Assembly: GCA_964477095.1 (NCBI GenBank)
Contig: CAYZDA010000002.1
Location: 42,259-106,258, forward strand
Direction: 5' to 3'
Source of the DNA: an uncultured Bacteroidales bacterium
GTDB taxonomy: Bacteria; Bacteroidota; Bacteroidia; Bacteroidales; PWNQ01
Length of the DNA stretch: 64,000 nucleotides
The stretch's first letter is position 1, and every line of letters starts with the position of its first letter. Positions 1-64,000 of the stretch are shown piece by piece. The translations under genes were made by a program, and so were the position numbers. Under the pieces are notes generated by a model that was not told the DNA's origin, made no database searches, and worked only from the letters and a program-made list of their open reading frames with translations.

Positions 1-273
1 CAAAAAAACTTCCAGTATCACGGGCCGGCACCTTTTTCCAGGGAAACAGCAGTGGTAATGATGGCTGACTCAGTGGAAGCTGCTTCAAGAAGCCTTAAAA
101 AACCCAGCGAGAAAAACATCAATAAACTGGTAGACAATATTATTGATAAACAAATGGCGGAAGAACAGTTTTATAATTCTGATATCACCTTTGCGGATAT
201 CTCAGCAGCAAAAAAAATCCTTAAACGCAAATTGCATAATATTTATCATGTAAGAATTGAATATCCGGAGTAA
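1..273 (+). CDS. C-terminal end of a 7TM-HD (PgpH/YqfF-like) HD-domain phosphohydrolase; the 5' end lies outside the window
   Basis: The frame of ORF 52..273 stays open back to nt 1 (QKNFQYHGPAPFSRETAVVMMADSVEAASRSL...). The ADSVEAASRSL segment matches the conserved tail of HDIG/7TM-HD proteins. Confidence 0.55.
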   Translation, partial: QKNFQYHGPAPFSRETAVVMMADSVEAASRSLKKPSEKNINKLVDNIIDKQMAEEQFYNSDITFADISAAKKILKRKLHNIYHVRIEYPE

Positions 274-481
274 GAAAAAGCAATGATCCGCTATGGAGTT
301 ATAACCTGGTGAATGAGCATATATACTCCCTTCAACTGCACCACGCCTAAAAATTAAGCCTGTGGCTACTGCCAAAGGCTCTATAAAACGGGCTTTACAA
401 TGCAGAGCCGGCACGCCAGCGCCTATTCTAAAAACGCGAGCATTTCTACATTGAAAATACCGGGTTGAGATTATGCGCGAC

Positions 482-670
482 CTAATCCTTCCTGTTAAAC
501 AGCCAATAGGTTACACCGGCCACAGTGATGAGGCTGCCCACGAATAATCCCAGATTAACTGCCTTCTGCACTTTCTTTGCCTTTTTCAGCGGGGATGAGC
601 CGACTCCTTTTTGCTCAATAAGTTCCTCGATTTTCTTGAATCGTTCTTCAAATTCTTTTTTCAGGTCCAT
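482..670 (-). CDS. small hypothetical protein with a C-terminal transmembrane anchor
   Basis: 62-aa ORF with a charged helical N-terminus (KKEFEERFKKIEELIEQK) and one hydrophobic helix (LGLFVGSLITVAGVTYWLF). No family recognised. Confidence 0.4.
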   Translation of the reverse strand: MDLKKEFEERFKKIEELIEQKGVGSSPLKKAKKVQKAVNLGLFVGSLITVAGVTYWLFNRKD

Positions 671-935
671 AATCTAGTTTATTTTAGTGATTTAAAAAAT
701 ACATTTCTTTAATTGTAACACGGTTATGCCTGAGATTGTTTTAAAATATATAGCGATCTGATCATATTCATACTTTTCATATCACTACTAATTGTCCGGT
801 TAATTGGGGGCTAAACTTCCTGGCTTATGCCGGTTTCAGATAACTATCAGCACTTTGTGATAAAAAAGAACAGAGGAGGCAGCACAACCAGCAAGGCCCG
901 GGGTCCGGTAAGGAATGATCAGGAAAAAATTCATC

Positions 936-1577
936 TTACAACTGACGGGCATTTTTCAAATAAATCAGGCTCTCCGGGCCTTTGTTAAACAGCAGGTCAA
1001 GGATGCTCACCCTGGGATTAAATCCATATTTCTCAGCGAAGACCTGTGTCCAGGGCAGAAGATCCAGTAAAAGCGGCTTTTTTGGATGCAATTTGTAGCG
1101 CAGGTCCAACGCCTGCCCATATGTTTTGCGGAAATCACGGCTGATTTTTATCTGTTTGTCAAGCTGCAACAGATCACAGACCAACCGGATACTTTCAAGA
1201 TTCATTTCAAACAAGGAATCAAATTTGCGGTTCAGAAATCCATCTATTTCATCCTGATAAAAAAGAAAGAAGGGAGAATTATTATAGGCAGCAAACACCG
1301 AGCGCCAGTATTCCCTGGGCCAGGGTATATCATAATCCACCCCTGCCTTAGTAATCTTAGTTTTACGGCCGTGCTCCCTTTTCACCGGAATCACCAGGCT
1401 CAGCGGCCCATTGGCAGCATTAATCACGAAGCGGTTACGGTATGTTTGCTTATTGAAATTCTCATCCGCCTCTATCCATACCTCCTCAAAGGCAGCAAGA
1501 TATACAAAATACTCCACCGGAGGGAAAACGGCAGTGGATAAAATCAGCGTATTCCTTTGATCATCAGCAGTATCCAT
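936..1577 (-). CDS. WbqC-family protein
   Basis: 213 aa. PPVEYFVYLA...NFNKQTYRNRFVI...GPLSLVIPV...YNNSPFFLFY matches my recollection of the WbqC-like family. Confidence 0.7.
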   Translation of the reverse strand: MDTADDQRNTLILSTAVFPPVEYFVYLAAFEEVWIEADENFNKQTYRNRFVINAANGPLSLVIPVKREHGRKTKITKAGVDYDIPWPREYWRSVFAAYNNSPFFLFYQDEIDGFLNRKFDSLFEMNLESIRLVCDLLQLDKQIKISRDFRKTYGQALDLRYKLHPKKPLLLDLLPWTQVFAEKYGFNPRVSILDLLFNKGPESLIYLKNARQL

Positions 1578-1694
1578 CAGTATAAATTTGATTAACCAGG
1601 CTCCCTGTCATATATGCAGGACACTTGCATGCAATTGAATAACCTCGACCATTCTTATGCCTGTGTGCCTGGGGCGAATCGTTGCCGGTTCACC

Positions 1695-2279
1695 TCAATA
1701 ATTTTCTTTTATGCGCCTGATAAGGTCCAGCACCTGCGGAAGCAACATGATATGTTCATTATTGTTGAGCACATAATCTGCCAGTTGTTGTTTTCGATTT
1801 TCGTCCCATTGATAGCTCATTCGCTGCAGAATTTTCTCCCTGTTGCATTTGTCGCGTTTCATCACACGGCTGATGCGCTCCTCCCTGGGCGCGCTCACCA
1901 TCATCACCAGGTGAAACATATCCTGGAATCCCGCTTCAAATATCAGTGCCGATTCATGTATAACCATTTCGGCATCCTGATTCGCGGCCCACTGTTTAAA
2001 ATCATCCGCCACACGGGGATGTATAATATCATTTATCTTTTGAAGCCTGGCACTGTCGCTGAAAATCACATCGGCCATTTTTCTGGTATCAATGTTCTCA
2101 CAATCATCAAATACTTCTTCTCCCAGTGCCTGCCTCACTTCATCCTTAACCTCCCGGCGCAAATACATCATGCGGGCGCGGACATCAGAATAATATACCG
2201 GATAACCCAATGCATCAAAAATGCGGGCAACGGTGCTTTTGCCACTGCCGATACTGCCAGTTAGCCCCGCCCTGATCAT
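1695..2279 (-). CDS. coaE: dephospho-CoA kinase
   Basis: 194 aa with an N-terminal P-loop GLTGSIGSGKST. Length and layout are typical of CoaE. There is a 4-nt overlap with the downstream gene. Confidence 0.9.
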   Translation of the reverse strand: MIRAGLTGSIGSGKSTVARIFDALGYPVYYSDVRARMMYLRREVKDEVRQALGEEVFDDCENIDTRKMADVIFSDSARLQKINDIIHPRVADDFKQWAANQDAEMVIHESALIFEAGFQDMFHLVMMVSAPREERISRVMKRDKCNREKILQRMSYQWDENRKQQLADYVLNNNEHIMLLPQVLDLIRRIKENY

Positions 2280-3295
2280 TGTTGCCCCGAATTTTGAATG
2301 ACATACTCCACATACCGCGGACTAACACGGATATTTTTCAGATAAGAAGGGAAGCGGGTTATCTTAACCCGTATCTTTTCTTCGTTTTCCATCATATCTT
2401 CACAGTTCACACTGGCTGTAAACTGTGCTTCCGATACCTTCTGATAGTCTTTCAGAGCAATCCAGTAGGTTACTTTCACCTGCTCGGGGAAGGTTTTAAT
2501 GTTACAGTCAGAATTAGTGGCTGCTTTTTCTGTTTCCACCGGAATTTTAACCGAAGCTTCCGTAAATTCTTCCACATCGATCTTCAGGTTCACTGTTTTA
2601 CTCCGGGCCTTTACTTTTTCAGGCAGTTGCAATTGCAGTTCTTCGGAAACATCATTCTTAACCCCTGAAGCCTCAAACATTTCTGTGCGGACAGCTGTAA
2701 GGGTGTCCACAATTCTGGAGGGGCCTGATACCATAAGGCTGTCGGGTTCCACATCTGGCTGGCGGTAGGGTTGAAACTGTTTCGAGTAAGAAATATTCGA
2801 GCGCAGCACCACCGGTAACTTTCTGCTTACCTTTTCATCCATCCAGAAATAAAAGGTATCGGGTGATATTCCAGTTACATGATCGATCTCTTCTATGCTG
2901 GAGGCCACCTGGGGTATTAGTTTTTCAGCATATACAAAGAAGTTGTAACGTTTACCGGTGGGAAAATCATGAAAGTTCCTATAGTCGATATCCAGCCTCA
3001 AAGTATCGGAAGAACCGAACCACTTCAGGTTTAGCACCCTGAAGCCTTTGGCTTCCATTCTGATGCGGATAGTTGATTCGGAAGCACCTGCAAGAATTTT
3101 ATCGCCGGTACGGTTACTGAACTTCACGGGGTATTCTACTTCAGCCACATAGGATTCGCTCAGCTTAATAACAAGCCAGAGAAAACAGGCTATCAGGATA
3201 CATATAGAAAACACCGTCAGCCGCTCGCGAAAACGCCGCTCGCTGAACCTTCGCATTCTCTGCGGTATCCTGGGAACCAGTTTCCCTGTATCCAT
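2276..3295 (-). CDS. YbbR/CdaR-like domain protein (N-terminal membrane anchor)
   Basis: 339 aa with one N-terminal TM helix (LTVFSICILIACFLWLVI) followed by repetitive beta-rich segments, as in YbbR-repeat proteins. Tentative family call. Confidence 0.55.
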   Translation of the reverse strand: MDTGKLVPRIPQRMRRFSERRFRERLTVFSICILIACFLWLVIKLSESYVAEVEYPVKFSNRTGDKILAGASESTIRIRMEAKGFRVLNLKWFGSSDTLRLDIDYRNFHDFPTGKRYNFFVYAEKLIPQVASSIEEIDHVTGISPDTFYFWMDEKVSRKLPVVLRSNISYSKQFQPYRQPDVEPDSLMVSGPSRIVDTLTAVRTEMFEASGVKNDVSEELQLQLPEKVKARSKTVNLKIDVEEFTEASVKIPVETEKAATNSDCNIKTFPEQVKVTYWIALKDYQKVSEAQFTASVNCEDMMENEEKIRVKITRFPSYLKNIRVSPRYVEYVIQNSGQQ

Positions 3296-3315
3296 AATCC
3301 GGAATTATTTTTATA

Positions 3316-3639
3316 CTATTTCCTTTGTGCTACACCGGCCTCATCCCTGTATTCATTGGAGATAGCAGCTTTTTCAAGTTTCAGGCGGTTCTGCCCTTCC
3401 ACTTCAATAGTAACAGTAGTTTCATCCACTGAAACTACTTTACCGTGGATACCACCGATGGTTACTACCTTTTGTCCTTTTTCCAGGTTTTCTCTGAATT
3501 TTCTCAGTTCTTTATTCTTTTTAGTTTGCGGACGAATAAAAAACAGCCAGAAGATCACAATGATCGCTGCCAGAAAAATAAGGCTTTCTGTTCCGCCCCC
3601 GCCAAATCCTCCCTGGAGGATAACATTTGATAATTGCAT
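3316..3639 (-). CDS. yajC: preprotein translocase subunit YajC
   Basis: 107 aa with a TM helix, then RPQTKKNKELRKFRENLEKGQKVVTIGGIHGKVVSVDETTVTIEV, the typical YajC core. Confidence 0.85.
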   Translation of the reverse strand: MQLSNVILQGGFGGGGTESLIFLAAIIVIFWLFFIRPQTKKNKELRKFRENLEKGQKVVTIGGIHGKVVSVDETTVTIEVEGQNRLKLEKAAISNEYRDEAGVAQRK

Positions 3640-3652
3640 ATTGATAATAATT

Positions 3653-4117
3653 TTAGTTTACTATGGATTCGGGTCTGTAGACCTTTGCTTTCATGTGTAA
3701 TACGGTTTTATTGGGCCTCGTATTCGACATCACTTTAACCTCCTTGTGATTAAAGCCCAGCCGGCGTTGTGAGTCAAATTTCAAATCAATATATCCTTCT
3801 TCACCGGGAGCCAAAGGCTCTTTGGGATAATCGGCCACTGTGCAGCCACAGGATGCATGTACCGAGGTGATCACCAGGTCGGCTTCTCCTGTATTGGTAA
3901 ATTTAAAGCTGTAGCTTACAATCTCACCATCGATCACTTTACCGAAATCGTGTTCCCTGGTATCAAAAGATATCTGCGGTTGCTTTGAACCGGATTCACC
4001 ACCTGCGCTGGCCGGATTGCTAATCACATCCGTGGAGATATTACCATTGTCATTCTTACACCCTGCTATAATCAGCATGGCAATGAAAACGAAAGCTGTT
4101 ATTTTGATGCTATTCAT
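3653..4117 (-). CDS. DUF1573-domain lipoprotein
   Basis: Lipobox (LIIAGC). HDFGKV...FKFTNTGEADLVITSVHASCGCTV is the DUF1573 signature. Confidence 0.75.
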   Translation of the reverse strand: MNSIKITAFVFIAMLIIAGCKNDNGNISTDVISNPASAGGESGSKQPQISFDTREHDFGKVIDGEIVSYSFKFTNTGEADLVITSVHASCGCTVADYPKEPLAPGEEGYIDLKFDSQRRLGFNHKEVKVMSNTRPNKTVLHMKAKVYRPESIVN

Positions 4118-4209
4118 TTGTAAATTAGTTTTATTGTGCGGATGATAGTTTACCCATCCGCCACAAAGTTAATACTTCAACACCATAAAACCAACGTAAA
4201 TAAAGCCGG

Positions 4210-5175
4210 TTAATTATCTATGAGTCCGCGGCCTGTTTTTTTGATCTTTCCTTCGGCATTCATTTCCGCTATCAGTGTATCCAGTATTCCATTGATAAAA
4301 ATCCTGCTTTTGGGAGTGCTGTAATATTTTGATATTTCAATATATTCATTCAGTGTAACCTTTACGGGTATGGAGGGAAATTCCAGCAGCTCGGTAATAG
4401 CCATCTTCAGCAGGATCACATCCACCCGGGCAATGCGTTCAAACTCCCAGTTACGTGCACGGGCAGCAATCACTTCGTCATATTTATTTCCACTGATCAC
4501 GGTTTTACGGAAAAGATCAACGGCAAACTGCCGGTCTTCACTGCGTCCCCGCTCATCAATATCCTTAAAAACTGCCGGTAATTTTACAAATTCATCATCA
4601 GAAGGCATTACTGCCTCCACGGCATTCAACAACATCATACTCGCAGCGTAATAATCCTCATCCCAAAAGATGCTTTTCTCCTCATAAATCTGCTTCAGAG
4701 GCTGAAAGTCGGAGATAAATTCTTTGATCAGGTTGATAAGCAGTTTGCGGTCTTCCTGAAATGAATCCCTGTCGCCTTCCATGTACTTTTTATACAGCTC
4801 GGATTCCCTGATGGTATTATAGGCTTTTCTAACCACATCAGTATGTTCTTTCCAGTTTATTCTAAGACGGTTGTAGTTATTGATATAATCCCTGTTTTCC
4901 CTGATTTTTTTTATCAGCCTGTTATCAATAAATCTGGTATTGGGCTCCAGGTCCTCCCTGCTGGGTAAGAGTTTATTTTTTCCCTCTTCTATTTTCTGCT
5001 CTGCAAAATCAAAAATTTCCACCAGAAATGATAACTGGTAAACAAACAGATCATGCAGCTGCCCGAAGCTTTTCAGCATCTTTTTTTCACCTTCGCCTAT
5101 GGTTTCCTCTCCCACACTTTGATGCGCGTAAACAGCCTGCATCACCTTGATCCTCAAATGTCTTCTTGTTAGCAT
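4210..5175 (-). CDS. nusB: transcription antitermination factor NusB (long Bacteroidota form)
   Basis: The ORF runs 4210..5292. The conserved NusB N-terminus MLTRRHLRIKVMQAVYA starts at codon 40 (nt 5175). The C-terminal ...EYIEISKYYSTPKSRIFINGILD is the NusB core. Confidence 0.8.
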   Translation of the reverse strand: MLTRRHLRIKVMQAVYAHQSVGEETIGEGEKKMLKSFGQLHDLFVYQLSFLVEIFDFAEQKIEEGKNKLLPSREDLEPNTRFIDNRLIKKIRENRDYINNYNRLRINWKEHTDVVRKAYNTIRESELYKKYMEGDRDSFQEDRKLLINLIKEFISDFQPLKQIYEEKSIFWDEDYYAASMMLLNAVEAVMPSDDEFVKLPAVFKDIDERGRSEDRQFAVDLFRKTVISGNKYDEVIAARARNWEFERIARVDVILLKMAITELLEFPSIPVKVTLNEYIEISKYYSTPKSRIFINGILDTLIAEMNAEGKIKKTGRGLIDN

Positions 5176-5456
5176 TATTGTATTTTCCTGTTTCAGCACT
5201 GCAAAAGTAATGGTTTTTACGCAGCGGAGAGCAAAATTGCATACTAATTCCCGTCCTTGTCTATATAAGCTAAATAAGCGGTTTACCAGCATAATTTTTT
5301 TTGAAGCAAAACAACACTGTTATAACATGAAAAAGCTATGCAGTTTATTTATTCATGTATCATTAATGCAGAAATTTATTGCATAAGAAATATTTCTTCA
5401 TATATTTGCTGTGATAAAGGATTCTTATTTGCTGAACATCAAATAATGTTAGACAT

Positions 5457-5852
5457 ATGGCAGAGAACACAGGGAGAAATGAGATTTACGCAAACGCAGT
5501 GAGAGCAGGCAAAAGGACTTATTTTTTTGATGTCAAAGAAACACGTAAAGGCGAGTATTATCTTACCCTCACCGAGAGCAAGCGTAGATTTAGCAAGGAA
5601 CAGGGAAATTTTTTCTACGAAAAACACAAATTATTTCTTTACAAAGAGGACTTCGAAAAATTCACCGAAGCACTTGAAGATGTAATTGAGTTCATCAAGT
5701 CAAAGCAAGAGGTTGTGGAAAAGACCCATGAAAATGATTACGGGGAAGAAGAAAAACAGGATGAGAAACAGGGAGACAAAAATCTCGACAGCTCCAGTTT
5801 CTCTGATGTAGACTTTGATGATCTGGATTCAGAAGATACCTCAAAGGAGTAA
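5457..5852 (+). CDS. PUR-alpha-like nucleic-acid-binding protein (DUF3276)
   Basis: 131 aa. VRAGKRTYFFDVKETRKGEYYLTLTESKRR...FFYEKHKLFLYKEDFEKF matches the DUF3276/Pur repeat, with an acidic tail. Confidence 0.7.
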   Translation: MAENTGRNEIYANAVRAGKRTYFFDVKETRKGEYYLTLTESKRRFSKEQGNFFYEKHKLFLYKEDFEKFTEALEDVIEFIKSKQEVVEKTHENDYGEEEKQDEKQGDKNLDSSSFSDVDFDDLDSEDTSKE

Positions 5853-5874
5853 AATCACCTAAAATATTTTTCAG

Positions 5875-5901
5875 GCTGGCAGTATTGTCTGTCAGCTTTT
5901 T
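5875..5901 (+). terminator. putative intrinsic terminator after the DUF3276 gene
   Basis: GCTGGCAG-tattgt-CTGTCAGC stem (one G.T pair) followed by TTTTT. Confidence 0.5.
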
Positions 5902-5978
5902 GCGTTTAAACTTACAGCTAAATATTCCACTACCGGAATATTTCCGTAAATTTGTGCAGACAACAAAACTGTTATAAA

Positions 5979-6659
5979 ATGAAAGTTACAAGCTACGGAC
6001 ACTCCTGTTTTTCAGTGGAAGTAAAGGGAAAAAAGCTACTTTTTGACCCCTACATCAGCGAAAACCCACTGGCGGAAGAAATCGACATAAACAAACTGGA
6101 AGCCGATTATATCCTGGTTTCCCATGGTCATGAAGACCACCTGCTGGATGCAGAGGCAATTGCCAAAAGAACCAATGCCACACTGGTGGCCAACTACGAA
6201 ATTGTAAACTGGTATAAAACCAAAGGGCTTGAGAAGCTCTACCCCATGAATATAGGAGGCTCCACTATCTTAGAATTCGGGCGCGTGAATTATGTACAGG
6301 CAGCCCATTCCAGCAGCCTGCCCGATGGAAGTTATGGCGGTGTGGCCGGTGGTTTTATCATCGAAAGTGAGGAAGGTAGTTTTTACTTTGCCGGTGACAC
6401 AGGCCTGACAACAGATATGAAGCTAATCACCGAGTTTAAGGATCTGGCTTTTGCCTTTCTTCCCATAGGCGGTAAGTTCACCATGAACAGGGAGGCAGCA
6501 ATCATGGCCTCTGACTTCATTAAATGTAAAACCATTATTGGTATGCATTACGATACGTTTGAGGGCACAAAAATCGACAAGGAAGAGGCTATTGAGCAGT
6601 TTTCTTCCGTACAGAAAGAGCTGATATTATTAGACATAGGTAAAACCATAAATCTGTAG
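5979..6659 (+). CDS. MBL-fold metal-dependent hydrolase (UPF0173-like)
   Basis: [11 protein letters not shown]...[12 protein letters not shown] motif (HxHxDH). The likely start is the internal ATG at 5979 of ORF 5952..6659. Confidence 0.8.
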
Positions 6660-6669
6660 GTTACTATTA

Positions 6670-7479
6670 ATGGGAAAGGTCATAACCATAGCTAATCAGA
6701 AAGGCGGGGTGGGAAAAACCACCACGGCCATCAACCTGGGCGCGGGACTTGCCGTGCTGGATAAAAATGTTCTGCTCATTGATGCTGATCCGCAGGCCAA
6801 CGCCACCTCCGGTGTGGGCTTCGATCCAAAGAATGTAAAAACATCCATCTACGAATGCATGATTGATGACCAGGAACCCGCGGCCATCATACTGGAAACA
6901 CAAACACCCAACCTCAGCCTGCTGCCGGCTCACATCGACCTGGTGGGAGCGGAAATTGAGATGATCAACATGCCCAACAGGGAAAAGATCATGCGTAAGG
7001 TCATTGGTAAGATCATCGATGACTATGATTTTATTGTTATCGACTGCTCTCCTTCCCTGGGCCTGATAACGGTCAACGCACTCACAGCGGCACATTCTGT
7101 AATCATTCCCGTACAATGCGAATACTTTGCCCTGGAAGGCCTGGGCAAGCTACTGAATACCATTAAGATTGTGCAGTCGCGCCTGAATTCCGATCTGGAA
7201 ATAGAAGGTTTGCTCCTGACCATGTTCGACCGCCGTCTGCGACTTGCCAAGCAGGTGGTGAGTGAAGTGAAAACACATTTTCAGCAAATGGTTTTCGATA
7301 CCATTATCCACCGTAATACCAAACTGGGAGAGGCTCCCAGCTATGGCGAAAGCATCATTATGCATGACGCTGATTCCACAGGAGCCATCAATTATCTGAA
7401 TCTGGCCAGGGAAATACTCCAGCGGAATGATATGACGAAGATGAAAAACGAGGATAAACAAATCAGGACAAAGAAATAA
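6670..7479 (+). CDS. parA: chromosome partitioning ATPase ParA/Soj
   Basis: Deviant Walker A ([16 protein letters not shown]), then PQANATSG and DCSPSLG. Immediately upstream of parB. Confidence 0.92.
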
Positions 7480-7482
7480 CAG

Positions 7483-8388
7483 ATGAGCGCAAAGAAGAAA
7501 GCACTGGGCAAAGGACTGGGAGCATTACTTGAAAACCCGGATACCGATATTACCACCAGGGGAGTGGATTCGGGGAAATATGTAGCCGGATCGGTTGCGG
7601 AAATACCCATTGACAGTATTGAGGCAAATCCTTTCCAGCCCCGTTCGGAATTTGCTGCCGATGGTCTGGAGGAACTTGCTCAATCCATCCGGGAACAGGG
7701 AATCATACAGCCGCTCACAGTACGTAAAATGGGGTATGATAAATACCAGCTGATTTCGGGTGAGCGCCGCCTGAGAGCATCACGAATGGCAGGTTTAAAA
7801 CATGTCCCCTCTTTTATACGCATAGCAGATGACCAGCAGATGCTTGAGATGTCGCTGGTGGAGAACATTCAGCGTCGTGATCTCAATGCCATTGAGGTCG
7901 CCATCAGTTATCAGCGGTTGCTGGAGGAATGCAGCCTGACCCAGGAGAAACTGTCGGAACGGGTGGGAAAAAAACGCTCCACCATAACCAACTATGTGCG
8001 GTTGCTCAAACTGCCGCCCGATATACAAATCGCTCTGCGCGACGGGCAACTCAGCATGGGCCATGCCCGCGCACTGGTGAATGTGGACGATGAGGAAATG
8101 CAACTGGATATACTCAGGGAAATCACAGAAAACGGATTGTCCGTCAGGGATGTGGAGAATATAGTACAGAACCTGGCTGCCGGGCACCGGCAGGCGGCAC
8201 GCAAACCACGGGCAGTAAATAAACTGCCTGAAAAATATAAACAGGCAGGACAGCGTTTATCGGGTAAACTGGGCACTAAAGTGCAGATGAAAAGAAACGG
8301 CAAAGGCAGGGGAAACATCAGCATCTCATTTGATTCTGATGAACAACTCGAAAAGCTGATCAGATCCCTGGAGCAACTGCCTACATAA
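7483..8388 (+). CDS. parB: chromosome partitioning protein ParB/Spo0J
   Basis: IEANPFQPR, GIIQPLTVR, LISGERRLRAS and LVENIQRRDLN boxes, plus an HTH segment. Confidence 0.92.
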   Translation: MSAKKKALGKGLGALLENPDTDITTRGVDSGKYVAGSVAEIPIDSIEANPFQPRSEFAADGLEELAQSIREQGIIQPLTVRKMGYDKYQLISGERRLRASRMAGLKHVPSFIRIADDQQMLEMSLVENIQRRDLNAIEVAISYQRLLEECSLTQEKLSERVGKKRSTITNYVRLLKLPPDIQIALRDGQLSMGHARALVNVDDEEMQLDILREITENGLSVRDVENIVQNLAAGHRQAARKPRAVNKLPEKYKQAGQRLSGKLGTKVQMKRNGKGRGNISISFDSDEQLEKLIRSLEQLPT

Positions 8389-8402
8389 TTAGTAACATAG
8401 AA

Positions 8403-9047
8403 GTGAATCTGTTCCGGAAAATGAATACCGCTGCGAATACTATCAGAATAACTGATATTTTTCCTGTTACAGCAGTCCTGTTGCTTCTGCTGTTATCCGG
8501 CAATAGTGCCACCGCCCAAGCAGACACCATCAGAAGCGAACGCAATATACCACCGGACACGGGCTATACTACCGTATCACCCGGAGTGGATACCATAGCA
8601 AGGATTCATTCACCGGCCCGTGCAGCACGGCTGTCGGCCATACTGCCGGGTCTTGGACAGGCATACAACCGCAAATACTGGAAGATTCCTGTAGTGTATG
8701 CTGCTCTGAGTACCTCAGGATATTATATCCATCACAATAACAAAAAATACCAGGAATATAGAGAAGCCTATATTGCCCGAACCGATGATGATACATCCAC
8801 TGTAACTAAAATCCGTTACAGCACTGAAAATATCAGGCAACGCCGGGAATATTACCGGCGCAACCTTGAGCTGAGCATCCTGATTACCGCGGGTATTTAT
8901 CTGCTTAACATCGTGGATGCCACCGTGGACGCTCACCTGTTTTACTTTGATGTGAGTGATGACCTGACGGTGAAGCTGGAACCCGAGGTGAATGCTTTTA
9001 CACCCGGACGGATAAACGGAGGATTCAGGCTTAGTATATTCTTTTAA
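8403..9047 (+). CDS. DUF5683-domain protein
   Basis: SAILPGLGQAYNRKYWKIPVVYAAL motif after a signal-like N-terminus. GTG start at 8403; alternative ATG at 8421. Confidence 0.6.
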   Translation: MNLFRKMNTAANTIRITDIFPVTAVLLLLLLSGNSATAQADTIRSERNIPPDTGYTTVSPGVDTIARIHSPARAARLSAILPGLGQAYNRKYWKIPVVYAALSTSGYYIHHNNKKYQEYREAYIARTDDDTSTVTKIRYSTENIRQRREYYRRNLELSILITAGIYLLNIVDATVDAHLFYFDVSDDLTVKLEPEVNAFTPGRINGGFRLSIFF

Positions 9048-9059
9048 AGCATTTCATAT

Positions 9060-9779
9060 ATGGATATTGTAATCAGCGGATATGGCAGAATGGGAAAAGC
9101 AGTTGAAGAAACAGCGATAAAACGCGGCCATACTATTCATTGTATCATGAACAGCCGTGAAGACTGGAAGAAAAACCAGGAGAAACTTAACACGGCCGAT
9201 ATGGTGATTGACTTTTCCGGGCCAGGCTGTGTGGCGGATAACATCAGCCGCAGCCACAGTATGAACCTGCCAGTGGTTACCGGCACCACTGCCTGGGATG
9301 AAACCCGCATGCAAATCATCGATCTGGTAAAAAAAAGCGGAAATACCCTGTTTTTTGCACCCAACTTCAGCATAGGCGTAAACCTGTTGTTTGAGCTTAA
9401 CCGTCGCCTTTCAGAATTAATGTCGTCGCATCCTCAATACAAAGTAAAGATTGATGAAACTCACCATATACACAAGCTGGATGCTCCCAGCGGAACAGCC
9501 ATTGCACTGGCCAACGACATCATCAACAAACACGCTGACTACAGCAAATGGGCTGAAGATGCTGCCGGTGAAAATGAAATACCCGTCATCTCAAAACGCG
9601 AAGGGGAAATCATTGGTGACCATAAGGTTAGCTGGCAATCAGAGGTGGATAACATCAGCATTGAACACCATGCCAAATCACGCCATGGCTTTGCTCTGGG
9701 AGCTGTGATTGCAGCAGAATGGGTTAAGGGCAAAAAAGGATATTTTGAAATGACAGATATGCTGTTTTCCCCGGGTTAA
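9060..9779 (+). CDS. dapB: 4-hydroxy-tetrahydrodipicolinate reductase
   Basis: N-terminal GYGRMGK Rossmann motif, ...FAPNFSIGVNL..., and ETHHIHKLDAPSGTA (the E-x-HH-x-K-x-DAPSGTA DapB signature). Confidence 0.9.
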   Translation: MDIVISGYGRMGKAVEETAIKRGHTIHCIMNSREDWKKNQEKLNTADMVIDFSGPGCVADNISRSHSMNLPVVTGTTAWDETRMQIIDLVKKSGNTLFFAPNFSIGVNLLFELNRRLSELMSSHPQYKVKIDETHHIHKLDAPSGTAIALANDIINKHADYSKWAEDAAGENEIPVISKREGEIIGDHKVSWQSEVDNISIEHHAKSRHGFALGAVIAAEWVKGKKGYFEMTDMLFSPG

Positions 9780-9841
9780 CTTTATTTAACCCACATGTAA
9801 ATCTATTTTTAGCATTTTAGCAGAAGAAAAAAATCATCATC

Positions 9842-11356
9842 ATGAGTATATATCTTATTTTTACAATTGCAGCCTTTGTTTTATCATTAGCGGGTTTGTG
9901 GGGCATGTTTGAAAAAGCAGGTGAACCTGGCTGGAAGGTTCTGGTCCCATTTTACAATTTCTATATCTGGCTAAAGATCATTGAAAAACCCATGTGGTGG
10001 TATATCTTTTTGCTGATACCCTTCATTAATGTTTTTACCATTATGCTTATGGTGGTGGAATTTCTGAAAAATTTCCGGAAGTTCGGTCTGGGACAGCAGG
10101 CACTGGCTGTGCTTTTTCCTTTTGTGTATCTCCCCTACCTGGGCTTCTCCAGAAAAGAAACCTTTACTCCCACCCACGACCTTCCAAAAGTTAAGAAATC
10201 CTGGGCCAGAGAATGGGTGGATGCCATCATTTTTGCAGTTATAGCGGCCACTATCATCCGCACCTTTCTTATCGAAGCCTATACCATTCCCACTTCTTCC
10301 ATGGAAAAATCCATGCTGGTGGGTGATTTCCTGTTCGTAAGTAAAGTGGCCTACGGCCCTAAGGTGCCCAATACTCCCATTGCATTTCCCTTTGTTCATC
10401 ATACGCTGCCACTTACAAAAACCACTAAATCATATCTTGAATGGATAAAACTCCCTTATTATCGCTTTCCGGGCCTGGATGAAATAGAAGAGCGTGACGT
10501 AGTTGTGTTTAATTTCCCTGCCGGGGATACGGTAGCCACAAAACTGCCGGCTCAAACCTATTATTCACTGGTAAGGCATTATGGCAGAGACATTATACAT
10601 AATAACCCGCAACAGTTTGGTGATATTGTTTACAGACCGGTGGACAAACGTGAAAACTACGTAAAACGCTGTACCGGCCTGCCAGGGCAAACCCTGGAAA
10701 TAAAAGACCGGATGGTCTATATCAACGGGGAAAAGCAGCAGCTGCCGGATAACGCACAGTTTAGTTATGTGGCGCTTACTAAAGGCACTCCCATTAATCA
10801 GAATACTCTGGAAAAATATGACATCACTGAAGGAAAAATGCTGGATGGAACATATAGCAGGTATGAACTGATTATGACTGAGGAAAGCAGACAAAAAATG
10901 GAAAATCTGCCTTTTATTAAAAGCATTAAGCCGGTAACACAAAAAGCCGGCAAGTGGAACCGCAGGGTTTTTCCTCATGACTCAGCCTATGCATGGAACA
11001 TCGATAACTTCGGCCCGCTGTATATTCCCAAAGCCGGGGAAACTGTGGATATTAATGCTGAAAATATAGTGCTGTATGAGCGAATCATTGAAGCCTACGA
11101 GCATAATGAGCTGGAAGTACGCAACGGCCAGGTTTTCATCAACGGCAAACAAAGCGATACTTACACCTTTGAAATGGACTATTACTGGATGATGGGCGAC
11201 AACCGCCATAATTCACTTGATTCAAGATTCTGGGGGTTTGTACCTATGGATCATATCGTGGGTAAAGCTTCTTTTGTATGGCTCTCGCTTGACTATAACA
11301 AACGCGGCCTGTTCAGCAAGATCAGGTTTAATAAGATGTTCCGTGTTGTAAAATAA
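9842..11356 (+). CDS. lepB: signal peptidase I with an N-terminal multi-TM (DUF5684-like) extension
   Basis: PTSSMEKSMLVGDF (catalytic Ser box), YVKRCTGLPG (Lys box) and GDNRHNSLDSRFWGFV. 504 aa, the long Bacteroidota type. Confidence 0.85.
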   Translation: MSIYLIFTIAAFVLSLAGLWGMFEKAGEPGWKVLVPFYNFYIWLKIIEKPMWWYIFLLIPFINVFTIMLMVVEFLKNFRKFGLGQQALAVLFPFVYLPYLGFSRKETFTPTHDLPKVKKSWAREWVDAIIFAVIAATIIRTFLIEAYTIPTSSMEKSMLVGDFLFVSKVAYGPKVPNTPIAFPFVHHTLPLTKTTKSYLEWIKLPYYRFPGLDEIEERDVVVFNFPAGDTVATKLPAQTYYSLVRHYGRDIIHNNPQQFGDIVYRPVDKRENYVKRCTGLPGQTLEIKDRMVYINGEKQQLPDNAQFSYVALTKGTPINQNTLEKYDITEGKMLDGTYSRYELIMTEESRQKMENLPFIKSIKPVTQKAGKWNRRVFPHDSAYAWNIDNFGPLYIPKAGETVDINAENIVLYERIIEAYEHNELEVRNGQVFINGKQSDTYTFEMDYYWMMGDNRHNSLDSRFWGFVPMDHIVGKASFVWLSLDYNKRGLFSKIRFNKMFRVVK

Positions 11357-11382
11357 CAACCTTCGGAATTGATTAAAAAACT

Positions 11383-11775
11383 TTAGGTTTCCGGCAGCTT
11401 CACTGCCTGCTCCTTGACCTCATCCTCGGTGATATCCAAACGATCACGCACTTCCTTGTAAAGCTCGTGCTCTTTTGAATGGATATCCCCGTCAGCGAGC
11501 ATTACCCTGTTCATCCAGGCCAGTGCCCTTACCTGCTCCTCATGTGTGCATTTACGGATAATGTCCAGTGTCTTGTTCAGTTGCTCTTCCTTAGTACCCA
11601 GATCAGACATGATAAAACGGTCAAAGTCTTTAGCTGTGATCTTCTCATGTTTACGCATGGCTTGCATGGTTTGCCATTCCGGATCATCCTTGTCGAATTC
11701 CTTTTCACCGTCAGCACCAGCCATTAACCAGTAAAGGTATAAAAGGGATGTTTTGTAGTTCAAATGTTCTTGCAT
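11383..11775 (-). CDS. TerB-like (tellurite-resistance-fold) hypothetical protein
   Basis: 130 aa, all-helical. LLYLYWLMAGADGEKE ... MLADGDIHSKEHELY resembles the paired ADG/E repeats of TerB-family proteins. Tentative. Confidence 0.4.
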   Translation of the reverse strand: MQEHLNYKTSLLYLYWLMAGADGEKEFDKDDPEWQTMQAMRKHEKITAKDFDRFIMSDLGTKEEQLNKTLDIIRKCTHEEQVRALAWMNRVMLADGDIHSKEHELYKEVRDRLDITEDEVKEQAVKLPET

Positions 11776-12526
11776 ATCTAAATGGATTGGAATTAAAATA
11801 TGAGTTTTACATCTAAATATTATAAACGCAAGTGTTTGAATAAAAGTTCACAAAAAAACCATTATGTCTGCTGTCAGTAGTGAGTACGTATGAGGCTCTT
11901 CAGAGGTTTATATCAAACACTGAATGCTTTTTATCGAATTATTTGGATTTACTTCTGTGCTTTATTACACTCACTATGGAACTAATACCAAAATAATCAG
12001 TTATTCGCATAAAAAATGAAGCATTCAGGCAACAGCACCCGTGTATAAAAGGAGATGGGTTCTTTCATTTCAGGCAGGAATAATATCAGTTAATAACAGG
12101 CACACCAGGCTAAAATAAGGATTAAGGCAACAACTGAGGTTTCCGGCAACGAAATCGCATCCGAAGTTGCCGCCGGCAATATTTGTGAACCGGATGTGGC
12201 GGAACTTAACCTCATCATCCGCTATGCCGCCAAAAGCACAGGCGAGCACGGCAATCAGGAAATTTTTAGCACCTCCGGACAATACATATCTGAACAAAGC
12301 TTACATACAGGCGTTTCTTAATCTGAAAGACAAATATAATACCGTTTTACCGGGGATTTCAAAAACACCGGTCAGAAGCTGCTGACAAACCCTGCCCGGT
12401 AAGTGTTGATCGAAGTGGATGATTATCTCATTCTGATCATTAACGGTAAGAATAAAGCATTTTTTTGAGAAGCACCTGGCATTAACCAGTGAGGTATTTA
12501 CTGAAACAGAATCAAACTATAATCAT

Positions 12527-13558
12527 ATGAAATCTAAACTAATAATCCTAAGTGTTTTGCTGGCGCTTGCCGGACAATCAATACAGGCTCAAAAGCTCTC
12601 CACGCTTCGCATGGTAACCGGTGCCGATGGTGGGTACTATGAGGCTATGGGGCGTGATCTTAAGGAAATATTCGAGCCTGTGAAACGAGTGAACGTGAGT
12701 GAGGACTGGGAGTATAATTATGATGATTCGGGAGAAGTTGTTGATAGCACACTGGAGAAAGACAGCACGGCAGCCTCCGCTCAGATATTTGAAATGTTCG
12801 TTTCGCGCGGCTCCTATGATAATTACCAGCGGCTAATAGCCAATGATTTCGACATGGGATTTGTACAGTACGACATCCTGCGTAATGAATTTATTAAAGA
12901 AATAGATGCCCGCTACAAGCGAACCGAGCAGATAAAGTTGCTTCTACCCATGGGCTATGAACAGATACACTTAATTGTGAGAAAGGATTCCGATATTGAC
13001 ACCATCGGAGACCTGAAGAATAAAAAAGTGGCCGTAGGTAATTCCCTGCAGGGCACTCATTACACTGCAGGGATTTTACAGGATGCCCTTGGCATTGAAT
13101 GGATTCCCCGGCCCATTGACCTGGAGCACTCCATCAAATCATTTGTAAATAACCGCCTGGATGCTATAATTTTTGTGGGTGCTGCTCCTGTTGATATTTT
13201 CGCTATGTTTCAAAGGTATCATATCGCAGATCAGGTTAAAATGCTTTCCATACCGGAAAATGAAAAGCTCAGCAAATTTTATGGTGAACGTACGGTTATT
13301 CCGGCGTCGGCCTATGAATGGCTCGACAGGGATATCCACACCTATAGTGTAAGCACAGTGCTGGTAACCTCAGGAGATTTCAGTATCAGCGAAACTGAAA
13401 TGCTCAACCTCTTCATGAAAACATTGAGTACCAATCTGAAAACACTAAAAAACGAGGACAAATATCACCCGGGCTGGAAGGAAGTAAGCTTTAAGGAAGA
13501 CCCTCAAATCCTGTGGGACTACCACGAGGTGGCAAAAAAATACATCAAAAAAGAATAG
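12527..13558 (+). CDS. TAXI-family (TRAP-type) periplasmic solute-binding protein-like
   Basis: Signal peptide. TGADGGYYEAMGRDL and later ...VAVGNSLQGTHYTA... resemble TAXI/NMT1-like binding proteins. No adjacent permease. Confidence 0.5.
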   Translation: MKSKLIILSVLLALAGQSIQAQKLSTLRMVTGADGGYYEAMGRDLKEIFEPVKRVNVSEDWEYNYDDSGEVVDSTLEKDSTAASAQIFEMFVSRGSYDNYQRLIANDFDMGFVQYDILRNEFIKEIDARYKRTEQIKLLLPMGYEQIHLIVRKDSDIDTIGDLKNKKVAVGNSLQGTHYTAGILQDALGIEWIPRPIDLEHSIKSFVNNRLDAIIFVGAAPVDIFAMFQRYHIADQVKMLSIPENEKLSKFYGERTVIPASAYEWLDRDIHTYSVSTVLVTSGDFSISETEMLNLFMKTLSTNLKTLKNEDKYHPGWKEVSFKEDPQILWDYHEVAKKYIKKE

Positions 13559-13691
13559 GAGATTTGCTTCCGCAGGTGAAGTATAAAAAAAAAGCTGCCC
13601 ATACAGCTAAAGACCGGCCGTTCAATGTCAGTCTTTTGTATTTTTTAGTAAACTGTAATCGAGATTTTTTTTAGAAAAAAGTGCAAAAAAG

Positions 13692-13722
13692 TTTGCAGGA
13701 ATGAAAAACTGTATTATTTTTG
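13692..13722 (+). promoter_or_regulatory. Bacteroidota-type promoter for tRNA-Asp
   Basis: TTTG (13692-13695), a 19-nt spacer, then TATTTTTG (13715-13722), which matches the TAnnTTTG -7 consensus. It lies about 37 nt upstream of the tRNA 5' end. Confidence 0.45.
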
Positions 13723-13758
13723 CAATCGCTTTGATAAAGCAACGTTCGTTAAAAATCT

Positions 13759-13832
13759 GGTCTGGTAGTTCAGTTGGTTAGAATGCCGGCCTGTCACGCC
13801 GGAGGTCGCGAGTTCGAGTCTCGTCCAGACCG
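13759..13832 (+). tRNA. tRNA-Asp (anticodon GUC)
   Basis: Hand-folded cloverleaf: acceptor GGTCTGG/CCAGACC, D arm GTTC..GAAT, anticodon stem CCGGC/GCCGG with loop CTGTCAC, T arm GCGAG-TTCGAGT-CTCGT, discriminator G. CCA is not encoded. Confidence 0.92.
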
Positions 13833-13842
13833 CAGATATAAA

Positions 13843-13870
13843 AGCCCGCAGGAATCCTGCGGGCTTTTTT
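13843..13870 (+). terminator. intrinsic terminator after tRNA-Asp
   Basis: AGCCCGCAGG / CCTGCGGGCT perfect stem followed by TTTTTT. Confidence 0.7.
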
Positions 13871-14730
13871 CATTTATTGGTTCTTGAATGCATGTCTGCT
13901 TGATTATCCTAAAAACAGTTATTGGATATTAACAGGAAATGGGAAAGTAGCCTGTCGCGCATAAAAATGATCCCGTAATTACACACTGATCTTCCAGTAT
14001 TGATCTCGATCAGCTTTGCTAAGCTCACAAAAAACCAGATCTTATAATAAAATTTCACTCCAATTAAAATTAGCAGTAAATCCTGACACAATATTATTAC
14101 TTTTATCAGTTATCTAATTCAATATCTACCATTTTACTATTTTGAAAAATTGCAATTATTCAGGATGACGGCATATGTCTCAATATGATATTCATTCCAG
14201 GGTAAAGCATTATTTCCCAAAATAATACAAGGATCCCATTTTTAGCAATCTCATGTTTTGCTCATACCTTACTCATACCTCACTCGTACCATTCTCAAGT
14301 AAAATTCTTGTCTGCCGGCAGCGGATTTGGAGAAAGCACGAACAAGGTATGAGGAAAACATGAAGATATCTTTTCCCAAAAACACAAAGAACAAAGATCA
14401 AAGAAGAAACCGAAAGCATCATATCTATTGGTTCTGTATTTTTCACGCCTATCGTTCAGGTGCCTGTATCCTCTCATGACCAGCCAAGCTGACTGTGACC
14501 CAGAGATACAAAAAATGAAATTATTATTCCAGCAAAAAAGAATAAAAAAAATTGCCCGATAAAAACCAATCGTTATTTTTGTTAAGGATATTTCAAGTCG
14601 CCATTGTCACTCAGCAGATCGCTCCACTGTAATTGAGGGAGCGGAGCTTTGTCAGTAACTAAAAGACTGTAATTTGATTACAACACGTACAATCATAGTA
14701 TGCAAACAAAATATGCTTAAATAAACAGAT

Positions 14731-15816
14731 ATGAAAAAGTCAGAAAGCGTCCAGAAAAAAATTGAAACTGTATTTAGGCAACAGGTAAAGAATGATGAAA
14801 AAGTAAAAAATGCTTACCTGCTTGTTCAATCTGCCAAACTGGGAATTGACATAAACATAGCCGAAGGCCAGACAGGTGAAATGCAGGCAAACCCTAAGCA
14901 GGCCAACCATTTGGCCTCAGTTGGCAAATTGTTTACAGCCACTGCTGTAAGTATGCTGCATGATCAAGGTTTGCTGGCGTTTAATGACAAAATAAAAGAC
15001 TATCTGGATGCTGACCTGATGCGCAATTTACATGTTTATAAGGGTAAAGATTATTCCGGTGATATCAGCATCAAGCATTTATTAAAACAAACATCCGGCT
15101 TGAATGATGTATTTTTTCCCTTATTGAAAAAAATGACGAATGACCCTGCACTTGAAATGACGGTGAGAGAGGCTCTGGAATGGGGAAAAGCGAATCAAAA
15201 ACCTGTTGCCAGGCCTGGCCAAAAGCATGTTTATAATGACACAAATTATTACCTGCTGGGGTTGATCATAGAAACCATCACTAAAAAACCTTTTCACGAA
15301 GCAGTTCATGAAATGATCCTTGAGCCGTTAGGTATGGATAATTCCTATATAAACGGTTATTCGGAACCAAAGAACAAACCCCGGTTTCCACCGGCGCACA
15401 TCTATCTATCCAACATCAATTTTATAGAGGATAAAAGAATAGCAAAGATTGACTACGCAGGAGGTGGTGTGGTGGCTCCTCTGAGCGAATTCCTCATATT
15501 TATGAAAGCATTGGCAAATGGTAAACTGGTAAAGGAATCCACCTTAAATCAAATGATTAATGACGATGTAAAAATGGGATTCCCGGTTTTAGGTTTTGAC
15601 TATGGTTATTCAATATGGAAGCCCAGAGCCATACCGGTATTGATGCCCGAAAAGTTTTTTTGCTGGGGCTGCGTGGGTGTTACCGGAGCTTTTTTGTTTT
15701 ACCACCCGCGAACTGAAGCTTATGTTGCAGGTACATTTAATGACCAATCCTACACCTCTAAAGCATTGAGATTTATGCTCATGAAAGTGATTAAACCATT
15801 ACTGGATGTTAACTAA
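14731..15816 (+). CDS. serine hydrolase of the beta-lactamase/PBP fold (class C-like)
   Basis: 361 aa. SxxK motif in LASVGKLFTATAV, followed by ...HLLKQTSGL... and YNDTNYYLLG, typical of the AmpC-related esterase/transpeptidase family. Confidence 0.75.
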   Translation: MKKSESVQKKIETVFRQQVKNDEKVKNAYLLVQSAKLGIDINIAEGQTGEMQANPKQANHLASVGKLFTATAVSMLHDQGLLAFNDKIKDYLDADLMRNLHVYKGKDYSGDISIKHLLKQTSGLNDVFFPLLKKMTNDPALEMTVREALEWGKANQKPVARPGQKHVYNDTNYYLLGLIIETITKKPFHEAVHEMILEPLGMDNSYINGYSEPKNKPRFPPAHIYLSNINFIEDKRIAKIDYAGGGVVAPLSEFLIFMKALANGKLVKESTLNQMINDDVKMGFPVLGFDYGYSIWKPRAIPVLMPEKFFCWGCVGVTGAFLFYHPRTEAYVAGTFNDQSYTSKALRFMLMKVIKPLLDVN

Positions 15817-15918
15817 ATCCATGAGTAACAAAACAGCATTAAAAGGACATTTATAGAAAAAACTGTAAATAAACTCAGATTTATTTTACATTAATATTTA
15901 TCTAAAACATTATATTTT

Positions 15919-16527
15919 ATGAAAAAACAAGCACTTACAGCAGTATTTCTTTTATCATTGATCATTTCAATGAGTTCCTGCAGCAAGGATGACGACTGCG
16001 TGGAATCGACATGGTATGAAGACAGCGACAACGATGGATTTGGTAATCCTGAAGTGACAAAATTATCCTGTGATCAGCCTGCAAATTTTGTGGCAAACTC
16101 CAGTGATGTTGATGATACTGATCCCAATCTAAATCCGAATACGGTATGGCAGGGACCAAAAATCACATTCACAAAAGAGAATTATGCCGACTGGACCCAG
16201 GAAGCGAATCAGGACAGAATAACTGATAATGTCTGGATTACACGGAAGGACAAAAAAGGTATATTCAATATCGTTACTGAAACTTCATATTCTGATTTTG
16301 TGTCCCCTGCTGATACGGAGTGGGCAATTGGCACCACAGCTGAAATATCAGATTTAACTTTTCTGAGCTGGGAAGATGCCAGCGGAAGTGAACCTCCGGC
16401 TTTAGTTAATCAGGATATGGTTGTTCATTTGATCAAAGACAATCTTTACCTGGATATCAAATTCACTTCCTGGCAATCCGGTGGGCAGGGAGGCGGGTTT
16501 TCCTATGAGCGCTCAACAAAAAATTGA
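15919..16527 (+). CDS. lipoprotein with an acidic DxDxDGxG-type putative metal-binding motif
   Basis: Lipobox (ISMSSC). EDSDNDGFGNP motif and C-terminal GGQGGGFSYER. Confidence 0.55.
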   Translation: MKKQALTAVFLLSLIISMSSCSKDDDCVESTWYEDSDNDGFGNPEVTKLSCDQPANFVANSSDVDDTDPNLNPNTVWQGPKITFTKENYADWTQEANQDRITDNVWITRKDKKGIFNIVTETSYSDFVSPADTEWAIGTTAEISDLTFLSWEDASGSEPPALVNQDMVVHLIKDNLYLDIKFTSWQSGGQGGGFSYERSTKN

Positions 16528-16611
16528 TGCTAATATTTGAGGTAATTACCTCCTGAAAAAGCAGCAGTATAATTTGGATTTGCTCTATTTTTGTACCAAA
16601 ACATACAAAAA

Positions 16612-17076
16612 ATGAAAGAGTACATTATTTTCAGCGGGTTATTTTTTATCATACACCTGGCCTGTTATATTGTGGCGGGGGTGATTGACCTTCAATTAGC
16701 AAAAAAGATATATGCCGGCAAAAACCGCCTGTTTAAATCCTTTTTCCGGGATATGGATATTGAAACAGAGAGGCTCCGCATTGGCAGATTACTTCTTCCT
16801 TCACAGTTCGCCAGAGCTATATTAATGTCATTGGTGCTTTATCCCATACTGCCATTTATTAAAGAACTAACATTTGGAGTACAGTTTATTTTTATGGGAT
16901 CACTGATGTTTGTATATGCCGATTTTGCCAGTGCCATTCCATTTTCCAATACGATTGAAGGTATTGTTTATCTGAAAAAGCAATACGTTGAAAGAAAAGT
17001 TTTCTGGACTATCCAGTTTGAAGCAATAATGTACAGCCTGTTATTTGGATTATTATCCGCCTGGCTTCTTATTTAG
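16612..17076 (+). CDS. hypothetical multi-pass membrane protein
   Basis: About 4 predicted hydrophobic helices. The likely ATG is at 16612 within ORF 16591..17076. TATTTTTG (-7-like box) lies just upstream. Confidence 0.45.
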   Translation: MKEYIIFSGLFFIIHLACYIVAGVIDLQLAKKIYAGKNRLFKSFFRDMDIETERLRIGRLLLPSQFARAILMSLVLYPILPFIKELTFGVQFIFMGSLMFVYADFASAIPFSNTIEGIVYLKKQYVERKVFWTIQFEAIMYSLLFGLLSAWLLI

Positions 17077-17110
17077 CTGTGGAGTTCTAAAGCATTGAAA
17101 ATATAGCACC

Positions 17111-17887
17111 ATGGTAAATTTTTCAGAAAGATATAAAACTCTCACGGATATTGAATTAGTAAGGGTGGTTAAAAATCAGGCTGACTACCAGGCTGAGGCC
17201 GTTGAAGCAGCGAAACGTGAAATCATTCGCCGCAATCTCACTGAACAGGAGTTGGAAAAAGCGTCAGATGAACTGGAAGCCCGGCAACAGGAAAAACAAA
17301 TGCAGTATGAGCAAAGGTCTGAATATGGTGAAAAGCTAAAAAGCTTTGGTAATTCGGTCCTGGAAGTCATCATTCCATTCCGGAAATCAGCACCTACAGC
17401 AGAAAGATTGAAGCATCTGATTACAATAGTATTTGGATTAATAGCTGCCATACAAATCTTCAGCCAGTCAGGAATGATCTCATACATCTTAACTGACGAT
17501 ATACGCTACTGGGATATCAGTACTGCCGGCTACCTTTTGTCGTTGCTATTGCTTCCCACCGCTGTAATACTGTTCGCCTTAAGAAAAAAATCCGGCTGGA
17601 TATTACTTACAGCATATCTTACCTGGTCATGTATAAGCTCATTTGGTTTGATGGTCATGTTATGGTATATACAGCCATCCGGTGTAACTGCACCTGACGG
17701 GCTGCTGCCTGCCACCTCTCTCCTAACCCAAATTATCATCATACTGATTTACGGCGGTACAGTTTGGCTATTGAACAAAAAAATACTCACAGAATATTTT
17801 AATATAAGCCGGAAAACTGCTGTAATCACCATCGTGGTCACAGGAATTCCAGCCATTCTTTTTATAGCATCTTTCCTGATCACCTGA
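17111..17887 (+). CDS. hypothetical membrane protein (soluble helical N-domain plus about 5 TM helices)
   Basis: 258-aa ORF. Charged N-terminal third, hydrophobic remainder. No family recognised. Confidence 0.45.
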   Translation: MVNFSERYKTLTDIELVRVVKNQADYQAEAVEAAKREIIRRNLTEQELEKASDELEARQQEKQMQYEQRSEYGEKLKSFGNSVLEVIIPFRKSAPTAERLKHLITIVFGLIAAIQIFSQSGMISYILTDDIRYWDISTAGYLLSLLLLPTAVILFALRKKSGWILLTAYLTWSCISSFGLMVMLWYIQPSGVTAPDGLLPATSLLTQIIIILIYGGTVWLLNKKILTEYFNISRKTAVITIVVTGIPAILFIASFLIT

Positions 17888-18393
17888 AAACTATAACATA
17901 CAACCTCAGAACATGATAAAAAGGAAAAAAAGATCAAAATGGCAGCAGTTTCTAAATGGTTTATATAAAATCATTCAGTTATACTTCTTCCCTGTTTTAG
18001 GTACTCCCAATAACAGCAGGAACCGAAACACCATTTTCGACAAACACAAAAAATTCAGGCAACGGTATTAGGCAATACCGTTTAAAACATGATATCCGGA
18101 AATAACAATTTGCCCCTTAATTGAATTGATTACCTTAACAACAAAAACTGTTGGATGGTAATAAAGAGAACTAACCGGGGATGGTTTTAAAAAACTCCGC
18201 CAGCTTCCCTCCTTCGAGAAGAGGCGTCTTGAAAATAGCACGATTAAAGAAAAAGTGCAAGACAAAATAATAATTATGAATCTGAGGGTAATGAATAATA
18301 TTGTACGTTTGTATTTGCAAGGATAAGATGGACACAAACCCTGCAAATACGCATGAATATATCAGTATAAGAACGGTTTTACCTTTCTTATAA

Positions 18394-19155
18394 ATGAGTT
18401 GTGGCCAATTAAAAAAAATGAGACCTTCTTCAAATCAACTATTGATCGTTAGCTTTCTTATAAGCATAATTACCCTCACGGTTCTTGTTTATCATCGTGA
18501 ACTTAAATTGAACGACATTCATCATGACATCCTATTTTCATTCTTTCTTATTTCTTTGATTATTAGTAGTTATGGACTGTTCGCCGGAATTAAAAAAAGA
18601 AGGACAAACAGAAGGCAATGGGTAGGCATAGTGGGTAATTTGCTTTTAATAATTCCTCTTGCGATTCTTTCGTTTAAATACTTGAGATACCTCACCCAAA
18701 AACCGGATTTCGAGATTTTTAAACTTGAGAAGTTTAATTATAACAAGGCAAGTATTAATGATGGCGATAAGATAAAAATCCTATCAATCTCTGATGGTAA
18801 AGATTGTACAAAAGATGAAACCTACTACTATTCTGTTATTGGAGTAGTACAGAGAAATAAAGACACCGTGAGAATCCTGACTCCTTGCCAGGTTCTTTCA
18901 CAAAACTTTACAGATGCGACATTTAATTCTCCTGACCAATCTAAGGACAGTATTATGAATGTCGTTGGATACGAGATAAAGGGTGAAAAATATGTCATTA
19001 TTAATCAGGACTTACCTTACCAAAAAATTGACTTTAATGTAGCTATTGGAAGTCTCTCATTTAAAGACGACAAAAATGAAATTTTAAAAGAGGAATTAAA
19101 ATATAAAAACATTGACACAAATTTACTGGAAGCACCTAAGCATGAGATCAAGTAG
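18394..19155 (+). CDS. hypothetical membrane-anchored protein
   Basis: 253 aa. Three N-terminal TM helices, then a soluble Lys/Asp-rich domain. Very AT-rich codon usage. Confidence 0.45.
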   Translation: MSCGQLKKMRPSSNQLLIVSFLISIITLTVLVYHRELKLNDIHHDILFSFFLISLIISSYGLFAGIKKRRTNRRQWVGIVGNLLLIIPLAILSFKYLRYLTQKPDFEIFKLEKFNYNKASINDGDKIKILSISDGKDCTKDETYYYSVIGVVQRNKDTVRILTPCQVLSQNFTDATFNSPDQSKDSIMNVVGYEIKGEKYVIINQDLPYQKIDFNVAIGSLSFKDDKNEILKEELKYKNIDTNLLEAPKHEIK

Positions 19156-19315
19156 AAAACTGGCCACAATTTTATTCGGGTTTAGATCGATTTTTGGGCT
19201 TATTTCGGCTCTTTACATCATTTCTGCAGCTGTTTTTGCAAAATCGTTGGATGAGCCAATTTTTTCTGTTACCTTTACACAACAAACCGAAAAAGTACAA
19301 AACAGTAACGTATAG
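19112..19315 (+). CDS. small hypothetical membrane protein whose last 18 codons (including the stop) lie in repeat copy 1
   Basis: 67-aa ORF with one TM helix (FGLISALYIISAAVFA). The C-terminus FSVTFTQQTEKVQNSNV* is encoded by the 82-bp repeat. Confidence 0.3.
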   Translation: MTQIYWKHLSMRSSRKLATILFGFRSIFGLISALYIISAAVFAKSLDEPIFSVTFTQQTEKVQNSNV

Positions 19316-19343
19316 CAGTGGTTTTTAGACGGACTGACGTTAC
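19262..19343. repeat. 82-bp repeat, copy 1
   Basis: TTTTCTGTTACCTTTACAC...AGTAACGTATAGCAGTGGTTTTTAGACGGACTGACGTTAC. It is 70/82 identical (ungapped, counted by hand) to copy 2. It contains an imperfect hairpin, GTAACGT...ACGTTAC with an inner CAGT/ACTG. Confidence 0.8.
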
Positions 19344-19384
19344 CCCTATGCGGAAAAATTCCACCGTCAAAGCAACTAATTTTT

Positions 19385-19416
19385 TTTGCATAAAAGTAAA
19401 TTTATATTTACCTTTG
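19385..19416 (+). promoter_or_regulatory. Bacteroidota-type promoter of hicAB
   Basis: TTTG (19385-19388), a 20-nt spacer, then TACCTTTG (19409-19416, TAnnTTTG). It lies 32 nt upstream of the hicA ATG. Confidence 0.45.
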
Positions 19417-19447
19417 TGTTAGTTCAAATAGATAAACTGACATTTTA

Positions 19448-19642
19448 ATGAAATGTTCAGAATTGTATAGACTTTTGACTAAAGATGGATGGTATGCAGT
19501 ATCTCAAAAAGGGTCACATGTGAAAATGAGACATGATTTAAAACCTGGATTGATAATTTTTCCAGATCATGGATCACAGGAAGTTGGTAAGGGATTGGAG
19601 AAAAAGATACTTAAAGACGCAGGAATTAACAAAAAAAGTTAG
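19448..19642 (+). CDS. hicA: HicA-family mRNA-interferase toxin
   Basis: 64 aa. ...LLTKDGWYAVSQKGSHVKMRH...IIFPDHGSQEVGKGLEKKILKDAGI fits the YcfA/HicA pattern (GSH..., P.H, K.aG). Confidence 0.85.
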   Translation: MKCSELYRLLTKDGWYAVSQKGSHVKMRHDLKPGLIIFPDHGSQEVGKGLEKKILKDAGINKKS

Positions 19643-20046
19643 TGACTATGAAAAAACTAAAAGAGAAAATAAAATTAATCGTCGAAAAGACAGATACTGG
19701 ATTCTCCTGTTATTCTGAAGATTATCCAATATTTACGACAGGAAAAACAATTCCGGATTTGATGGCGAATTCATTTGAATCTGCGACTCTGTATTTCGAA
19801 GACGAGGGGATTGAAGTTAAACATTCTGACCTTCAATTTGAGGTAGATTTTCAGCAATTCTTTCAATATTACAAGGTGATAAACTCAAAATACCTGGCAA
19901 AAAAGATTGGCATGAATCCAACCTTGTTGAGTCAGTACGTGCAAGGACATAAAAAACCTTCGGAAAACCAGACTGAAAAGATTTTATATGGAATTCATCA
20001 AATTGGTCAGGAATTATCAGAAATGAATTTGATTTTCAGAAAATAA
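19642..20046 (+). CDS. hicB: HicB-like antitoxin with a C-terminal HTH
   Basis: Abuts the hicA stop (GTG at 19642, or ATG at 19648). The N-terminus (EKTDTGFSCYSEDYPIFTTGKTIPD) is HicB-fold-like. The C-terminus (LAKKIGMNPTLLSQYVQGHKKPSENQ) is an XRE-type HTH. Confidence 0.75.
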   Translation: MTMKKLKEKIKLIVEKTDTGFSCYSEDYPIFTTGKTIPDLMANSFESATLYFEDEGIEVKHSDLQFEVDFQQFFQYYKVINSKYLAKKIGMNPTLLSQYVQGHKKPSENQTEKILYGIHQIGQELSEMNLIFRK

Positions 20047-20181
20047 AGCACAGGCGGCAACAGCGATTCATAAAGCAAAGGCAATGAGAACGTTTTTATA
20101 CGTTCTGGATTATATATTAACACCGCCAAGTAAGGCCTTCGCTTCATAACAGCGTACGTAGCCACACATTAAAAGGAAAAC

Positions 20182-20688
20182 ATGAGACTGATAATTACCT
20201 TTTCATTCGTTCTTTTCACATTGACCACTTTTGGTCAGACGAGGGTTCTTGACAAAGGAAGTGGAGATTACCGAAAATTGGGAAAGGCGGTAACTGTTCT
20301 TGAATTAATAGAGCAAGGAAAAGCTCAAGCCGTGTACTCTCACCTGCCAAACAGCATAACTGTTGACACTATGGAATTTGAAAAAATCATTCACCAGGTT
20401 ACAGAAATTTATCATCATGAAGAAGGCTCAACACCGTCAGCTTTTATCAATGACAAATCTTCTTCTCTTTGGTACGAAAGAACTTATTTCACGCGAACAG
20501 AGACTGGAATTGAATATCAAATCCAAATATATCTAGAACTGATAGAAAATAATGGATCAGTAATGATCTCTAAAATTGAGTTTAGAGAGAAAGATGAGAT
20601 TAAACCAGGGACAAAAGAAATTGAACAACTGGGCAGAGTGGATGAAAATAATCCTCCACCCCCTCCAGCTCCACCAGGAATGAGATAG
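20182..20688 (+). CDS. secreted hypothetical protein with a Pro-rich C-terminus
   Basis: Signal peptide (FSFVLFTLTTFGQ). C-terminal NNPPPPPAPPG. No family recognised. Confidence 0.45.
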   Translation: MRLIITFSFVLFTLTTFGQTRVLDKGSGDYRKLGKAVTVLELIEQGKAQAVYSHLPNSITVDTMEFEKIIHQVTEIYHHEEGSTPSAFINDKSSSLWYERTYFTRTETGIEYQIQIYLELIENNGSVMISKIEFREKDEIKPGTKEIEQLGRVDENNPPPPPAPPGMR

Positions 20689-20945
20689 AAAAAACGTGTG
20701 CCCAATATCCAGGAATATGAGCGGCAGGCTCCCTTTTAGTTATCGGGAGCTCAGCGAGTATTAGATAGCCATCGGAATCCGGCAAGCCGATATTACGACC
20801 CTTCCCTATGTTATATTTTCCAACGTTTTTGGATATATTATGAGGATTTATTTTGAGCGAAAGAGCAGAAATTCAAATAGAAATCCGGGTATTTCGTTTC
20901 CGGCCTCTTTTCTTTTCTTCTGCCAAAACCATAGGATCAAACATG

Positions 20946-21027
20946 ATTTTCTATTACCTTTACAAAGCAAACTGAAAAAATACAAAATAGTAACTTTTAG
21001 CGGGGTTTTTTAGACGGACTGACGTTA
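20946..21027. repeat. 82-bp repeat, copy 2
   Basis: TTTTCTATTACCTTTACAAAG...AGTAACTTTTAGCGGGGTTTTTTAGACGGACTGACGTTAT. The peptide frame of copy 1 is retained (FSITFTKQTEKIQNSNF*), but a TGA sits immediately upstream at 20943. Confidence 0.8.
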
Positions 21028-21106
21028 TAGCCAATTGAAAAATTTCGATCAGAAAAAAGCAATAAAAAACTACTTTAAATGTTCCATTATTAGTTAACTT
21101 TGTTAA

Positions 21107-21463
21107 ATGGACAGAAATCGACAACTTATTTATTTCAAGAACTATTTTTGGAGATTCTTCAACAAGCAACCTGAAAATGTAAAAGATAAAATTGATTACG
21201 TTCTTTACCTTGTGACTTATGCGGAACGGATACCAAAAAAGTTCTTTGATAATTTAAAAGGATATGACGGCTGATTTGAAATCAGGATTGAATTTGAGAG
21301 CAATATTTATAGAATCTTTTGCTGTTTCGACCAGGGAAATATAGTTGTCCTTTTCAACGGGTTTCAAAAAAAGACCCAAAAGACTCCAAAAAAGGAAATT
21401 GAAAAAGCAATGCGGATCAAGAACGAATACTTTGAATTAAAAATCAAAGGAGAAAATAAATGA
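21107..21463 (+). pseudogene. HigB/Gp49-like (DUF891-type) toxin interrupted by an in-frame TGA
   Basis: Hand translation from the ATG at 21107 gives 55 codons (MDRNRQLIYFKNYFWRFFNKQPENVKDKIDYVL...KGYDG). A TGA follows at 21272, then the same frame continues FEIRIEFESNIYRIFCCFDQGNIVVLFNGFQKKTQKTPKKEIEKA... to a TGA at 21461. That stop overlaps the antitoxin ATG (ATGA). Confidence 0.7.
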
Positions 21464-21750
21464 AAAACATAACAACATTTGATGAGCATCTTGACCAAAG
21501 ATACGGCAAGAAAGGAACTGAAAAAAGGACTGAATTTGAAATTAAGGCTAAAGCTTTTGCAATTGGGGAAATCCTTAGAGATGCAAGGAAGCAAGCAAAC
21601 ATGACACAGGAAGAACTTGCAAAAAAAACAGGAACAAGAAAAAGTTTTATATCCCGAATTGAAAATGGTCATAGCGACATTCAATTATCAACCCTTTACA
21701 GACTTGTTGAAATTGGATTTGGAAAAAGTTTAAACCTGACTATCAGATAA
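21460..21750 (+). CDS. XRE-family HTH antitoxin (HigA-like)
   Basis: 96 aa. IGEILRDARKQANMTQEELAKKTGTRKSFISRIENGHSDIQLSTLYRL is a canonical Cro/C1 HTH. The start is coupled to the upstream toxin frame. Confidence 0.8.
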   Translation: MKNITTFDEHLDQRYGKKGTEKRTEFEIKAKAFAIGEILRDARKQANMTQEELAKKTGTRKSFISRIENGHSDIQLSTLYRLVEIGFGKSLNLTIR

Positions 21751-22498
21751 GAATCAACTGGATATAACAGCAGCTCAATTATAACTTTCAAGCACAAGAA
21801 AGATTTGAAGGACAATCTCTACTAATGGAATGCCTGGAAGAAATTCCTTTTAGCTATTCGACCAAAGACAAAGGACCTTTCATGGAAGCTGTGAATCACC
21901 TGGATAGCATTGAACTCGTATTAGTAACTACAAAAAGATGAAAAGACCCGACCTACGCATTTTACTACTTCCAGAAATTCGTGGCGGTTCATGGAGAAAG
22001 CGCTTATTTGGTTTCACCAGAAGTATTTCACAATGAAACCAGTAAGCATTCCTCGCTATTTCTCAATTACAAAAAGAAGACACACTTCTTCTATCGAGCT
22101 GATTGTTTCAGACAAAATTTGAAAGAACATGAAGAACTAAGTTAGATTCTAAAAAAGGAATAAAAACGGCTACCAATAAATTAAGATTTAAGCAGCGCGC
22201 ATTACCTGCAAGTAGTTCCCGATCTGCCCTCGTTTTACGGGCTTGACTTAAATCCAATCCCCTGGCTATATTTTGCGATTTATTGTAGTTTTTGGGAAGC
22301 ATCCGTACCTTTTTGCTTTCAAAACATTATCCTGTTATTTTAAAAAAACATTCCTTTGTAAATAACTCTCCATAAGTAGAAACGAATGCGATAATTTTGA
22401 GAGACTCCTTAGTATAATGAAGGTAATGTATTATATCAGAACATTTACTTGTTTTAATATGAAACATTTTGTATTTTTGTATGGAAAACGATATAAAA

Positions 22499-23296
22499 AT
22501 GGATACGATAAATCAAAAAGAGTTGGGAAATAGAATATCTGAACTTCGGAAGATAAAGGGATATTCTCAATATGAGCTTGCTAAATTGGTGGAAATTTCA
22601 AGACCATCTTTAACTCAGATTGAATTAGGTAATAGAAATGTATCCGTAATCGAACTTAAAAAGATTGCAGATCATCTCTCCATTTCAATTGATAAATTAT
22701 TATCACATGATTTTGAAACTGAGGATATAATTTTTGCTTCCTCTGATTCTCCAGATAGCCAGGAATTAAGAATATCAACACCCAAATTAAATGTCGATAA
22801 GTTTAAAGAAATATTGCTATACATTCTTGAGAAATGTGCAGGCAAACCAAACATAGGAGAAACACTATTATACAAACTATTATATTTTTCTGATTTTAAT
22901 TATTATGAGATATTCGAAGAGCATTTAACAGGTGCAGAGTACAGGAAACTTCCTTTTGGTCCTGTACCCCAGGGGATTGATTCTATTATAAAACAGATGA
23001 TTACAAATAAAATGATAAAAAGGCTTAAAACAGAATATCACGGTTATCCACAAACAAGATATATTCCTTTAATAAAACCAAATTTGAAGCGCCTGAAGGC
23101 AAGTGAAAAAGATATTATTGACAAAGTGATTGAGCAGTTTTCAGACTGGTCTGCATCAGCAATTAGTGATTATTCTCATAAAGATATGCCCTGGTTAGCA
23201 TCAAAAGATGGAGATGTTATTGACTATGAGCTGGCATTTTACAGAGAGCATCCATATTCAGCCAGAACTTACAATGACGATATTTCTGAGCGATGA
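22499..23296 (+). CDS. fused XRE-HTH / DUF4065 (Panacea, SocA-like) antitoxin
   Basis: N-terminal HTH (LGNRISELRKIKGYSQYELAKLVEISRPSLTQIELGNRN). C-terminal ...ETLLYKLLYFSDFNYYEIFEEHLTGAEYRKLPFGPVP... matches the DUF4065 core. The ORF opens at 22469, but a TATTTTTG box at 22472-22479 favours the ATG at 22499. Confidence 0.8.
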   Translation: MDTINQKELGNRISELRKIKGYSQYELAKLVEISRPSLTQIELGNRNVSVIELKKIADHLSISIDKLLSHDFETEDIIFASSDSPDSQELRISTPKLNVDKFKEILLYILEKCAGKPNIGETLLYKLLYFSDFNYYEIFEEHLTGAEYRKLPFGPVPQGIDSIIKQMITNKMIKRLKTEYHGYPQTRYIPLIKPNLKRLKASEKDIIDKVIEQFSDWSASAISDYSHKDMPWLASKDGDVIDYELAFYREHPYSARTYNDDISER

Positions 23297-23637
23297 ACAT
23301 TGAGGAATTAGATGAATATAAGAAGGATTTAAAGAAACTTTCCAGGAAATACAGGACAATAGCTGAAGATATAGAAGTTGTTAAGAAGGTTCTGTTTGTA
23401 AATCCCAATGAAAGACCTCCTTTTAGTTTTAGGATTGATAACCTGGGAATAGAAACGTGTGTAATTAAAGTAAAAAAAATTGCAAGTAAGTCTTTTAAAG
23501 GAAAAGGTGTGAATTCTGGATTTCGATTGGTCTATGCTCACTTTGAAAATGTGAATAAAATTGTTTTAGTTGAGTTATATCACAAATCTAAAAAGGAGAT
23601 TGAAGATAAGGATAGAATTATTAATAATTTTAAGTAA
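23293..23637 (+). CDS. RelE/ParE-superfamily toxin-like protein
   Basis: 114 aa with a 4-nt overlap (ATGA) on the upstream antitoxin. ...KGKGVNSGFRLVYAHFENVNKIVLVELYHKSKKEIEDKD resembles the GyR(l/v)iY...iyhKs tail of RelE/HigB-type toxins. Confidence 0.65.
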   Translation: MNIEELDEYKKDLKKLSRKYRTIAEDIEVVKKVLFVNPNERPPFSFRIDNLGIETCVIKVKKIASKSFKGKGVNSGFRLVYAHFENVNKIVLVELYHKSKKEIEDKDRIINNFK

Positions 23638-23649
23638 AGGAGTATTTAT

Positions 23650-23693
23650 CAAGTGCATATAGTAACGTTTAGCGGTGATTTTTAGATGGACTG
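23650..23693. repeat. 82-bp repeat family, truncated copy 3 (core only)
   Basis: ATAGTAACGTTTAGCGGTGATTTTTAGATGGACTG (23659-23693) matches the copy-2 core at 31/35 and copy 1 at 30/35. The left 40 nt and the terminal ACGTTA are missing or diverged. Confidence 0.65.
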
Positions 23694-24005
23694 TCCCGAA
23701 AATTTGGAGAGACTGCATTGTGCGTTAATTGAGCGAAAAAGAAAAAAACACTTGACATATACGGACTAAAAATGAATATTTGTACGTATTAATAACCCAA
23801 AAGCTTATTTTTGAAAAGAAAACATCATATAGGCCAATTATTTGAGGTTAAATAAATTCAATGGTAACTGGAAAAATGATCTGCATATTCATTCTGTTTA
23901 TCAAATAAGACTAACAAAGTGAGAACAAATTGCAGCTGTAATATTTTCGGTGACTAAAACTTATACGTAAATAATACAGTTTTGAAGATATTAACCAGTC
24001 TGCTT

Positions 24006-24476
24006 ATGAAAACAACAATTTTTGCATTCATTCTTCTACTTCATTCTCTCGTGTTTTATGGCCAAAACAGGGTTTATAACATTAAAGACACTACCAATGA
24101 AGGCCTTACCATGAGCGACCTTGACAGCATATATAAAAATGGTCTATCGGCGAATGATTCTACAAATCCTGTGTTCTCTCATGAGGCTTTTGATTCGATA
24201 GTAAAGCCGGAAAGACAGAAACTTCTGCGAAACCTCCGCGCTCATTTTGACGATAATGGGTTTAACTGGCAACCTGCATTAATGATCTGGACGCGTATGT
24301 ACGTGGATGAAAATGGCAGGATCGACTATCTTCTTTACCATTTTATAACTCCCATTAACAGCATAAAAGAAGCAGAATTTCGAAAAACAGTCAACAAATT
24401 TCTAATGGAAAACAAGTTAAACATTTCAGCTCCGGTAAAATTTTCCATCTGTGGCAGAGTGGTATTTAAAGAATGA
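24006..24476 (+). CDS. secreted hypothetical protein
   Basis: Signal peptide (MKTTIFAFILLLHSLVFYGQ) from the ATG at 24006 within ORF 23982..24476. No family recognised. Confidence 0.45.
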   Translation: MKTTIFAFILLLHSLVFYGQNRVYNIKDTTNEGLTMSDLDSIYKNGLSANDSTNPVFSHEAFDSIVKPERQKLLRNLRAHFDDNGFNWQPALMIWTRMYVDENGRIDYLLYHFITPINSIKEAEFRKTVNKFLMENKLNISAPVKFSICGRVVFKE

Positions 24477-24631
24477 TGAACTGGCCCATAGAACGGAAAA
24501 ATGACAAAATTCCAATAATTCTTAAATTTGTAAGATTCGTTTATATACTCGACAATGAAGGGAAAAAAATTGCGCTGTGGGAGCCAAATGATCCTGAATA
24601 TGAAAAATTGGTTGAAGGCAGAACGAAATAA
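24473..24631 (+). CDS. possible 52-aa ORF translationally coupled to the upstream gene (below the ORF-track cutoff)
   Basis: Hand translation: MMNWPIERKNDKIPIILKFVRFVYILDNEGKKIALWEPNDPEYEKLVEGRTK*. Its ATG overlaps the upstream TGA (ATGA). Confidence 0.3.
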   Translation: MMNWPIERKNDKIPIILKFVRFVYILDNEGKKIALWEPNDPEYEKLVEGRTK

Positions 24632-24699
24632 ATTAACAGCACCCAATAAATAGGGTCTGCTGAAAAACACATGTGAAATAAAATAATAATTTACCCCAG

Positions 24700-25143
24700 T
24701 TGAGAAAGTTTATCATTCCTCCGGTTTTTGTGGCACTATCAGTCCTGCTGATGGTGGGCTTTTACTTTGCACTTCCAGCCTTTCAGATATTGCCTTTCCC
24801 TTTAAATCTGTCAGGCATTCCCATAAGTATTGCAGGTTTTATAATTATGGGGAAATCCAGGGATTTATTCAAAAAACATCAAACCACTCTTGATATAAAA
24901 CCTTCAACTTACCTGATTCGGGAAGGCATTTTCGCCAAATCAAGAAACCCCATGTATCTGGGCATGTTCCTGTTGCTGCTGGGACTGGGCTTTTGTTTTG
25001 GTAATCTGTTTTCTCTGATCACACCTCTGTTGTTTATTTTACTCATGCATTTTATATTTGTGCTGAAGGAAGAAAAAATGATGGAGCAGGAATTCCGGCA
25101 GGAATACCAGGAATATAAGGTAAAAGTAAAAAGATGGATTTGA
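24700..25143 (+). CDS. isoprenylcysteine carboxyl methyltransferase (ICMT)-family membrane methyltransferase
   Basis: 147 aa, 4 TM helices. SRNPMYLGMFLLLLG and C-terminal EEKMMEQEFRQEYQEYKVKVKRWI are the family hallmark. TTG start. Confidence 0.7.
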   Translation: MRKFIIPPVFVALSVLLMVGFYFALPAFQILPFPLNLSGIPISIAGFIIMGKSRDLFKKHQTTLDIKPSTYLIREGIFAKSRNPMYLGMFLLLLGLGFCFGNLFSLITPLLFILLMHFIFVLKEEKMMEQEFRQEYQEYKVKVKRWI

Positions 25144-25390
25144 ATGATTATTAAGGACAGTGTGGACGGCCTGAGCAGGGAGATAGAAAATGGCAGGCTC
25201 CTGAAAAGACCAGGTTTTGTTGTCCGGCGGATGATTCACCTTTGTTTTCAATAGTTCACATGAATATTGAAGCGGTAGATCACAGTGTAAGCTGCAAAAA
25301 AATGCCGCAACAGATATTCCGGTGTCTTTGACGGTAAGCATTGATTCTGACAGACTACAATCAAAAGCAATAAATAAAAAGCTTAATATT

Positions 25391-25876
25391 ATGGAGACCG
25401 TGGAAAAACTTGAAAGGCGCAGCACGCACGTTCATCAGGTAGGTATTGAGGCACCTGCTGCAAAAGTATGGGATTTCCTGCTTAATATTGAACATAATTA
25501 TACGCGGTGGCATCCCTCGGATCATGTACTTTTTAAATGGACCGGAGGTGAACCAATGGCGAAAGGTTCAACCTTTTATGCCGAACAAATGATGATGAAC
25601 AATAAGGTGAAATACAAAGGAATGATAACCGAAAGCCTACCGGGCAGAAAAATTAGCATGAAATTTTCATTTCCACTTTCACTGATCACAGAAAAAATAG
25701 AAATGATCATTGAGGATCATGGCAAATACTCTACCTTCAAGCATATCACCCATCTAAAATTTCTTTTCTTATCACGCACGATTTTCAGAAAAAGAAACTT
25801 GCGAATGCTTAGCGATATGGACCTTCATGTAAAAACCGAAGCAGAAAACATGAAACAGTTGCTGGATGAGCATTAA
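25391..25876 (+). CDS. SRPBCC (START/polyketide-cyclase-like) family protein
   Basis: IEAPAAKVWDFLLNIEHNYTRWHP... is the typical SRPBCC N-terminus. ATG at 25391 within ORF 25322..25876. Confidence 0.55.
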   Translation: METVEKLERRSTHVHQVGIEAPAAKVWDFLLNIEHNYTRWHPSDHVLFKWTGGEPMAKGSTFYAEQMMMNNKVKYKGMITESLPGRKISMKFSFPLSLITEKIEMIIEDHGKYSTFKHITHLKFLFLSRTIFRKRNLRMLSDMDLHVKTEAENMKQLLDEH

Positions 25877-26302
25877 GCATTAGTAGTATCATGATGATTA
25901 TTTTTTTCAGACCGGCTTAAGATTAGTGGTGTTAATTATACCATAACAGTCTGTTTTACCGCTTAATAAACATCCCGTTCATTATTTGTCTTATTTAGTA
26001 AATCTGTCAGCTAAAGGAAATATGACTGATCCAGGAGACAAACAAATAATGGAATACTTCCAAAAGCTGGAGAATGCTAAATCAAATGATTTTTTTGATG
26101 AAATAAATTGAGGCAAATAAACCAGAGATTATTACAAATAATTATAATATATGGAAGTAGCAATTCAAAACCTACCTCACTAACTCAATCAGATGGATAT
26201 AAATCTTTTATTAAGAAGATTGAAAGCTACAATTATAATAATAACTGTAGCAAATTGGCCACTTATCCTATAGCAACAAAAAGGTTCCCGAAAGAATTAA
26301 AC

Positions 26303-27634
26303 CTACAACAATCCCCTGTTTTTAATTTCCAGGTATTTATTGATGCTGTTCACTGTCAGGTCTTCCGGGCGTGTTACCAGGTGGTGGATTCCATAACGCC
26401 CCAGTTCCTTTAGTGCCTGATTCTTTTCAAACATAAAACTTTCCGCTATGGTACGTGTGTAAATCTGTTCGAGATTTTTAGCTTCCTGCTTCGTGATATC
26501 CGTTAGGGTGGTGTTTTCAAATGCCACTACCAGCACCAAATGCCTTGAGGCAAGATGCTTCAGGTAACCGGCCTGCCGCTCGATACCATAGCGGCTCATG
26601 TAGTTGGTGAAAATTATCAGCAGGCTGCGGGTGCTTATCCGGTTACGGATCATATTCAGCACACCTTCCAGGCTGGACTCCCTGAAATCCGTTTTTTGAT
26701 TATACAGGCTTTCCATTAAAAGCTTAAACTGGTTATGTCTTGATTCGGCAGGCAAAAACTGGTGCAGCTTATTGGTATAGCTGAGCATACCAAAGCGGTC
26801 TTTGTTTTTCAGTGCCACCCTTCCCAGTGCCAGGCTGGCATTAATAGCGTAATCCAGATAGGTCATACCTTTAAAGGCCATTTCCATGCTGCGGCCCATA
26901 TCAATCAGGCTATAGATATTCTGTGCTCTCTCTTGCTGATAATAATTGGCCATCAGGGCATTCTTCCTGGCCGTAGCTTTCCAGTTAATATGACGCGGCT
27001 CATCGCCAGGCACATAGTTTTTGATATGCTCAAATTCTACATTATGTCCCGCCTGCCTGATCCTTTTATTACCATATGGGCTCTTAAGCGAAGCAAAAGA
27101 ATAAAAATCAATGTTTTTAATCTGCTGAAAAGATGGATAGACCTTGACGGTGCTGTGCTGCTTAAATTCAAATCTGCGTTCCACCAAACCCCACAGGGCG
27201 CGGGCAAAAACATTTATATTGCCGAAAGTGAATTCACCCCGCTTCACCGGAATCAGGTGGTATTTCTCCTCCATTAAAGATCCGGCCCCTATTTTTTTCA
27301 CCAGTGAAAAATCCCTGATCTGAAAAACAACAGGAATCTCATCGATCACCGTAACATCAACAGCAAAGGAATAATTATTTATAATACTGATAGATACCGG
27401 GTTTTCATCACCGTTGGAGAACATTTCAGCCAGTTCCCGCTTTGCTGAAACTCCGTGTTTATTGCCATATAACATAATAATTTCCAGCATAATTATTATA
27501 GCAAAAGTCATCAGTATTATATTGGCCGGGACTATCAGCCACACTATCCAGGTTCCCGCCACGTATAAGGCACTAATGGCCAAAAGAGCAATAAAAAAGC
27601 GTTTATTTAAAAACAACGACCTGATAAACTTCAT
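26303..27634 (-). CDS. DUF58 (vWA-like) protein, MoxR partner
   Basis: 443 aa. Two N-terminal TM helices. ...FEHIKNYVPGDEPRHINWKATAR... is the DUF58 signature. 1-nt overlap with moxR. Confidence 0.8.
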   Translation of the reverse strand: MKFIRSLFLNKRFFIALLAISALYVAGTWIVWLIVPANIILMTFAIIIMLEIIMLYGNKHGVSAKRELAEMFSNGDENPVSISIINNYSFAVDVTVIDEIPVVFQIRDFSLVKKIGAGSLMEEKYHLIPVKRGEFTFGNINVFARALWGLVERRFEFKQHSTVKVYPSFQQIKNIDFYSFASLKSPYGNKRIRQAGHNVEFEHIKNYVPGDEPRHINWKATARKNALMANYYQQERAQNIYSLIDMGRSMEMAFKGMTYLDYAINASLALGRVALKNKDRFGMLSYTNKLHQFLPAESRHNQFKLLMESLYNQKTDFRESSLEGVLNMIRNRISTRSLLIIFTNYMSRYGIERQAGYLKHLASRHLVLVVAFENTTLTDITKQEAKNLEQIYTRTIAESFMFEKNQALKELGRYGIHHLVTRPEDLTVNSINKYLEIKNRGLL

Positions 27635-28623
27635 TACCGCGGGATTTTGATGTCGGCTATAATTTGTTCGATTATTTCCCTGGGGGTAATGCCTTCCATT
27701 TCCCTGTCGGGACTGAGAATAATACGGTGCAGCATCACGTAGGGAGCTACAAGCTGCACATCATCCGGGATGACAAAATCTCTGCCGTTGAGGGCGGCAT
27801 TTGCCCGGGCTGCAGAGAGTATTCCCAGCGAAGCCCTGGGTGAAGCACCCAGGAACAGGTCAGGATTATTGCGTGTAGCATGCACTATTTCCACGATATA
27901 ATTCCTGATCTCTTTTTCCACGCGGATGTCCTGCAGAATCCTCCGGCTTTCCGCCAGCTCCTCACGAGTTACTACCGCCTCAATATGCTCTTCCGTGAGC
28001 CTGGATTCATCCTCCTGGAAGTGCTCAAGAATCAGGTTTTCTTCTTGCTTATCAGGATAATCCACGATGATCTTAAACAAAAAACGGTCGAGCTGGGCTT
28101 CCGGAAGGCGGTAAGTTCCTTCCAGGTCCACCGGATTTTGGGTAGCGATGACCAGGAAAGGCGGATCGAGCTTATAGGTTTTGCCGTCAGCAGTTATCTG
28201 GCGCTCCTCCATTACTTCAAACAGCGCAGCCTGTGTTTTGGCAGGCGCACGGTTCACTTCGTCCACCAGCACGATGTTGGAAAACAAAGGTCCTTTATAA
28301 AACTCAAAGGTTGCTTTCTGTGCATTATAAACTGATGTGCCGGTGAGATCCGATGGCAAGAGATCAGGAGTGAACTGCACCCGCTTAAAATCAGCTTTGA
28401 TAGTACGGGCCATCAGCCGCGCTGTTAGAGTCTTGGCGATACCGGGCACCCCTTCCAGCAGCACATGCCCATCTGACATTAAGGCAATCAGCAGCAATTC
28501 AATCATCTGATCCTGTCCAACGATTACTTTCTTTATTTCCTGACGAAGCGCGCCGGCCTTTTGGCTGAATGGCTCCAGGTCTATCCTGTTTTCAAAGATT
28601 CCCTCTGTATTTTCTTCACTCAT
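27634..28623 (-). CDS. MoxR-family AAA+ ATPase
   Basis: Walker A LLEGVPGIAKT and Walker B LVDEVNRAPAKTQ. ...VIATQNPVDLEGTYRLPEAQLDRF is diagnostic of MoxR/RavA-type ATPases. Confidence 0.9.
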   Translation of the reverse strand: MSEENTEGIFENRIDLEPFSQKAGALRQEIKKVIVGQDQMIELLLIALMSDGHVLLEGVPGIAKTLTARLMARTIKADFKRVQFTPDLLPSDLTGTSVYNAQKATFEFYKGPLFSNIVLVDEVNRAPAKTQAALFEVMEERQITADGKTYKLDPPFLVIATQNPVDLEGTYRLPEAQLDRFLFKIIVDYPDKQEENLILEHFQEDESRLTEEHIEAVVTREELAESRRILQDIRVEKEIRNYIVEIVHATRNNPDLFLGASPRASLGILSAARANAALNGRDFVIPDDVQLVAPYVMLHRIILSPDREMEGITPREIIEQIIADIKIPR

Positions 28624-29810
28624 ATTAATGGCTTTTCTGTTTCTGTTTTAAACGATTCGATATCTTTATCCATAGCGATTAACCGGCCTGCTGTGATTTT
28701 ACCGCTCTGCTGAACCGAGTTTATCCCGGCAAATAATGCTTTTAGCTTTTTAAGATCGTATTTGCTTTTCTTACTTATCAATATGGCATCATTTTCTGAA
28801 AAATCCATGGTTCTCAGATAAAATCTGTCTTTCAAAAATGCTTTAAAATGCCGGATTTTTTTCATGGCTACAGCCTTATGATGACCGTCGTGCAAATATA
28901 AGCGTGTGACACTTTTCACATAAAGCAGTGCATTTTCAGGTGGCTTGCCAGCCACAGGAATGGCCCGTTGCCGGCGCTTGATATTGAACAACAGGTAGAG
29001 CAGCGCTGTAAAGATGAGCAAATACCAGGCAATACGCAGTGTTTTTACGGAAAGCACATAACGCAACGGATTAGCTGTAGCATTGGAGATTAGCATACTT
29101 TCATCCATCCACACCACCTCTTCGGCAGGCAAAGCAGTTAGTACTTGCTCTGCATATGCGCGGGTATCATCCCTCAGAATATGATAATTGCTGAATGCCA
29201 GCGGTGAGGAATGCAGGAAAATGCTTCCTTTTCCGTGTGTTACCCGTAGATAGTTCGGCAGGTTGTTGCCTGTGGTGCCCAGGATATCAATCTGACCTGT
29301 ATCTACACTTAGGAGAAAATAAGTTTCTGAAGTAAATTGTACCCGGATTTCTGATTCAGCTTCCGGATACTCCTTCAGCCTAAGCTTCAGTTTCTGGTCT
29401 TTCTTCTTTCCTGAGTAGTTATATATTGCTTCTATGCCAAGTGTATCCATGAGAAGGTGTCCAAAGCTAAAAGCCGACAGGAAAATGGTATTCCCCTCCT
29501 CCACATGCGCGAGCATATACTCGAGAGATTCACGCGAAGGATTAATACCCGGCCTTATCTTCACCACATTAAAGGTATCCAGCGGGGTGTTTAAATAAAA
29601 ATCGTAGAACGACTGATCAGTGGCCTTCACATTATCCTGTCCAAAAAGATCAGACATTGATCGATGCATCACCCAGGTTCCGTAAGGTGTTTTTTCCTCA
29701 GCCGACAGATTAGCTTCCCAGCTAATTTCTTCCGGTAGATACAACTTTAGTAATATCAGTAGAAAAACCGCTATTCCAAAGATAATGATATATTTACGGG
29801 ATATTTGCAT
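28620..29810 (-). CDS. membrane-anchored protein, DUF4350-like (tentative)
   Basis: 396 aa with an N-terminal TM and an internal TM (IAWYLLIFTALLYLLF). Its position directly upstream of moxR matches the conserved neighbourhood I recall. The family call is tentative. Confidence 0.45.
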   Translation of the reverse strand: MQISRKYIIIFGIAVFLLILLKLYLPEEISWEANLSAEEKTPYGTWVMHRSMSDLFGQDNVKATDQSFYDFYLNTPLDTFNVVKIRPGINPSRESLEYMLAHVEEGNTIFLSAFSFGHLLMDTLGIEAIYNYSGKKKDQKLKLRLKEYPEAESEIRVQFTSETYFLLSVDTGQIDILGTTGNNLPNYLRVTHGKGSIFLHSSPLAFSNYHILRDDTRAYAEQVLTALPAEEVVWMDESMLISNATANPLRYVLSVKTLRIAWYLLIFTALLYLLFNIKRRQRAIPVAGKPPENALLYVKSVTRLYLHDGHHKAVAMKKIRHFKAFLKDRFYLRTMDFSENDAILISKKSKYDLKKLKALFAGINSVQQSGKITAGRLIAMDKDIESFKTETEKPLI

Positions 29811-29818
29811 CTGTCTGT

Positions 29819-29870
29819 TTTTGATTTCAGCGGTCAGTTAGCCTGCCCCACAAACGGCGGGGGAGCTCGC
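29819..29870 (-). repeat. GC-rich structured intergenic element, copy A (internal gap of the MoxR cluster)
   Basis: It shares the 16-mer TTTTGATTTCAGCGGT (29819-29834 vs 54208-54223). It also shares AACGGCGGG and GCGGGGGA(G/A)CTCGC (29857-29870 vs 54259-54272) with copy B. It ends 8 nt before the ATG of the downstream gene. Confidence 0.7.
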
Positions 29871-29930
29871 ACGGCTAACTCTCTCTCACTGTTATAGCTT
29901 CATAATCTATTAATAATTATTCTTGTCAAT

Positions 29931-30632
29931 TTAATTTTTCCTGTCAAACGTGATCCTTTCCTCAAGTTTGCTGAAGTGATCTGATATACGGTTGTAAATC
30001 GTTTTATCAATCTGGAATTCACCGTACCAGACGTATTCAAAATCGCGGTAAACTCTTTTGAAATCACTTTTCACGGCAGCATGTTTTATTTCAAAATAGT
30101 AATCTATGTTACGCTTGTGAGGCTTCCAGGCAATATAGCCTCCTTTGGACAATTTCTGAAGTATCTTCCTGAAATGATACCTCACAGCAAGATTGTAATG
30201 CCCATTCGCAACAGCTTCTTTCCAAAGATCATCATAGTTGATTTGGTGAAGCTGCTGTTTATTGTACAGTGGTTCCCACACCGAATCCTTCCTCCGGCTT
30301 CTGAAAAACAGCTTTCTGAAGGAAAGATTCGTGATATTAAAAATTATTAACAGCAGGACGAAGAATATCAACAGGTAAAGAATAACCTCCAAAATTACGG
30401 CCAGTGCATCCCCTCCACCATATCCGTCAACCAGGTTTATTAAAAAGCTCATAAGCGCTTCCAGCCATGTTTGATCAGGATTACTGTCGGCATGCACATA
30501 GGCAAAGTCTCTATGCTGAAGATATTCTTCGATTTTCTCATCTGAAAAGCCCCTCGTGCTATCCTGCACCTGCCGGGCACCTGATAATACCGGAATTAAA
30601 AATAATATTGATATTAGAATCTTTATTTTCAT
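29931..30632 (-). CDS. DUF4129-domain protein
   Basis: Signal/TM region. C-terminal ...ANGHYNLAVRYHFRKILQKLSKGGYIAWKPHKRNIDYYFE...FEYVWYGEF fits DUF4129. Confidence 0.6.
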   Translation of the reverse strand: MKIKILISILFLIPVLSGARQVQDSTRGFSDEKIEEYLQHRDFAYVHADSNPDQTWLEALMSFLINLVDGYGGGDALAVILEVILYLLIFFVLLLIIFNITNLSFRKLFFRSRRKDSVWEPLYNKQQLHQINYDDLWKEAVANGHYNLAVRYHFRKILQKLSKGGYIAWKPHKRNIDYYFEIKHAAVKSDFKRVYRDFEYVWYGEFQIDKTIYNRISDHFSKLEERITFDRKN

Positions 30633-31477
30633 TGGGTTTCTGTACTTCCCATCAGTTCTATTTCCTCTTCTATTCCTTTACCTTCTTTATCTTCCACTAT
30701 GGAGAAGTATCGCAATGCTATGCCCACGATGGGAAGCATTTGGGCAATTAAGGTAACAAAATATTCAATCGTATTCGATATTACGAGCTTAGTTGTTGAT
30801 ATATTGTATATCACTGTTGGATCCAGTGTAAAGAGTTTGTCCAATCCTAAAGCTAAGCCAACCGGCAACATTACTCCAAGAACAATGATCCCCTGAAGAA
30901 TCGTCAATAGGAGCACAAGACCAAATGTACCCCACCAGTAGCCTTTCATTAATTTGTGTGAACGTGAAATCGCTTCAAAAACTTCTTTGCGCTCCATAAC
31001 AACTACAATAAAAGTAAGGCTAAGCGCTATTATGGCATAGATACCGGGAAACACAAGCAAAACGATTCCCACACCTACAATTAAACCTACAATAATACCA
31101 GCCAAAATGTAAGGCCCGATATATTTCAAAATAAGTTTTTTTATTTCTGATATGGAAATACGGCTACTATCCTGATCATACTCCAGATAAAGCCGAAGAT
31201 AGCAGTAAATAGCCAGCGTAGCTACAAGTGTGGCAATTACATTAAACAAGCTGCTAAGGCTATTATAAATGTTGAAGTTTTCAGTAAAAAAACCTGTGCC
31301 TGTGGATGCACCGGCAGCCAAAAAAGCGATAGAAATCAGGTACCAGGGACCTGCAAAATAAAGAATTGCTTTAAACAGATTTTTAAAATTTAACCTGATA
31401 AATTCAAAGGTGGCACTGATCGTTTCACCTACATCACGTACTTTGCGCAAAGGGATTGCCTTCTTTTGATCTTCCAT
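30629..31477 (-). CDS. hypothetical polytopic membrane protein
   Basis: 282 aa, about 6 TM helices. Its stop overlaps the start of the DUF4129 gene. Confidence 0.5.
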   Translation of the reverse strand: MEDQKKAIPLRKVRDVGETISATFEFIRLNFKNLFKAILYFAGPWYLISIAFLAAGASTGTGFFTENFNIYNSLSSLFNVIATLVATLAIYCYLRLYLEYDQDSSRISISEIKKLILKYIGPYILAGIIVGLIVGVGIVLLVFPGIYAIIALSLTFIVVVMERKEVFEAISRSHKLMKGYWWGTFGLVLLLTILQGIIVLGVMLPVGLALGLDKLFTLDPTVIYNISTTKLVISNTIEYFVTLIAQMLPIVGIALRYFSIVEDKEGKGIEEEIELMGSTETQ

Positions 31478-32432
31478 GGGTTTGTTTGTTTTTAATTTTT
31501 ATAGGATAAATAATGTAATAATACAGAATAAAAGCAACTGAAGCCAGGATGATGATCAGGTTAAGCAACTGGGACTGTTGATAATGCCTGGTAATAAAAC
31601 TTTCAATGAAAGAGGCCAGAATAAAGAAAGGCATTAGCCCGGCAACGAGGATTGCTCCTTCCCTGGCTCCTTTGCGAAATGACAGCAGCCTGCTGAAAGT
31701 GCCGGGAAATAACAGGCTGTTGCCGAGTAACAGACCGGCTGCACCGGCTATTACAATGGAAAATATTTCAATGGTGCCGTGCAGCCAAATGGTCTGGCTT
31801 GCCACACCGAGCAGCCCCTGCTGAAAGAAAAAATACTGAAACGTGCCAAGCATTACTCCGTTTTGAAACATCAGTATAATGCTTCCGAAAGTAAAAACAA
31901 TTCCTGCTATAAACACATAAAAGGACACCTTGATATTGTTCCAGGCAATAACGAAAAACATTGTCCATGGATCCATGGAACCATAAACTCCCATTGGGTT
32001 GCCCTCCTTAATATTTTCCAACGTCATATCCACGTAGCGGTCGCCCAGTATAAGTCTCGCAAATGTTGCGTCATCATGGGTAGATAGCGCACCTATTATG
32101 GCCGAGAAAAGAAGTATAAGAAAGCTGTATATGATTTTTTTCCTGTGCTTATAAATCATCAGCGGATAGGTGTAACGGAAAAAGTTAATTATCCCTTTGC
32201 TGTCGCTTTTGTTACGTTTATAAAGCGCCTGCTGGGCTTTCATGGCAAGCTGGTTAAGATAACGAGTGGTATTGCTCTCGGGGAAATTGGTGCGGGCATA
32301 GGCAAGGTCATCCATCAGCTCCACATATAACTTCTCCAGCTCCTGCGGATCCTTTTTCTTATGATTGTTAAGATAGGACTCAAATTCTCTCCAGCGTTTG
32401 CTATATTTGTGAGAATAATTAACTTCGTTCAT
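31434..32432 (-). CDS. SpoIIM-like (DUF95) integral membrane protein
   Basis: 332 aa. ...FQNGVMLGTF...HGTIEIFSIVIAGAAGLLLG resembles the stage II sporulation protein M family. Confidence 0.6.
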   Translation of the reverse strand: MNEVNYSHKYSKRWREFESYLNNHKKKDPQELEKLYVELMDDLAYARTNFPESNTTRYLNQLAMKAQQALYKRNKSDSKGIINFFRYTYPLMIYKHRKKIIYSFLILLFSAIIGALSTHDDATFARLILGDRYVDMTLENIKEGNPMGVYGSMDPWTMFFVIAWNNIKVSFYVFIAGIVFTFGSIILMFQNGVMLGTFQYFFFQQGLLGVASQTIWLHGTIEIFSIVIAGAAGLLLGNSLLFPGTFSRLLSFRKGAREGAILVAGLMPFFILASFIESFITRHYQQSQLLNLIIILASVAFILYYYIIYPIKIKNKQTHGRSKEGNPFAQST

Positions 32433-32452
32433 TCAATTTAAGCATTATCATT

Positions 32453-33148
32453 ATGGAAAATATTTCTTTCTCAACTACGCAAAATGTTGAAATTCTATCT
32501 AATAAGGCAGGTGTTGGTGATCGCACTCTTGCCGCGTTAGCTGACTATTTTACATTATTTGTATTTTATATCATAACTTCCATATTAATTAACAGTTCAA
32601 ATATAGGAAACTTTGCTCTTATCAGTGTTATTTACGGGCTTATTTTTTTCTTTTATTTTTTTGTATCCGAATTATTCATGGATGGCCAAAGCATTGGAAA
32701 GCACACACGCGATATAAAAGTGATCAGTCAGTCGGGTCAAAATGCAAATATTGGGCAGTTGTTCATACGAAATCTTATCAGGCCTTTGGACATACTGTTC
32801 GGGATATTTTTCATAGCTTTCACGCCTAAAGCCCAGCGCTTAGGTGATCTTGCGGCCGGAACAGTGGTGGTTAAAATAAAAAAGTATGTTAGTATGGAAC
32901 AAACGGCTCATACTGATGTAGAACAGCATTACAGCCCGGTGCATCCCAGGCTCAAGGTCATCAAATTAAAACCTTCGGACATTGAATTGATAAAAAAGGT
33001 GTTGTATCATTCAAAACAAAACAGTGATTACAGGCTCACCAGGAAAATCTATGATAAAATAAAGGAAATTACAGGAATCGAACCCAGGAGCAAACCAGCC
33101 ATATTCCTGAAAGAAATACTAAAAGATTATAACTATTACAATAGTTGA
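32453..33148 (+). CDS. RDD-family membrane protein
   Basis: AGVGDRTLAALADYF..., DGQSIGKH..D.KV and IRNLIRPLD fit the RDD domain. Divergent from the SpoIIM-like gene. Confidence 0.7.
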   Translation: MENISFSTTQNVEILSNKAGVGDRTLAALADYFTLFVFYIITSILINSSNIGNFALISVIYGLIFFFYFFVSELFMDGQSIGKHTRDIKVISQSGQNANIGQLFIRNLIRPLDILFGIFFIAFTPKAQRLGDLAAGTVVVKIKKYVSMEQTAHTDVEQHYSPVHPRLKVIKLKPSDIELIKKVLYHSKQNSDYRLTRKIYDKIKEITGIEPRSKPAIFLKEILKDYNYYNS

Positions 33149-33202
33149 TACAAAAAGTCATCCCGTCTCACTTTAATAAATGACTATATTCACTAATGAA
33201 AA

Positions 33203-33241
33203 GAAAAAAAAGAGGCTACCCGTCTTATGACGGATAACCTC
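33203..33241 (-). terminator. intrinsic terminator after the porP/sprF-like gene
   Basis: On the minus strand: GAGGTTATCCGTC-ataa-GACGGGTAGCCTC (two G.T pairs) followed by TTTTTTTT. Confidence 0.6.
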
Positions 33242-33292
33242 AGCTTTACCTATTTTACTTTAACTACCCCCTGAAAAGTAATAGGCAAATTT

Positions 33293-34369
33293 TTAAAAGA
33301 AGTCATTATAACATTTCCTTGCGCTGGCTGCCCGGCTTCTGAGCGAGGGCCTGCGATCAGGAAACAGTGTTAAGTCTTCAAAAGAAAGACTGATGGTGAC
33401 TTCATGAGAGCCTGCAGTAGCAGTAGCCAGTTTTGAAACTATAATATCATAACTGTACCCGATATTCAGATACATATTTTTATCCAGTTCGATTTTGATG
33501 CCGAAAAGCAGCATAAGTGCATCGTAATTTTCTCTCATCAGTTTTACATTGCGATTTCGCATCCACACCCCGGTATATACCGGATCGGCCATAAAATTCA
33601 GGCCTGCGGAGAAGGTTTCAAACATCTCCTGGTTTTCATAGATAAATGCCGGCGAGAGGGCAATCTTCCTGTCTTTCCGCAAGTCATCCACCAGCGGGAT
33701 CACTGAGTGGGCATGAGCCACTACTTTCAGTGGCTTTCGTGATACCAGTCCTGTGAAACTCTCATCAGGTCTTGTTATGTGTGAGAACGAAACTCCGACT
33801 ACGTTGGTAGTGCGTGCCTGACCATTGGCAAATTCACCTGCATTAAAACGCCCAACTATACCTGCAGCAAAATCAGGGTATATAATACGGTCATTGTTGG
33901 CATTATGATAAGCAGAGGAATATATATCGCCATAGAGCGGGTCCAGCTGATCAGAAAATACAAGTCCATCGTCATTCAGCTTTTTCTCCACTGCTGCCGC
34001 CTGCAACCCCATCTGCAAATAGAACTTACGTTTGATCACCGGCATCCGGTAGCTGTACATAGCGCCAACCATATTTTCGCGCATCTGCCCGGCTCCCGAT
34101 TCGCCGCTATGAACCAGCAATCCCAAACCCCCGTTGATTGAAGGCTCTGCAACATCCAGGGTAATTATGCTATTTCTAAAGTTCCCGCCTATTTTTGGCC
34201 ACAGCTTCCTGTAAGCCGTATGGATTTGCAAGCCGTCTTTAAGACCGGCATTAGCCGGGTTGTAATAAACCGGGTTATTAAAGAACTGCGTATAATTGGC
34301 ATCCTGAGCAACTAATCCGGATGTCAGAAGTGTAATGCAGATAACAATTAGTGTATAAAGTTTGCTCAT
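33293..34369 (-). CDS. type IX secretion system membrane protein, PorP/SprF family
   Basis: Signal peptide, then QDANYTQFFNNPVYYNPANAGL, the family-defining N-terminal motif. Beta-barrel-like remainder. Confidence 0.8.
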   Translation of the reverse strand: MSKLYTLIVICITLLTSGLVAQDANYTQFFNNPVYYNPANAGLKDGLQIHTAYRKLWPKIGGNFRNSIITLDVAEPSINGGLGLLVHSGESGAGQMRENMVGAMYSYRMPVIKRKFYLQMGLQAAAVEKKLNDDGLVFSDQLDPLYGDIYSSAYHNANNDRIIYPDFAAGIVGRFNAGEFANGQARTTNVVGVSFSHITRPDESFTGLVSRKPLKVVAHAHSVIPLVDDLRKDRKIALSPAFIYENQEMFETFSAGLNFMADPVYTGVWMRNRNVKLMRENYDALMLLFGIKIELDKNMYLNIGYSYDIIVSKLATATAGSHEVTISLSFEDLTLFPDRRPSLRSRAASARKCYNDFF

Positions 34370-34462
34370 TCCTGTGTTAGTATCTGATGCAAAAATAGAA
34401 CAACAGGAAATTGATGGCGAACTTTTTTCTAATTATTGGACACTATATTCCAAAATTGGGAA

Positions 34463-35410
34463 TTATTTGTTCAGGTAGTTTAAGATGTTATTCTCTACCC
34501 TTTTTTCCACATCCTCCGAAATATCAGCCTTTACAAATTTTTTTCCGGTAATTTTTTCGTATAGCTCGATGTATCTTCCGGATACCCCGTTCACGAATTC
34601 ATCAGTCATATGAGGTATTTCCTGACCTTCATCCCCCCGGAAACCGTTTTCGATCAACCAGCTTCTCACGAATTCCTTGGAAAGCTGCTTTTGTTTTTCG
34701 CCTTTATCAAAGCGCTCCTGATAACCTTCCAGGTAGAAATAGCGTGAGCTGTCAGGTGTATGCACCTCGTCAATCAGGTGAATCCGGTCATCGATTTTAC
34801 CAAACTCATACTTGGTATCCACCAGGATAAGACCTTTATCTGCCGCCATCTTCGTGCCGCGTTCAAAGAGCTTACAGGTATATTCTTCCAGTTTGTTATA
34901 ATCTTCTTCTGATACCAGTTCTTTATTCAGGATTTCCTCACGGGAAATATCTTTATCATGCCCGGCATCTTCCTTGGTTGTGGGTGTGATGATGGGCTTT
35001 TGAAATTTCTGGTTTTCGCGCATACCATCGGGTAAGGGCACTCCGCAAAGCTCACGTTTTCCTGCTTTATATTCGCGCCAGGCATGGCCGGTAAGGTAAC
35101 CGCGGATAACCATTTCCACTTTGAAAGGCTCAGCCTTTTTGCCCACGGTAACCATGGGATCAGGGCTGTCAATCTTCCAGTTAGGAATAATATCCCTGGT
35201 GGCATCAAGAAAACCGGTTGCGATCATGTTCAACACCTGCCCCTTGTATGGAATTCCGCGTGGCAACACAACGTCAAAAGCAGATATCCGGTCGCTTACA
35301 ACCATTACCAGCTTATCATCCTTAATAAAATACACATCCCTAACCTTTCCCCTGTAAAAGCCGGTTTGATATGGCAGCTTAAAATTTGTTCTTATTAATG
35401 CTTTTGACAT
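34463..35410 (-). CDS. purC: phosphoribosylaminoimidazole-succinocarboxamide (SAICAR) synthase
   Basis: 315 aa. GKVRDVY...VSDRISAFD...IRGYLTG...LVDTKYEFG motifs. Confidence 0.9.
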
Positions 35411-35412
35411 AT

Positions 35413-36375
35413 TTATTGATTCTTGTTATGATTTTCGCTTTTCTGGTATGCATCAATGATTCGCGTAACCAGTTTATGGCGGATAATATCTTCACTTCCC
35501 AGCATCACAAAGTCAATTCCTTTAATCCTGTTCAGGTTATCCATCGCATGTTTTAATCCAGAGCGCTGATTTCGCGGCAGGTCAATCTGCGTGATGTCAC
35601 CTGTAACAACGAACCGGGAATATTCACCCATACGCGTGAGAAACATTTTCAGCTGACTGACGCTGGCATTTTGGGCCTCATCCAGTATCACTACGGCATG
35701 ATTAAGAGTGCGTCCGCGCATAAAGGCCAAAGGAGCGATCTCAATGGTACCGTCCTCCAGATATGTCAACAATTTTTGAGGTGGAAGCATGTCACGCAGC
35801 GCATCGTAGAGTGGCTGCAGATACGGGTCCAGCTTATCGCGCAGATCACCGGGCAAAAAGCCCAGGTTTTCGCCGGCTTCCACCGCCGGGCGTGTAAGGA
35901 TGATACGCTTCACCTGCCGGTCTTTCAGAGCCCTCACGGCCAGTGCTACAGCCGTGTAGGTCTTGCCAGTTCCGGCAGGGCCGATAGCAAATATCAGGTC
36001 GTATTTCCCGAAGCTTTCCACCATTTTTTGCTGGTTCACTGTACGTGCCTTGATCAGCTTACCGTGTCTGCCATGAACGATCACATCCTTGGGCTGGTTC
36101 AGCTCCACATCCATGGTTTCCGTATCTGTTTCCAGCATACGGGCTATATCGGGCTTCAGCAGGCGCCCGAACTTTTCATAATACAGCATCAGCAGGCGCA
36201 TCTTTTCGGCAAACCTCGCGGTTTCTTCTTCATCGCCCATGGCTTTTACCTGACTGCCTCGCACAATCAGCTTCAGTTTTGGAAAATATTTCTTGATTAG
36301 CTCCAGGTTGGCATCATTCACTCCAAAAAACTCCACCGGGTTAATGTCTTCCAGTATAATCTCGTGTTCGCCCAT
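35413..36375 (-). CDS. phoH: PhoH-family ATPase
   Basis: Walker [17 protein letters not shown]. ...[20 protein letters not shown]... and ILDEAQN are typical of PhoH/YbeZ. Confidence 0.9.
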
Positions 36376-36807
36376 TTATTTGATCCGTTTCGTGCAAAAA
36401 TAGCAAAAAAAATATTTTCCTGTGCTTGCGTAACTATGATGAAACAACGGCCCGGCAAAAATATCCGGGCATTTTCCTATATTGAAACAAACAGGTTTTC
36501 AGGACACACCGAATACCTCATTTCACTGTGAGCTTATAATCCCTTAGCTTTTTGCGTTGTTTGATACGCAGGGCATATTCCTGGGAATTCAACCAGCTCA
36601 ACATCTTTGGTGTAAGACTGCTGATGAAGCGTCATATTTTCAGTTTACAGATTCCGAATTACAGGTTGCGGATATATTCCCGGTCTCATTCAAAAATCTT
36701 CAATCCTATTCTACCTGCAGGCGGGCGGTCATTAATAAAATTTGTGCCGTGGTATTTGTGGAGGGTTTATGGTTTATTGCTAATTTTGAAGCTTCATTGG
36801 AAGACAT

Positions 36808-37611
36808 ATGGCCATAGTAACACTGACAACGGATTGGGGGCAACGGGATTATTTTGCCGGTGCGGTAAAGGGCAGGCTTTTATCAGCTTTGCCTGAGCTT
36901 GCCGTGGTTGATATTACCCACCTGGTGGAACCGCATAATATTGCACAGGCTGCTTTCGTTTTGCGCAACGCATTCAGGGAGTTCCCTGCAGGCACGGTAC
37001 ATATAGTGTCGGTGAATTCCACGGCATCAACCAAAAACCCTCATGTGGCAGTATTGCTGGAAGGCCATTACTTTATAGGTGCGGATAACGGACTGCTGAG
37101 CCTGATCTCGGATAAAAAGCCGGAAAAGATCATCGAAATTGATATACCCCAGGATTCGGGATACTTTGTGTTTCCGGGCAGGGATTTATTCGTAAAGGCT
37201 GCTGTTCATCTGGCTAAAGGACATGCCGTGGAAGAACTGGGATTTACCACGGCTCAACTGAAAGAAACAGCATTGTGGCAGGCCTCCATTGATCATGATC
37301 AGCTAACAGGAAACGACTGCATCAGCGGTAAAGTAATATACGTGGATAATTACGGCAATTGTGTTACTAACATCCCGCAAAAGGAATTTAATGCCCTGCG
37401 TAAAAACCGCAGCTTTTATATACATATGCCTTCCGATTCTTTCAGACAGTACAGCCTCTATGAAGCCTATGACGATGTGGACGAAGGAAAGCTGCTGGCA
37501 CTGATGTCAACCACCGGGTACCTGCAGATTGCCATAAACCAGGGCAGGGCAAACCGGCTACTGGGGCTTGAACCATGGGAATCAACCATTACGGTGGAAT
37601 TTATTGAATAA
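36808..37611 (+). CDS. SAM hydrolase / SAM-dependent halogenase family protein (DUF62)
   Basis: VTLTTDWGQRDYFAGAVKG...VDITH...VHIVSV... is the conserved N-terminus of S-adenosyl-L-methionine hydroxide adenosyltransferases. Confidence 0.8.
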   Translation: MAIVTLTTDWGQRDYFAGAVKGRLLSALPELAVVDITHLVEPHNIAQAAFVLRNAFREFPAGTVHIVSVNSTASTKNPHVAVLLEGHYFIGADNGLLSLISDKKPEKIIEIDIPQDSGYFVFPGRDLFVKAAVHLAKGHAVEELGFTTAQLKETALWQASIDHDQLTGNDCISGKVIYVDNYGNCVTNIPQKEFNALRKNRSFYIHMPSDSFRQYSLYEAYDDVDEGKLLALMSTTGYLQIAINQGRANRLLGLEPWESTITVEFIE

Positions 37612-37679
37612 GCGGTACAGGCTATTTACTCGCTGAATTTTGTTAATTTTGCAACTTGAAAAAACAAAAAAGAACCAAT

Positions 37680-38411
37680 ATGTTTACGGTTTTCAGAAAA
37701 GAAATTAATGCCTTTTTAAGTTCATTGATCGGACAAATAACCATTATTGTTTTCCTTTTGATCAATGGACTTTTCCTTTGGGTTTTCCCGCTGGGATTCA
37801 ACATACTTGATTATGGCTATGCCACGCTGGACAACCTGTTTATGCTATCGCCCTTTGTCTTTTTATTCCTGATACCTGCAATTACCATGCGCAGTTTTGC
37901 AGATGAGCGCAAGGCCGGTACTTTTGAAATACTGATGACAAAACCAGTTACAGATATACAGGTGATTTTGGGAAAGTACCTGGCCGGGGTCGTTTTGGTA
38001 ATCCTGAGTATCCTACCCACACTCATCTACTTCTATTCGGTTTACAGCCTGGGCTATCCTCCGGGAAATCTAGATGCCGGCGGAACCTGGGGTTCCTATA
38101 TCGGACTGCTCTTCCTGGCATCAGGATTTGTGGCCATTGGCACTTTTTGTTCGTCACTCACTGAAAACACCATTGTCTCATTTCTGCTTGCATTATTGAT
38201 AAGCGGTTTTTTTTACGTTGGATTCGACTTCATCCATTCACTGGCTATTTTCGGTTCTTTTGACCTGTTTATCAAAAATCTGGGTATAAATGCACATTAC
38301 ACCTCCCTGAGCCGCGGGGTGTTGGACACCAGGGATATTTTATATTTCCTGAGCCTTATAGCATTTTTCGTGTTGTTAACCAAAGTTTCACTTGAAAGCA
38401 GAAAGTGGTAG
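37680..38411 (+). CDS. gldF: gliding-motility ABC transporter permease GldF
   Basis: MFTVFRKEINAFLSSLIG...SFADERKAGTFEILMTKP (ABC-2 permease, GldF-type). A TAATTTTG box at 37644-37651 supports the ATG at 37680. Confidence 0.8.
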   Translation: MFTVFRKEINAFLSSLIGQITIIVFLLINGLFLWVFPLGFNILDYGYATLDNLFMLSPFVFLFLIPAITMRSFADERKAGTFEILMTKPVTDIQVILGKYLAGVVLVILSILPTLIYFYSVYSLGYPPGNLDAGGTWGSYIGLLFLASGFVAIGTFCSSLTENTIVSFLLALLISGFFYVGFDFIHSLAIFGSFDLFIKNLGINAHYTSLSRGVLDTRDILYFLSLIAFFVLLTKVSLESRKW

Positions 38412-38415
38412 TGTC

Positions 38416-40161
38416 ATGAGCAAGAAAAAAGATATAAGAAGACAAAACATACTTCAACTAATACTGGGGCTGGTTATAATCGTGTTGGTGAATGTAATCG
38501 GATATTATTATTTTACACGTTTCGACCTCACTTCCGAGAAGAAATACACCCTTTCACCAGCTACCAAAGAGCTGGTAAAGTCGTTTGATGATTATGTAAC
38601 ATTTAAGGTGTACCTGGATGGGGATTTTCCGGCAGGTTTTAAAAAGCTACAACGCGAAACGCGGGAAATGCTGGATGAATTCAATGCCTATAATTCTAAT
38701 ATTCAGTATGAGTTCATTGATCCTAATGAAATTACAGATGAACGGGACCGGCAGAGTTTTTATGCAGAGCTGAACCAGAAAGGGCTCGAGCCAACTTCCA
38801 TCCGGCAGCAGGACGAAGGCAGGCAATCGCAACAGATAATCTTTCCGGGAGCCGTAGTAACATACAAGGCTAACCGCGAAACAGCAGTAAATCTGCTTGA
38901 ATCACAAATGGGTGCTTCCAGCGAACGCCAGATCAATAACTCCACCCAGGCTTTGGAATATAACCTTGCCAGTGCACTGAAAAAGCTTTCCAGTGCTAAA
39001 AAAGATAAAATTGCTTTTCTACACGGCCATGGCGAATTGTCAAAGTTAAGCCTGGAAGGTGCCACCAGGGCGCTTTCCGAGTTTTATGATGTTACTCACC
39101 TGATATTGGAAAACAAAGTTTACGGTCTGTTGGAACGCTTTGAAAAGGATACGGGTAACGTAGTGATAAAGCCCCGTTTTGACGCGCTGATCGTAGCGCG
39201 CCCCACCAAAGCAATTAGCGATCAGGAGAAATTTCTCATTGATCAGTACATCATGTACGGCGGGAAGGTTTTATGGTTTGTTGATCCTGTCGCCACAAAC
39301 ATGGATTCCTTGCAGGAAAGTCCTCGCACTCTGGCAATGCCTGCGCAGCTTAACCTTGATGGAATGCTGTTCCGATATGGAGTGAGGCTTAACCGCAACC
39401 TGATACAGGATCAAAGGTCGGCACAGATTCCGGTAAATACACAGCCCGTGGGTGCGCAGCCTAAATTTGAGATGTTTCCCTGGCCCTATTTCCCTGTACT
39501 GATGCCTGCTACAAACCACCAGGTTGTGAAAAACCTGAATGGCGTGAAGGGAGAATTTGTGAGTACACTGGATACCATATCAAGTAATAAGCTGAAAAAG
39601 ACAATTCTTTTGCAAAGCTCAGAAAACAGCAGGGTACTGAGCATGCCCCACGAGGTAAGTCTCAGCCTGATTAATCGCAGGGCTAATCCAAAGCAATATG
39701 ATAACGGACCCCAGAATGTGGCAGTGCTACTTGAAGGCAAATTCCGCTCCAATTACGAAAACCGTTTGCCTCCGGAAATTGCTTCTGACAGGGGACTGGG
39801 ATTCCGTACGGAAAGCGACTCCTCAGCTATGATAGTGGTGGCTGACGGCGATATTATCAGAAGTTCCATTACTTCCAGCGGTGGCAACACAAGGGCCCTG
39901 CCACTGGGAGTAGATAAATTCACCGGTCAGCAATACGGAAACGAAGATTTCGTTTTAAACTGCGTAAATTATCTGTGTGACGAAAGCGGACTATTGAATG
40001 TAAAAGGCCGTGACCTGAAGATAAGAATGCTGAACCGCCCCAGAGTGATGGAGGAAAAAACCAAATGGCAAATCATTAATGTAGTGCTTCCAATCCTTCT
40101 TATAATGTTGTTCAGCGTCAGCTGGAATGTGATCCGCAGAAAAAAATACCGAAAAAAATAA
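38416..40161 (+). CDS. gldG: gliding-motility-associated ABC transporter accessory protein GldG
   Basis: N- and C-terminal TM anchors. FTRFDLTSEKKYTLSPATKE... is the typical GldG opening. Follows gldF. Confidence 0.8.
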   Translation: MSKKKDIRRQNILQLILGLVIIVLVNVIGYYYFTRFDLTSEKKYTLSPATKELVKSFDDYVTFKVYLDGDFPAGFKKLQRETREMLDEFNAYNSNIQYEFIDPNEITDERDRQSFYAELNQKGLEPTSIRQQDEGRQSQQIIFPGAVVTYKANRETAVNLLESQMGASSERQINNSTQALEYNLASALKKLSSAKKDKIAFLHGHGELSKLSLEGATRALSEFYDVTHLILENKVYGLLERFEKDTGNVVIKPRFDALIVARPTKAISDQEKFLIDQYIMYGGKVLWFVDPVATNMDSLQESPRTLAMPAQLNLDGMLFRYGVRLNRNLIQDQRSAQIPVNTQPVGAQPKFEMFPWPYFPVLMPATNHQVVKNLNGVKGEFVSTLDTISSNKLKKTILLQSSENSRVLSMPHEVSLSLINRRANPKQYDNGPQNVAVLLEGKFRSNYENRLPPEIASDRGLGFRTESDSSAMIVVADGDIIRSSITSSGGNTRALPLGVDKFTGQQYGNEDFVLNCVNYLCDESGLLNVKGRDLKIRMLNRPRVMEEKTKWQIINVVLPILLIMLFSVSWNVIRRKKYRKK

Positions 40162-40165
40162 GAAA

Positions 40166-41263
40166 TTGACCATGAATAAATTTTTGAGAAAAAACAGAAT
40201 ACTGCTCCTGATTATTACAATATTGGCGATCATAGCAGTGATAGTTCTGTTAGGCCGCAGCAACAGCACTTTGTCGGACTCCGACCGTGATTTTGCCGTG
40301 GAGGATACAGCCAGTGTCACCAGGATTTTCCTTGCCAAAAAAGATACTACACAGGTGGTTCTTAGAAGGGAAATGGGCAGAGGCTGGGTACTGAGCCAGG
40401 AAATGAAAGCCTCGGATAAGGCGGTGGAGATTCTGCTGGAAACGCTAAAGAAAATGGATGTAAAACGGCCTGTAGCCAAAACCGAGCATAATACTGTTGT
40501 GAAGCGCCTTGCTTCAGACGGTGTAAAAGTGGAAGTGTATCAGAAAAAACCCTTATTCAGAGTGTTTGGGGCTAATTTCTTCACCAAAGAAAGGAAAACA
40601 CGGACGTTTTACGTGGGCGGCCCTACTCAAAGCAACCTTGGTACATACATGGTGAAAGAAGGAGCAGATATTCCCTTTGTGGTTTACATCCCTGGTTTTC
40701 GCGGCTTTCTAAGCCCCCGGTTCAAGGCTAAACCCGATGCATGGCGTGATCATACTATGATATCAGAAAATATCAATGAAATAAAATGGGTAGAAGTGCG
40801 GCACCCTGAAAATGAAGAACAATCATTCCGTATGGAAAAACTGCCGGGTGATTCCCTTAAAATCATCAGGCTGCATGACAGTTCACTGGTGTATCCTTTT
40901 GACACCCTTAAAGTGCTTGATTTCCTTTCGTCCTTTTATTCAGTAAAGTTTGAAGACCTGATCAATGAGCACTCAGCCCGGGATTCGGTAACAGCCACGG
41001 AGCCTTTGCATATCATAAGGGTTAAGGATAAAAACGGTAACCTGTCAGAGATAAAAACCTACCTCAGGGATGCTTCTGAAGGCCTGCTGGATGTGTATGG
41101 TGATGAGCTGAAACATGACCCGGACAGGTTGTATGCCTTGTTTAACGATAATGAAGACTTTGCACTAATACAATATTATGTATTTGATAATCTGACCAAA
41201 ACAGCAGATTATTTTAAAAAGCCTCTCTTCATAAAAGGGAATCCCGGTGCTGAAAATCGCTAA
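40166..41263 (+). CDS. DUF4340-like protein downstream of gldG
   Basis: 365 aa with an N-terminal TM. Its position after gldG matches the usual Bacteroidota arrangement. The family call is tentative. Confidence 0.5.
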   Translation: MTMNKFLRKNRILLLIITILAIIAVIVLLGRSNSTLSDSDRDFAVEDTASVTRIFLAKKDTTQVVLRREMGRGWVLSQEMKASDKAVEILLETLKKMDVKRPVAKTEHNTVVKRLASDGVKVEVYQKKPLFRVFGANFFTKERKTRTFYVGGPTQSNLGTYMVKEGADIPFVVYIPGFRGFLSPRFKAKPDAWRDHTMISENINEIKWVEVRHPENEEQSFRMEKLPGDSLKIIRLHDSSLVYPFDTLKVLDFLSSFYSVKFEDLINEHSARDSVTATEPLHIIRVKDKNGNLSEIKTYLRDASEGLLDVYGDELKHDPDRLYALFNDNEDFALIQYYVFDNLTKTADYFKKPLFIKGNPGAENR

Positions 41264-41386
41264 AGATAGTTTTATCTCTGTTGAAAAGTTTTTCAAAAGA
41301 TTTGCTTGCACCAGCAGGAGCCAGAGGGAAATATCACTAATTTTATCTTTTTGAAAAAAATGAACGAAACTAAAACCTGAGGAAAT

Positions 41387-42511
41387 ATGAAATTCATAGT
41401 CTCCAGCACCTTATTGTTGAAGAACCTGCAGAGCATCAGCGGGGTATTAAGCACAAACAACACCATGCCGATTCTTGATGATTTTCTTTTTGATGTGAAA
41501 GAAAACGAATTAGTGATTACTGCATCCGACCTTGAAACTACCATGCAGGTAAGTGTTGGCATGACACAGAGTGATGGTACCGGCCTTATCGCCATCCCGG
41601 CAAAGATACTGCTGGATACATTAAAAACCTTTGCAGATATTCCCATTACCTTTGTCATTGATGTGGAAAGCTCGGCTATTGAGTTGAGCACTGATGAAGG
41701 AAAATTCAGGTTGAGTGGCCACAAGGCTGATGAATATCCTGAACTGCCTGCCATTAGTGTAGCTCAGGAGCTTGAAATGAGCTCCGACGATCTGGCGACC
41801 GCCATCAATAAAACCATTTTTGCCACGGGTACAGACGAATTGAGACCTGTTATGTCAGGCGTGCTGTGTGAGATCAATGAAGAGGATATCACCTTTGTAG
41901 CAACCGATGCACACAAGCTGGTACGCTACCGCAGGACGGATTATTCTCCCGGCACCGTAGCCAGTTTCGTGATACCAAAAAAGCCGCTTAATCAGATGAA
42001 GAACATCCTGGCTACAGGTGATGATGAAAAAGTTCAGGTGAAATACAATGAAAAAAATGCATTCTTCCATTTCAATAATGTGAATGTAATTTGCCGCCTG
42101 ATTGAAGGAAAATATCCGAATTATGAGGCTGTAATTCCCTCAGAGAATCCAAATACGTTGACAGTGGAGCGGCAGGGTCTTTTAAATTCCATCAGGCGTG
42201 TTTCCATCTTCGCTAACCAGTCAACCCACCAGGTACGTTTTGACATTTCCGGTCAGGAACTGGTTCTTTCAGCGGAAGATGTGGATTTCAGCAACGAAGC
42301 CAAAGAGCGACTGACCTGCAATTATGAGGGTGAGGACATGGAAATCGGATTCAATTCCAGGTTCATTATCGAAATGCTCAACAATCTTCAAGCTGATGAG
42401 GTGATATTTCAGCTATCCACACCAGAGCGTGCAGGTCTTATCATTCCTGCAGAAAAAGAGGATGATGAAGAGATTCTGATGCTGGTGATGCCGGTTATGC
42501 TAAATGCTTAA
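41387..42511 (+). CDS. dnaN: DNA polymerase III beta sliding clamp
   Basis: 374 aa. MKFIVSSTLLLKNLQSISGV...PILDDFLF...LVITASDLE...EGKYPNYEAVIP... is canonical DnaN. Confidence 0.95.
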   Translation: MKFIVSSTLLLKNLQSISGVLSTNNTMPILDDFLFDVKENELVITASDLETTMQVSVGMTQSDGTGLIAIPAKILLDTLKTFADIPITFVIDVESSAIELSTDEGKFRLSGHKADEYPELPAISVAQELEMSSDDLATAINKTIFATGTDELRPVMSGVLCEINEEDITFVATDAHKLVRYRRTDYSPGTVASFVIPKKPLNQMKNILATGDDEKVQVKYNEKNAFFHFNNVNVICRLIEGKYPNYEAVIPSENPNTLTVERQGLLNSIRRVSIFANQSTHQVRFDISGQELVLSAEDVDFSNEAKERLTCNYEGEDMEIGFNSRFIIEMLNNLQADEVIFQLSTPERAGLIIPAEKEDDEEILMLVMPVMLNA

Positions 42512-42534
42512 CAACATTGCCATGAAAATAACAG

Positions 42535-42562
42535 AACGCGATCCGTAAGGCTCGCGTTTTTT
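42535..42562 (+). terminator. intrinsic terminator after dnaN
   Basis: AACGCGA-(10-nt loop)-TCGCGTT followed by a T-run. Confidence 0.65.
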
Positions 42563-42739
42563 AATAACACTAAGTGATGATGCAGTGTTTTTATTAATCC
42601 CGGATAATTAGCAACCATGATCACATAACTCCTCAGTTGGTACAGACACTTCGGCCGGGACTGATCTGCAAAGTCCATTCAGGGGGAATTGTTGCAATCA
42701 AAGAGAGCAAAATACCTTTTGTTCTCTCTGATTCTGAAA

Positions 42740-43417
42740 TTACAGCCCCAGGAACCTTATTCCCATGCCGCAGAAAAGAATCAGAAAGCCTGCCAGGGCA
42801 TGGCCGTACCGGGCGAGGTAAGGCAAACGCACCCAATGGATACCATAAAGCGGAAGGAGCACCATTACCAGCATTGTGCCCACCGTAGCCAGGCCAAAAA
42901 CTCCTGCCACCAGCGCCATTCCCAGGATGCTGATTTCAGCGGCAGGAAACATAAGCAGCGGAATGAGCGGCTCGCAGGGGCCAAACAGAAAAACGATAAA
43001 CAGGGCCCACGGGAGCATATCCCTGATCCCACGCATTTTAGCTTTTGATTTCCCTTCAGACATTTTTTCAATTATGGCAGCCTTTTTAGGGAAAAAAGCT
43101 TTGCGCAGGCCCCAAATCATGTAAACCAGGCCAAAAGCTATGATCAGCCAGGCTGTTATCGCACCACGGGCAGATTCAAAGGCTGTTAAACTGCCAAGTT
43201 CATAACTTAGCTTTAAGCCAGCCAGCCCGATTATCACCGAGCTGCCAACATGGGCCAGACCGCAAATGCCAGTTATCCAGGCTGTTTTCCTGATATTCCA
43301 GTTACGCGCTTTTGATACTGCCACAAACGGAATGTAATGATCGGGGCCCAGCAGGGTGTGAATAAATCCAAGGCTGGCTGCTGTTACGAGTAGGATGAAT
43401 AATGGTTCTTCAAACAT
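42740..43417 (-). CDS. putative nickel/cobalt transporter (NicO/UreH-like 6-TM protein)
   Basis: 225 aa, about 6 TM helices. The first helix carries GFIHTLLGPDHY (an H-x5-DH metal motif, close to the HX4DH NiCoT signature). It is the last gene of the hydrogenase cluster. Confidence 0.5.
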   Translation of the reverse strand: MFEEPLFILLVTAASLGFIHTLLGPDHYIPFVAVSKARNWNIRKTAWITGICGLAHVGSSVIIGLAGLKLSYELGSLTAFESARGAITAWLIIAFGLVYMIWGLRKAFFPKKAAIIEKMSEGKSKAKMRGIRDMLPWALFIVFLFGPCEPLIPLLMFPAAEISILGMALVAGVFGLATVGTMLVMVLLPLYGIHWVRLPYLARYGHALAGFLILFCGMGIRFLGL

Positions 43418-43419
43418 AT

Positions 43420-43824
43420 TTACAGATATTTTTTGTATTTCTCCGGAAGATCAAAGTATTTCTCATAACGCTCCTTGTGGAATCCATACTCTTCAACTTC
43501 CTGTTCACTTACCTTATAGGAAACCTCTTCTCCTGCAATTTCTGAAAAGTAGAAGTCATAAATGGAACCATCTTCCTCCATATGGACTTTAACCATATTC
43601 GGCTTTGACTTATCATTAAGCATGGCATGACAAACCGGACAATAGAACTTATACTTCTCCCCCTTCCTGATTTCAAAATCAGAATGGGTGGTTTTATTAT
43701 AATCACCCACACCAGCGCTTAGCAATAGCAGGCCCTGTTCGTTTTTAGGGCTCTTGGTAGAAAAAATGATCTGATCACCTATTCTCAGGTGAGACCTGCA
43801 AATCGGACATAAATAGTTTTTCAT
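43420..43824 (-). CDS. zinc-ribbon hypothetical protein
   Basis: 134 aa. CPICRSH (res 6-9) and CPVCHAM (res about 73-76) form a four-Cys knuckle pair. Its 5' end overlaps the hycI-like gene by 50 nt in another frame. Confidence 0.5.
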   Translation of the reverse strand: MKNYLCPICRSHLRIGDQIIFSTKSPKNEQGLLLLSAGVGDYNKTTHSDFEIRKGEKYKFYCPVCHAMLNDKSKPNMVKVHMEEDGSIYDFYFSEIAGEEVSYKVSEQEVEEYGFHKERYEKYFDLPEKYKKYL

Positions 43825-44290
43825 AATTATAGTATTTGGGGTTTATAGTTGAGTTGTTGAGCAAACTTTCAATGATTGAGTCCGCCACTTTTTTGATTTT
43901 TTCAGATAAGCCGAAACCAAATCCCATTTGCTGGGGTTGTACCCCTAAAATCCAAATTTCCCGGGCTTCGAGGAAACCTGATATGGTCTTGAGTGAAAGG
44001 TTATGAGTATTGGTAGTGCTGTCGTGGATATTCTGCACAGGAAGCAGCTGTGTATAGCCGGGCTCTTTACCAAAATTCACAGCATCAATAAAAACCACAT
44101 AATCCTTCTGTTGAGCATTGATCTTTCCCAGGTAGTTTTCAATGCTGTTTTCTGCCACAATCACTTTGCAACTATGTCTGTTTTTTAGTTCTGCGGCAAT
44201 GTATATTCCTACTCCATCATCATGTTTGATGCGGTTTCCCATTCCAACAAACAAGACTTCATCTCTGCGAAGATTCCTTTGCTTATTCAT
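43775..44290 (-). CDS. hycI: hydrogenase maturation endopeptidase (HycI/HyaD family)
   Basis: VLFVGMGNRIKHDDGVG (the GxGNxxxxDDGxG motif), plus later ...FIDAV... and ...HNLSL... Confidence 0.8.
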   Translation of the reverse strand: MNKQRNLRRDEVLFVGMGNRIKHDDGVGIYIAAELKNRHSCKVIVAENSIENYLGKINAQQKDYVVFIDAVNFGKEPGYTQLLPVQNIHDSTTNTHNLSLKTISGFLEAREIWILGVQPQQMGFGFGLSEKIKKVADSIIESLLNNSTINPKYYNYEKLFMSDLQVSPENR

Positions 44291-44909
44291 CCGGCAATAT
44301 ATTTTTCACCAGTATAGTGTGCAGGCAATTGGGACAAAGAACATTAAAAGTATCCTTTCGTTGCATGCCGTCTACTATAGGTGTTTTGGTTTTTTCCTTA
44401 TCGGCCAGTTTCAGGCTTTGATTCAGAATATTAAGAGTAACAGTAGAAGAATAACCTCCCGGGCCGAGTTTTCTGTGCAGAAACTCCAGATGCTCGCGGG
44501 TGGTAATGATCGCACTGCAGTTTTCACAAAGCAGCAGCTCCTTCTCCTGTATCTCAACAGTATTAGCGTCTTTTCTGTCGAAGGTTACCAGGTCGTATTT
44601 TTTATCCGACAATACAACTCCCTCACCTGTGATGCAATAGGCATGGCATTGCCCGCAAAAAATGCACTTGCCATAGTCGCGGGTGATCACCCTCACAGCC
44701 CGTTCCTTATCATCCTTATATGTGATGGCGTATGACGGACACACATTTGTGCAGGTAGGACATCCAACGCACTTCTCATTGTTCACTTCGGGCTTTCCAC
44801 GGAAACCGTCAAAAGGAATGTGGGGTTCCTTTGGAAATCGAGTAGTGTAGGGAGCAGAAAAAAGTGAAATAACTGCTTCCTTTAATTCACGCATTTTAGG
44901 ATACTTCAT
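44283..44909 (-). CDS. 2x[4Fe-4S] NuoI/MbhN/HycF-like subunit with a Cys-rich C-terminal extension
   Basis: CVGCPTCTNVCP and CIFCGQCHAYC ferredoxin motifs. The tail carries extra CENC...CPNC pairs. Confidence 0.8.
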   Translation of the reverse strand: MKYPKMRELKEAVISLFSAPYTTRFPKEPHIPFDGFRGKPEVNNEKCVGCPTCTNVCPSYAITYKDDKERAVRVITRDYGKCIFCGQCHAYCITGEGVVLSDKKYDLVTFDRKDANTVEIQEKELLLCENCSAIITTREHLEFLHRKLGPGGYSSTVTLNILNQSLKLADKEKTKTPIVDGMQRKDTFNVLCPNCLHTILVKNILPDE

Positions 44910-45223
44910 TTCACTACCTCCTTATAATCATCTTTTACACTTTTTTTACCCAGCGGAATACCGGATATATATGCACCACGCACCAAAGCATGGGCACCGA
45001 CAGTAGCAGTCAGAAACAGCAGCGGGATAGCTATAAGAGCCTTCACTCCCACTTCTACAAACCCATAATGCACCAGCACTCCAAGCAGAATGCTGCAGGT
45101 TCCCAGTGTTACGCATTTTGTAGCCGACTGCAGGCGGTTATAAACATCCGGGAAACGGATGAGGCCTAAACATCCTAAAGAGTTAAAGACTATTCCTGTT
45201 AATATGATAATTGTGCTTAGCAT
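44906..45223 (-). CDS. Mrp/Mnh subunit G-like (MbhC-like)
   Basis: 105 aa. LGLIRFPDVYNRLQSATKCVTLG is the MnhG/PhaG signature. Confidence 0.8.
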   Translation of the reverse strand: MLSTIIILTGIVFNSLGCLGLIRFPDVYNRLQSATKCVTLGTCSILLGVLVHYGFVEVGVKALIAIPLLFLTATVGAHALVRGAYISGIPLGKKSVKDDYKEVVK

Positions 45224-45480
45224 TATTCATTAAGTTTTTTGTTGCTCAGATATTTTGCCAGGGTTAATGTTCCTATAAAACTTAGTATTATCCAGGCAAT
45301 GCCGATATCCAGCAGGAACATCCTGTTGGTGAGTATTCCCAGGATAGCGCATATTCCTACCACCAGAATACCGAAGATATCGATCCCCACCATACGGTCT
45401 GCCACCGTAGGACCACGGATGATGCGATAGAGGCAGGCGACGCACAGGGCAATTTGTATGTACAATAAAGTTTCCAGCAT
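45223..45480 (-). CDS. Mrp/Mnh subunit F-like (MbhB-like)
   Basis: 85 aa, 3 TM. ...YRIIRGPTVADRMVGID... is typical of MnhF. Confidence 0.75.
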   Translation of the reverse strand: MLETLLYIQIALCVACLYRIIRGPTVADRMVGIDIFGILVVGICAILGILTNRMFLLDIGIAWIILSFIGTLTLAKYLSNKKLNE

Positions 45481-45965
45481 CAGTCAAATATTTTTTTGAT
45501 GTATTTTTCAAATCTTCCGGATACCTCACGGCTGTATTTTTCCGGGTCATCGGTTTTTACATATATCCAGTGAACAAATAGCTCATCACCAATAATATCC
45601 ACCGCGATTGTTCCAGGTGTCATGGTGATGGAATTGGCCAGCATGGTTTTTGCAATATCAGATTTCACCTCCAGAGGCACACGCACTATACCGGGTTTAA
45701 TGGGCATTCGGGGATGAATTACACGGTAGGCGACATCAAAATTGGCTTTAAGCACTTCCCATACAAATATAAACAGGTAAATAATGAACCAGAAGTACCG
45801 ATGTGGTTGGATAAGTTTACCAGTACTGCTCACAAAATTGTGTCCGAACAGAAAAACCGCAATTAATGCTGCCAAAGCACCAGTAATGATATTGGGCCAG
45901 CTTAGGTTGAAAGTGATCAGCAACCAGAATATCAGTAAAACTATAAAAGCTACAATGCGCTTCAT
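45480..45965 (-). CDS. Mrp/Mnh subunit E-like (MbhA-like)
   Basis: 161 aa. Two TM helices, then ...ANFDVAYRVIHPRMPIKPGIV...LANSITMTPGT, typical of MnhE. Confidence 0.75.
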   Translation of the reverse strand: MKRIVAFIVLLIFWLLITFNLSWPNIITGALAALIAVFLFGHNFVSSTGKLIQPHRYFWFIIYLFIFVWEVLKANFDVAYRVIHPRMPIKPGIVRVPLEVKSDIAKTMLANSITMTPGTIAVDIIGDELFVHWIYVKTDDPEKYSREVSGRFEKYIKKIFD

Positions 45966-45989
45966 ATTTCATATTTTTTCAGGATCATC

Positions 45990-47528
45990 CTATAATCCTG
46001 TTATTTGCGTTGAATAATCACTCATGCCTATCAGCACATCCACTGCCGGTGTCAATAACACATCCCTGAAAGCCGGAAAAACCAGTAAGCTCATCAAAAG
46101 GCAGAGGATTACCATGGTTATCATGGAGAATTTCATACTAAAAGGCAATTTGTCAGCAAGAAATTGCAATGCTGGATTTTCTTTATTATGAAAGGCGTAT
46201 CTCATAAATTTCATAAAAGATCCCAGCGTCACAAAGTTTACAAAAACAGCCAGAGCCGCGAGCAGGTAAAACTCACCTCTCACTGCGGCAATTATAATGA
46301 GTAGTTTGCTAAAAAAGCCATTAAAGGGCGGGACCCCGGAAATAGCCATGGAAGCTCCAAGGGAGGTAGCAGATGTCACCGGCATTTTCCCTGAGAGCCC
46401 GCCCAACTCACGGAGGTTTCTTGTGCCTGTAAGATATTCCAGTGCTCCAGCATCAAGAAACAACAGGCCTTTAAACAAAGCATGATTAATCAGGTGAAAC
46501 AGACCTCCTGCTATAGCCAACGCAGCGATGGCCCTGTCTCCGTTATTGTGTAGTAATAGCATTCCTATCCCGATACCTATAACCACATAACCCATCTGGC
46601 TGATGCTGTGATAAGCCAATAGCCGTTTCAGGTCCCACTGCCCTATGGCAAGGAATACTCCAATAACCATGGACAATGCACCCAGCACTGTAATAACCAG
46701 GCTGATTTCATACGTAATGGTGAAAATATTAAAGAACAGGCGAATGAGCGCATAGACTCCTACGGCTTTTATTAGCACGCCGGACAGCATAGCAGAAATT
46801 GGCGAGGGAGCAGAAGAATGAGCATCAGGCAGCCAGGCATGAAATGGTATCATGGCAGCTTTTAGCCCGAAACCGGTTATTAACAGCAGCTCAGTAAAGA
46901 TTAAGGCTGTGGAACCGGCCTGGCCTCTTATTAACAGTGATATGTCAGCCAGATTAAGCGTACCCGTTTGCCAGTATAACAAGCCCACTGCCAGTAGAAT
47001 GAGCAAGGAGGCTATTCCACCCAGCACCTGGTATTTGAATGAAGCTTCCAGTTCACGTTTTTCTGTACCAAATGCCACCAGCGCATAAGAAGCAATAACA
47101 GCAATTTCGAGAAAGACGTAAATATTGAAGATGTCTCCTGATAAAACCACACCATTCATCCCGGCTATCATCAGGCATAGCAAGGCATAAAAGTTATTAC
47201 TGCCTGTATATTCCCTAATATATCCCATCGCATAAAAAGCAGAAAGAAAAGCAATGAGGCTAACAACCAACAAAATAAAGGCACTCAAACCATCATAAAC
47301 CAAATAAATGGCAATAGGCACCTGGTTTACCGCCTCCCAACCTCCAATTTTCGTTACCACTGGCAGTGCTGCTCCTTCAATGAAAAACCACAGGTTATAA
47401 AAAACAAGGAAAAGTGTAATTAACACGGTTATTGTTTTCTGAAACCCTTTAATAAAGAATCCCAGTACGGGAATCAGAAAAGCTCCCAGCAGCGGTAAAG
47501 CGACATATAAAACGGGTATCAGTTCCAT
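45990..47528 (-). CDS. antiporter-like subunit, MrpD/NuoM/N/MbhH type
   Basis: 512 aa polytopic protein. ...FHAWLPDAHSSAPSPISAMLSGVLIK... is the proton-conducting-transporter signature. Confidence 0.85.
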   Translation of the reverse strand: MELIPVLYVALPLLGAFLIPVLGFFIKGFQKTITVLITLFLVFYNLWFFIEGAALPVVTKIGGWEAVNQVPIAIYLVYDGLSAFILLVVSLIAFLSAFYAMGYIREYTGSNNFYALLCLMIAGMNGVVLSGDIFNIYVFLEIAVIASYALVAFGTEKRELEASFKYQVLGGIASLLILLAVGLLYWQTGTLNLADISLLIRGQAGSTALIFTELLLITGFGLKAAMIPFHAWLPDAHSSAPSPISAMLSGVLIKAVGVYALIRLFFNIFTITYEISLVITVLGALSMVIGVFLAIGQWDLKRLLAYHSISQMGYVVIGIGIGMLLLHNNGDRAIAALAIAGGLFHLINHALFKGLLFLDAGALEYLTGTRNLRELGGLSGKMPVTSATSLGASMAISGVPPFNGFFSKLLIIIAAVRGEFYLLAALAVFVNFVTLGSFMKFMRYAFHNKENPALQFLADKLPFSMKFSMITMVILCLLMSLLVFPAFRDVLLTPAVDVLIGMSDYSTQITGL

Positions 47529-47530
47529 AG

Positions 47531-47869
47531 TTAACCTCTTAATTCGTTGACCTTTTGTATATCAAAAGTTCCGTATCTTTTATAAATTCTAATGGCTATT
47601 GCCAGCAAAAGAGCTGTGGTAGCTATACCGATAACAATGGCTGTAAGCACCATAGCTTGTGGCAGCGGGTCAACATAAACAGGAGCATTTTCTCCGCTCC
47701 GGATGATGGGTGCAATACCATTATCAACATATCCGATCATGGCCAGAAAAAGGAAGCAACTGAATTCCATCACCGAAAAGCCAATAACAATCTTAATGAG
47801 GTTGCGGCGTGTGAGTACACCATACAAGCCGACTAAGAACAGGATAAAACACATTACATATACATTCAT
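47531..47869 (-). CDS. MrpC/NuoK-like subunit (MbhG-like)
   Basis: 112 aa, 3 TM. LTRRNLIKIVIGFSVME and ...DPLPQAMVLTAIVIG fit MnhC/NuoK. Confidence 0.8.
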   Translation of the reverse strand: MNVYVMCFILFLVGLYGVLTRRNLIKIVIGFSVMEFSCFLFLAMIGYVDNGIAPIIRSGENAPVYVDPLPQAMVLTAIVIGIATTALLLAIAIRIYKRYGTFDIQKVNELRG

Positions 47870-48303
47870 GATGCTACCTCCTCTTTATATATTACCAGCC
47901 CAAGGAAAATGGTGAGCAGTGCTGCAGCCACTTCCACACCAATAAAAATATTGTAGAGTGGAATCAAACCTGCGCTGATTAGTTCTCCCACCGCCCCTTT
48001 GGGCAAATAGTTATTAAAAAACACATAGGAACCATAGAACAGACCTCCCAAAGCCAAAAGAACTACTACGAAAAGGGCCATGCTTTCGGTAATTGATGAC
48101 TGCATCTCCTCCTGATGCAAATTAACCACCTCACTGCCAAAAGCGAGAATCAACAAAATAAAGGATCCGGCAATAATTGCACCCCCGGCAAAACCCCCAC
48201 CGGGAGTAAGATGACCATGGGTGATGATATATACGCCATATATAAATATCACGCTGCCTAGCAGTTGTGCTACTTTCTTTACTATTTCAGTCATTCCGGT
48301 CAT
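47866..48303 (-). CDS. MrpB-like subunit (MbhF-like)
   Basis: 145 aa. ...HGHLTPGGGFAGGAI... is the MnhB-domain signature. Confidence 0.8.
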   Translation of the reverse strand: MTGMTEIVKKVAQLLGSVIFIYGVYIITHGHLTPGGGFAGGAIIAGSFILLILAFGSEVVNLHQEEMQSSITESMALFVVVLLALGGLFYGSYVFFNNYLPKGAVGELISAGLIPLYNIFIGVEVAAALLTIFLGLVIYKEEVAS

Positions 48304-48839
48304 GATGCTTTTTCTTTTTTGCTTTTTGAACGTAAAACAGTCATTACTCCCAGTGCTGCAGTAAACAATATGGTAGCTTCGCCAAGGGTATCATACCCTC
48401 TGAAGTCAAAAAGAACTCCTGTAACCAGATTGGCACTGCCTGTTTGTGAAGCACCATCACTAATATAAAACTCTGACATGCGGATGGTGGAAGACCCGAA
48501 AGGATCAAGAGAACCGGCGAAGGAGGCAAATATCCACCCCAGTAATCCTACAATGACCAGTGAGCTTATGATATTAAGGACTTTGTTTGCATTCCATGCG
48601 TCTTTTATTTCCTGCCGGCTGGAATTAAGAACAACTGCTACCATTATAACCAGTGTAATGGTTTCTATGACGATCTGAACAATAGCCAGATCCGGTGCAC
48701 TCAGGAAGAGAAAACAGATAACCAGGCTGTAACCCACTATACCCTGCGCAATGAGCGCCGACAGCAGATCATGAGCATGCAGCGCATATAAGGCTCCGAT
48801 GATCATAAATCCGATTAATATTGAAAGCAATGTTTCCAT
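48300..48839 (-). CDS. MbhD/MbhE-like (DUF4040, MrpA C-terminal-like) subunit
   Basis: The ORF opens at 48968, but that would overlap the upstream gene. The ATG at 48839 gives METLLSILIGFMIIGAL..APDLAIVQIVIETI.., matching DUF4040. ...VTGVLFDFRGYDTLGEATILF is also typical. Confidence 0.65.
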   Translation of the reverse strand: METLLSILIGFMIIGALYALHAHDLLSALIAQGIVGYSLVICFLFLSAPDLAIVQIVIETITLVIMVAVVLNSSRQEIKDAWNANKVLNIISSLVIVGLLGWIFASFAGSLDPFGSSTIRMSEFYISDGASQTGSANLVTGVLFDFRGYDTLGEATILFTAALGVMTVLRSKSKKEKAS

Positions 48840-48850
48840 ATCTTGTTTTT

Positions 48851-50704
48851 TTACAGTAACATGAGAATTAACAGAATTACGAAGCCTCCGTAAATCCAGA
48901 ATGCATATCGATTGAGCACCCCTGTATGGAAAAAACTGAAGACTTTGCTCAATCCCAGTACAACCCATTTGAAGAGATCATACAAATCGAAATATTTCCT
49001 TTCAGCCCAGCTATATACCGTTGACAATACCGGCGCAGTGGTCAGGGTAGTATAAAATCCGGTTACCGGGTAATCATGGTGATCACCTACCTTTTCACCA
49101 CCTACAAATGAATCAGCTCTACGCATTTTTTTGAAGCTTCCCAGCCAGTAGATAAGCAGTCCGATGGCCACAGAAGCAAGTACCAGCCAGGCAAGCAGCG
49201 ACGAATCCCAGATTCCTGTAAAGCTGAATTCACCGCTAACCGGCATAAATAGTTCTTTTACAATATATTTTGTTGAAAAAGCTCCGAACCATATACAGAT
49301 TACAGCAAGCATAGCCACAGGTATCCACTGAACCACGGCTATTTCCTTCACTTTATCATAGATTTCTTTCCTGCTACCCAGGAAAATTCCGGCTATGAAC
49401 TTTATGAAACTGGCCAGAGTTAGGGCTGAGCCGAAAACCGCCAGGGCCAGCCAGACTATCCACAGTTCACTGGCAATACCTGCCTGATTGCCGAAATCTA
49501 TTATACCCTGATAGATCATCCATTTTGAGGCAAAGCCATTTAAAGGCGGGATACCTGAAATTGAAAGCGCAAATATCAGTGCGGTAGTAAAGGTAACGGG
49601 CATGGCCCGGGCCAGGCCTCCTGTTTTATCCAGCTCTGCTGTTCCTGTTTTCCTTTCCACGCTTGTAGCTGTTAAAAACAAGCCACCTTTATATACGGCA
49701 TTGTTAAACATATGGAATAAGCCTGCTGCAATTCCCAGTGGCGAGCCTAAGGATATTCCTACTACCATGTATCCCACCTGTGAAACAGCATGATATCCAA
49801 GCAACTTTTTGTAATTATGCTGCACCAGCGCCATCATCACAGCAAAAATAATGGTCATTACACCTATCAGGAGTAAAATGAAGGTGAGCCATTCTCCCAG
49901 AATGAATATCCTGCTGCAGAGCAAGGTCAGAAAGTATATTCCTATTAATTTGTCAAATGATGCAGGCATAAAAGCTGAGCTAATGCCATGAGCTTTTTTT
50001 GTAAAATTGATGATCCAGGTATGGAAAGGAAAAGCACCAGCTTTGGTGAAGGCGCCCACAGCCAGCAATATAAAAGATGTAATTGCAGCACCGCTGTTAG
50101 TAGCCAGCGATAATTCACTTATGTTTAATGTACCGGCAATATTCCATATCAGCCCAATGCCAATAATCATGATAGCATCTGATGAGCCTACCATGATCAG
50201 GGTTTTCTTTGCAGCATCTGAACTATCTTCATCATGCTGAGAAATAAGCATAAACAGGGTATAGCCCAATACTCCCCAGAAGAACAGGAAAAGCAGCAGG
50301 TTATCAGCCAGAATTGTACCTGCTGAACATCCCAGGGTGATTAAAAACCAGGCATAAAAATTAGATGGGAAAGCTTCATTTTTCTCTTTATAAAGCGAAT
50401 AAAGGTTGATCAGTGGTGCAAGAACTGCCAGAAAAAGCATAATCAGGCGGCTGAGCGGATTAATATTTAACTGGCTGAATTTCCCGGTCAAGTGTGCAAA
50501 TGAAGCCGTGATTCCTGAGTCGCCGAATCCGCTTAACAGATGGAACAGCTTGTCAGGAGCAGCAAACAGTTTTACTGCAAACCAGGTAAAAACCACGGTT
50601 ATGATCAGTGAAATAATGCCACTGGCAATACGTCCCGGGATCAGGAATAAAAGCATCCCGGCCACAACGGGAAGCAAAATCAATATGCTAATGTCGTTTA
50701 TCAT
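48851..50704 (-). CDS. antiporter-like subunit, MrpA/NuoL type
   Basis: 617 aa polytopic protein. ...FPFHTWI..., ...LLGYHAVSQVGYMVVG... and ...HMFNNAVYKGGLFL are NuoL/MnhA hallmarks. Confidence 0.85.
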   Translation of the reverse strand: MINDISILILLPVVAGMLLFLIPGRIASGIISLIITVVFTWFAVKLFAAPDKLFHLLSGFGDSGITASFAHLTGKFSQLNINPLSRLIMLFLAVLAPLINLYSLYKEKNEAFPSNFYAWFLITLGCSAGTILADNLLLFLFFWGVLGYTLFMLISQHDEDSSDAAKKTLIMVGSSDAIMIIGIGLIWNIAGTLNISELSLATNSGAAITSFILLAVGAFTKAGAFPFHTWIINFTKKAHGISSAFMPASFDKLIGIYFLTLLCSRIFILGEWLTFILLLIGVMTIIFAVMMALVQHNYKKLLGYHAVSQVGYMVVGISLGSPLGIAAGLFHMFNNAVYKGGLFLTATSVERKTGTAELDKTGGLARAMPVTFTTALIFALSISGIPPLNGFASKWMIYQGIIDFGNQAGIASELWIVWLALAVFGSALTLASFIKFIAGIFLGSRKEIYDKVKEIAVVQWIPVAMLAVICIWFGAFSTKYIVKELFMPVSGEFSFTGIWDSSLLAWLVLASVAIGLLIYWLGSFKKMRRADSFVGGEKVGDHHDYPVTGFYTTLTTAPVLSTVYSWAERKYFDLYDLFKWVVLGLSKVFSFFHTGVLNRYAFWIYGGFVILLILMLL

Positions 50705-51897
50705 ATGAGCTGTTTCTTTAGTTCTTTGGTTTTTGCGCGGGAAAGCTTAATAAGCTGTTCGCCATCCAGTATTTTCTTGCGTGAGCCGGCATCATAAGCT
50801 ACAGCCAGTCGCTCGGTGCAGCAATAGCATGGATCCACGGCAGCCAGTGAAATAGCTGCATCAGATATTGTTTGCCCCACACAGGACTTTTTGAAAGTTG
50901 CTATATTCACATAACTGGGTGCTCTTATCTTGTGGCGGACAGGCGTATTTGTGCCGTCCGTCCGCACATAATGAAATACCTCACCGCGAGGTGCCTCCGC
51001 ATGGCCGAATCCCTCACCTTCCGGTATCTCCCACACCTTATTAAAAATATTTCCTTCGGGAAGCTTCTCCATTTTATCCAGGCATTGCTCTATAATCTTG
51101 ATTGACTCATACATCTCCAGCAGCCGTACTTCTGCCTTGGCAAACACATCGCCTTGTTCAGCAGTTATCACCTTCCAGTCCACCATATCATAAGCTGCAT
51201 AGGGATCATCCATGCGAACATCAATTGCTACTCCTGAAGCCCTTGCCGTCGGACCAACTGCGGCATAGTCAACAACATCCTCACGGCTCATCACACCTAC
51301 ATTTTTGGTGCGAGCATGAATAACCGGATCATCCATCACAGCACCTGTAAGCAGATCCACTTTTTTCTTTAGTTTTGATAGCTCCTTACGAATAGTGCTG
51401 AATTTCGACTGTTCGATATCCCGTCTTACTCCCCCGATCCTGAACATGGCATAGCTGTTACGGTTTCCTGTTATCATTTCGAAAAGATCAAGTACCGGTT
51501 CCCGGTATTTCCACCCCCACATAAAAACAGTATCATAACCCAGGAAGTGACCGGCCAGCCCAACCCACAGCAAATGGCTGTGCAGGCGTTCGAGTTCTCC
51601 TATAATGGATCTGATATATTTGGCGCGGTCAGATACATCCACTTTCCCGATTTCTTCCATGCAATTGGCAAAAGCAAATGGATGAGAAGTGGAGCAGATA
51701 CCGCAAATCCTTTCCACCAGGAAAAACACCTGCTCAAAAGACTTCTGTTCAGCCAGTTTTTCAATCCCACGATGGTTGTAGCCCGTTTCCCATTCCACAT
51801 CCACCACCTTTTCACCTTCACAGTAGAGCTTGAAATACTCAGGCTCTTCCTGAAGCGGATGATAGGGTCCTATGGGTATGATCTTTCGTTTTTTCAT
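50701..51897 (-). CDS. group 4 [NiFe]-hydrogenase large subunit (MbhL/EchE/HycE-like, NuoD fold)
   Basis: Both Ni-binding Cys pairs are present: RICGICSTSH (N-terminal) and DPCYCCTER (C-terminal). A 35-residue tail follows, a potential HycI cleavage substrate. Confidence 0.9.
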   Translation of the reverse strand: MKKRKIIPIGPYHPLQEEPEYFKLYCEGEKVVDVEWETGYNHRGIEKLAEQKSFEQVFFLVERICGICSTSHPFAFANCMEEIGKVDVSDRAKYIRSIIGELERLHSHLLWVGLAGHFLGYDTVFMWGWKYREPVLDLFEMITGNRNSYAMFRIGGVRRDIEQSKFSTIRKELSKLKKKVDLLTGAVMDDPVIHARTKNVGVMSREDVVDYAAVGPTARASGVAIDVRMDDPYAAYDMVDWKVITAEQGDVFAKAEVRLLEMYESIKIIEQCLDKMEKLPEGNIFNKVWEIPEGEGFGHAEAPRGEVFHYVRTDGTNTPVRHKIRAPSYVNIATFKKSCVGQTISDAAISLAAVDPCYCCTERLAVAYDAGSRKKILDGEQLIKLSRAKTKELKKQLI

Positions 51898-51899
51898 CT

Positions 51900-52355
51900 T
51901 TAAAACTTTTTTCTGTAAGGATAAACACCCTGTTCCCAGTTTCCATCAGAAAACAGAGGGATCAGGTTGGGATGGCCTTCGAATTTCACTCCAAGTATTT
52001 CGTGGATTTCCCTTTCAATCCATTCTGCTGCGCTAAACAAATCAGTAAGGGATTTCACTTTAGGATCCTCCTGATGCAGTGTGACATGTAAGTTCACTAT
52101 GTCTCCGCTACTATCGTCGCTAAAATGATAGAATATCTCGATGCCATTTTCAGAGTGCAGCCCAGTGCCTATAATAAAACGGAATCTGAGGTCGCGATAG
52201 AAATATGAAGCTATTTGGTATAAAGCTTCCGGATTCACATAAAAAGTCACACGTCGCTGATCTGTCTGTTTTGTTTCCAGCAGCTCATCAGCGAATCTGT
52301 CCTTTACTAACTTTATGATTGCTTTGTCACTCATATTTTCAGATGGTTTCAGCAA
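51900..52355 (-). CDS. NuoC/MbhK-like subunit
   Basis: 151 aa. ...SLTDLFSAAEWIEREIHEILGVKFEGHP is the 30-kDa (NuoC) family motif. Confidence 0.85.
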   Translation of the reverse strand: MLKPSENMSDKAIIKLVKDRFADELLETKQTDQRRVTFYVNPEALYQIASYFYRDLRFRFIIGTGLHSENGIEIFYHFSDDSSGDIVNLHVTLHQEDPKVKSLTDLFSAAEWIEREIHEILGVKFEGHPNLIPLFSDGNWEQGVYPYRKKF

Positions 52356-52752
52356 GCTTCATTAAAGCCGATAACATAGCCTCGGGTTTTGGCGGGCAGC
52401 CCGGGATATAAGCATCCACGGGAATAATTTTGTCCACGGGCCCGGCAAAGGTATTTCCCTCGGCAAAGATGCCACCCGTGCATCCACAGGCTCCAAAGGC
52501 AACCACGAACACAGGTTTGGCTGTCTGCGCGTAAACCTCCAGCAGACGTGGCTTATCCCGCTTGTTGATGGACCCGTTGACCAGCAGCACATCTGCATGT
52601 CGTGGACTGCCGACCAGCTTCATTCCAAAGCGTTCCACATCATAGCGGGGCGTCAGGCAATCCAGTATTTCGATGTCACAGTTATTGCAGGAGGCTCCGC
52701 CAAAATGGAATACCCAAAGTGATTTTTTCAGACAAAATGATTTTAGTCCCAC
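52339..52752 (-). CDS. [NiFe]-hydrogenase small subunit, NuoB/MbhJ-like
   Basis: Cys ligands of the proximal [4Fe-4S]: GGASCNNCDIE, GACGCTGG and PGCPP. GTG start. Confidence 0.85.
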   Translation of the reverse strand: MGLKSFCLKKSLWVFHFGGASCNNCDIEILDCLTPRYDVERFGMKLVGSPRHADVLLVNGSINKRDKPRLLEVYAQTAKPVFVVAFGACGCTGGIFAEGNTFAGPVDKIIPVDAYIPGCPPKPEAMLSALMKLAETI

Positions 52753-52762
52753 GGCATTAGTT

Positions 52763-53695
52763 TTAAATTCCTAAATAATCCAGCATCAGTCCTGCTATTA
52801 CAAACAGGTTCATCCAGATGAGGAAGAACCGCATGGCCTGTCCGATTTTCAAACGCGGATTGGTATTGCGAATCAGAACCATCAGAATCAGCACCGCCAA
52901 TATTTTCAGTATGGACCACAGTATGTCAAATCCGGCAAAGCGGAGCCCCCCGAAAAATACCTCGGCAGCAAAAACCGGCAGGATAAACAGCAGGATATAT
53001 TTGGTGTATTTGATAATTGCATATGCTGACCCGGAATATTCCATAAACACCCCCTCAGCTATTTCAGTCTCCGCTTCTGCCAGGTCAAAAGGCACAAAGC
53101 CTGCTTTAGCCTGAAGGGTAAACAACAGTGCGATAAACATTAAAACTCCGGACACACTACCGATAAAAGCACCCTGGCTTTGCTGTAGTTGCATAATAGT
53201 ATCAAGACTGATGCTGTTACCTGCTTTCAGGATAACTCCCGCGATTACCAGCAGGAATGTGAGTTCGTAGCTTAATACTAACTTGATTTCACGCGAAGCA
53301 CCCACAGCCGACAGTGGATTTCCTGAGGCAAGAGCACCAGCAATAAACATAAGAGACGGGATCACTAATAGATAGAACAGCACTAGGATGTCACCATGAA
53401 AGCCGGAAGAGATACCCAGGGCCGGCAACAGTATGACAACCGCAGCAGCCGAGGCACCAAATAAGCTTAAAACGGGTGCAAGCAGGAAAAAAACTGCAGA
53501 CCCTTTTTTGGGCAGGATGGTTTCCTTTACCAAAAGTAATTTCAAAAAGTCATAGAATGGCTGCAACAATGGCGGTCCTTTTCTGAACTGCACACGCGCT
53601 GTGACCTTACGATCGGCCCAGGCAAATAAGCCACCTACAATACCGGCAAACAGCATTCCGGGATAAATAAAAAAGTAGAATAAGTTTTCAAGCAT
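52763..53695 (-). CDS. NuoH/MbhM/HycD-like membrane subunit
   Basis: 310 aa, 8 TM. ...RKVTARVQFRKGPP..., FDLAEAETEI and EYSG are NuoH-family motifs. Confidence 0.85.
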   Translation of the reverse strand: MLENLFYFFIYPGMLFAGIVGGLFAWADRKVTARVQFRKGPPLLQPFYDFLKLLLVKETILPKKGSAVFFLLAPVLSLFGASAAAVVILLPALGISSGFHGDILVLFYLLVIPSLMFIAGALASGNPLSAVGASREIKLVLSYELTFLLVIAGVILKAGNSISLDTIMQLQQSQGAFIGSVSGVLMFIALLFTLQAKAGFVPFDLAEAETEIAEGVFMEYSGSAYAIIKYTKYILLFILPVFAAEVFFGGLRFAGFDILWSILKILAVLILMVLIRNTNPRLKIGQAMRFFLIWMNLFVIAGLMLDYLGI

Positions 53696-53696
53696 A

Positions 53697-54197
53697 TTAT
53701 CCTAAATTTTTCAGTTTCTCCCAGGAATGATCTCTTATCAGAATCCCGGGCATCAGTTCATACAGGTTTTTCTGGTCATCCGGTTCTTCGTCGGTAAACC
53801 GGACAGCACCGGACGGGCTGTTATTTATAAATTTCTCCAGCTCCTCACTGTCTTGCAGATCATAATACCATGTCCTGTCCCGCACGTATTCATAAAAATC
53901 GCTCATCATAGTACCAAATGGACAGGCAGCAACACATGATTTACAGGCAACGCAAAGATGGCTTGACCGGATTACCATTCCCTGTTCATCCTTTTTCAAT
54001 GCATCCTCCGGGCAAACATTCACACACGGGGCAACCTTACAGCGCCGGCAGGAATAAGCAAATACTGCCAATTCTCTAAGTGGTTTCAGCCCTCCATTCC
54101 CCTTGTAGTCACGAATAATTCCATCAGGAACTCTGTGGTCGCAGCCGCCCTCGGTACATGCGCGGTATTTCTCCAGATCGATGAGTATTTTTTTCAT
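53697..54197 (-). CDS. 4Fe-4S dicluster ferredoxin-like subunit (HycB/CooF-like)
   Basis: CRRCKVAPCVNVCP and CVACKSCVAACP motifs. It abuts the nuoH-like gene. Confidence 0.8.
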   Translation of the reverse strand: MKKILIDLEKYRACTEGGCDHRVPDGIIRDYKGNGGLKPLRELAVFAYSCRRCKVAPCVNVCPEDALKKDEQGMVIRSSHLCVACKSCVAACPFGTMMSDFYEYVRDRTWYYDLQDSEELEKFINNSPSGAVRFTDEEPDDQKNLYELMPGILIRDHSWEKLKNLG

Positions 54198-54207
54198 CTG
54201 TTAATAA

Positions 54208-54272
54208 TTTTGATTTCAGCGGTTCCCGCTAACGGCGGGATCTATTCCCGTCATTTATGCGGGGGAACTCGC
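54208..54272 (-). repeat. GC-rich structured intergenic element, copy B (internal gap of the hydrogenase cluster)
   Basis: Same 16-mer and GC blocks as copy A, with about 20 extra nt. Local hairpins are TCCCGC-cgtta-GCGGGA and TTCCC...GGGAA (minus-strand sense). It ends 10 nt before the ATG at 54197. Confidence 0.7.
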
Positions 54273-54360
54273 ATGTAGTATACCGCCTGAGGCGGATTAT
54301 GCCAGTTTCATTTCAGTATGAGTATCCTGTGGTTATATTTTAAATATCCACCAGTTTAAT

Positions 54361-55191
54361 CTACAACCAGATGTCAGGCTGATCTTTAATTTCTTCGTAG
54401 GTAAAAACAGGGCCGTCCTTGCACACAAAATACTTACCCATCATGCAGTGTCCGCATTTTCCCAGTCCGCACGACATGTTCTTTTCCATGGACAGGAATA
54501 TCCTGTTCTCAGAATAACCCATGTCCAGCAGCTTCTGCACCCCAAATTTCATCATGACAGGTGGCCCCACCACCACGGCTACAGAATCTTCAATTTTTAC
54601 GTTTATTTCATCCAGCAGACAGGTTACCACCCCCTCGGATTCAGTCCAGGTTTCATCGGCTTTATCTACGCTTCTGAGCACCTCAAACTTATCCACCAAC
54701 CGCAGGTGGTCGATATAACTTTTGTAGATACAGTCTTTTGGTGTTTTGGAGCCATAGCAGAAAACCATTCGTTTTATTTTGTCTTTTTCGGCTTCCAAAT
54801 TATAGATCAGCGAGCGAATTGGAGCAAAGCCGCAGCCACCGCCCAGTATCAGCACTTCCTTATCATACATTTCATCCAAAGGGTATCCCCTGCCGTATGG
54901 TCCGCGGATACCCAGTACTGTGCCCTCTTCCAGCTGGTGGATTTTATCAGTAACAAAACCGGCTTTCATAATGGTAACTTCCAGTTCATCATCGACCAAA
55001 GGCGAAGATGAAGGTGTAAACGGAGCTTCACCCACTCCCTCAAGGATCAGCTCAATAAATTGCCCGGTTTTAAAACTGAAATTGCGTTCGGGTTTTAAAA
55101 CAAAGGTTTTAATTGAGGGTGATTCCTCAATAACTTTTGTCAGGGTGGCCTTTACAGGTTTATACAAGTCAACTTCAGCAGTGGTAATCAT
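54361..55191 (-). CDS. FAD/NAD(P)-binding [2Fe-2S] oxidoreductase subunit (HydG / AsrB / PyrK-like)
   Basis: FNR-fold motifs: EAPFTPSS (RxYS-like), ILGGGCGFAPIRS (NAD(P)-binding) and a C-terminal CGLGKCGHCMMGKYFVCKDGPVF cluster. Confidence 0.8.
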   Translation of the reverse strand: MITTAEVDLYKPVKATLTKVIEESPSIKTFVLKPERNFSFKTGQFIELILEGVGEAPFTPSSSPLVDDELEVTIMKAGFVTDKIHQLEEGTVLGIRGPYGRGYPLDEMYDKEVLILGGGCGFAPIRSLIYNLEAEKDKIKRMVFCYGSKTPKDCIYKSYIDHLRLVDKFEVLRSVDKADETWTESEGVVTCLLDEINVKIEDSVAVVVGPPVMMKFGVQKLLDMGYSENRIFLSMEKNMSCGLGKCGHCMMGKYFVCKDGPVFTYEEIKDQPDIWL

Positions 55192-56198
55192 ACTTCCACA
55201 ATTTGGTTGTGAGTTAATTCCCTGAATAGTTCATTTTTATTTATCTCGCCGATGCATGCTTCAATGCAGCGCCCACATCCGGTGCATGCTTTGGATTCAA
55301 ATTTCAGTGGCTTCCACACATATTTGCACATATAACGGTTGCGAAAGCGCTTTTGCAATGGTCGCAGAGGGTCTTCCCCGGCAGCTACACGCTCAAAGCC
55401 AGGATACTGACAGGTGTCAATGCTTCTTACTTTCTCGAATTCCGGACGCTCGATAAACAGAAAACAGGAGCAGGTAGGACAAATGGCCGAACATGCGCCA
55501 CAGGAAACACAGTTTTCTGAATACTTTTTCCAGATATCCTTACCAGATGCCTCTATCAATGATCCTGTCTTCCTGTAATCGGGCAATTCACTGTTTTTAT
55601 CCTTAAGCTCTTTTACCACTTCTTCCCTAAGATTTTGGATTGCTTTTCTATCCTCACTGTTTATCGGATCATAAGTTCTGATGTGTTCTTTTATAAAATT
55701 GCCGCCCTTTTCTGTTTTTATTGTCAGAACTACCCTGTTGCCGATCTGATTAAGTACCAGATCAGCATTTTCTTCCACATAAGGTTTGAAGCCATAAGTT
55801 GTACAATGACAGTGTTCATTGGTGGAATGACAATCAGTACCTATTAAAATCGTATGATTTCTGTTCCGGCTATATGTGGGATCAATGTATTCCTTATCCA
55901 GATATATTTCATCCAGTATTGACAGAGCACTCAGATCGCAGGAGGGAACGCCCATAATAATCCTTTTTGATTTCCCATTATTCATAAAAAGGTTTTCCCT
56001 TATGGGCAAAAAAAGTGTTTTTAAAGGAGAAACTGGTTTGGGGCAGTTGTAAACGATACCATTTACATTTTCTTTCGTAATAACTGCATACTCAACTTGT
56101 TCATCATATAAACATGGTGCATATACCTGATAATACTGCAGAAGTCTAACCAGTAACGCGTTCCATTTTTCTTTTTCGAGAGTAAAGCCTGAGTCCAT
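55188..56198 (-). CDS. 4Fe-4S subunit (HydB / AsrA-like)
   Basis: CVSCGACSAICPTCSCF and CTGCGRCIEACIGEI motifs in a 336-aa protein. 4-nt overlap with the HydG-like gene. Confidence 0.8.
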   Translation of the reverse strand: MDSGFTLEKEKWNALLVRLLQYYQVYAPCLYDEQVEYAVITKENVNGIVYNCPKPVSPLKTLFLPIRENLFMNNGKSKRIIMGVPSCDLSALSILDEIYLDKEYIDPTYSRNRNHTILIGTDCHSTNEHCHCTTYGFKPYVEENADLVLNQIGNRVVLTIKTEKGGNFIKEHIRTYDPINSEDRKAIQNLREEVVKELKDKNSELPDYRKTGSLIEASGKDIWKKYSENCVSCGACSAICPTCSCFLFIERPEFEKVRSIDTCQYPGFERVAAGEDPLRPLQKRFRNRYMCKYVWKPLKFESKACTGCGRCIEACIGEINKNELFRELTHNQIVEV

Positions 56199-56210
56199 TA
56201 AAGTATATTA

Positions 56211-56228
56211 TTGTGATAGTTTTCACAA
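56211..56228. promoter_or_regulatory. Rex operator (ROP-like box)
   Basis: TTGTGATAGTTTTCACAA matches the TTGTGAAnnnnTTCACAA consensus at 13/14 specified positions. The extended palindrome is ATTGTGA-N6-TCACAAT. It lies 12 nt upstream of the ATG at 56198, in the rex-divergent intergenic region. Confidence 0.65.
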
Positions 56229-56472
56229 TTTAAAATTACTATAAATTACAGGTTAAGTCAAATTTATTCAGAACTTTTTATTAATTTTATAGGTTTTTTA
56301 ATTTAATCCAAATCTTCATAAGGCTTGAATGTGTTGCCAGCCGCCTAACCACGGGAAATTACTTGATTTCCACTTTTCTTTGCATTATCTTTAGCCTGAC
56401 TATACAATAAAAATACATTTTTTGAGAAAGAAATACTTTTAAACTTTGCCTTATTGCTACAACTCTATCAAC

Positions 56473-57087
56473 ATGGAATCGACTGCTTATACCAAACGGC
56501 TATTAACGTACCGCCTGAGCCTTTCACATTTAAAAGAGGTAGGGTTAACCGATGTTTTTTCATATCTGATAGCAAGTGAAACAGGATATAGCGCCGCGCT
56601 TATCCGCAAAGACCTTTCCCGCCTGAAAGCAAAAGGCAAGCGCCGCGGCGGCTACGAGATCGACACCATACTGGAAGCCATAAATGAACATTTCGGCCAG
56701 CAAAAAACCAACAAGGTTGTAATAGCAGGCATGGGCAATATCGGCAGCGCAATTGCCCGGTATAAAGATTTTAAGAAACGCAATATAAAGATAGTAGCTG
56801 CCTTTGATCTTGACCCTGCTAAACAGCGAAAAGGCTATAATATACCGGTCTTACCACTGACTAAATGCCATGATATAGCCAGGGAACACACCATAGATGC
56901 AGCGATCCTGGCGGTACCTGCTTTTTCGGCCCAGGCTGTGTGCGACCAGTTAATCCAGTGTGGAATCAGGGGGATTATGAATTTTGCACCTATAAATCTA
57001 AGAGTGCCCCAAAACGTGTATGTTTCGAATGTGAGGCTGAGTGATGAACTGCAACAGGTAATTTATCATGCTACCAAAGAAAACTGA
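56473..57087 (+). CDS. rex: redox-sensing transcriptional repressor Rex
   Basis: The winged-helix N-terminus (...RLLTYRLSLSHLKEVGLTDVFSYLIASETGYSAALIRKDLS) is followed by RRGGYEID and the Rossmann motif VVIAGMGNIGSAIARY. ATG at 56473 within ORF 56446..57087. Confidence 0.85.
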   Translation: MESTAYTKRLLTYRLSLSHLKEVGLTDVFSYLIASETGYSAALIRKDLSRLKAKGKRRGGYEIDTILEAINEHFGQQKTNKVVIAGMGNIGSAIARYKDFKKRNIKIVAAFDLDPAKQRKGYNIPVLPLTKCHDIAREHTIDAAILAVPAFSAQAVCDQLIQCGIRGIMNFAPINLRVPQNVYVSNVRLSDELQQVIYHATKEN

Positions 57088-57089
57088 TT

Positions 57090-59372
57090 ATGAAAAAGAC
57101 CGCGCGACATATCCACATAACCGGTCTGGTGCAGGGGGTTGGTTTTCGTCCGTTTGTTTACAGGCATGCTAAAAGGTATGGTCTGTCCGGTTGGGTGCGT
57201 AATCATGCAGCTGGTGTGGATGTCGTGATAGAAGGCAGTACACGAAGGTGCAACCAATTCATCCGTTCACTGAAAAAAGATGCTCCCATAGCTTCCCTGA
57301 TCAGCATGCTGGTAGAAACAAAAGCAGAACCCGAAAACCTATCTGACTTCCAAATCAGACCCAGTATAAACGGCTATGAACAAATAACGGATATTTCTCC
57401 TGACATCGCAGTGTGCAATGAATGCCTCATGGATATAAAACAGCAGCATCGCCGCCTCTCCTACCCTTTTACTAACTGTACCCACTGCGGGCCGAGATTT
57501 TCTATTATCACTAACATTCCTTATGATCGCAGTGCAACCAGCATGAAAAAATTTATCATGTGCGAAGAATGTATGAAGGAATATACCAACGTGCATGATC
57601 GCAGATTCCATGCCCAGCCGGTTTCCTGCATCCATTGCGGACCTGCTTACAAATGGATCAGCAAATCCGGTACGATTGAAAGCCGGCAAGAATGTTTTAC
57701 CCGTTTGTATTCGGAACTGAAGACTGGGAAAATTATCGCGCTGAAAAGTACCGGAGGCTTTCAGCTGATTTGTGATGCCTCAAACCCTGAGGCGGTTAAC
57801 CGCCTTAGGAGGATCAAGCAGCGCCACAGCCGTCCATTTGCCATAATGTTCAAAAATATAGAAGAACTCAAAAAGCACACCTACATAAACAGAGAGCAAA
57901 AAAAATACCTGCAATCATGGCAGCGACCTGTCGTGATCCTGAAGGATAAAAGCAGTTATTTTACTGAAGTGAACCCGGGCTATACAACTATCGGGGCTAT
58001 ACTGCCTTATACCCCTTTACATCATATAATAATGGAAAACAGTGATATTCCAGCCATGGTCTTTACAAGCGCCAATGTTAAAGGCAGTCCTCTGATCTTT
58101 GAAAATGACAGGGCTCTGGAACTCCTAAAGCAGAAAGGTTGTGATGCTGTATTACTTCACAACCGGGCTGTTATTAATAGTCAGGATGACTCCATAGTCA
58201 AAATTCATGATCATGGACCGTGTATTATTCGCAGGGCCAGAGGATTTACACCTTCACCTGTTGTATTGAAATTTGAAGTGGAAAACATTTTAGCAGTTGG
58301 GGCTGACTTCAAAAACAGCTTTTGCATCGGAAAGGACCGGCGGGCCATCATGAGCCAGTATATGGGCAACCTGGAAGATTACGAGGTACTACAGAGATTC
58401 ACAAACAGCATTAATAAAATCAGCAAGCTATTCAAATTCAAGCCCACGATTATAGCTCATGACCTGCACCCGGATTACCACAGCAGCGGCCATGCTTTAA
58501 AAATCGCTGAGCAGCATGCCATCCCGGAGGAAAGGATCATCGGAGTGCAACATCATCATGCACATATAGCCTCAGTTTTAGCTGAACATGGAATTAACGA
58601 AGCTGTAATAGGTGTTGCTTTTGACGGAACAGGCTATGGTGAAGACGGCAGAATCTGGGGTAGTGAATTTATGATCTGTGACCGGATACAGTACCAGAGA
58701 AAATATCACCTTGACTATTTTCCACTACCCGGAGGGGATAAGGCTGTGAAGGAACCCTGGCGATTAGCTGTTGCTCTCGGTTACAGAGCCTTCGGCAAGA
58801 ATTTCCCCGACTTTCCCCTGGAGTTTCAAAAACATATCCCGAAAGAAAAACAAAAAAACATCATAAAAGCTATAGATAATAATGTAAACATCTCGTGGTC
58901 GTGTGGTGCAGGCAGATTATTTGACGCAATAGCCGCCATCACCAACATCACGCATTATGCTGAGTTTGAAGGCGAAGGTCCCTTAAAACTGGAAAATATC
59001 CATAAAACATCTGAAGATTACTATCATATCCCCCTTCAGAACAATGCTTTTTCACCGGATATACTGATCCGTGCCACCATTAATGATTTGCTGGCGGGTA
59101 TTCCTGTTTCTGAAATATCAGGCCGTTTTCATAACAGCATTATCAATATGGTCTTAGTAGGTGTCAACCGTATTGCTATGGAAACAGGCTTAAATAAAGT
59201 GGCCTTATCGGGAGGTGTATTCCAAAATAAAATTATTACAAACAGCATATATCAAAAACTTTATGCGCAAGGATTTCAGGTTTATGTAAACCAACAGGTA
59301 CCGTGCAATGACGGAGGGATTGCACTGGGTCAAATGGCAGTTGCACAGCAATTGGCACAGAATCAAATATAA
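57090..59372 (+). CDS. hypF: [NiFe]-hydrogenase maturation carbamoyltransferase HypF
   Basis: Acylphosphatase domain (HITGLVQGVGFRPFVY), two CxxC...CxxC zinc-finger pairs, and YrdC and Kae1-like domains. 760 aa. Confidence 0.95.
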   Translation: MKKTARHIHITGLVQGVGFRPFVYRHAKRYGLSGWVRNHAAGVDVVIEGSTRRCNQFIRSLKKDAPIASLISMLVETKAEPENLSDFQIRPSINGYEQITDISPDIAVCNECLMDIKQQHRRLSYPFTNCTHCGPRFSIITNIPYDRSATSMKKFIMCEECMKEYTNVHDRRFHAQPVSCIHCGPAYKWISKSGTIESRQECFTRLYSELKTGKIIALKSTGGFQLICDASNPEAVNRLRRIKQRHSRPFAIMFKNIEELKKHTYINREQKKYLQSWQRPVVILKDKSSYFTEVNPGYTTIGAILPYTPLHHIIMENSDIPAMVFTSANVKGSPLIFENDRALELLKQKGCDAVLLHNRAVINSQDDSIVKIHDHGPCIIRRARGFTPSPVVLKFEVENILAVGADFKNSFCIGKDRRAIMSQYMGNLEDYEVLQRFTNSINKISKLFKFKPTIIAHDLHPDYHSSGHALKIAEQHAIPEERIIGVQHHHAHIASVLAEHGINEAVIGVAFDGTGYGEDGRIWGSEFMICDRIQYQRKYHLDYFPLPGGDKAVKEPWRLAVALGYRAFGKNFPDFPLEFQKHIPKEKQKNIIKAIDNNVNISWSCGAGRLFDAIAAITNITHYAEFEGEGPLKLENIHKTSEDYYHIPLQNNAFSPDILIRATINDLLAGIPVSEISGRFHNSIINMVLVGVNRIAMETGLNKVALSGGVFQNKIITNSIYQKLYAQGFQVYVNQQVPCNDGGIALGQMAVAQQLAQNQI

Positions 59373-59497
59373 AAACTGATCATCTGTTCAACGCTTGATA
59401 ATTGTCACTGCCGCCAGAAACCAGTATATTTAGCTGTGAATCACTGCCTGAACGCTATTATTACAATGACTAACAACTAACATAGAGGACAAAAAAT

Positions 59498-59719
59498 ATG
59501 TGTTTAAGTATTCCGGCTAAGATTAAATCTGTTGAAGGGAAAAAAGCCATCGTGAGTGTTGGCGGAAATGAATACCGGGCGGACATCAGTCTGGTTCCTG
59601 ATGCTGTTGCAGGGGATTATATCTTGTTGCATGCCGGCTTTGGCATCCAAAAGATCAGGAAAGATGATGCGCAAATCACTCTCGGGCTTCTGAAAGAAAT
59701 AAATAAAAAAGATAGATAA
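59498..59719 (+). CDS. hypC: hydrogenase assembly chaperone HypC
   Basis: 73 aa starting MCLSIPAKI (essential Cys2). Confidence 0.9.
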   Translation: MCLSIPAKIKSVEGKKAIVSVGGNEYRADISLVPDAVAGDYILLHAGFGIQKIRKDDAQITLGLLKEINKKDR

Positions 59720-60802
59720 ATGAAGTTCATAACCGAATACCGTAACCGGCAACTGGTGAGCAAACTGGCTGAAGCCATAAAGCATGAAGCCCGTGATCAA
59801 TATCTGTTTATGGAGGTTTGTGGAAGCCACACTCATGCCATTCGCCGTTATGGGATTCCATGGCTACTGCCTGAAAACATACGTCTGCTTTCGGGTCCCG
59901 GTTGTCCGGTTTGTGTAACGGATCAATCATTTATTGATAAAGCGGTATGGCTCGCCCAGCAGGCTGGCATAGTGCTTGCCACATTTGGCGATCTGATAAG
60001 AGTGCCTGGAACACAAAAAAGTTTGTTAAACTGCAAACTGCAGGGTGCTGATGTGCGCGTAATCTACTCTTCGCTTGAAGCACTGGAGATGGCAAAAGCA
60101 GAACCGCATAAGGAAATCGTTTTCGCTGCCATAGGCTTTGAAACAACAGCACCATCCACGGCAGTGACACTGCAACGCAGCAGAGAAGAAGACGTGAAAA
60201 ATTTTTCTGTTTTATGTGCACACAAGCTTATGCCGCCTGCCATGCATGCAGTAATTGAGCACGGAATATCCGTCAGTGGATATATCTGTCCGGGGCACGT
60301 AAGCAGTATCACGGGCAGCCAGATTTACCAAATATTTTCCCGTCGCCATAAGGTGGCTACTGTAGTAGCCGGTTTTGAACCCACAGATATATTGCAGGCC
60401 ATTCTGATGCTTGTAAGACAGGTTAACCACCGCAACTTCAGAACGGAAATCCAGTACAAGCGTGCTGTCAGCCGCCATGGGAACCTGGTGGCAAAGGATG
60501 TGATGAATAATGTATTTGAAAAAAGCGATACGCCCTGGCGCGGATTCGGAATCTTGCCTCAAAGCGGGTTGCAAGTGAATAAAAAATATGAACCTATGGA
60601 TGCAGAAAAGCGCTTCAGTATAAATATTTCTGAAGTGAAATATAATGAATCCTGCATCTGTGGTGACATCCTGAAAGGACACAAAGAACCCCGGGATTGC
60701 CGGTTATTTGCTCATAGCTGTACACCGGACAAACCTGTAGGAGCCTGCATGGTATCCGCCGAAGGCAGTTGTAACGCTCATTATAAATACCGTGAAATAT
60801 GA
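59720..60802 (+). CDS. hypD: hydrogenase maturation protein HypD
   Basis: FMEVCGSHTH, GPGCPVCV and GFETT motifs, plus C-terminal Cys-rich [4Fe-4S] ligands. Confidence 0.95.
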   Translation: MKFITEYRNRQLVSKLAEAIKHEARDQYLFMEVCGSHTHAIRRYGIPWLLPENIRLLSGPGCPVCVTDQSFIDKAVWLAQQAGIVLATFGDLIRVPGTQKSLLNCKLQGADVRVIYSSLEALEMAKAEPHKEIVFAAIGFETTAPSTAVTLQRSREEDVKNFSVLCAHKLMPPAMHAVIEHGISVSGYICPGHVSSITGSQIYQIFSRRHKVATVVAGFEPTDILQAILMLVRQVNHRNFRTEIQYKRAVSRHGNLVAKDVMNNVFEKSDTPWRGFGILPQSGLQVNKKYEPMDAEKRFSINISEVKYNESCICGDILKGHKEPRDCRLFAHSCTPDKPVGACMVSAEGSCNAHYKYREI

Positions 60803-61812
60803 ACGACAGGATTGAAGCAGGACATGGTAGTGGCGGGCGCATGACGCGCAAACTGATCAGGGAACTTTTTCTGAAACACTTCAATAATCAGGAGCTGAAT
60901 AATGAAGGTGACAGTGCGTTGGTTGAAGTCAACAGTGGTATCCTGGCGATTACCACCGACTCCTATGTGGTGAGTCCGCTGTTCTTTCCAGGTGGAGACC
61001 TGGGTAAGCTGGCGGTATGTGGCACTGTGAATGATCTTTCAGTAAGTGGCGCTGTGCCGCGTTGGCTAACAGCCGGATTCATCCTGGAAGAAGGACTGCC
61101 GCTGGCCACACTGGAAGGTGTGGTGACAAGTATGGCGGCCACAGCCCGGGAAGCAGGCGTGAAAATAGTAGCTGGCGATACTAAGGTGGTAGGTAAAGGT
61201 CAGGCGGACAGCATTTACATTAACACCAGCGGCGTAGGGATTGTACCTGAAAACTACCGGCAATTATCTTGCGGGGAACTGATTCATCCGGGTGATCTTT
61301 TATTGCTGAGCGGTAGTACCGGTGATCATGAAGCGGCTATTATCAATGCACGCGAGGGATTCTTTGACAAAACGCGCCTGGTCTCCGACTGCGCACCTTT
61401 GAACGGGTTAATAAGCAATATGCTGGAAAAATGCGAGGGCATAAAGTTCATGAGAGATATCACCCGCGGTGGTTTGGCAGGCATTCTCAGTGAGATCGCT
61501 GAGATGGCCGGTGCCGGACTGGAGATCATTGAGGCAGATATCACCATTAATGAACCGGTGGCAGCCTTTTGCGAAGTACTGGGTTTTGACCCGCTGCAAT
61601 TTGCCAGTGAGGGCTGCATTGTTATAGTATTGGATAACCGGAAAGCTGAAAAAGTATTAAAAGTATTGCGGGAACATAAGTATGGAAAGCATGCTGCTGT
61701 TATTGGCCGGGTTACCAAAGAACACCCGGCCATGGTGATCATGGAAACGGTGATAGGCGGGCGCAGAATCATAGAACCACCCTGGTCTGCTAAAACACCT
61801 AGAATTTGCTGA
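60799..61812 (+). CDS. hypE: hydrogenase maturation protein HypE
   Basis: PurM-like fold. C-terminal ...PRIC ending typical of HypE. 4-nt overlap with hypD. Confidence 0.95.
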   Translation: MNDRIEAGHGSGGRMTRKLIRELFLKHFNNQELNNEGDSALVEVNSGILAITTDSYVVSPLFFPGGDLGKLAVCGTVNDLSVSGAVPRWLTAGFILEEGLPLATLEGVVTSMAATAREAGVKIVAGDTKVVGKGQADSIYINTSGVGIVPENYRQLSCGELIHPGDLLLLSGSTGDHEAAIINAREGFFDKTRLVSDCAPLNGLISNMLEKCEGIKFMRDITRGGLAGILSEIAEMAGAGLEIIEADITINEPVAAFCEVLGFDPLQFASEGCIVIVLDNRKAEKVLKVLREHKYGKHAAVIGRVTKEHPAMVIMETVIGGRRIIEPPWSAKTPRIC

Positions 61813-61813
61813 T

Positions 61814-62155
61814 ATGCACGAACTGGCGGTCATAGATAACATAATGCGCATCACGCTGCAAGTGGCTGAAGAAAACAAACTCAGCCGCGTTACTGCAGTA
61901 AAACTGGATGTGGGTGAAATGCAACATCTCAACGAAGCGATCATGCAACATGGTTTTGAAGCAGCAACAGCCAATACATTGTTGAATAAAGCTGCACTGG
62001 AAATTAAAAGGCTGCCGGTAAAGCTGAAATGCAACAAATGCGGGAAGTGTTTCGGAACGAAAGACGGATCATATAATTGCCCGCGGTGCAAATCAACAGA
62101 TACTGAAGTAAAGCAGGGAATGGAACTAAACATCAATAGCATAGAAGGAGAATAA
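61814..62155 (+). CDS. hypA: nickel-insertion metallochaperone HypA
   Basis: MHE N-terminus. CNKCGK...CPRCKS zinc site. Confidence 0.9.
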   Translation: MHELAVIDNIMRITLQVAEENKLSRVTAVKLDVGEMQHLNEAIMQHGFEAATANTLLNKAALEIKRLPVKLKCNKCGKCFGTKDGSYNCPRCKSTDTEVKQGMELNINSIEGE

Positions 62156-62157
62156 TT

Positions 62158-62802
62158 ATGGAAATAAAAGTTTTACGCAATGTCCTGGACCGGAATAATG
62201 ATCAGGCCGAAAAAAACCGTGAATTTCTGAAAAAGCACCACATTATGATGCTGAATTTCATCAGCTCACCAGGAGCGGGAAAAACCACATTACTGGAAAA
62301 AACTATCCCGGAACTTAACAGGAGCATGAAGGTAGCGGTAATTGAAGGAGATGCCTTTACCAGCAAAGATGCAGAAAGGCTTCAGCGGTTCGGGATTCCC
62401 ATAGTGCAAATCAACACTGAAGGTTCGTGCCACCTGGACTCCAGCAGTATCAGTAGCGCATTTGAAGAGCTGGACATGCCAGCACTTGATATTATCCTGG
62501 TGGAAAATGTAGGTAACCTGATCTGCCCCACGGGCTTTGACCTGGGTGAAGATCATCGCATCGCTGTGCTAAGCACTACCGAAGGGGATGATAAACCTTC
62601 GAAGTATCCCATGTTGTTCCGCCAGGCAGCTGCAGTTGTTCTAAATAAAGTTGACCTGCTCCCGTACGTGAATTTCAACACCCGGACTTTCCTTGATGAC
62701 CTGAATAACCTGAACCCCAACATTCCTGTGTTTGAGACCGCCGCTGTTCATGACTCCGGTATGAATGAATGGCTGAAATGGATAAAGGAGCTGGAAAAAT
62801 AA
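62158..62802 (+). CDS. hypB: nickel-dependent GTPase HypB
   Basis: P-loop SSPGAGKTTLL, ENVGNLICP (the CH-like metal motif region) and NKVDL. No His-rich N-terminus. Confidence 0.9.
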   Translation: MEIKVLRNVLDRNNDQAEKNREFLKKHHIMMLNFISSPGAGKTTLLEKTIPELNRSMKVAVIEGDAFTSKDAERLQRFGIPIVQINTEGSCHLDSSSISSAFEELDMPALDIILVENVGNLICPTGFDLGEDHRIAVLSTTEGDDKPSKYPMLFRQAAAVVLNKVDLLPYVNFNTRTFLDDLNNLNPNIPVFETAAVHDSGMNEWLKWIKELEK

Positions 62803-62876
62803 GTGTTAGCAGCCCCGGCACTTTGCGCCTTTGCGTGAAATAAAATATCTCTCGCCAGGACGCAAAGAAATTATTT

Positions 62877-64000
62877 TCAGAAGAAATAATAAGTAGCCAG
62901 CAACACCCTAAGGTTGCCCACTTCTTCCGAAGAAGTCACCTTCAGGCTTTCATCAAGCTGCAAATTACCGGCATCATTTGTTTTTGCATAAGCAGCCACT
63001 GTATATTCCACCTCTGCCGCAAAGCGGAACTTCCCGCTGTTAAAGATCAGGCGGGGAGAAATACGGTAAAGGTAATCAATATTTGAGCCGCGGGAATAAA
63101 TATCATACAATGGAGGAGCAGGAGTATCCGTGCTTTGAGGATCAAATACCCTGGCACTTACTTTCTCAGCAGTTCCAAGATTCTGGCTGTATCCGCCAAA
63201 TAATCCCACCTGGAATTTCTTCCCCTTCGTTTGCATATCAAGCCAGGTACTGAAGGTGCTTACAGGTGTATATTCCCGGAAATCTTTCAGTGAGTCGGTA
63301 ATATCTCTAATGGCATATCCACCGATCATCATCCCATCAAAAGAATTCTGAGCATAAATCCCCTGCATTTTCACCGTCACCTTTTTCATATCCAGCTTAA
63401 CAAATGCATTTGCAGTAGCACTTCCCAGGTCGTTTTCAGCCTTGTAACCTGCTTCGGATTTCAGGCGTGGCAGTACCTTTTTATATCCCCCGGTTACGCC
63501 AAAGAGGAAATTCCGGCTGATATTGATTTCCAGGCGCGCATGCAGGTCAGGCATTGCGGTATTGCTGAGCGTGCGATATCCACCCGGACTGCTAAAATCG
63601 CGTTGCGTGGCGGCAGCAGCTATTAGATTTACAGACTCTCCAAACTGATGGCTCAGCCTGATCTGGGGATTGCGTGAGAAGTACTGAAAGGGTGCTCCGG
63701 TATTAAAGGAAACTGTACCAGGGAAACAGCTTTCCATGAACATCATATGCCAGTACTGTCCGGTGAGTAATTGCGTTTTACCCCAGTCAAGCTTAACAAA
63801 GGCATGTCGTAGACGGAATCCATTAATATCAGGATTGGAATGACCGAAGAAAGCACCTTCTATTTTTCCCGAAGATTTGGCTCCAAAGGCATCAGGTCCT
63901 GTTATACTTGCGGCGAGTCTCGACTGTATGGAAAGAAAGTTCAAACTACTCTGCGCATTGATATCATTCCCGTCAGGATCGTCAATAACGGGAGCCGGAT
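62877..64000 (-). CDS. putative outer-membrane beta-barrel/porin-like protein; the 5' end lies outside the window
   Basis: The frame remains open from 63944 to the window end (checked by hand). Alternating beta-strand pattern, with a C-terminal ...LLATYYFF aromatic terminus typical of OMPs. Confidence 0.45.
   Translation of the reverse strand, partial: PAPVIDDPDGNDINAQSSLNFLSIQSRLAASITGPDAFGAKSSGKIEGAFFGHSNPDINGFRLRHAFVKLDWGKTQLLTGQYWHMMFMESCFPGTVSFNTGAPFQYFSRNPQIRLSHQFGESVNLIAAAATQRDFSSPGGYRTLSNTAMPDLHARLEINISRNFLFGVTGGYKKVLPRLKSEAGYKAENDLGSATANAFVKLDMKKVTVKMQGIYAQNSFDGMMIGGYAIRDITDSLKDFREYTPVSTFSTWLDMQTKGKKFQVGLFGGYSQNLGTAEKVSARVFDPQSTDTPAPPLYDIYSRGSNIDYLYRISPRLIFNSGKFRFAAEVEYTVAAYAKTNDAGNLQLDESLKVTSSEEVGNLRVLLATYYFF

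Follow-up and report, generated by a model that had tools for sequence, protein, structure and literature searches.

How did a 12.4-kb block of mostly unrecognised genes come to lie between a tRNA-Asp gene and a convergent DUF58 gene in the genome of an uncultured Bacteroidales bacterium? The window analysed here (64,000 nucleotides in all) was described in an earlier note as holding an AT-rich, single-orientation accessory array with three toxin-antitoxin (TA) loci, devoid of any recombinase and of direct repeats of the tRNA 3' end; the block was proposed to have been acquired horizontally, with the tRNA as a potential integration site, and possibly to be built of cassettes.

The block is compositionally foreign. 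Positions 13,834-26,302 have a GC content of 35.7%, compared to 43.5% in the left flank and 43.8% in the right, and this is a true shift, seen per gene (0.358 in the block versus 0.443 in the flanks) as well as in codon usage (GC3 of 0.343 versus 0.472 in flank genes; Mann-Whitney p=5e-8 in both cases), with the intergenic GC of the block equally low. Coding density is 65%, versus 86-91% in the flanks. Inside the block, GC forms a mosaic, with values of 0.37-0.42 (14.7-17.9 kb), 0.29-0.38 (18.4-23.6 kb) and 0.37-0.39 (24-25.9 kb). The single orientation also stands, as all supported ORFs between 14731 and 25876 (16/16) lie on the + strand.

Moreover, the block is lineage specific and absent from its nearest relatives, a comparison that involves two relatives, with the junction of the closest one split across two short contigs. 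In the latter, a genus-level relative (85% aa identity in DUF58 and 72% in NMT1_3), similarity on the left (L003) runs through tRNA-Asp to window position ~13870-13881, near the relative's contig end, and on the right it ends at 26298, with an aldehyde dehydrogenase gene there instead. A histidine kinase and a response regulator adjoin DUF58 in a 63% relative, and synteny with L008, L009 and L010 stops at the DUF58 stop codon (26298-26303). The synteny comparison suggested earlier thus places the ends of similarity near the tRNA-Asp terminator (left) and at the DUF58 stop (right). The block itself is collinear and 99.9% identical in two independent samples; because it is fixed to this degree, no present-day mobility is seen. 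No similar plasmid or phage records were found. Foreign composition and absence from relatives both speak for the proposed horizontal acquisition, whereas the tRNA as its entry site finds no support.

The tRNA 3' end is not repeated anywhere in the 64 kb at ≤3 mismatches to its last 22 nt, nor does any k-mer of ≥11 nt in the relevant orientation match this end, as the earlier note had indicated. Its claim that the block lacks a recombinase was likewise borne out, with no integrase, tyrosine recombinase or transposase among the ORFs scanned across the window. In a complete integron, intI would be expected in the position of the ORF-less stretch that follows the tRNA terminator (Table 1). This stretch contains a 20-nt inverted repeat (14251-14363); six-frame translation revealed no recombinase remnant in it, and a tblastn search with IntI1 over the whole window, this gap included, gave no match. 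To our knowledge, integrons do not target tRNAs. Since there is neither an integrase nor an att repeat, and integrons are not tRNA-targeting, a role of tRNA-Asp as integration site is unsupported; its adjacency is most likely incidental, with the gene marking the edge of a conserved block as opposed to an attachment site.

Table 1. Features of the block and its borders (window coordinates)
Feature	Position	Strand	Basis or remark
tRNA-Asp (GTC)	13759..13833	+	ARAGORN; Rfam RF00005, 70.4 bits; left edge of conserved flank
tRNA terminator hairpin, AAAAGCCCGCAGGA/TCCTGCGGGCTTTT, then T run	13840..13870	+	Sequence reading; 14-nt inverted k-mer match
860-bp stretch without credible ORF, 35% GC	13871..14730	.	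Six-frame translation
Beta-lactamase-family serine hydrolase	14731-15816	+	Pfam E=4e-35
Lipoprotein	15919-16527	+	
Multi-TM or unrecognised proteins (three genes)	16591-17076, 17111-17887, 18394-19155	+	
IS relic c1, ~170 nt, homologue of L013/L014 inter-cassette repeat	19171..19341	+	Sequence alignment
hicA	19448-19642	+	Pfam HicA (PF07927), 8e-20
hicB-like antitoxin, HTH	19642-20046	+	Partner of hicA
Secreted or lipoprotein-like gene, 168 aa	20182..20688	+	Element c2 directly 3'
Composite element c2	20701..21027	+	End-to-end alignment with L013/L014 inter-cassette repeats
higB (Gp49-type toxin) pseudogene	21107..21463	+	In-frame stop at codon 56 (21272-21274)
higA-type HTH antitoxin	21460..21750	+	Pfam HTH_3, 6.5e-15; start overlaps higB end by 4 nt
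HTH + Panacea (SocA-like) antitoxin	22469-23296	+	PF13274, 3.7e-22
Candidate toxin, 114 aa	23293-23637	+	No family match; overlaps Panacea antitoxin gene
IS relic c3, degenerate 33-nt right-end remnant AGTAACGTTTAGCGGTGATTTTTAGATGGACTG	23661..23693	+	
Lipoprotein-like protein (164 aa), then 52-aa ORF	within 23982..25876	+	
PEMT/ICMT-family methyltransferase	24700-25143	+	Pfam
SRPBCC-like protein	25322-25876	+	Pfam, 25.7 bits, just under the 27.4 cut-off
DUF58 gene, convergent	26303-27634	-	Pfam; start of conserved right flank
MoxR gene	27634-28623	-	Pfam; conserved right flank (RDD...DUF4350-MoxR-DUF58 block)

Co-oriented small ORFs, three TA loci and a majority of products without a family match are traits shared with integrons and clusters of the CALIN type. 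No phage, conjugation or mobilisation genes are present in the block. The five accessory genes at 14731..19155 have GC contents of 0.33-0.42 and gave no match in PADLOC, while the four genes at 23982..25876 are called identically in an independent contig (L005); in these outer parts (14.7-18.4 kb and 24.0-25.9 kb), the genes display no cassette-specific features.

The block is not repeat-free, however: the earlier note had missed three co-oriented intergenic repeats on the + strand (c1, c2 and c3; Table 1). The repeated motif is of 32 nt plus, and AGTAACNTNTAGCNGNGNTTTTTAGANGGACT occurs in three copies, all intergenic and confined to the block, with 0 expected by chance. Element c1 terminates with GGTTTTTAGACGGACTG (19320-19336), the right inverted repeat of an IS1182-family element, and ACGTT follows. 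In c2, a 5' part (~20701-20775) comprising an R''-like box and a hairpin module (GTGCCCAAT ATCCAGGAATATGAGCGG...CAGCGAGTATT) is joined to a 3' part of ~125 nt that likewise closes with the right inverted repeat of the IS (21005-21021) and ACGTT. Because only right ends are found, with neither a left inverted repeat nor a transposase ORF of the IS in the window, these copies are remnants and not elements.

The identity of the motif as an IS end comes from other loci, in at least 13 of which an ORF of 515-532 aa ends 13-50 nt before it, its product matching the NCBIfam IS1182-family transposase model NF033551 at 340 bits (cut-off 270). Full IS copies measure 1.68-1.76 kb from left to right inverted repeat (IRL to IRR), and MITE-like copies with a matching left repeat are 206-582 bp long. 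In more than 120 metagenome stretches, the IS or its MITEs occupy the R' site of an attC, directly upstream of cassettes, with ~55% of junctions tied to an attC. Integron cassettes follow a pairing rule, in which the sequence behind G|TT at the cassette start is complementary to the R'' box of that cassette's attC. Accordingly, the hexamer that follows the IS end recurs as its reverse complement immediately before an 'AA' 0.3-4.8 kb downstream in 64 of 116 occurrences, compared to 4.6 matches expected (maximum 11) when hexamers are permuted among loci. The sites identified downstream are canonical attCs, 125-131 nt in length; 14-17 of their 17 stem positions are paired in 20/20 cases, and compensatory changes occur in 10/10 RNAalifold pairs. 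On the other side of the element, 17 of 31 left junctions abut such an attC, versus 1.9% of random controls. The R'/R'' rule is also obeyed by 3/3 cassettes of L013/L014, and the first 29 nt of the c2-type repeat are identical in these two MAGs, which are labelled as different phyla. We found no paper linking the IS1182 family to attC sites.

A second tie to cassettes is provided by the TA loci, of which the three announced earlier were all recovered: hicAB, higBA with its toxin gene interrupted, and an HTH-Panacea gene with its 114-aa candidate partner. These are predicted type II TA systems on the grounds of adjacent small genes and recognised domains, the 114-aa partner excepted; read through its stop codon, higB yields a product matching PF05973 at 4.7e-23 (profile positions 2-87 of 90). 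HicA and HicB are 66-70% identical (aa) to the proteins of a verified L020 cassette (R' GTTATGGCC, R'' GGCCATAAC) and to proteins of L084; HigB and HigA, for their part, are 55% and 60% identical to L084 proteins. In L020 and L084, the homologues are flanked by attC sites, and the order in L084, hicAB followed by an attC and then higBA, is that of the window.

Direct tests for cassette structure in the window were negative. With a geometric scanner calibrated on 20 attCs of related arrays, of which 18 score ≥28, no intact attC at this threshold was found on the gene strand; the other strand gave 3 borderline matches, versus a mean of 1.05 (maximum 3) in shuffled sequences. The R'/R'' complementarity test detected no rc(X)+AA partner for c1 or c2 in the window, nor any GTT+rc partner for the R'' box of c2, and the attC-like module at 20701-20775 shows no folding advantage over shuffled sequence (z=-0.13). 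The proposed cassette structure thus finds partial support: three relics of an attC-sited IS and two TA modules matching verified cassettes are in its favour, while the block as it now stands is not cassette-structured, intact attCs on the gene strand and R'/R'' pairing being missing. As inverted repeats other than attC may serve as targets of the IS too, as they do for IS1272 of the same family (PMC5678879), and only ~55% of its junctions could be tied to an attC, the relics are no proof of former attCs.

Considering these data together, we lean, with slightly better than even confidence, towards the block being the relic of a fixed, decayed integron-type cassette array within a lineage-specific accessory region, with the array remnant best read as the core of the block (~18.4-23.7 kb). 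Model: An integron integrase would have captured the genes one by one, in a single orientation, as promoter-poor cassettes. IS copies would have entered attC sites and, through subsequent decay, been reduced to their right ends alone, and the attC hairpins and the integrase would have been lost. This would leave an immobile co-oriented array, once stabilised by its TA modules, of which higB would since have been inactivated.

Set against this is an ordinary plasticity zone, which we consider unlikely yet a serious contender; i.e., accessory genes and TA modules would have gathered piecemeal at a synteny breakpoint, through illegitimate or homologous recombination and through IS activity, and the IS relics would lie in ordinary intergenic hairpins rather than in former attCs. 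The GC mosaic and the lack of attC, R'/R'' pairing and integrase in the window agree with such a history, as does the finding that the genus-level relative departs from the window on the tRNA's conserved side too, where it has OsmC and an additional NMT1_3 paralog; IS1182-family elements, moreover, target inverted repeats generally (PMC5678879). Piecemeal gathering sits poorly, however, with 16 genes in one orientation, with three relics that share a direction and directly precede genes, as is seen in real arrays, with the 5' module of c2, which is of the R'' type known from inter-cassette repeats, and with hicAB and higBA, which have homologues among verified cassettes and keep their order.

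Islands linked to tRNAs carry an integrase and direct repeats of the tRNA 3' end, and arrival of the block as a tRNA-Asp-targeted island via a tyrosine integrase, with int and the att repeats deleted or mutated beyond recognition, would place the 860-bp ORF-less stretch where int is expected; the start of the block directly after the tRNA-Asp terminator, its low GC and its absence from relatives would follow as well. We nonetheless regard this as quite improbable, given the failure to find a tRNA 3' repeat in the 64 kb, any resemblance to a recombinase in the gap or the rest of the window, mobility genes or a similar plasmid or phage record; relatives so far show unrelated genes at both junctions, and the cassette-linked IS relics would go unexplained. 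A native, vertically inherited region, its GC lowered by weak selection or membrane-protein content, would be in keeping with the collinearity and fixation in two independent samples and with several membrane or secreted products. The block also has TA modules and IS relics, though, which typify acquired DNA; together with a GC3 shift of 0.13, an equally low intergenic GC and the absence of the genes adjoining DUF58 from the 85% relative, they leave this explanation with very little credibility.

A different fate for the array is conceivable. The composite repeat of ~300-430 nt (20701-21027 and L013/L014), in which a short R''-hairpin module and the right end of the attC-targeting IS are fused, might not be debris: it could still be at work, as a long, non-canonical recombination site or as a mobile unit, in moving cassettes. 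The three cassettes that it flanks in L013/L014, all obedient to the R'/R'' rule, and the identity of its first 29 nt across these two MAGs speak for such a role, yet we hold it to be improbable. Were it true, Bacteroidota-type arrays would use a class of site missed by current attC models, and the array in the window might not be dead.

Returning to the decayed cassette array as the preferred reading, how does the block compare with known systems? With tRNA-linked islands it shares its place 3' of a tRNA, deviating composition, accessory cargo and absence from relatives; it differs in lacking an integrase, attL/attR and mobility genes, in its strict single orientation and in cargo linked to integron cassettes. 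The likeness to a CALIN, a degraded sedentary chromosomal integron in which a cluster of attC sites is left with no integron integrase, is found in co-oriented, mostly unrecognised small genes, two-gene TA modules, the absence of an adjacent integrase, AT-richness relative to the host, modules homologous to verified cassettes and the scars of attC-associated mobile elements. As a CALIN is defined by at least two detectable attC sites (PMC9024848) and none is intact here, the block would represent a stage beyond the CALIN; its host phylum also sets it apart, integrons being very rare among complete Bacteroidetes genomes (PMC9024848).

The IS at attC sites belongs to the same transposase family as IS1272, which likewise prefers hairpin-forming inverted repeats as targets (PMC5678879). 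It differs in that IS1272 is staphylococcal, whereas the IS described in this work has the R' end of attC as its specific target and occurs in environmental Bacteroidota-type arrays. We know of no report of IS1272 in integrons. IS1111-attC insertion sequences and group IIC-attC introns are known attC-targeting mobile elements, and the present IS resembles both in inserting orientation-specifically at a fixed attC position in many arrays. Unlike these, it encodes an IS1182-family DDE transposase in place of a DEDD transposase or reverse transcriptase, bears 17-nt terminal inverted repeats flanked by CGT, and has spawned MITEs.

The block between the tRNA-Asp terminator and the convergent DUF58 gene is foreign in composition, and the AT-richness that the earlier note had read from spot counts extends to the block as a whole, i.e., 35.7% GC vs 43.5% and 43.8% in the flanks. 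For the genes, block and flank values are 0.358 vs 0.443 for GC and 0.343 vs 0.472 for GC3 (Mann-Whitney p=5e-8), and coding density is 65% vs 86-91%. As that note had also proposed, all supported ORFs (16/16) from the terminator to the DUF58 stop lie on the + strand, and most of its gene calls were confirmed by Pfam; these include a Beta-lactamase-family serine hydrolase, a PEMT/ICMT-family membrane methyltransferase, HicA and its HTH partner, HTH and HTH-Panacea antitoxins at 21460 and 22469, respectively (the latter overlapped by a partner of 114 aa), and, slightly below threshold, an SRPBCC-like protein. The flanking genes are housekeeping only (precomputed and new Pfam scans), comprising YajC, NusB, ParAB, DapB, LepB, an RDD...MoxR-DUF58 block, T9SS PorP/SprF, PurC, PhoH, DnaN, a respiratory/hydrogenase complex and HypFDE. 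The reported lack of mobility genes likewise stood: neither integrase nor transposase was detected in the parts of the window tested, no direct repeat of the tRNA 3' end occurs anywhere in the 64 kb, and a tblastn search with IntI1 gave no match. Plasmid and phage records did not match the block, for which PADLOC returned generic HTH matches only and no defence system. An 860-bp ORF-free stretch after the tRNA-Asp terminator contains a 20-nt inverted repeat (14251-14363; 95% complementary, 73-nt loop) without attC-type ends.

Landmarks and insertion-sequence (IS) relics of the block (window coordinates)
Feature	Position	Description
tRNA-Asp(GTC)	13759-13833	
Terminator of tRNA-Asp	13840-13870	GC-rich hairpin
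Relic c1	19171-19341	solo IS right end with adjoining sequence
Relic c2	3' part of 20701-21027	solo IS right end with adjoining sequence
Relic c3	about 23661-23693	stump of 33 nt; third, shorter repeat copy
DUF58 gene	stop at 26303	convergent on the block

The block is lineage-specific yet fixed. The same organism was found in two independent sequencing runs at 99.9% nucleotide identity, with contigs collinear across both junctions (13805-18260 and 23584-29141). Contig breaks at tRNA-Asp in Logan assemblies were rejected as strain variation, being expected of any repeated tRNA in k-mer assemblies. Relatives, located by exact-protein look-ups and DUF58 homologs, lack the block; a scan of genome contigs with the NMT1_3 protein detected none. 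Synteny was compared with two relatives, the junction in the closest one being split between contigs. This closest relative (DUF58 85% and NMT1_3 72% aa identity) retains tRNA-Asp, the upstream region and the terminator, its match to the window ending at ~13870-13881 with its own contig, and it retains the right flank up to window 26298; there, the gene convergent on DUF58 encodes an aldehyde dehydrogenase that the window lacks. In the second (63%) relative, the genes after the RDD...MoxR-DUF58 block encode a histidine kinase and a sigma-54 response regulator. As different genes thus adjoin DUF58 in both relatives, right-side conservation ends at the block boundary; left-side conservation runs at least through the tRNA-Asp terminator. 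In the closest, genus-level relative (L003:1969-3726; GCA_041641835.1), an extra NMT1_3 paralog and an OsmC gene lie between NMT1_3 and tRNA-Asp, so the conserved tRNA side has also been rearranged among relatives. The organism belongs to an under-sampled Bacteroidota lineage: it carries a PorP/SprF gene, its nearest named relative is a 'Bacteroidales' MAG, and the NMT1_3-family substrate-binding protein adjoining the tRNA (12527-13558) has 3 homologs at E<=1e-20 among 5.8 billion clustered proteins, indicating that the lineage is poorly sampled.

The block contains three co-oriented repeats that were overlooked in the earlier note. Two of these, at 19239-19361 and 20924-21046, form a direct repeat of 123 nt with 76% identity, and a motif common to all three, AGTAACNTNTAGCNGNGNTTTTTAGANGGACT, has 3 matches in the window, all within the block, on the + strand and intergenic, with 0 expected by chance. 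Public collections were scanned with the repeat core, and the matches listed included 4 genome contigs and >120 metagenome stretches; the motif was not matched in viral contigs. A same-strand ORF of 515-532 aa ends 13-50 nt before the core in at least 13 loci and is an IS1182-family transposase (NCBIfam NF033551, 340 bits vs a cut-off of 270). The core GGTTTTTAGACGGACTG is the right inverted repeat of this element. Its distance from the left repeat CAGACTGTCTAAAAACC, which lies upstream, is 1.68-1.76 kb in full copies and 206-582 bp in MITE-like derivatives, with CGT flanking the IS at both ends (e.g., L047:1762-3454, L095:249-2000 and L084:1404-1557, among metagenome loci L015-L134). The sequence adjoining the right ends of c1 and c2 amounts to about 125-170 nt, and beyond the terminal repeat it is matched only by inter-cassette repeats of two MAG contigs, L013 and L014; neither left repeat nor transposase is left in the block. 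The order of core, cassettes and inverted core had suggested an attI or a secondary (attG-like) palindromic site, a reading rejected once the transposase ORF and paired ends were found. A structured RNA was also rejected (RNAalifold -3.9 kcal/mol, without covariation), Rfam having no match in the window region of the repeat or in L012-L014, and a fourth IS-end candidate at 20092 is merely a local hairpin (AGAACG...CGTTCT).

An integron cassette is defined by its geometry: the TTRRRY half of R', with which the cassette begins, pairs with the R'' box in the attC of that same cassette. Elsewhere, this IS family occupies precisely such sites. In 64/116 cases, the hexamer that comes after the IS end and 'GTT' recurs as its reverse complement, directly before an 'AA', 0.3-4.8 kb downstream, vs 4.6 expected (maximum 11) when hexamers were permuted among loci; a 7-nt version gave 41 vs 1.4. 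A canonical attC follows each R''. One homogeneous class spans 125-131 nt, its two stems having 14-17 of 17 positions paired in 20/20 cases, with compensatory changes at 10/10 RNAalifold pairs. A short class (about 54-65 nt) folds as ssDNA into strong hairpins (z -4.3 to -6.9) in which R'' pairs with R' and 2 nt form a bulge. IS left ends adjoin the 3' arm of an attC (e.g., ...GGGTAGCTGCAAAACGT/CAAACTG..., the slash marking the junction), with the attC score threshold reached exactly at the junction in 17/31 true left junctions vs 1.9% of random controls, and cassette genes start 25-40 nt from the IS right end on the same strand. Taken together, the R'/R'' rule, the attCs at left junctions and the cassette gene starts indicate that the IS family inserts at the crossover (R') end of attC, always in the same orientation. 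IS1272, of the same IS1182 family, has been reported to target inverted repeats (PMC5678879).

Two further features of these loci were recorded. The short attC-like hairpin in L025, L056, L057, L063, L065 and L117 is always followed by GTTGAAC(N3-5)ATCCC(C)AACC and then by 0.3-0.8 kb of non-coding DNA; this segment may represent a cassette lacking an ORF, an old half-site of attI or some other mobile element. The cassette-array contig L057 (1555-6346) encodes a group II intron-type reverse transcriptase (615 aa), an IS91-like zinc-finger transposase and a Xer-like tyrosine recombinase, the last rejected as IntI at 160 bits vs an integron-integrase cut-off of 265.

The hicAB and higBA modules of the block are homologous to cassette-borne ones and share their order. 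Block HicA and HicB are 66-70% identical to those of a hicAB cassette in L020, which has R' GTTATGGCC, R'' GGCCATAAC and an attC of 88 nt. In L084, the intact order is a cassette, then an attC of 128 nt whose R' site is occupied by a 155-bp MITE of the IS family, hicAB, an attC and higBA; this gene order is that of the block, with 55-60% identity in HigB/HigA. The Gp49-type higB of the block (21107-21463) has one in-frame stop at codon 56 beside an intact antitoxin, and as its read-through product matches the whole Pfam Gp49 profile (E=5e-23), the stop is a sign of decay. It may reflect a pseudogene or a sequencing error, and one of the three TA loci described in the earlier note is thus probably dead.

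Relic c2 additionally carries the 5' module of the L013/L014 inter-cassette repeats, i.e., an R''-like box and, after it, a hairpin (CCAAT-ATCCAGGAATATGAGCGG...CAGCGAGTATT). These repeats are composites of 300-430 nt (L013:4716-5150 and 5420-5820; L014:1-205 and 1186-1487; window 20701-21027) that combine a short R''-hairpin module, tandem ~35-nt hairpin repeats (in L013) and an IS right end; their first 29 nt are identical in L013 ('Bacteroidales' MAG) and L014 ('Muiribacteriota' MAG). The R'/R'' rule holds for 3/3 L013/L014 cassettes bounded by the composite element, which may be debris or a functional long recombination site.

Intact attCs were sought in the block with a custom geometric scanner, calibrated to recover 18/20 known attCs at a score of at least 28. 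The gene strand of 13834-26302 gave 0 hits, and the other strand gave 3 hits at threshold, a number that shuffled sequence also reached (mean 1.05, maximum 3). For the R' boxes that follow c1 and c2, no complementary R'' occurs further downstream, nor is there an upstream partner for the R'' box of c2, and the hairpins of c2 and its closest L014 relative fold no better than shuffles (z -0.13 and -0.37). A degenerate attC candidate after hicB (20047-20181) was rejected, its arms being direct rather than inverted repeats and the scanner silent, and nothing specific to cassettes is seen in the outer genes (14.7-18.4 kb and 24.0-25.9 kb). CALINs are defined by at least 2 attC sites (PMC9024848); with neither an intact attC nor R'/R'' pairing, the block is therefore classed as neither integron nor CALIN.

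The most economical reading, and one we consider somewhat better than an even bet, takes the core of the block to be a fossil cassette array. Its genes would have been captured by an integrase, all in one orientation; the attC-seeking IS would then have invaded the recombination sites, with attCs formerly present at the relic positions; and the attCs, IS bodies and integrase would subsequently have decayed and one toxin been inactivated, leaving a block now fixed in the population. The cassette structure suggested in the earlier note is thus favored by the relics of an attC-inserting IS family and by TA homologs in cassette order, with the absence of attC sites and of R'/R'' pairing counting against it. 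The main rival, i.e., a generic plasticity zone with IS relics sitting at ordinary hairpins, accommodates that absence and keeps perhaps a modest chance of being correct.

Horizontal acquisition, as also proposed there, is in keeping with the foreign composition and the absence from relatives, which make a native origin of the block very unlikely. The tRNA as integration site gained nothing beyond position: for an island that had targeted the tRNA and has since lost integrase and att sites, the place beside tRNA-Asp is the sole positive evidence, and we regard this explanation as improbable.

Integrons are regarded as very rare or nearly absent in Bacteroidetes complete genomes (PMC9024848). 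The fossil-array reading suggests that cassette arrays have shaped uncultured Bacteroidota genomes and can persist as attC-less fossils; attC-based detection (e.g., IntegronFinder) is not expected to report such relics, for which IS scars would serve as an independent marker. The attC-inserting IS may matter more than the window itself. This IS1182-family element and its MITEs are abundant in environmental cassette arrays, where insertion at attC could affect cassette excision and expression as well as metagenomic assembly of the arrays. The by-products, i.e., an IS at the R' end of attC and a 300-430-nt composite repeat built from it, are perhaps of wider interest. Degraded integrons and TA-rich accessory islets are already known. 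No publication was found linking the IS1182 family with attC, and alongside the known attC-targeting elements, namely the IS1111-attC group and group IIC-attC introns, the IS1182-family element constitutes a third kind of attC-targeting mobile element.

Follow-up and report, generated by a model that had tools for sequence, protein, structure and literature searches.

The Vibrio cholerae repeats are the species-specific, conserved attC family of a sedentary chromosomal integron, the attI1 site carries two direct repeats, DR1 and DR2, and each pdif (Xer) module of Acinetobacter plasmids lies between two inversely oriented copies of one 28-bp site. Clusters of attC sites without an integron integrase are termed CALIN (PMC4889954), and for Bacteroidetes genomes IntegronFinder 2.0 reported one complete integron, in Salinibacter, and otherwise In0 elements alone (PMC9024848). 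Copies of delta-attI retain 14 to 244 nt, measured from the crossover (PMC12901181). Here we analysed a window of 64,000 nt of DNA from an uncultured Bacteroidales bacterium (GCA_964477095.1, CAYZDA010000002.1:42259-106258), in which the initial annotation had noted an 82-bp repeat between toxin-antitoxin modules and had read it either as a cassette-boundary recombination site or as the trace of elements that inserted one after another at a gene's 3' end.

Results

The repeat is the 3' part of a longer conserved element

The core of the repeat, AGTAACNTNTAGCNGNGNTTTTTAGAYGGACTG, occurred three times in the window, at 19304, 20989, and 23661, all on the plus strand, and was matched in 0/100 sequence shuffles; with three copies against zero by chance, the repeat is genuine. 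The 70/82 ungapped identity reported for the first two copies was reproduced, with the register corrected by one base: 19262-19343 pairs with 20947-21028, and the alignment with the second copy from 20946 scores merely 32/82. In a repeat search, these two copies aligned over 123 nt (19239-19361 versus 20924-21046; 76% identity). The core of the third copy matched the other two at 30/35 and 31/35 positions, as annotated. The weaker similarity described for some 40 nt downstream came to just 16/40 when counted without gaps, and gapped BLAST extended it to 19417/21103 at 70%.

The 82-bp repeat is the 3' part of a non-coding element of about 170 to 200 nt, here named (ii) (Table 1; the arrow marks the crossover throughout). 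Similarity between the copies runs about 100 nt further 5' than the annotated repeat, to the stop codon of the 253-aa gene. Measured from the crossover end, the copies are 45 nt (copy 3), about 172 nt (copy 1), and about 200 nt (copy 2) long. Copy 1, matched by nhmmer at 19180-19341 (E 4e-45), starts directly 3' of the R''-like box that closes the 253-aa cassette, is fused to this box in place of an attC, and has its crossover at G(19339)↓TT(19340-19341). Copy 2 begins at the ...AACG↓TT end of another junction segment, part (i), and its crossover, G(21024)↓TT(21025-21026), is the start of the Gp49/HTH cassette. Behind the truncated copy 3 we saw by eye a possible partial duplication of about 22 nt (TTTGGAGAGACTGCA), and its crossover was tentatively placed, also by eye, at A(23717)↓TT(23718-23719). 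Searches with the core and with nhmmer located all three copies within a 12-kb block, and the remaining 51 kb of the window gave none.

Table 1. Features of the putative cassette array, in coordinates of the window
Feature	Position	Strand	Basis or remarks
Low-GC block, putative cassette array	13834..26300	+	GC 31-39% versus 42-48% in the flanks
253-aa cassette body	18399..19169	+	inverted terminal boxes TTGTGGCCAATTA (18399-18411) and AAACTGGCCACAA (19157-19169)
67-aa ORF	19112..19315	+	TTG start; overlaps the 253-aa gene; mostly inside (ii)
(ii) copy 1	19170..19341	+	last 82 nt are the first annotated repeat copy
hicA/hicB cassette body	19340..20052	+	Pfam HicA_toxin, E 8e-20
Imperfect attC-like hairpin after hicB	20053..20158	+	R''-like GGCGGCAAC; inner arms of ~13 bp; right end ...CGTACG↓TAGCC
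Junction part (i) copy A	20696..20825	+	motif match; similarity to L001 junctions
(ii) copy 2	20826..21026	+	BLAST; alignment; nhmmer 20872-21026, E 3e-41
Gp49-like toxin/HTH antitoxin cassette body	21025..21768	+	GTTATAGCCAATTGA (from 21024) and TCAACTGGATATAAC (21754-21768)
Junction part (i) copy B	22168..22278	+	GGCTACCAAT ... CCCCTGGCTATAT ... GCGA↓TT
(ii) copy 3, truncated to the last ~45 nt	23651..23695	+	nhmmer E 3e-6, model positions 116-161

Two further Bacteroidota contigs, L001 (two copies) and L002 (one copy), also carried element (ii), with unrelated genes on either side; they were the only contigs outside the window with full-length copies. The element is found in more than one order of this phylum. 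Copy 1 matched these foreign copies by BLAST at 69-77% over 132-173 nt, and the two window copies differed from each other (69%) as much as from the foreign ones. In all five long copies (copies 1 and 2 of the window, the two of L001, and that of L002) the aligned conservation ended at ...GGACTGNCG↓TT, and CG↓TT followed by R was found in 5/5. This 3' boundary was sharp, with 76-89% identity in the last 45 nt versus 21-64% in the 20 nt past GTT. Two direct repeats, TTTAG(A)CGG, lie in the last ~30-45 nt of the element, which is oriented as the downstream genes in every case.

Such compactness, sequence conservation, spread over more than one order, and constant orientation relative to downstream genes would also suit a small non-autonomous mobile or regulatory element (MITE/REP-like, a remnant of an attC-targeting IS or of a group II intron, or a promoter/sRNA module), the GTT end of which would reflect its own target preference. 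We consider this quite improbable, as the element lacks both terminal inverted repeats and target duplications, is confined to the one block of the window, showed no structure and no Rfam family (intron domains included), carries promoter-like and terminator-like sites at background level only, gave zero matches in a plasmid collection and chance-level matches only in viral contigs, and shares its junction with attCs that serve the same (TlpA) cassette. A MITE/REP-like dispersed repeat was rejected, the three copies being restricted to 12 kb, unstructured, and all at module ends.

In the serial-insertion model, a small membrane-protein gene received integrative elements at its 3' end one after another, each supplying a new 3' end and leaving a displaced partial copy behind, in the manner of a tRNA/gene-3'-end island or a CIME. 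The copies are indeed direct repeats that all point one way, an open frame ends within copy 1, copy 2 retains a similar peptide, and the block adjoins a tRNA gene. The frame at 19112-19315 is open as described; as a gene, however, it is probably spurious, and for that reason the model fails. L002, L001 copy 2, and window copy 2 carry this frame in interrupted or shifted form, the variable columns number 23, 13, and 17 at codon positions 1, 2, and 3, with no third-position excess, and the (ii) copies have no stable reading frame. The 67-aa product had zero Pfam matches and no homologues, and a profile of the peptides encoded by the repeat in another reading frame (19194-19325) likewise found no homologues. 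In L001 the repeat is intergenic, between esterase and TlpA genes, with the target gene absent; the segments between the copies carry no integrase; and the similarity between copies extends, as noted above, about 100 nt upstream of the annotated repeat. Serial insertion can thus hardly be the explanation.

Cassettes and junctions of the window

The low-GC block adjoins tRNA-Asp (13759-13833), and every credible gene in it is on the plus strand. That the repeat copies stand at gene-module boundaries was borne out, each copy ending at one, and the region has further boundaries besides. The cassettes begin with TT..., complementary to an ...AA(C/T) box just past the last stop codon, in keeping with the R'/R'' rule for integron cassettes. 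The boxes of the 253-aa cassette are complementary at 11/13 positions overall and 9/9 in the core, the second box lying 2 nt past the stop codon (19153-19155). Those of the Gp49/HTH cassette are complementary at 13/15 positions and rank first among reverse-complement matches in 2.9 kb, the second box lying 4 nt past the stop codon (21748-21750). In 3/4 of the R'/R'' pairs, the best match in 2.9 kb fell no more than 12 nt from the stop codon. Complementarity was weak for the 168-aa cassette and for the hicAB cassette (6/8), which starts with TTACCCC abutting (ii) copy 1 and ends with the box GGCGGCAAC; the boundaries of the hicAB, panA, and 164-aa cassettes are weak and were set by eye.

Copy A of part (i) consists of an R''-like box, GTGTGCCCAAT, just 3' of where the 168-aa gene stops, followed by ATCCAGGAATATGAGCGG ... 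CCCTATGTTATAT ... AACG↓TT, and by its position and end motifs is the attC-like part of the junction. In copy B the ends can pair, CTACCAATAAAT with ATTTATTGTAG. Downstream of copy B, at about 22279-22412, there is a possible, very diverged (ii), a weak similarity that nhmmer did not detect. With a nonsense codon in the toxin gene, cassette remnants, and weak hairpins, the array of the window looks partly decayed.

The same junction rule operates in related arrays

At its 3' end, ...ACG↓TT, the repeat meets an integron-type cassette junction, as the cassettes found behind it in relatives show. A TlpA cassette starting G↓TTGTGCAC sits behind (ii) in L001 and behind hairpin attCs in L010, L011, L014, and L015 (three other arrays, with three different attCs), and its ends were constant across these settings (G↓TTGTGCACAATTAAAACC ... 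TAACTGTGCACAAY). The P0010 cassette was followed by three different cassettes, all starting G↓TT, and preceded by two sites, one of which, in L022, is a diverged (ii) tip, TTTTGAGACAGACTGCCG↓TT. The R' and R'' boxes were complementary at 8/8 and 12/13 positions in L001, and in L010/L011 we found 28 attC sites bounded by 9-nt boxes, successive boxes being complementary in several neighbours inspected by eye. The occurrence of one cassette behind both (ii) and canonical attCs, together with the complementarity of cassette starts and ends, supports the boundary-site model of the initial annotation. Its substance therefore stands; the short (43-nt) AAC...GTT hairpin attached to it is not supported, and the repeat is only the tip of the longer element.

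Element (ii) is conserved in sequence and not in fold

The proposed hairpin (GTAACGT/ACGTTAC plus CAGT/ACTG) forms in copy 1 only and is neither significant nor conserved: z scores against shuffles for copies 1, 2, and 3 were -0.7, +1.1, and +0.45 on the plus strand and -0.8, +1.7, and +1.35 on the minus strand. Hairpin potential was likewise missing from the whole of (ii) (z -0.9), from entire junctions (z +1.4 and +1.9), and from part (i) copy A (z +0.4). The alifold consensus of the five (ii) copies reached -4.7 kcal/mol, with ends that do not pair with each other, one compensatory pair, and no covariation. Positive-control attCs folded well (z -5.5, -3.0, and -2.4). A crude arm-pairing scan resolved the 190-nt control attCs (-25 to -39 kcal/mol) from background; the window junctions, at -12 to -13.5 kcal/mol, fell within background in a scan that does not resolve short attCs. 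The sole hairpin-like junction of the window, at 20053-20158, had a bottom-strand fold of -14.8 kcal/mol (z -1.4), equalled by 17/200 shuffles. With its junctions at background hairpin potential, the array may be inactive. Element (ii) is thus conserved in sequence yet has no DNA hairpin, which is unusual for a cassette junction.

The arrays of relatives contain conserved attCs of about 190 nt (contig Ga0612054_0624) and many ORF-less cassettes. Against this background, (ii) could be the relic right arm (variable-loop part, L', and R') of a ~190-nt Flavobacteriales-type attC, or an ORF-less cassette that has spread in arrays, in which case the window junctions would be dead fossils. The signs of decay in the window, the precise start of (ii) where part (i) ends in ...ACG↓TT (window copy 2 and L001), as expected of a separate cassette, and the resemblance of its tip, TAGACGGACTGACG↓TT, to canonical L'-R' ends such as CCTAGCCCGGCCCG↓TT all fit such an origin. 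We nevertheless hold it to be unlikely: (ii) has no significant homology to the attC classes of L010 (nhmmer E > 1), the strong conservation of its last 45 nt across orders points to a live constraint, and a half-attC could not fold, yet the junctions where it would stand serve cassettes that are mobile in other settings.

Recombinases and strain comparison

No tyrosine recombinase was found among the 40 window ORFs tested, and tblastn of the window with one recombinase from a relative revealed no remnant. One TlpA-bearing array, that of L014, adjoins a tyrosine recombinase gene; the product is a 372-aa, Xer-like protein that has no IntI insertion and scores 187 bits against TIGR02249 (cutoff 265). 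The spacer behind this gene resembles the (ii) tip (TAGACGTAACTGAG↓TTACC), a suggestive likeness, but the first cassette there begins 17 nt beyond. Among the contigs recovered, no (ii) copy adjoined a recombinase gene, so the label attI-like is used here for behaviour alone. Three other samples yielded contigs of this strain, which were colinear with the window and showed no indel polymorphism.

Discussion

As the window has no integrase, its array is of the CALIN kind, and it shares with CALINs the short, co-oriented cassettes, toxin-antitoxin pairs among them, the G↓TT junctions, the cassette-specific complementary R' (GTTR...) and R'' (...AAY) boxes, unrelated cargo, a GC content below that of the flanks, and the lack of an integrase within reach. 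It differs in that the (ii) junction forms no hairpin and has a sequence conserved over ~170-200 nt, in that most window junctions have no measurable attC folding, and in its Bacteroidales host.

The V. cholerae-type attCs and the ~190-nt attCs of Ga0612054_0624 resemble (ii) as sequence-conserved junction elements that recur between unrelated cassettes, one ORF being joined to different junction bodies across hosts; unlike (ii), they fold strongly, as imperfect palindromes (z -5.5 here). The pdif modules are also small, often encode toxin-antitoxin pairs, and lie between short tyrosine-recombinase sites, and the L014 recombinase is Xer-like, but the end boxes described here are cassette specific, the junctions are directly oriented, and the crossover follows the G↓TT rule.

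In behaviour, (ii) resembles attI and delta-attI. The site is set by sequence and not by fold, the crossover lies at the 3' end before TT, the in-array copies replace attC at cassette 3' ends with variable lengths from the crossover, and the direct repeats upstream of the crossover recall DR1 and DR2 of attI1. Element (ii) differs from attI1 and attI2 in having no sequence similarity to either, and from attI and delta-attI in that several long copies occur in one array and across organisms, none of them seen beside an integrase.

The conservation of sequence instead of fold, and the 5'-truncated copies that keep the crossover end, make an attI-like or delta-attI-type partner the most likely role of (ii). 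The cut between G and TT would be made by an IntI/Xer-type tyrosine recombinase with its gene outside the window, with the last ~30-45 nt of (ii) as its binding and crossover site; (ii) would act in double-stranded form and not as a folded attC. Altogether, we put at roughly two in three the probability that (ii) marks the cassette junctions of an integron-type array of the CALIN kind in the chromosome of an uncultured Bacteroidales bacterium, likely as an attI-like or delta-attI-type site.

A longer junction element ends in the repeat

The core pattern of the repeat recovered all three copies described in the initial annotation, at 19304, 20989, and 23661, all on the + strand of the 64-kb window, and had no match in 100 shuffles. 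The ungapped identity of copies 1 and 2 (70 of 82 positions) held as well, while the coordinate of the second copy had to be shifted by one base, giving a register of 19262-19343 versus 20947-21028; the similarity between the two reaches 123 nt at 76%. Copy 3 is identical at 30 or 31 of the 35 positions, as originally counted. The toxin-antitoxin cassettes seem to carry their own promoters, with TAnnTTTG motifs, the -7 box of Bacteroidota promoters, at 19409-19416 and 21095-21102, upstream of hicA and the Gp49-like toxin gene, respectively, and this may be why the similarity following the repeat is weak.

The repeat forms the end of a longer non-coding element, here called (ii), whose homology between the window copies and those of contig L001 runs for ~170 nt by alignment and BLAST. 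The sequence string of (ii) for genome searches is ...TTTTTAGACGGACTGNCGTT. The pattern scan of genomes (one per species) yielded L001 as the sole true relative, and that of metagenomes one true locus, L002, plus one chance match; there were no true loci among viral contigs and none among plasmids. Besides the five long copies from which it was built, a profile recovered just copy 3 of the window (E 3e-6) and, in contig L022, a tip of 25 nt. L001 (JBNJGP010000194.1) is a 3.3-kb contig labelled as a Candidatus Muiribacteriota MAG, but it is probably a mis-binned Flavobacteriales contig, since its TlpA protein shares 86% identity with that of Nonlabens agnitus (82% with that of Aequorivita). It contains the repeat twice, each copy forming the right side of a junction in the DNA between unrelated genes (an esterase gene, a TlpA-family gene).

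In window copy 2, L001, and L002, (ii) is preceded by another conserved part, the attC-like (i), which starts directly past the stop codon of the upstream gene and has the form CAAT-ATATAGGAATATGAGCGG ... CCCTGGCTATAT ... ACG|TT, the bar marking the crossover point. Conservation among the five long copies of (ii) ends at ...GGACTGNCG|TT, with an identity of 76-89% across the last 45 nt versus 21-64% across the next 20 nt. Whether 45, ~172, or ~200 nt long, the copies retain this crossover end, and the conserved tip has two direct repeats, TTTAG(A)CGG.

The initial annotation had also proposed serial insertions at the 3' end of a small membrane-protein gene, ORF 19112-19315. This ORF is probably not a gene, and the proposal therefore loses its basis. 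The ORF has a TTG start, overlaps the 253-aa gene, lies mostly within (ii), and matches no Pfam family; its frame is broken or shifted in the other copies, and the variable alignment columns (23, 13, and 17 at codon positions 1, 2, and 3) show no third-position pattern. Another frame of the repeat has a weak third-position excess (13, 17, and 23 variable columns) that is not significant by our estimate. A coding repeat was rejected, as no frame is consistent among the copies, and a profile of the repeat-encoded peptides found no homologue. The Rfam search matched no known RNA family, and sigma-70 promoter-like and terminator-like sites were at background level.

Features of the window and folding of the junctions (z, folding score relative to shuffled sequence)
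Feature	Position	Strand	Remarks
tRNA-Asp	13759-13833		start of the low-GC block
Low-GC block	13834-26300	+	GC 31-39% versus 42-48% in the flanks; every credible gene on the + strand
Non-coding hairpin	14240-14375		z -3.5; 20-nt arms
Non-coding hairpins (two)	18285-18405		z -3.8
(ii), copy 1	19170-19341	+	starts a few bases past the stop codon of the 253-aa gene (alignment, BLAST); z -0.9
attC-like hairpin after hicB	20053-20158		z -1.4; sole hairpin-like junction among those folded
(ii), copy 2, homologous stretch	~20870-21026	+	alignment, BLAST
Gp49/HigB-like toxin gene	21107-21463		in-frame TGA at 21272-21274
HTH antitoxin	21460-21750		intact
Rejected hairpin after HTH antitoxin	21752-21935		z +1.0
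(ii), fourth, diverged copy (tentative)	~22279-22412		by eye only, without nhmmer support
SocA/Panacea-domain antitoxin and partner	22469-23637		275-aa HTH + SocA/Panacea-domain protein, then overlapping 114-aa protein
Whole junctions (window/L001)			z +1.4 and +1.9
Part (i)			z about 0
Five (ii) copies, consensus fold			-4.7 kcal/mol; ends unpaired; one compensatory pair

The element ends at an integron-type crossover point

Element (ii) ends at the integron-type crossover point G|TT, and the modules behind it behave as cassettes. The bases after G|TT are module-specific and complementary to an AAC- or AAT-ending box within 12 nt 3' of the last stop codon of the module. In the module of the Gp49-like toxin and HTH antitoxin, the start GTTATAGCCAATTGA is complementary to the end box TCAACTGGATATAAC at 13 of 15 positions, and in that of the 253-aa gene TTGTGGCCA pairs with TGGCCACAA at 9 of 9; the pairs in L001 are TTGGCAGC with GCTGCCAA and TTGTGCACAATTA with TAACTGTGCACAA. 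The start/end pair was the best reverse-complement match in 2.9 kb in three of the four cases tested. This complementarity is the one that links R' and R'' in integron cassettes. Neither generic scans for inverted repeats nor a crude scan for attC arm pairing allowed an objective cassette count, both being too noisy in AT-rich DNA, and the boundaries of the panA and 164-aa cassettes, drawn by eye only and without nhmmer support, are tentative. The first ATG of the 253-aa ORF (18394) lies across the cassette boundary predicted at 18398/18399 (G|TT); the true start is more likely the ATG at 18418. Copy 1 of (ii) stands in for attC at the cassette 3' end, and copy 3 probably does so too.

The decisive comparison for the junction is the TlpA cassette of L001, which recurs in three contexts with identical first bases, G|TTGTGCACAATTAAAACC, and an unchanged end box, TAACTGTGCACAAY: it follows (ii) in L001 and canonical attC hairpins in the 71-kb contig L010/L011, and in L014/L015 it is the third cassette past a tyrosine recombinase. 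The sister cassette P0010 was recovered from 23 contigs, where it is followed by three different cassettes and preceded by two sites, one of which is a diverged (ii) tip, TTTTGAGACAGACTGCCG|TT. The contigs L001, L010, L014, and L016 diverge downstream of the TlpA gene, directly past ...CACAA(C/T), which argues for a second breakpoint at R'' or for replacement of attC bodies within arrays. In these four contigs the TlpA gene with the same R'' box precedes four unrelated attC bodies.

The attC sites of L010/L011 (JGI contig Ga0612054_0624) are ~190 nt long, number at least 28, and form two sequence classes; successive R' and R'' boxes that were inspected by eye are complementary across 9 nt. A comparison of (i) and (ii) with the ~190-nt attCs of L010 by nhmmer gave no significant homology. 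Many of the ~1-kb cassettes of this contig are without a called gene, the TlpA cassette is present twice, and the cargo includes HEPN, KAP NTPase, and PDDEXK genes.

The element is conserved in sequence and does not fold

By structure, (ii) is not an attC. Control attCs from relatives gave z values of -5.5, -3.0, and -2.4 with the expected R and L stems, whereas (ii) keeps its sequence without folding (see the table). A single long hairpin formed by the 330-nt whole junction or by (ii) alone was rejected on these folding results, and part (i) was rejected as a significant hairpin, its ends pairing in copy B alone. The short attC-like hairpin initially described in the repeat was present in copy 1 alone, its pairing being lost from copies 2 and 3 as well as from the foreign ones; folding on both strands was at the level of shuffled sequences, and the hairpin was dismissed as background.

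A recombinase beside cassettes in a relative

A 372-aa tyrosine recombinase is encoded in L014 (5029-6147), directly upstream of attC-bounded cassettes and on the same strand. Among solved structures, XerA (4a8e) is the closest to it. The alignment to VchIntIA (2a3v) falls into two segments, the better of which pairs residues 294-370 of the query with 242-318 of the chain; from this alignment we infer that the enzyme lacks the IntI-specific insertion. The protein has an N-terminal extension of ~100 aa, and its score of 187 bits is under the integron-integrase cutoff of 265. None of the 40 window ORFs tested was a tyrosine recombinase, and tblastn of the window with the L014 recombinase found no remnant.

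Host, genomic block, and cargo

By its genes, the host is an uncultured Bacteroidales: its DnaN shares 86% identity with that of Bacteroidales MAGs, and it encodes PorP/SprF. The low-GC block next to the tRNA-Asp consists of small, co-oriented genes, spans 12.5 kb, and also contains strong non-coding hairpins. Same-strain contigs from three other samples were colinear with the window, had no indels, and broke at the tRNA and inside the repeat, which makes them uninformative as to polymorphism; same-strain assemblies from other samples stop at 13785-13794, within the tRNA-Asp. With its TGA read through, the Gp49/HigB-like toxin has a full PF05973 domain (E 4.5e-22). The 114-aa partner of the SocA/Panacea-domain antitoxin matches no Pfam family and is a candidate new toxin.

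Discussion

A recombinase encoded elsewhere would cut at G|TT, and the conserved tip of (ii) with its two TTTAG(A)CGG repeats is the putative binding site of this enzyme. We put at roughly one in five the probability that (ii) represents a new class of double-stranded attI-like site within arrays, one that passes between Bacteroidales and Flavobacteriales and is used by a Xer-like recombinase of the L014 kind without the IntI-specific domain. The main rival of an attI-like reading is that the array is decaying and that (ii) is either a cassette without an ORF or what is left of a long attC, namely its right arm; the collection scans, homologue searches, and contig look-ups found no copy of (ii) beside a recombinase gene that would separate the two readings.

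Integrons are the standard example of gene capture via folded single-stranded attC sites, and those in Bacteroidota are regarded as rare. The window and its relatives show integron-type cassette traffic in Bacteroidales and Flavobacteriales, including toxin-antitoxin and defence-like cargo, and a recurrent junction element that keeps its sequence and forms no hairpin. Cassette arrays without an integrase are already known (PMC4889954); IntegronFinder 2.0 found only In0 elements and one complete integron in Bacteroidetes genomes (PMC9024848), and a later review counts Bacteroidota among the integron-bearing phyla (PMC8618304). The array itself therefore belongs to a known kind, and the new part is the unstructured, sequence-conserved junction element common to more than one order.

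If (ii) is a relic, it would record the decay of cassette arrays once the integrase is lost. If it is an active site, integron-like recombinases would have a wider substrate range, and arrays of this type would escape IntegronFinder and other tools that rely on hairpins. An attI-like class, if real, would define a Bacteroidota branch of integron-like systems in which hairpin attC sites and unstructured, sequence-defined sites recombine together at the same G|TT.

What the first reader, a model, noticed from the sequence alone, without database searches (positions are those of the whole stretch)
42740..56198. Group-4 [NiFe] hydrogenase fused in one gene cluster to a HydB/HydG (AsrA/AsrB)-like NAD(P)H module and a complete split Mrp antiporter module
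Seen in the sequence:
- 19 co-directional minus-strand genes run from 56198 down to 42740, mostly with 1-8-nt stop/start overlaps (for example 55188/55191, 50701/50704, 48300/48303, 47866/47869, 44906/44909).
- The large subunit keeps both Ni-ligand pairs (RICGICSTSH and DPCYCCTER) and has a 35-residue C-terminal tail. A HycI-type protease is encoded in the same cluster and a full hypFCDEAB set lies next door. It therefore looks like a real hydrogenase rather than an Mbx/Nuo-type derivative.
- Equivalents of MrpA (split into a 617-aa gene plus a DUF4040 gene), B, C, D, E, F and G sit between the large-subunit gene and the NuoI-like gene. This order differs from the Pyrococcus mbhA-N order I recall.
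- The cluster opens with a 336-aa 2x[4Fe-4S] protein and a 276-aa FNR-fold protein (GGGCGFAP NAD(P) motif, C-terminal CGLGKCGHC [2Fe-2S] motif). That is the beta/gamma architecture of cytosolic sulfhydrogenase and of AsrA/AsrB.

Established knowledge: Mbh-type enzymes are ferredoxin-driven, and the known modular variants add formate dehydrogenase or CODH modules.

Inference: this may be an NAD(P)H-linked, ion-translocating hydrogenase. It could make H2 from NAD(P)H at the expense of ion-motive force, or work in reverse. I know of no characterised example, but I cannot exclude that this subtype is already catalogued.
Basis: partly seen in the sequence, partly recalled or inferred. Interest (0 to 1): 0.75.

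Follow-up and report, generated by a model that had tools for sequence, protein, structure and literature searches.

The report
Hun-type NAD(P)H-linked membrane hydrogenase operon
A Bacteroidales genome segment carries a conserved operon that joins a membrane-bound nickel-iron hydrogenase to a complete sodium/proton antiporter and a flavoprotein pair that probably handles NAD(P)H; this cluster type was already described from genomes in 2021 as 'Hun', but its function has never been tested.

Summary
Nineteen co-directional minus-strand genes (56198 to 42740) encode an AsrA/AsrB-like (sulfhydrogenase beta/gamma-like) pair, a HycB-like ferredoxin, a group-4 [NiFe]-hydrogenase core, a full MrpA-G set, a HycF-like subunit, HycI and two accessory proteins.

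It is not a new subtype. Gene for gene, and down to the CGIC...CYCC large-subunit signature, it matches the 16-subunit 'Hun' complex named by Glass et al. (2021) in Atribacteria, Bacteroidetes and Kosmotoga. Related clusters were noted in Saganbacteria (2019) and in a 2026 in-silico study that proposed an NADPH link.

The cluster is widespread: at least 594 species-level genomes match the large subunit. In 60 of 62 Bacteroidota loci with enough flank, intact hunAB sits directly upstream of hunC. Kosmotoga olearia has the same order, and its published RNA-seq puts hunA and hunB in one transcription unit with the large subunit.

New here:
- A Rex (NADH/NAD+-sensing) repressor gene lies divergently next to the operon, with a perfect Rex operator 13 nt upstream of hunA.
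- The 163-nt gap is a lineage-specific insertion, not an operon boundary.

NAD(P)H-coupled, ion-linked H2 evolution is the best-supported mechanism, but it is untested. Ferredoxin-driven or confurcating operation remains possible.

The parts
56211..56228 (.). Rex operator-like perfect palindrome TTGTGAtagtttTCACAA, 13 nt upstream of the hunA start codon
   Evidence: It is the only exact match to TTGTGA-N6-TCACAA in the 64 kb window. A box with at most 1 mismatch occurs within 400 nt upstream of hunA in 38/46 related loci that have rex adjacent, against 1/14 without. The consensus TTGTGAAnnnnTTCACAA is given in PMC6391272 and PMC2883068.
56259..56266 (-). Candidate Bacteroidota -7 promoter element TAAATTTG (TAnnTTTG) upstream of hunA
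   Evidence: Pattern search. There is no such motif in the hunB-hunC gap. Assigning TAnnTTTG as the Bacteroidetes -7 box rests on my own knowledge and is an inference.
55188..56198 (-). hunA (g1, 336 aa): AsrA / sulfhydrogenase-beta-like multi-[4Fe-4S] protein
   Evidence: Pfam Fer4_22 at 1.3e-21. NCBIfam ShyB 145.6, HydB 127.3 and AsrA 120 bits, all below the equivalog cutoffs. The only PDB hit is P. furiosus sulfhydrogenase I beta, 9nez_B, 8.6e-31. 16 Cys are conserved in at least 97% of 65 orthologs.
54361..55191 (-). hunB (g2, 276 aa): FNR-fold FAD/NAD(P)-binding flavoprotein with a C-terminal [2Fe-2S] motif (AsrB / sulfhydrogenase-gamma-like)
   Evidence: Pfam FAD_binding_6, NAD_binding_1 and DHODB_Fe-S_bind. 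AsrB 211.8 bits (cutoff 288.6) and ShyC 175.5 bits. Best PDB hit is 9nez_C at 2.3e-47. The motifs GEAPFTPSSSP, GIRGPxGRGYP and GGGCGxAP and 4 Cys are near-invariant in 67 orthologs.
54198..54360 (-). 163-nt hunB-hunC spacer with two small GC hairpins; a lineage-specific insertion
   Evidence: The closest relatives L002-L004 have 8-12 nt here. No repeat copies elsewhere. Fold z-score -3.3. No Rfam hit. No Rex box or TAnnTTTG.
53697..54197 (-). hunC (g3, 166 aa): HycB/HydN-type 2x[4Fe-4S] electron-wire subunit
   Evidence: Pfam Fer4_11. NCBIfam HydN-like. Best PDB hits are the HDCR subunits HycB4/HycB3 (7qv7); E. coli FHL HycB (7z0s_B) also matches, more weakly. 8 Cys are invariant.
52763..53695 (-). 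hunD (g4, 310 aa): NuoH/MbhM-like membrane anchor
   Evidence: Pfam NADHdh at 8.7e-63.
52339..52752 (-). hunE (g5, 137 aa): NuoB-like hydrogenase small subunit
   Evidence: Pfam Oxidored_q6 at 1.7e-32. NCBIfam NuoB subfamily 147 bits, above the 116 cutoff.
51900..52334 (-). hunF (g6, 144 aa from the ATG): NuoC-like subunit
   Evidence: Pfam Complex1_30kDa at 1.9e-23. The start codon follows the gene call on the identical contig L001.
50701..51897 (-). hunG (g7, 398 aa): group-4 [NiFe]-hydrogenase large subunit with the CGIC...CYCC signature and a 35-aa C-terminal extension
   Evidence: Pfam Complex1_49kDa + NiFeSe_Hases. Best PDB hits are MbhL 6cfw_L (1.9e-86) and HycE 7z0s_E (4.8e-81). C65, C68, C357 and C360 are invariant. 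CYCC occurs in 120/120 close homologs but in only 4/150 50%-cluster representatives.
48851..50704 (-). hunH (g8, 617 aa): MrpA-N/NuoL-like antiporter subunit
   Evidence: Pfam Proton_antipo_M at 1.8e-51. NCBIfam matches run full-length to the NuoL/MrpA models.
48300..48839 (-). hunI (g9, 179 aa): MbhD+MbhE (DUF4040), equivalent to the MrpA C-terminal part
   Evidence: Pfam MbhD and MbhE. Aligns to the MrpA C-terminal regions in NCBIfam. Start as called on L001.
47866..48303 (-). hunJ (g10): MrpB-like
   Evidence: Pfam MnhB at 4.1e-23.
47531..47869 (-). hunK (g11): MrpC/NuoK-like
   Evidence: Pfam Oxidored_q2 at 9.5e-30.
45990..47528 (-). hunL (g12, 512 aa): MrpD-like antiporter subunit
   Evidence: Pfam Proton_antipo_M at 2.8e-65.
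45480..45965 (-). hunM (g13): MrpE-like
   Evidence: Pfam MNHE at 2.3e-45.
45223..45480 (-). hunN (g14): MrpF-like
   Evidence: Pfam MrpF_PhaF at 8e-14.
44906..45223 (-). hunO (g15): MrpG-like
   Evidence: Pfam PhaG_MnhG_YufB at 1.5e-22; TIGR01300 84 bits, above the 63.1 cutoff.
44283..44909 (-). hunP (g16, 208 aa): NuoI/HycF-like 2x[4Fe-4S] subunit with four extra conserved Cys
   Evidence: Best PDB hit is FHL HycF 7z0s_F (4.4e-18), then MbhN. 8+4 Cys are conserved in at least 98% of 56 orthologs.
43775..44290 (-). hycI-type large-subunit maturation endopeptidase (g17)
   Evidence: TIGR00072 85.7 bits, above the 47.45 cutoff. Pfam HycI. Follows hunP in Bacteroidota and in Kosmotoga.
43420..43824 (-). 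g18 (134 aa): conserved CxxC...CPxCH zinc-ribbon-like protein of unknown role
   Evidence: No family hit. Found after hycI in 40 loci, all Bacteroidota among those checked; absent in Kosmotoga.
42740..43417 (-). g19 (225 aa): polytopic membrane protein, borderline DsbD_2; a possible metal transporter
   Evidence: Pfam DsbD_2 24.7 bits against a cutoff of 24.9. Present in only 5 related loci. The function is an inference.
56446..57087 (+). rex: NADH/NAD+-sensing transcriptional repressor, first gene of the divergent rex-hyp operon
   Evidence: NCBIfam NF003996 188.3 bits, above the 138 cutoff. Pfam Put_DNA-bind_N + CoA_binding. Divergent from hunA in 46 of the 60 loci scored for it.
57090..62802 (+). 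hypF, hypC, hypD, hypE, hypA, hypB: [NiFe] maturation genes
   Evidence: Pfam hits for all six.

Best explanation
**What it is.** This is a Bacteroidales copy of the 'Hun' complex. It is a roughly 16-subunit membrane enzyme built from four modules:
- a group-4 [NiFe]-hydrogenase core (HunD-G and HunP);
- a complete Mrp-type cation/proton antiporter (HunH-O);
- a HycB-like iron-sulfur wire (HunC);
- a distal flavoprotein pair (HunA, HunB) homologous to the NADPH-oxidising beta/gamma subunits of Pyrococcus sulfhydrogenase I and to AsrA/AsrB.

**Proposed electron path (inferred).** NAD(P)H -> FAD and [2Fe-2S] of HunB -> the [4Fe-4S] clusters of HunA -> two clusters of HunC -> two clusters of HunP -> the proximal cluster of HunE -> the Ni-Fe site of HunG, where protons are reduced to H2.

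**Energetics.** NADH -> H2 is uphill by about 18 kJ/mol under standard conditions (established knowledge). The Mrp module would therefore let ions flow inward to drive H2 evolution at ordinary H2 pressures. At very low H2, or running in reverse as H2 -> NAD(P)+, it would conserve energy.

**Regulation.** Expression is controlled by the adjacent Rex repressor. The operon would be switched on when NADH/NAD+ is high, which fits a role in disposing of excess reducing equivalents as H2.

**Shown and inferred.** Shown: gene content, cofactor motifs, operon membership, phyletic conservation, the rex/operator association, and co-transcription in Kosmotoga. Inferred: the subunit contacts, NAD(P)H as substrate, the direction of the reaction, and ion coupling.
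For: - **Identity with Hun.** Same gene order hunA-P and the same CGIC...CYCC motif as described in 10.1101/536078.
- **The module belongs to the operon.**
  - Intact hunA+hunB sit directly upstream of hunC in 60/62 Bacteroidota loci; the other two hold truncated or frameshifted hunA.
  - hunB-hunC spacing is 8-34 nt in about half of the loci, and 8-12 nt in the closest relatives.
  - K. olearia has the same order with 4-nt overlaps.
  - HunA/B/C identities fall in step with the core across L003, L058, L084, L086 and L087.
  - K. olearia RNA-seq places Kole_0568-0575 (large subunit to HunA) in one transcription unit, with parallel RPKM values.
- **Nucleotide link.**
  - Best solved homologs are sulfhydrogenase I beta/gamma, 9nez_B (8.6e-31) and 9nez_C (2.3e-47). 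PMC13582414 describes these subunits as involved in NADPH oxidation.
  - The FAD motif, the GGGCGxAP NAD(P) motif and the [2Fe-2S] cysteines are near-invariant in 67 orthologs.
  - The cluster contains no AsrC and no soluble hydrogenase alpha/delta partner.
- **Wiring.** Among solved structures HunC is closest to HycB-type wire subunits (HDCR HycB4/3; FHL HycB more weakly) and HunP to FHL HycF. This is the arrangement that docks a substrate module in formate hydrogenlyase.
- **Regulation.** rex scores above its curated cutoff. A unique perfect operator lies 13 nt upstream of hunA. Box and gene co-occur across loci.
Against: - No biochemical or genetic study of any Hun complex turned up in the library searches.
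- The authors who named Hun proposed ferredoxin, not NAD(P)H, as donor.
- Rex also represses a ferredoxin-dependent membrane [NiFe]-hydrogenase in Caldicellulosiruptor bescii (PMC6391272). Rex control therefore does not prove that NADH is the substrate.
- NADH versus NADPH specificity cannot be read from the sequence. The conserved Ser-Lys after the second beta-strand of the nucleotide-binding domain hints at NADPH, whereas Rex senses NADH.
- HunA and HunB score well below the curated cutoffs of the ShyB/C, HydB/G and AsrA/B models. They form a separate subfamily whose substrate could differ.
- In K. olearia the cluster is only weakly expressed on pyruvate (RPKM about 40-200, against about 1900 for the [FeFe] hydrogenase).
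- Subunit contacts were not modelled, because no multimer prediction was available.
Confidence: 0.55

Rival explanations
1. Ferredoxin-driven Hun, the model of Glass et al. Reduced ferredoxin donates electrons to HunABC (or directly to HunP/HunC). Electrons flow to the Ni-Fe site, and H2 evolution pumps H+/Na+ outward as in Pyrococcus MBH. HunB's flavin and nucleotide site would be a relic or a minor side entry.
For: - Proposed in 10.1101/536078.
- The large subunit is closest to the ferredoxin-dependent MbhL among solved structures.
- HydDB reportedly files HunG under the 'ferredoxin-coupled' group 4g.
- Rex-controlled, ferredoxin-dependent membrane hydrogenases exist.
- Fermenting Bacteroidales make reduced ferredoxin through PFOR (own knowledge).
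Against: - The FAD and NAD(P) motifs of HunB are under strong purifying selection from Bacteroidota to Thermotogota. That is hard to explain for a relic.
- The homologs HunAB most resembles use NAD(P)H: sulfhydrogenase gamma, and AsrB and PyrK (own knowledge).
- MBH and Ech need no such module to accept ferredoxin.
- HunC would cap HunP in the way HycB caps HycF (inference).
Confidence: 0.2
2. Electron-confurcating or bifurcating membrane hydrogenase. Electrons from NAD(P)H (through HunB) and from reduced ferredoxin or another low-potential donor (through HunC or HunP) converge on the Ni-Fe site. This makes NAD(P)H oxidation to H2 feasible, with the Mrp module tuning the energetics.
For: - PMC13582414 proposed bifurcation/confurcation for sister clusters that carry SHI-beta/gamma homologs plus an Fdh-like subunit, from AlphaFold3 models with a three-way branched cluster chain.
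- Such a variant was recovered here (L086).
- Thermodynamically it solves the uphill NADH -> H2 step without needing ion influx.
Against: - The window's cluster and all 62 Bacteroidota loci checked lack the Fdh-like third branch.
- FNR/PyrK-type flavoproteins are not known bifurcating sites (own knowledge).
- A complete Mrp module would be superfluous if confurcation alone balanced the energetics.
Confidence: 0.12
3. Physiological H2 uptake. The same enzyme runs mainly as an energy-conserving H2:NAD(P)+ oxidoreductase. It pumps ions while making NAD(P)H from environmental H2.
For: - H2 -> NAD+ is exergonic by about 18 kJ/mol under standard conditions, enough for about one translocated ion (established knowledge).
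- Sulfhydrogenase I is reversible, going by the title of Xiao et al. 2025 as listed in the references of PMC13582414.
- Many host MAGs come from H2-rich sediments and digesters (record titles).
Against: - Rex derepresses its targets when NADH/NAD+ is high, which is the wrong signal for an NADH-producing enzyme (the logic is own knowledge).
- Group-4 enzymes are generally H2-evolving.
- The hosts are fermenters.
Confidence: 0.1
4. HunAB is a terminal reductase module, not a donor module. It would reduce polysulfide/S0 or another acceptor, as reported in vitro for the sulfhydrogenase beta/gamma subunits. The complex would then be an H2- or ferredoxin-linked sulfur reductase.
For: Homology to the sulfhydrogenase beta/gamma subunits and to AsrAB of the sulfite reductase. 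The literature on sulfhydrogenase sulfur reductase activity is cited in PMC8542988.
Against: - No AsrC/siroheme subunit is present.
- The Ni ligands and HycI maturation are retained, so H2 chemistry is the catalytic end.
- No sulfur-metabolism genes are present in the cluster or among the neighbouring genes that were scanned.
Confidence: 0.04
5. hunA and hunB encode an independent soluble oxidoreductase that merely neighbours the hydrogenase.
For: The 163-nt spacer with hairpins between hunB and hunC. One public assembly breaks exactly there.
Against: - The spacer is absent in the closest relatives (8-12 nt), and hunB and hunC overlap by 4 nt in Kosmotoga.
- No promoter motif or Rex box lies in the gap.
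- Synteny holds in 60/62 loci and across phyla.
- The genes share a transcription unit in K. olearia.
- There is no catalytic partner for an AsrAB-like pair.
Confidence: 0.03

Closest known systems
Hun complex (hunA-P) of Atribacteria, Firmicutes, Omnitrophica, Elusimicrobia, Bacteroidetes and Kosmotoga; Glass et al., bioRxiv 10.1101/536078
   Same: The same 16 genes in the same order: AsrA-like, AsrB-like, Fe-S protein, NuoH, NuoB, NuoC, large subunit, Mrp genes, NuoI. The same CGIC...CYCC large-subunit motif. No AsrC. Already reported in Bacteroidetes.
   Different: - The published description is purely genomic and assumes ferredoxin as the donor.
- This copy adds hycI, a Zn-ribbon gene and a membrane-protein gene downstream, plus a divergent rex-hyp operon with a Rex operator and a 163-nt hunB-hunC insertion. 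None of these appears in the Hun section of that paper that I read; I did not check the rest of the text.
Pyrococcus furiosus membrane-bound hydrogenase MBH (PDB 6CFW; HydDB group 4d)
   Same: It is the closest solved large subunit (MbhL, 1.9e-86). The Mrp-derived membrane arm, the NuoB/C/D/H/I-like peripheral module and the MbhD/MbhE domains are all present.
   Different: - MBH has no HunABC module and takes electrons from ferredoxin.
- MBH has one large antiporter-like subunit, whereas Hun has two (MrpA-like 617 aa and MrpD-like 512 aa).
- The gene order differs: Mrp genes come first in mbhA-N (own knowledge).
E. coli formate hydrogenlyase FHL-1 (PDB 7Z0S; group 4a) and Thermococcus Fdh/CODH-Mrp-Mbh (group 4b)
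   Same: The same modular logic: a HycF-like subunit (HunP; best PDB hit 7z0s_F) plus a HycB-like wire subunit (HunC; 7z0s_B among its hits) connect a soluble substrate module to the hydrogenase. HycE is the second-best large-subunit hit. There is a C-terminal extension cleaved by HycI.
   Different: The substrate module is a flavoprotein/Fe-S pair instead of a molybdopterin formate dehydrogenase or CODH. FHL-1 has no complete Mrp set.
Sulfhydrogenase I beta/gamma (HydB/HydG) of P. furiosus (PDB 9NEZ; group 3b) and anaerobic sulfite reductase AsrA/AsrB
   Same: These are the best, or only, solved homologs of HunA and HunB (8.6e-31 and 2.3e-47). The cysteine clusters, the FAD and NAD(P) motifs and the [2Fe-2S] motif are shared.
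   Different: - Scores are far below the curated equivalog cutoffs (for example 145.6 against 690 for ShyB, and 211.8 against 288.6 for AsrB).
- The partner is a membrane group-4 hydrogenase reached through HunC, not a soluble alpha/delta hydrogenase or AsrC.
Fdh-like + SHI-beta/gamma group-4 clusters (Saganbacteria RX5A, PMC6349859; 'group 4b' clusters in PMC13582414)
   Same: asrA/asrB-like (SHI-beta/gamma-like) genes lie upstream of a cooF/hycB-like gene and an Mrp-linked hydrogenase. A link to NADPH has been proposed in silico. One example was recovered here (L086, large subunit 57-59% identical).
   Different: Those clusters carry a molybdopterin-type protein between HunB and HunC, often without the catalytic Cys/Sec, and the large subunit may be fused to NuoC. 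The window's cluster has no such gene.
Respiratory complex I (NADH:quinone oxidoreductase)
   Same: An NAD(P)H-oxidising flavoprotein module, an Fe-S chain, a NuoB/C/D/H/I core and antiporter-like subunits: the same overall logic of nucleotide oxidation coupled to ion movement.
   Different: - The nucleotide module is unrelated to NuoEFG: an FNR/PyrK-fold protein with FAD (inferred from the FNR/PyrK fold) rather than NuoF with FMN.
- The acceptor is H+ at an intact Ni-Fe site rather than quinone.
- The membrane arm is of the Mrp/MBH type.

Membership tests
[quoted passage not shown] | Large subunit with two CxxC Ni-Fe ligand pairs (L1 and L2 motifs) | tested here: met
   RICGICSTSH (C65, C68) and DPCYCCTER (C357, C360). 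All four Cys are invariant in 11 aligned homologs.
[quoted passage not shown] | NuoB-like small subunit, NuoC-, NuoH- and NuoI-like subunits encoded alongside the large subunit | tested here: met
   Pfam Oxidored_q6, Complex1_30kDa, NADHdh and 2x Fer4.
[quoted passage not shown] | Maturation: C-terminal extension, a specific endopeptidase and Hyp proteins | tested here: met
   A 35-aa tail after the L2 motif. HycI scores above the TIGR00072 cutoff. hypFCDEAB lies adjacent.
[quoted passage not shown] | HydDB subgroup (4a-4i) assignment | not testable with these tools
   The HydDB classifier is not available here. The literature gives group 4g for HunG and group 4b for the Fdh-like sister clusters. 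PMC13582414 finds 4g polyphyletic.
Hun complex (Glass et al.) | 16-gene order hunA-P: AsrA-like, AsrB-like, Fe-S, NuoH, NuoB, NuoC, large subunit, 8 Mrp-type genes, NuoI | tested here: met
   g1-g16 follow this order exactly. The same order is found in K. olearia, one of the hosts named for Hun.
Hun complex (Glass et al.) | HunG motif CGIC...CYCC, distinct from other group-4 enzymes | tested here: met
   Present in the window. Found in 120/120 close homologs and in only 4/150 50%-identity cluster representatives.
Hun complex (Glass et al.) | AsrAB-like pair without AsrC | tested here: met
   None of the 19 proteins has a NIR_SIR/siroheme domain.
Mrp-Mbh type (P. furiosus MBH-like, HydDB group 4d) | Mrp antiporter subunits integrated with the hydrogenase | tested here: met
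   MrpA (split in two), B, C, D, E, F and G equivalents.
Mrp-Mbh type (P. furiosus MBH-like, HydDB group 4d) | Ferredoxin as the sole electron donor, with no extra oxidoreductase module | tested here: not met
   An additional HunABC module is conserved in the operon. The actual donor cannot be tested in silico.
Sulfhydrogenase (group 3b) beta/gamma subunits | Score above the curated equivalog cutoffs; partnered with soluble alpha/delta hydrogenase subunits | tested here: not met
   ShyB 145.6 against 690; HydB 127.3 against 750; ShyC 175.5 against 600; HydG 163.2 against 650. No group-3 alpha/delta genes are in the cluster.
Anaerobic sulfite reductase AsrAB(C) | Score above the TIGR02910/TIGR02911 cutoffs; asrC present | tested here: not met
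   120 against 323 and 211.8 against 288.6. There is no asrC.
Formate hydrogenlyase (group 4a/4b) | Molybdopterin formate dehydrogenase subunit associated with HycB/HycF | tested here: not met
   HycB-like and HycF-like subunits are present, but no molybdopterin gene is in the cluster. Such a gene is present in the sister variant L086.
Rex regulon | Rex protein above the family cutoff, plus a TTGTGAAnnnnTTCACAA-type operator upstream of the target | tested here: met
   NF003996 188 bits, above the 138 cutoff. There is a unique exact palindrome at 56211-56228. Box and gene co-occur in 38/46 loci with rex against 1/14 without. Binding itself was not tested.
NAD(P)H-dependent hydrogenase (functional class) | NAD(P)H-dependent H2 evolution, or H2-dependent NAD(P)+ reduction | not testable with these tools
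   Only the sequence motifs (FAD and GGGCGxAP) and the homology to NADPH-oxidising SHI gamma are available.

The most novel reading that the evidence does not exclude
Hun is a complex-I-like machine whose electron acceptor is the proton: a membrane-bound [NiFe]-hydrogenase that oxidises NAD(P)H directly through an FNR-type flavoprotein. It would use (or, at low H2, generate) a Na+/H+ gradient through a full Mrp module. In Bacteroidales it would be switched on by Rex when NADH accumulates. It would then be the main route by which hundreds of environmental Bacteroidales species dispose of glycolytic NADH as H2, without a confurcating [FeFe] hydrogenase or a separate Rnf+Ech pair. My searches turned up no enzyme of this kind that has been characterised biochemically.
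Probability: 0.45. Interest if true: 0.8.

Novelty: new member of a known kind. Interest (0 to 1): 0.45.

Why it matters
**The open question.** How strict fermenters re-oxidise NADH to H2 against an unfavourable potential is a central problem in anaerobic bioenergetics. The known solutions are electron-confurcating [FeFe] hydrogenases, or reverse Rnf combined with a ferredoxin hydrogenase. A single membrane complex that couples NAD(P)H oxidation, proton reduction and ion flux would be a third solution. It would also be a living analogue of the step from membrane hydrogenases to complex I.

**Why it is worth testing.** At least 594 species-level genomes match the large-subunit signature used in the scan, including abundant sediment, digester and wetland Bacteroidales. 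Its function therefore bears on models of H2 flux in anoxic ecosystems.

**What this analysis adds to the published description.**
- It shows that the family is under Rex control in Bacteroidota.
- It shows that hunAB is an integral, co-transcribed part of the operon.
- It identifies cultured hosts for experiments: Labilibacter sediminis CG51 and Kosmotoga olearia TBF 19.5.1.
- It identifies natural modular variants (without Mrp, with an Fdh-like subunit, with a cNMP-binding protein) that can guide those experiments.

Tried and rejected
- **The gap as an operon boundary or regulatory RNA: rejected.**
  - The gap is absent in the closest relatives.
  - It has no promoter motif or Rex box and no Rfam hit.
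  - It has no repeat copies elsewhere, and only a moderate fold z-score of -3.3.
- **The gap as a remnant of the cNMP-binding gene found at this position in 22 relatives.** tblastn gave only insignificant hits. Not supported.
- **The sigma-70 promoter and terminator scan** was no better than shuffled sequence (37 against 31.9 sites; 19 against 15.3 sites), so it was not used.
- **Literature searches for biochemical characterisation** of Hun or of any NAD(P)H-dependent group-4 hydrogenase found none. The Moorella and Effluviviacota papers that came up were irrelevant.
- **Apparent absence of hunA in two loci (L022, L067).** This turned out to be truncation or frameshifts, with remnants still present.
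- **A more distant large-subunit relative (L088, 44-45% identity)** has a Nuo-like archaeal layout without HunAB. It marks the outer limit of the association.
- **Not attempted:**
  - multimer structure prediction (no tool);
  - HydDB classification (no tool);
  - single-chain AlphaFold of HunA/B, judged to add little to E-values of 1e-31 to 1e-47 against 9NEZ.

Full report
**1.

The ORF table shows 19 co-directional minus-strand ORFs from 56198 to 42740, with the stated 4-nt overlaps. Pfam and NCBIfam scans give the following assignments:
- g1 (55188-56198): Fer4_22, similar to ShyB/HydB/AsrA.
- g2 (54361-55191): FAD_binding_6 + NAD_binding_1 + DHODB_Fe-S_bind, similar to AsrB/HydG.
- g3: a HydN/HycB-type 2x[4Fe-4S] protein.
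- g4-g7: NuoH-, NuoB-, NuoC- and NuoD-like.
- g8-g15: the N-terminal part of MrpA, MbhD+MbhE (the C-terminal part of MrpA), and MrpB, C, D, E, F and G.
- g16: NuoI/HycF-like.
- g17: a HycI protease, above its curated cutoff.
- g18: a Zn-ribbon-like protein with no family match.
- g19: a borderline DsbD_2 membrane protein.

The large subunit carries RICGICSTSH and DPCYCCTER, followed by 35 residues. All four ligand cysteines are invariant in homologs. hypFCDEAB lies on the other strand at 57090-62802.

There are minor corrections. g9 and g6 probably start at 48839 and 52334, as called on an identical public contig. g1 has 16 conserved cysteines, not 8.

**2.

The first gene of the divergent hyp operon (56446-57087) is a Rex redox-sensing repressor: NF003996 scores 188 bits against a cutoff of 138. 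The only exact TTGTGA-N6-TCACAA palindrome in the 64-kb window lies at 56211-56228. That is 13 nt upstream of the g1 start codon and downstream of a TAAATTTG Bacteroidota-type -7 motif.

**3. The organism and how common this is.**

The large subunit is 73-87% identical to proteins from many Bacteroidales, Rikenellaceae and Marinilabiliaceae MAGs, and from the isolate Labilibacter sediminis CG51. Of these, 594 were confirmed as relatives. Flanking genes in the window, such as PorP/SprF, fit Bacteroidota.

**4. The flavoprotein pair belongs to the operon.**

- Sixty-two Bacteroidota loci have at least 4.6 kb upstream of the large subunit. In 60 of them, intact g1 and g2 lie directly upstream of g3. 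The other two carry truncated or frameshifted g1.
- The g2-g3 spacing is bimodal. It is 8-121 nt in 39 loci. It is about 460-670 nt in 23 loci, and 22 of those hold a 151-155-aa cyclic-nucleotide-binding-domain ORF at that position.
- The three closest relatives have only 8-12 nt. The window's 163-nt spacer is therefore a private insertion. It has no promoter motif, no Rex box, no Rfam match and no repeat copies.
- Kosmotoga olearia TBF 19.5.1 (large subunit about 60% identical) has the same 17-gene order with 4-nt overlaps throughout.
- Identities of HunA, HunB and HunC fall in step with the core subunits across increasingly distant loci.
- The published K. olearia RNA-seq puts Kole_0568-0575 (large subunit through HunC, HunB and HunA) in one transcription unit with parallel RPKM values (PMC5674127 supplement).

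**5. It is already catalogued.**

- Glass et al. (bioRxiv 10.1101/536078) described a 16-subunit 'Hun' operon. It comprises HunAB (AsrAB-like), HunC (Fe-S), HunD-G (NuoH, NuoB, NuoC, large subunit), HunH-O (Mrp) and HunP (NuoI).
- They reported it in Atribacteria, Firmicutes, Omnitrophica, Elusimicrobia, Bacteroidetes and Kosmotoga. It carries a diagnostic CGIC...CYCC motif, and HydDB classed it as a distant group 4g.
- The window matches gene for gene. CYCC occurs in 120/120 close homologs, but in only 4/150 cluster representatives of the wider family.
- Earlier, Matheus Carnevali et al. (PMC6349859) noted asrA-like, asrB-like and cooF-like genes, plus a molybdopterin protein, next to an Mrp-Mbh in Saganbacteria.
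- In 2026, PMC13582414 tied homologs of sulfhydrogenase-I beta/gamma in 'group 4b' clusters to NADPH. From AlphaFold3 models it proposed bifurcation or confurcation.
- My searches found no biochemical work on any of these.

**6. Mechanism.**

*Homologs of the flavoprotein pair.*
- The closest solved homologs of HunA and HunB are the beta and gamma subunits of P. furiosus sulfhydrogenase I: 9nez_B at 8.6e-31 and 9nez_C at 2.3e-47.
- In 65-67 orthologs spanning two phyla, several features of HunB are near-invariant. These are the FAD motif (GEAPFTPSSSP, GIRGPxGRGYP), the NAD(P) motif (GGGCGxAP), a YGsKtP segment and the four [2Fe-2S] cysteines.
- The same holds for 16 Cys in HunA, 8 in HunC and 8+4 in HunP.

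*Wiring.*
- Among solved structures HunC is closest to HycB-type wire subunits. The HDCR subunits HycB4/3 score best, and FHL HycB matches more weakly. HunP is closest to FHL HycF.
- The peripheral arm is therefore built like formate hydrogenlyase, with HunAB in the place of the formate dehydrogenase.
- The most economical reading is a linear chain: NAD(P)H, FAD, [2Fe-2S], the [4Fe-4S] clusters of HunA, HunC, HunP and HunE, and then Ni-Fe.

*Energetics (established knowledge).*
- NADH (-320 mV) to H2 (-414 mV) costs about 18 kJ/mol.
- It becomes favourable only below roughly 1e-3 atm H2.
- A full Mrp set with two large antiporter-like subunits, one more than MBH, could supply that energy by ion influx. 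It could conserve energy when the reaction runs downhill, or in reverse.

*Regulation.* Rex derepression at high NADH/NAD+ fits an NADH-relieving, H2-evolving role. A Rex box with at most 1 mismatch accompanies 38/46 loci that have rex adjacent, against 1/14 without.

**7. Caveats and rivals.**

- Rex also controls a ferredoxin-dependent Ech in C. bescii (PMC6391272), so the Rex link is suggestive and not decisive.
- The authors who named Hun assumed ferredoxin as the donor.
- HunA and HunB fall well below the curated cutoffs for ShyB/C, HydB/G and AsrA/B. They form their own subfamily.
- NADH versus NADPH is unresolved.
- K. olearia expresses the cluster only weakly on pyruvate, a substrate that yields no NADH. 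That is compatible with the model but is not evidence for it.
- Confurcation is plausible for the Fdh-like variant (L086), but the Bacteroidota clusters lack that third branch.
- A sulfur-reductase role and independent function of hunAB are both unlikely.

**8. Modularity seen in relatives.**

- L086 (large subunit 57-59% identical, fused to NuoC) inserts a 535-aa molybdopterin-binding protein between HunB and HunC.
- L087 (47%) has HunABC with only NuoH, B, C, D and I and no Mrp genes. It sits next to rnf.
- L088 (44-45%) has no HunAB.

The HunABC module therefore travels with the catalytic core, with or without the Mrp module.

**9. Verdict.**

- It is a new member of a known but functionally untested kind. 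Interest is moderate, at 0.45.
- If NAD(P)H-driven, ion-coupled H2 evolution were demonstrated, it would be a notable addition to anaerobic bioenergetics.

Noticed in passing
window 56446-57087 (+) and 56211-56228: A Rex redox-sensing repressor gene heads the divergent hyp operon. A perfect Rex-box palindrome sits 13 nt upstream of hunA. Across related loci, the box and the rex gene co-occur (38/46 loci with rex against 1/14 without). I found no mention of a Rex link in the parts of the Hun paper that I read.
   Followed up: yes
L011, L013, L016, L023 and 18 other loci, between hunB and hunC (for example L011, about 55-510 nt downstream of the end of hunB): In 22 of 62 Bacteroidota Hun loci, a 151-155-aa stand-alone cyclic-nucleotide-binding-domain protein (PF00027, 1.7e-10) is inserted between hunB and hunC. 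This is the same position where other phyla carry an Fdh-like gene. It is absent from the window, and no remnant was detectable.
   Followed up: partly
window 54198-54360: The 163-nt hunB-hunC spacer is a private insertion with two GC-rich hairpins (ccgcctcaggcgg; cccgccgttagcggg). Its fold z-score is -3.3. An independent public assembly of the identical sequence (L001) breaks inside it. Its origin is unknown.
   Followed up: partly
window 43420-43824 (-): g18 is a 134-aa protein with a conserved CxxC...CPxCH motif and no family match. It follows hycI in 40 loci, all Bacteroidota among those checked, but not in Kosmotoga. It may be a lineage-specific maturation or accessory factor.
   Followed up: partly
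window 42740-43417 (-): g19 is a 225-aa polytopic membrane protein. It is a borderline DsbD_2 match (24.7 bits against a cutoff of 24.9) and has an N-terminal H-x6-DH motif. It is present in only 5 related loci. It may be a nickel or other metal transporter, but that is an inference only.
   Followed up: no
window 44283-44909 (-), residues C128, C131, C192, C195: HunP carries four extra cysteines (CxxC...CxxC) beyond the two [4Fe-4S] motifs, conserved in at least 98% of 56 orthologs. This suggests an additional metal site that the shorter MbhN (139 aa) does not span.
   Followed up: no
L087 5808-12011: A distant relative (large subunit 47% identical) has HunA-, HunB- and HunC-like genes attached to a minimal Ech-sized core (NuoH, B, C, D, I) with no Mrp genes at all. 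It lies next to rnf genes. This is a natural Mrp-less version of the same idea.
   Followed up: partly
L086 1666-11209: A variant with a 535-aa molybdopterin-binding (Fdh-like) protein between HunB and HunC, and a NuoC-large-subunit fusion with a CYSC motif. It corresponds to the Saganbacteria and 'group 4b' clusters in the literature.
   Followed up: partly
L084 (Kosmotoga olearia CP001634, 608398-629606): In the published K. olearia annotation, the gene next to the large subunit (Kole_0567, carrying Pfam MrpA-, MnhB- and MbhD-type domains) is labelled a pseudogene. That label splits the RNA-seq transcription units in two (Kole_0555-0566 and Kole_0568-0575). The assembly copy read here shows separate intact genes at that position (599, 178 and 152 aa).
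   Followed up: no
window 13759-13832 (+); 33293-34369 (-); 41387-42511 (+): Ordinary context: one tRNA gene, a type IX secretion PorP/SprF gene (consistent with Bacteroidota), and dnaN immediately downstream of the cluster on the opposite strand.
   Followed up: no
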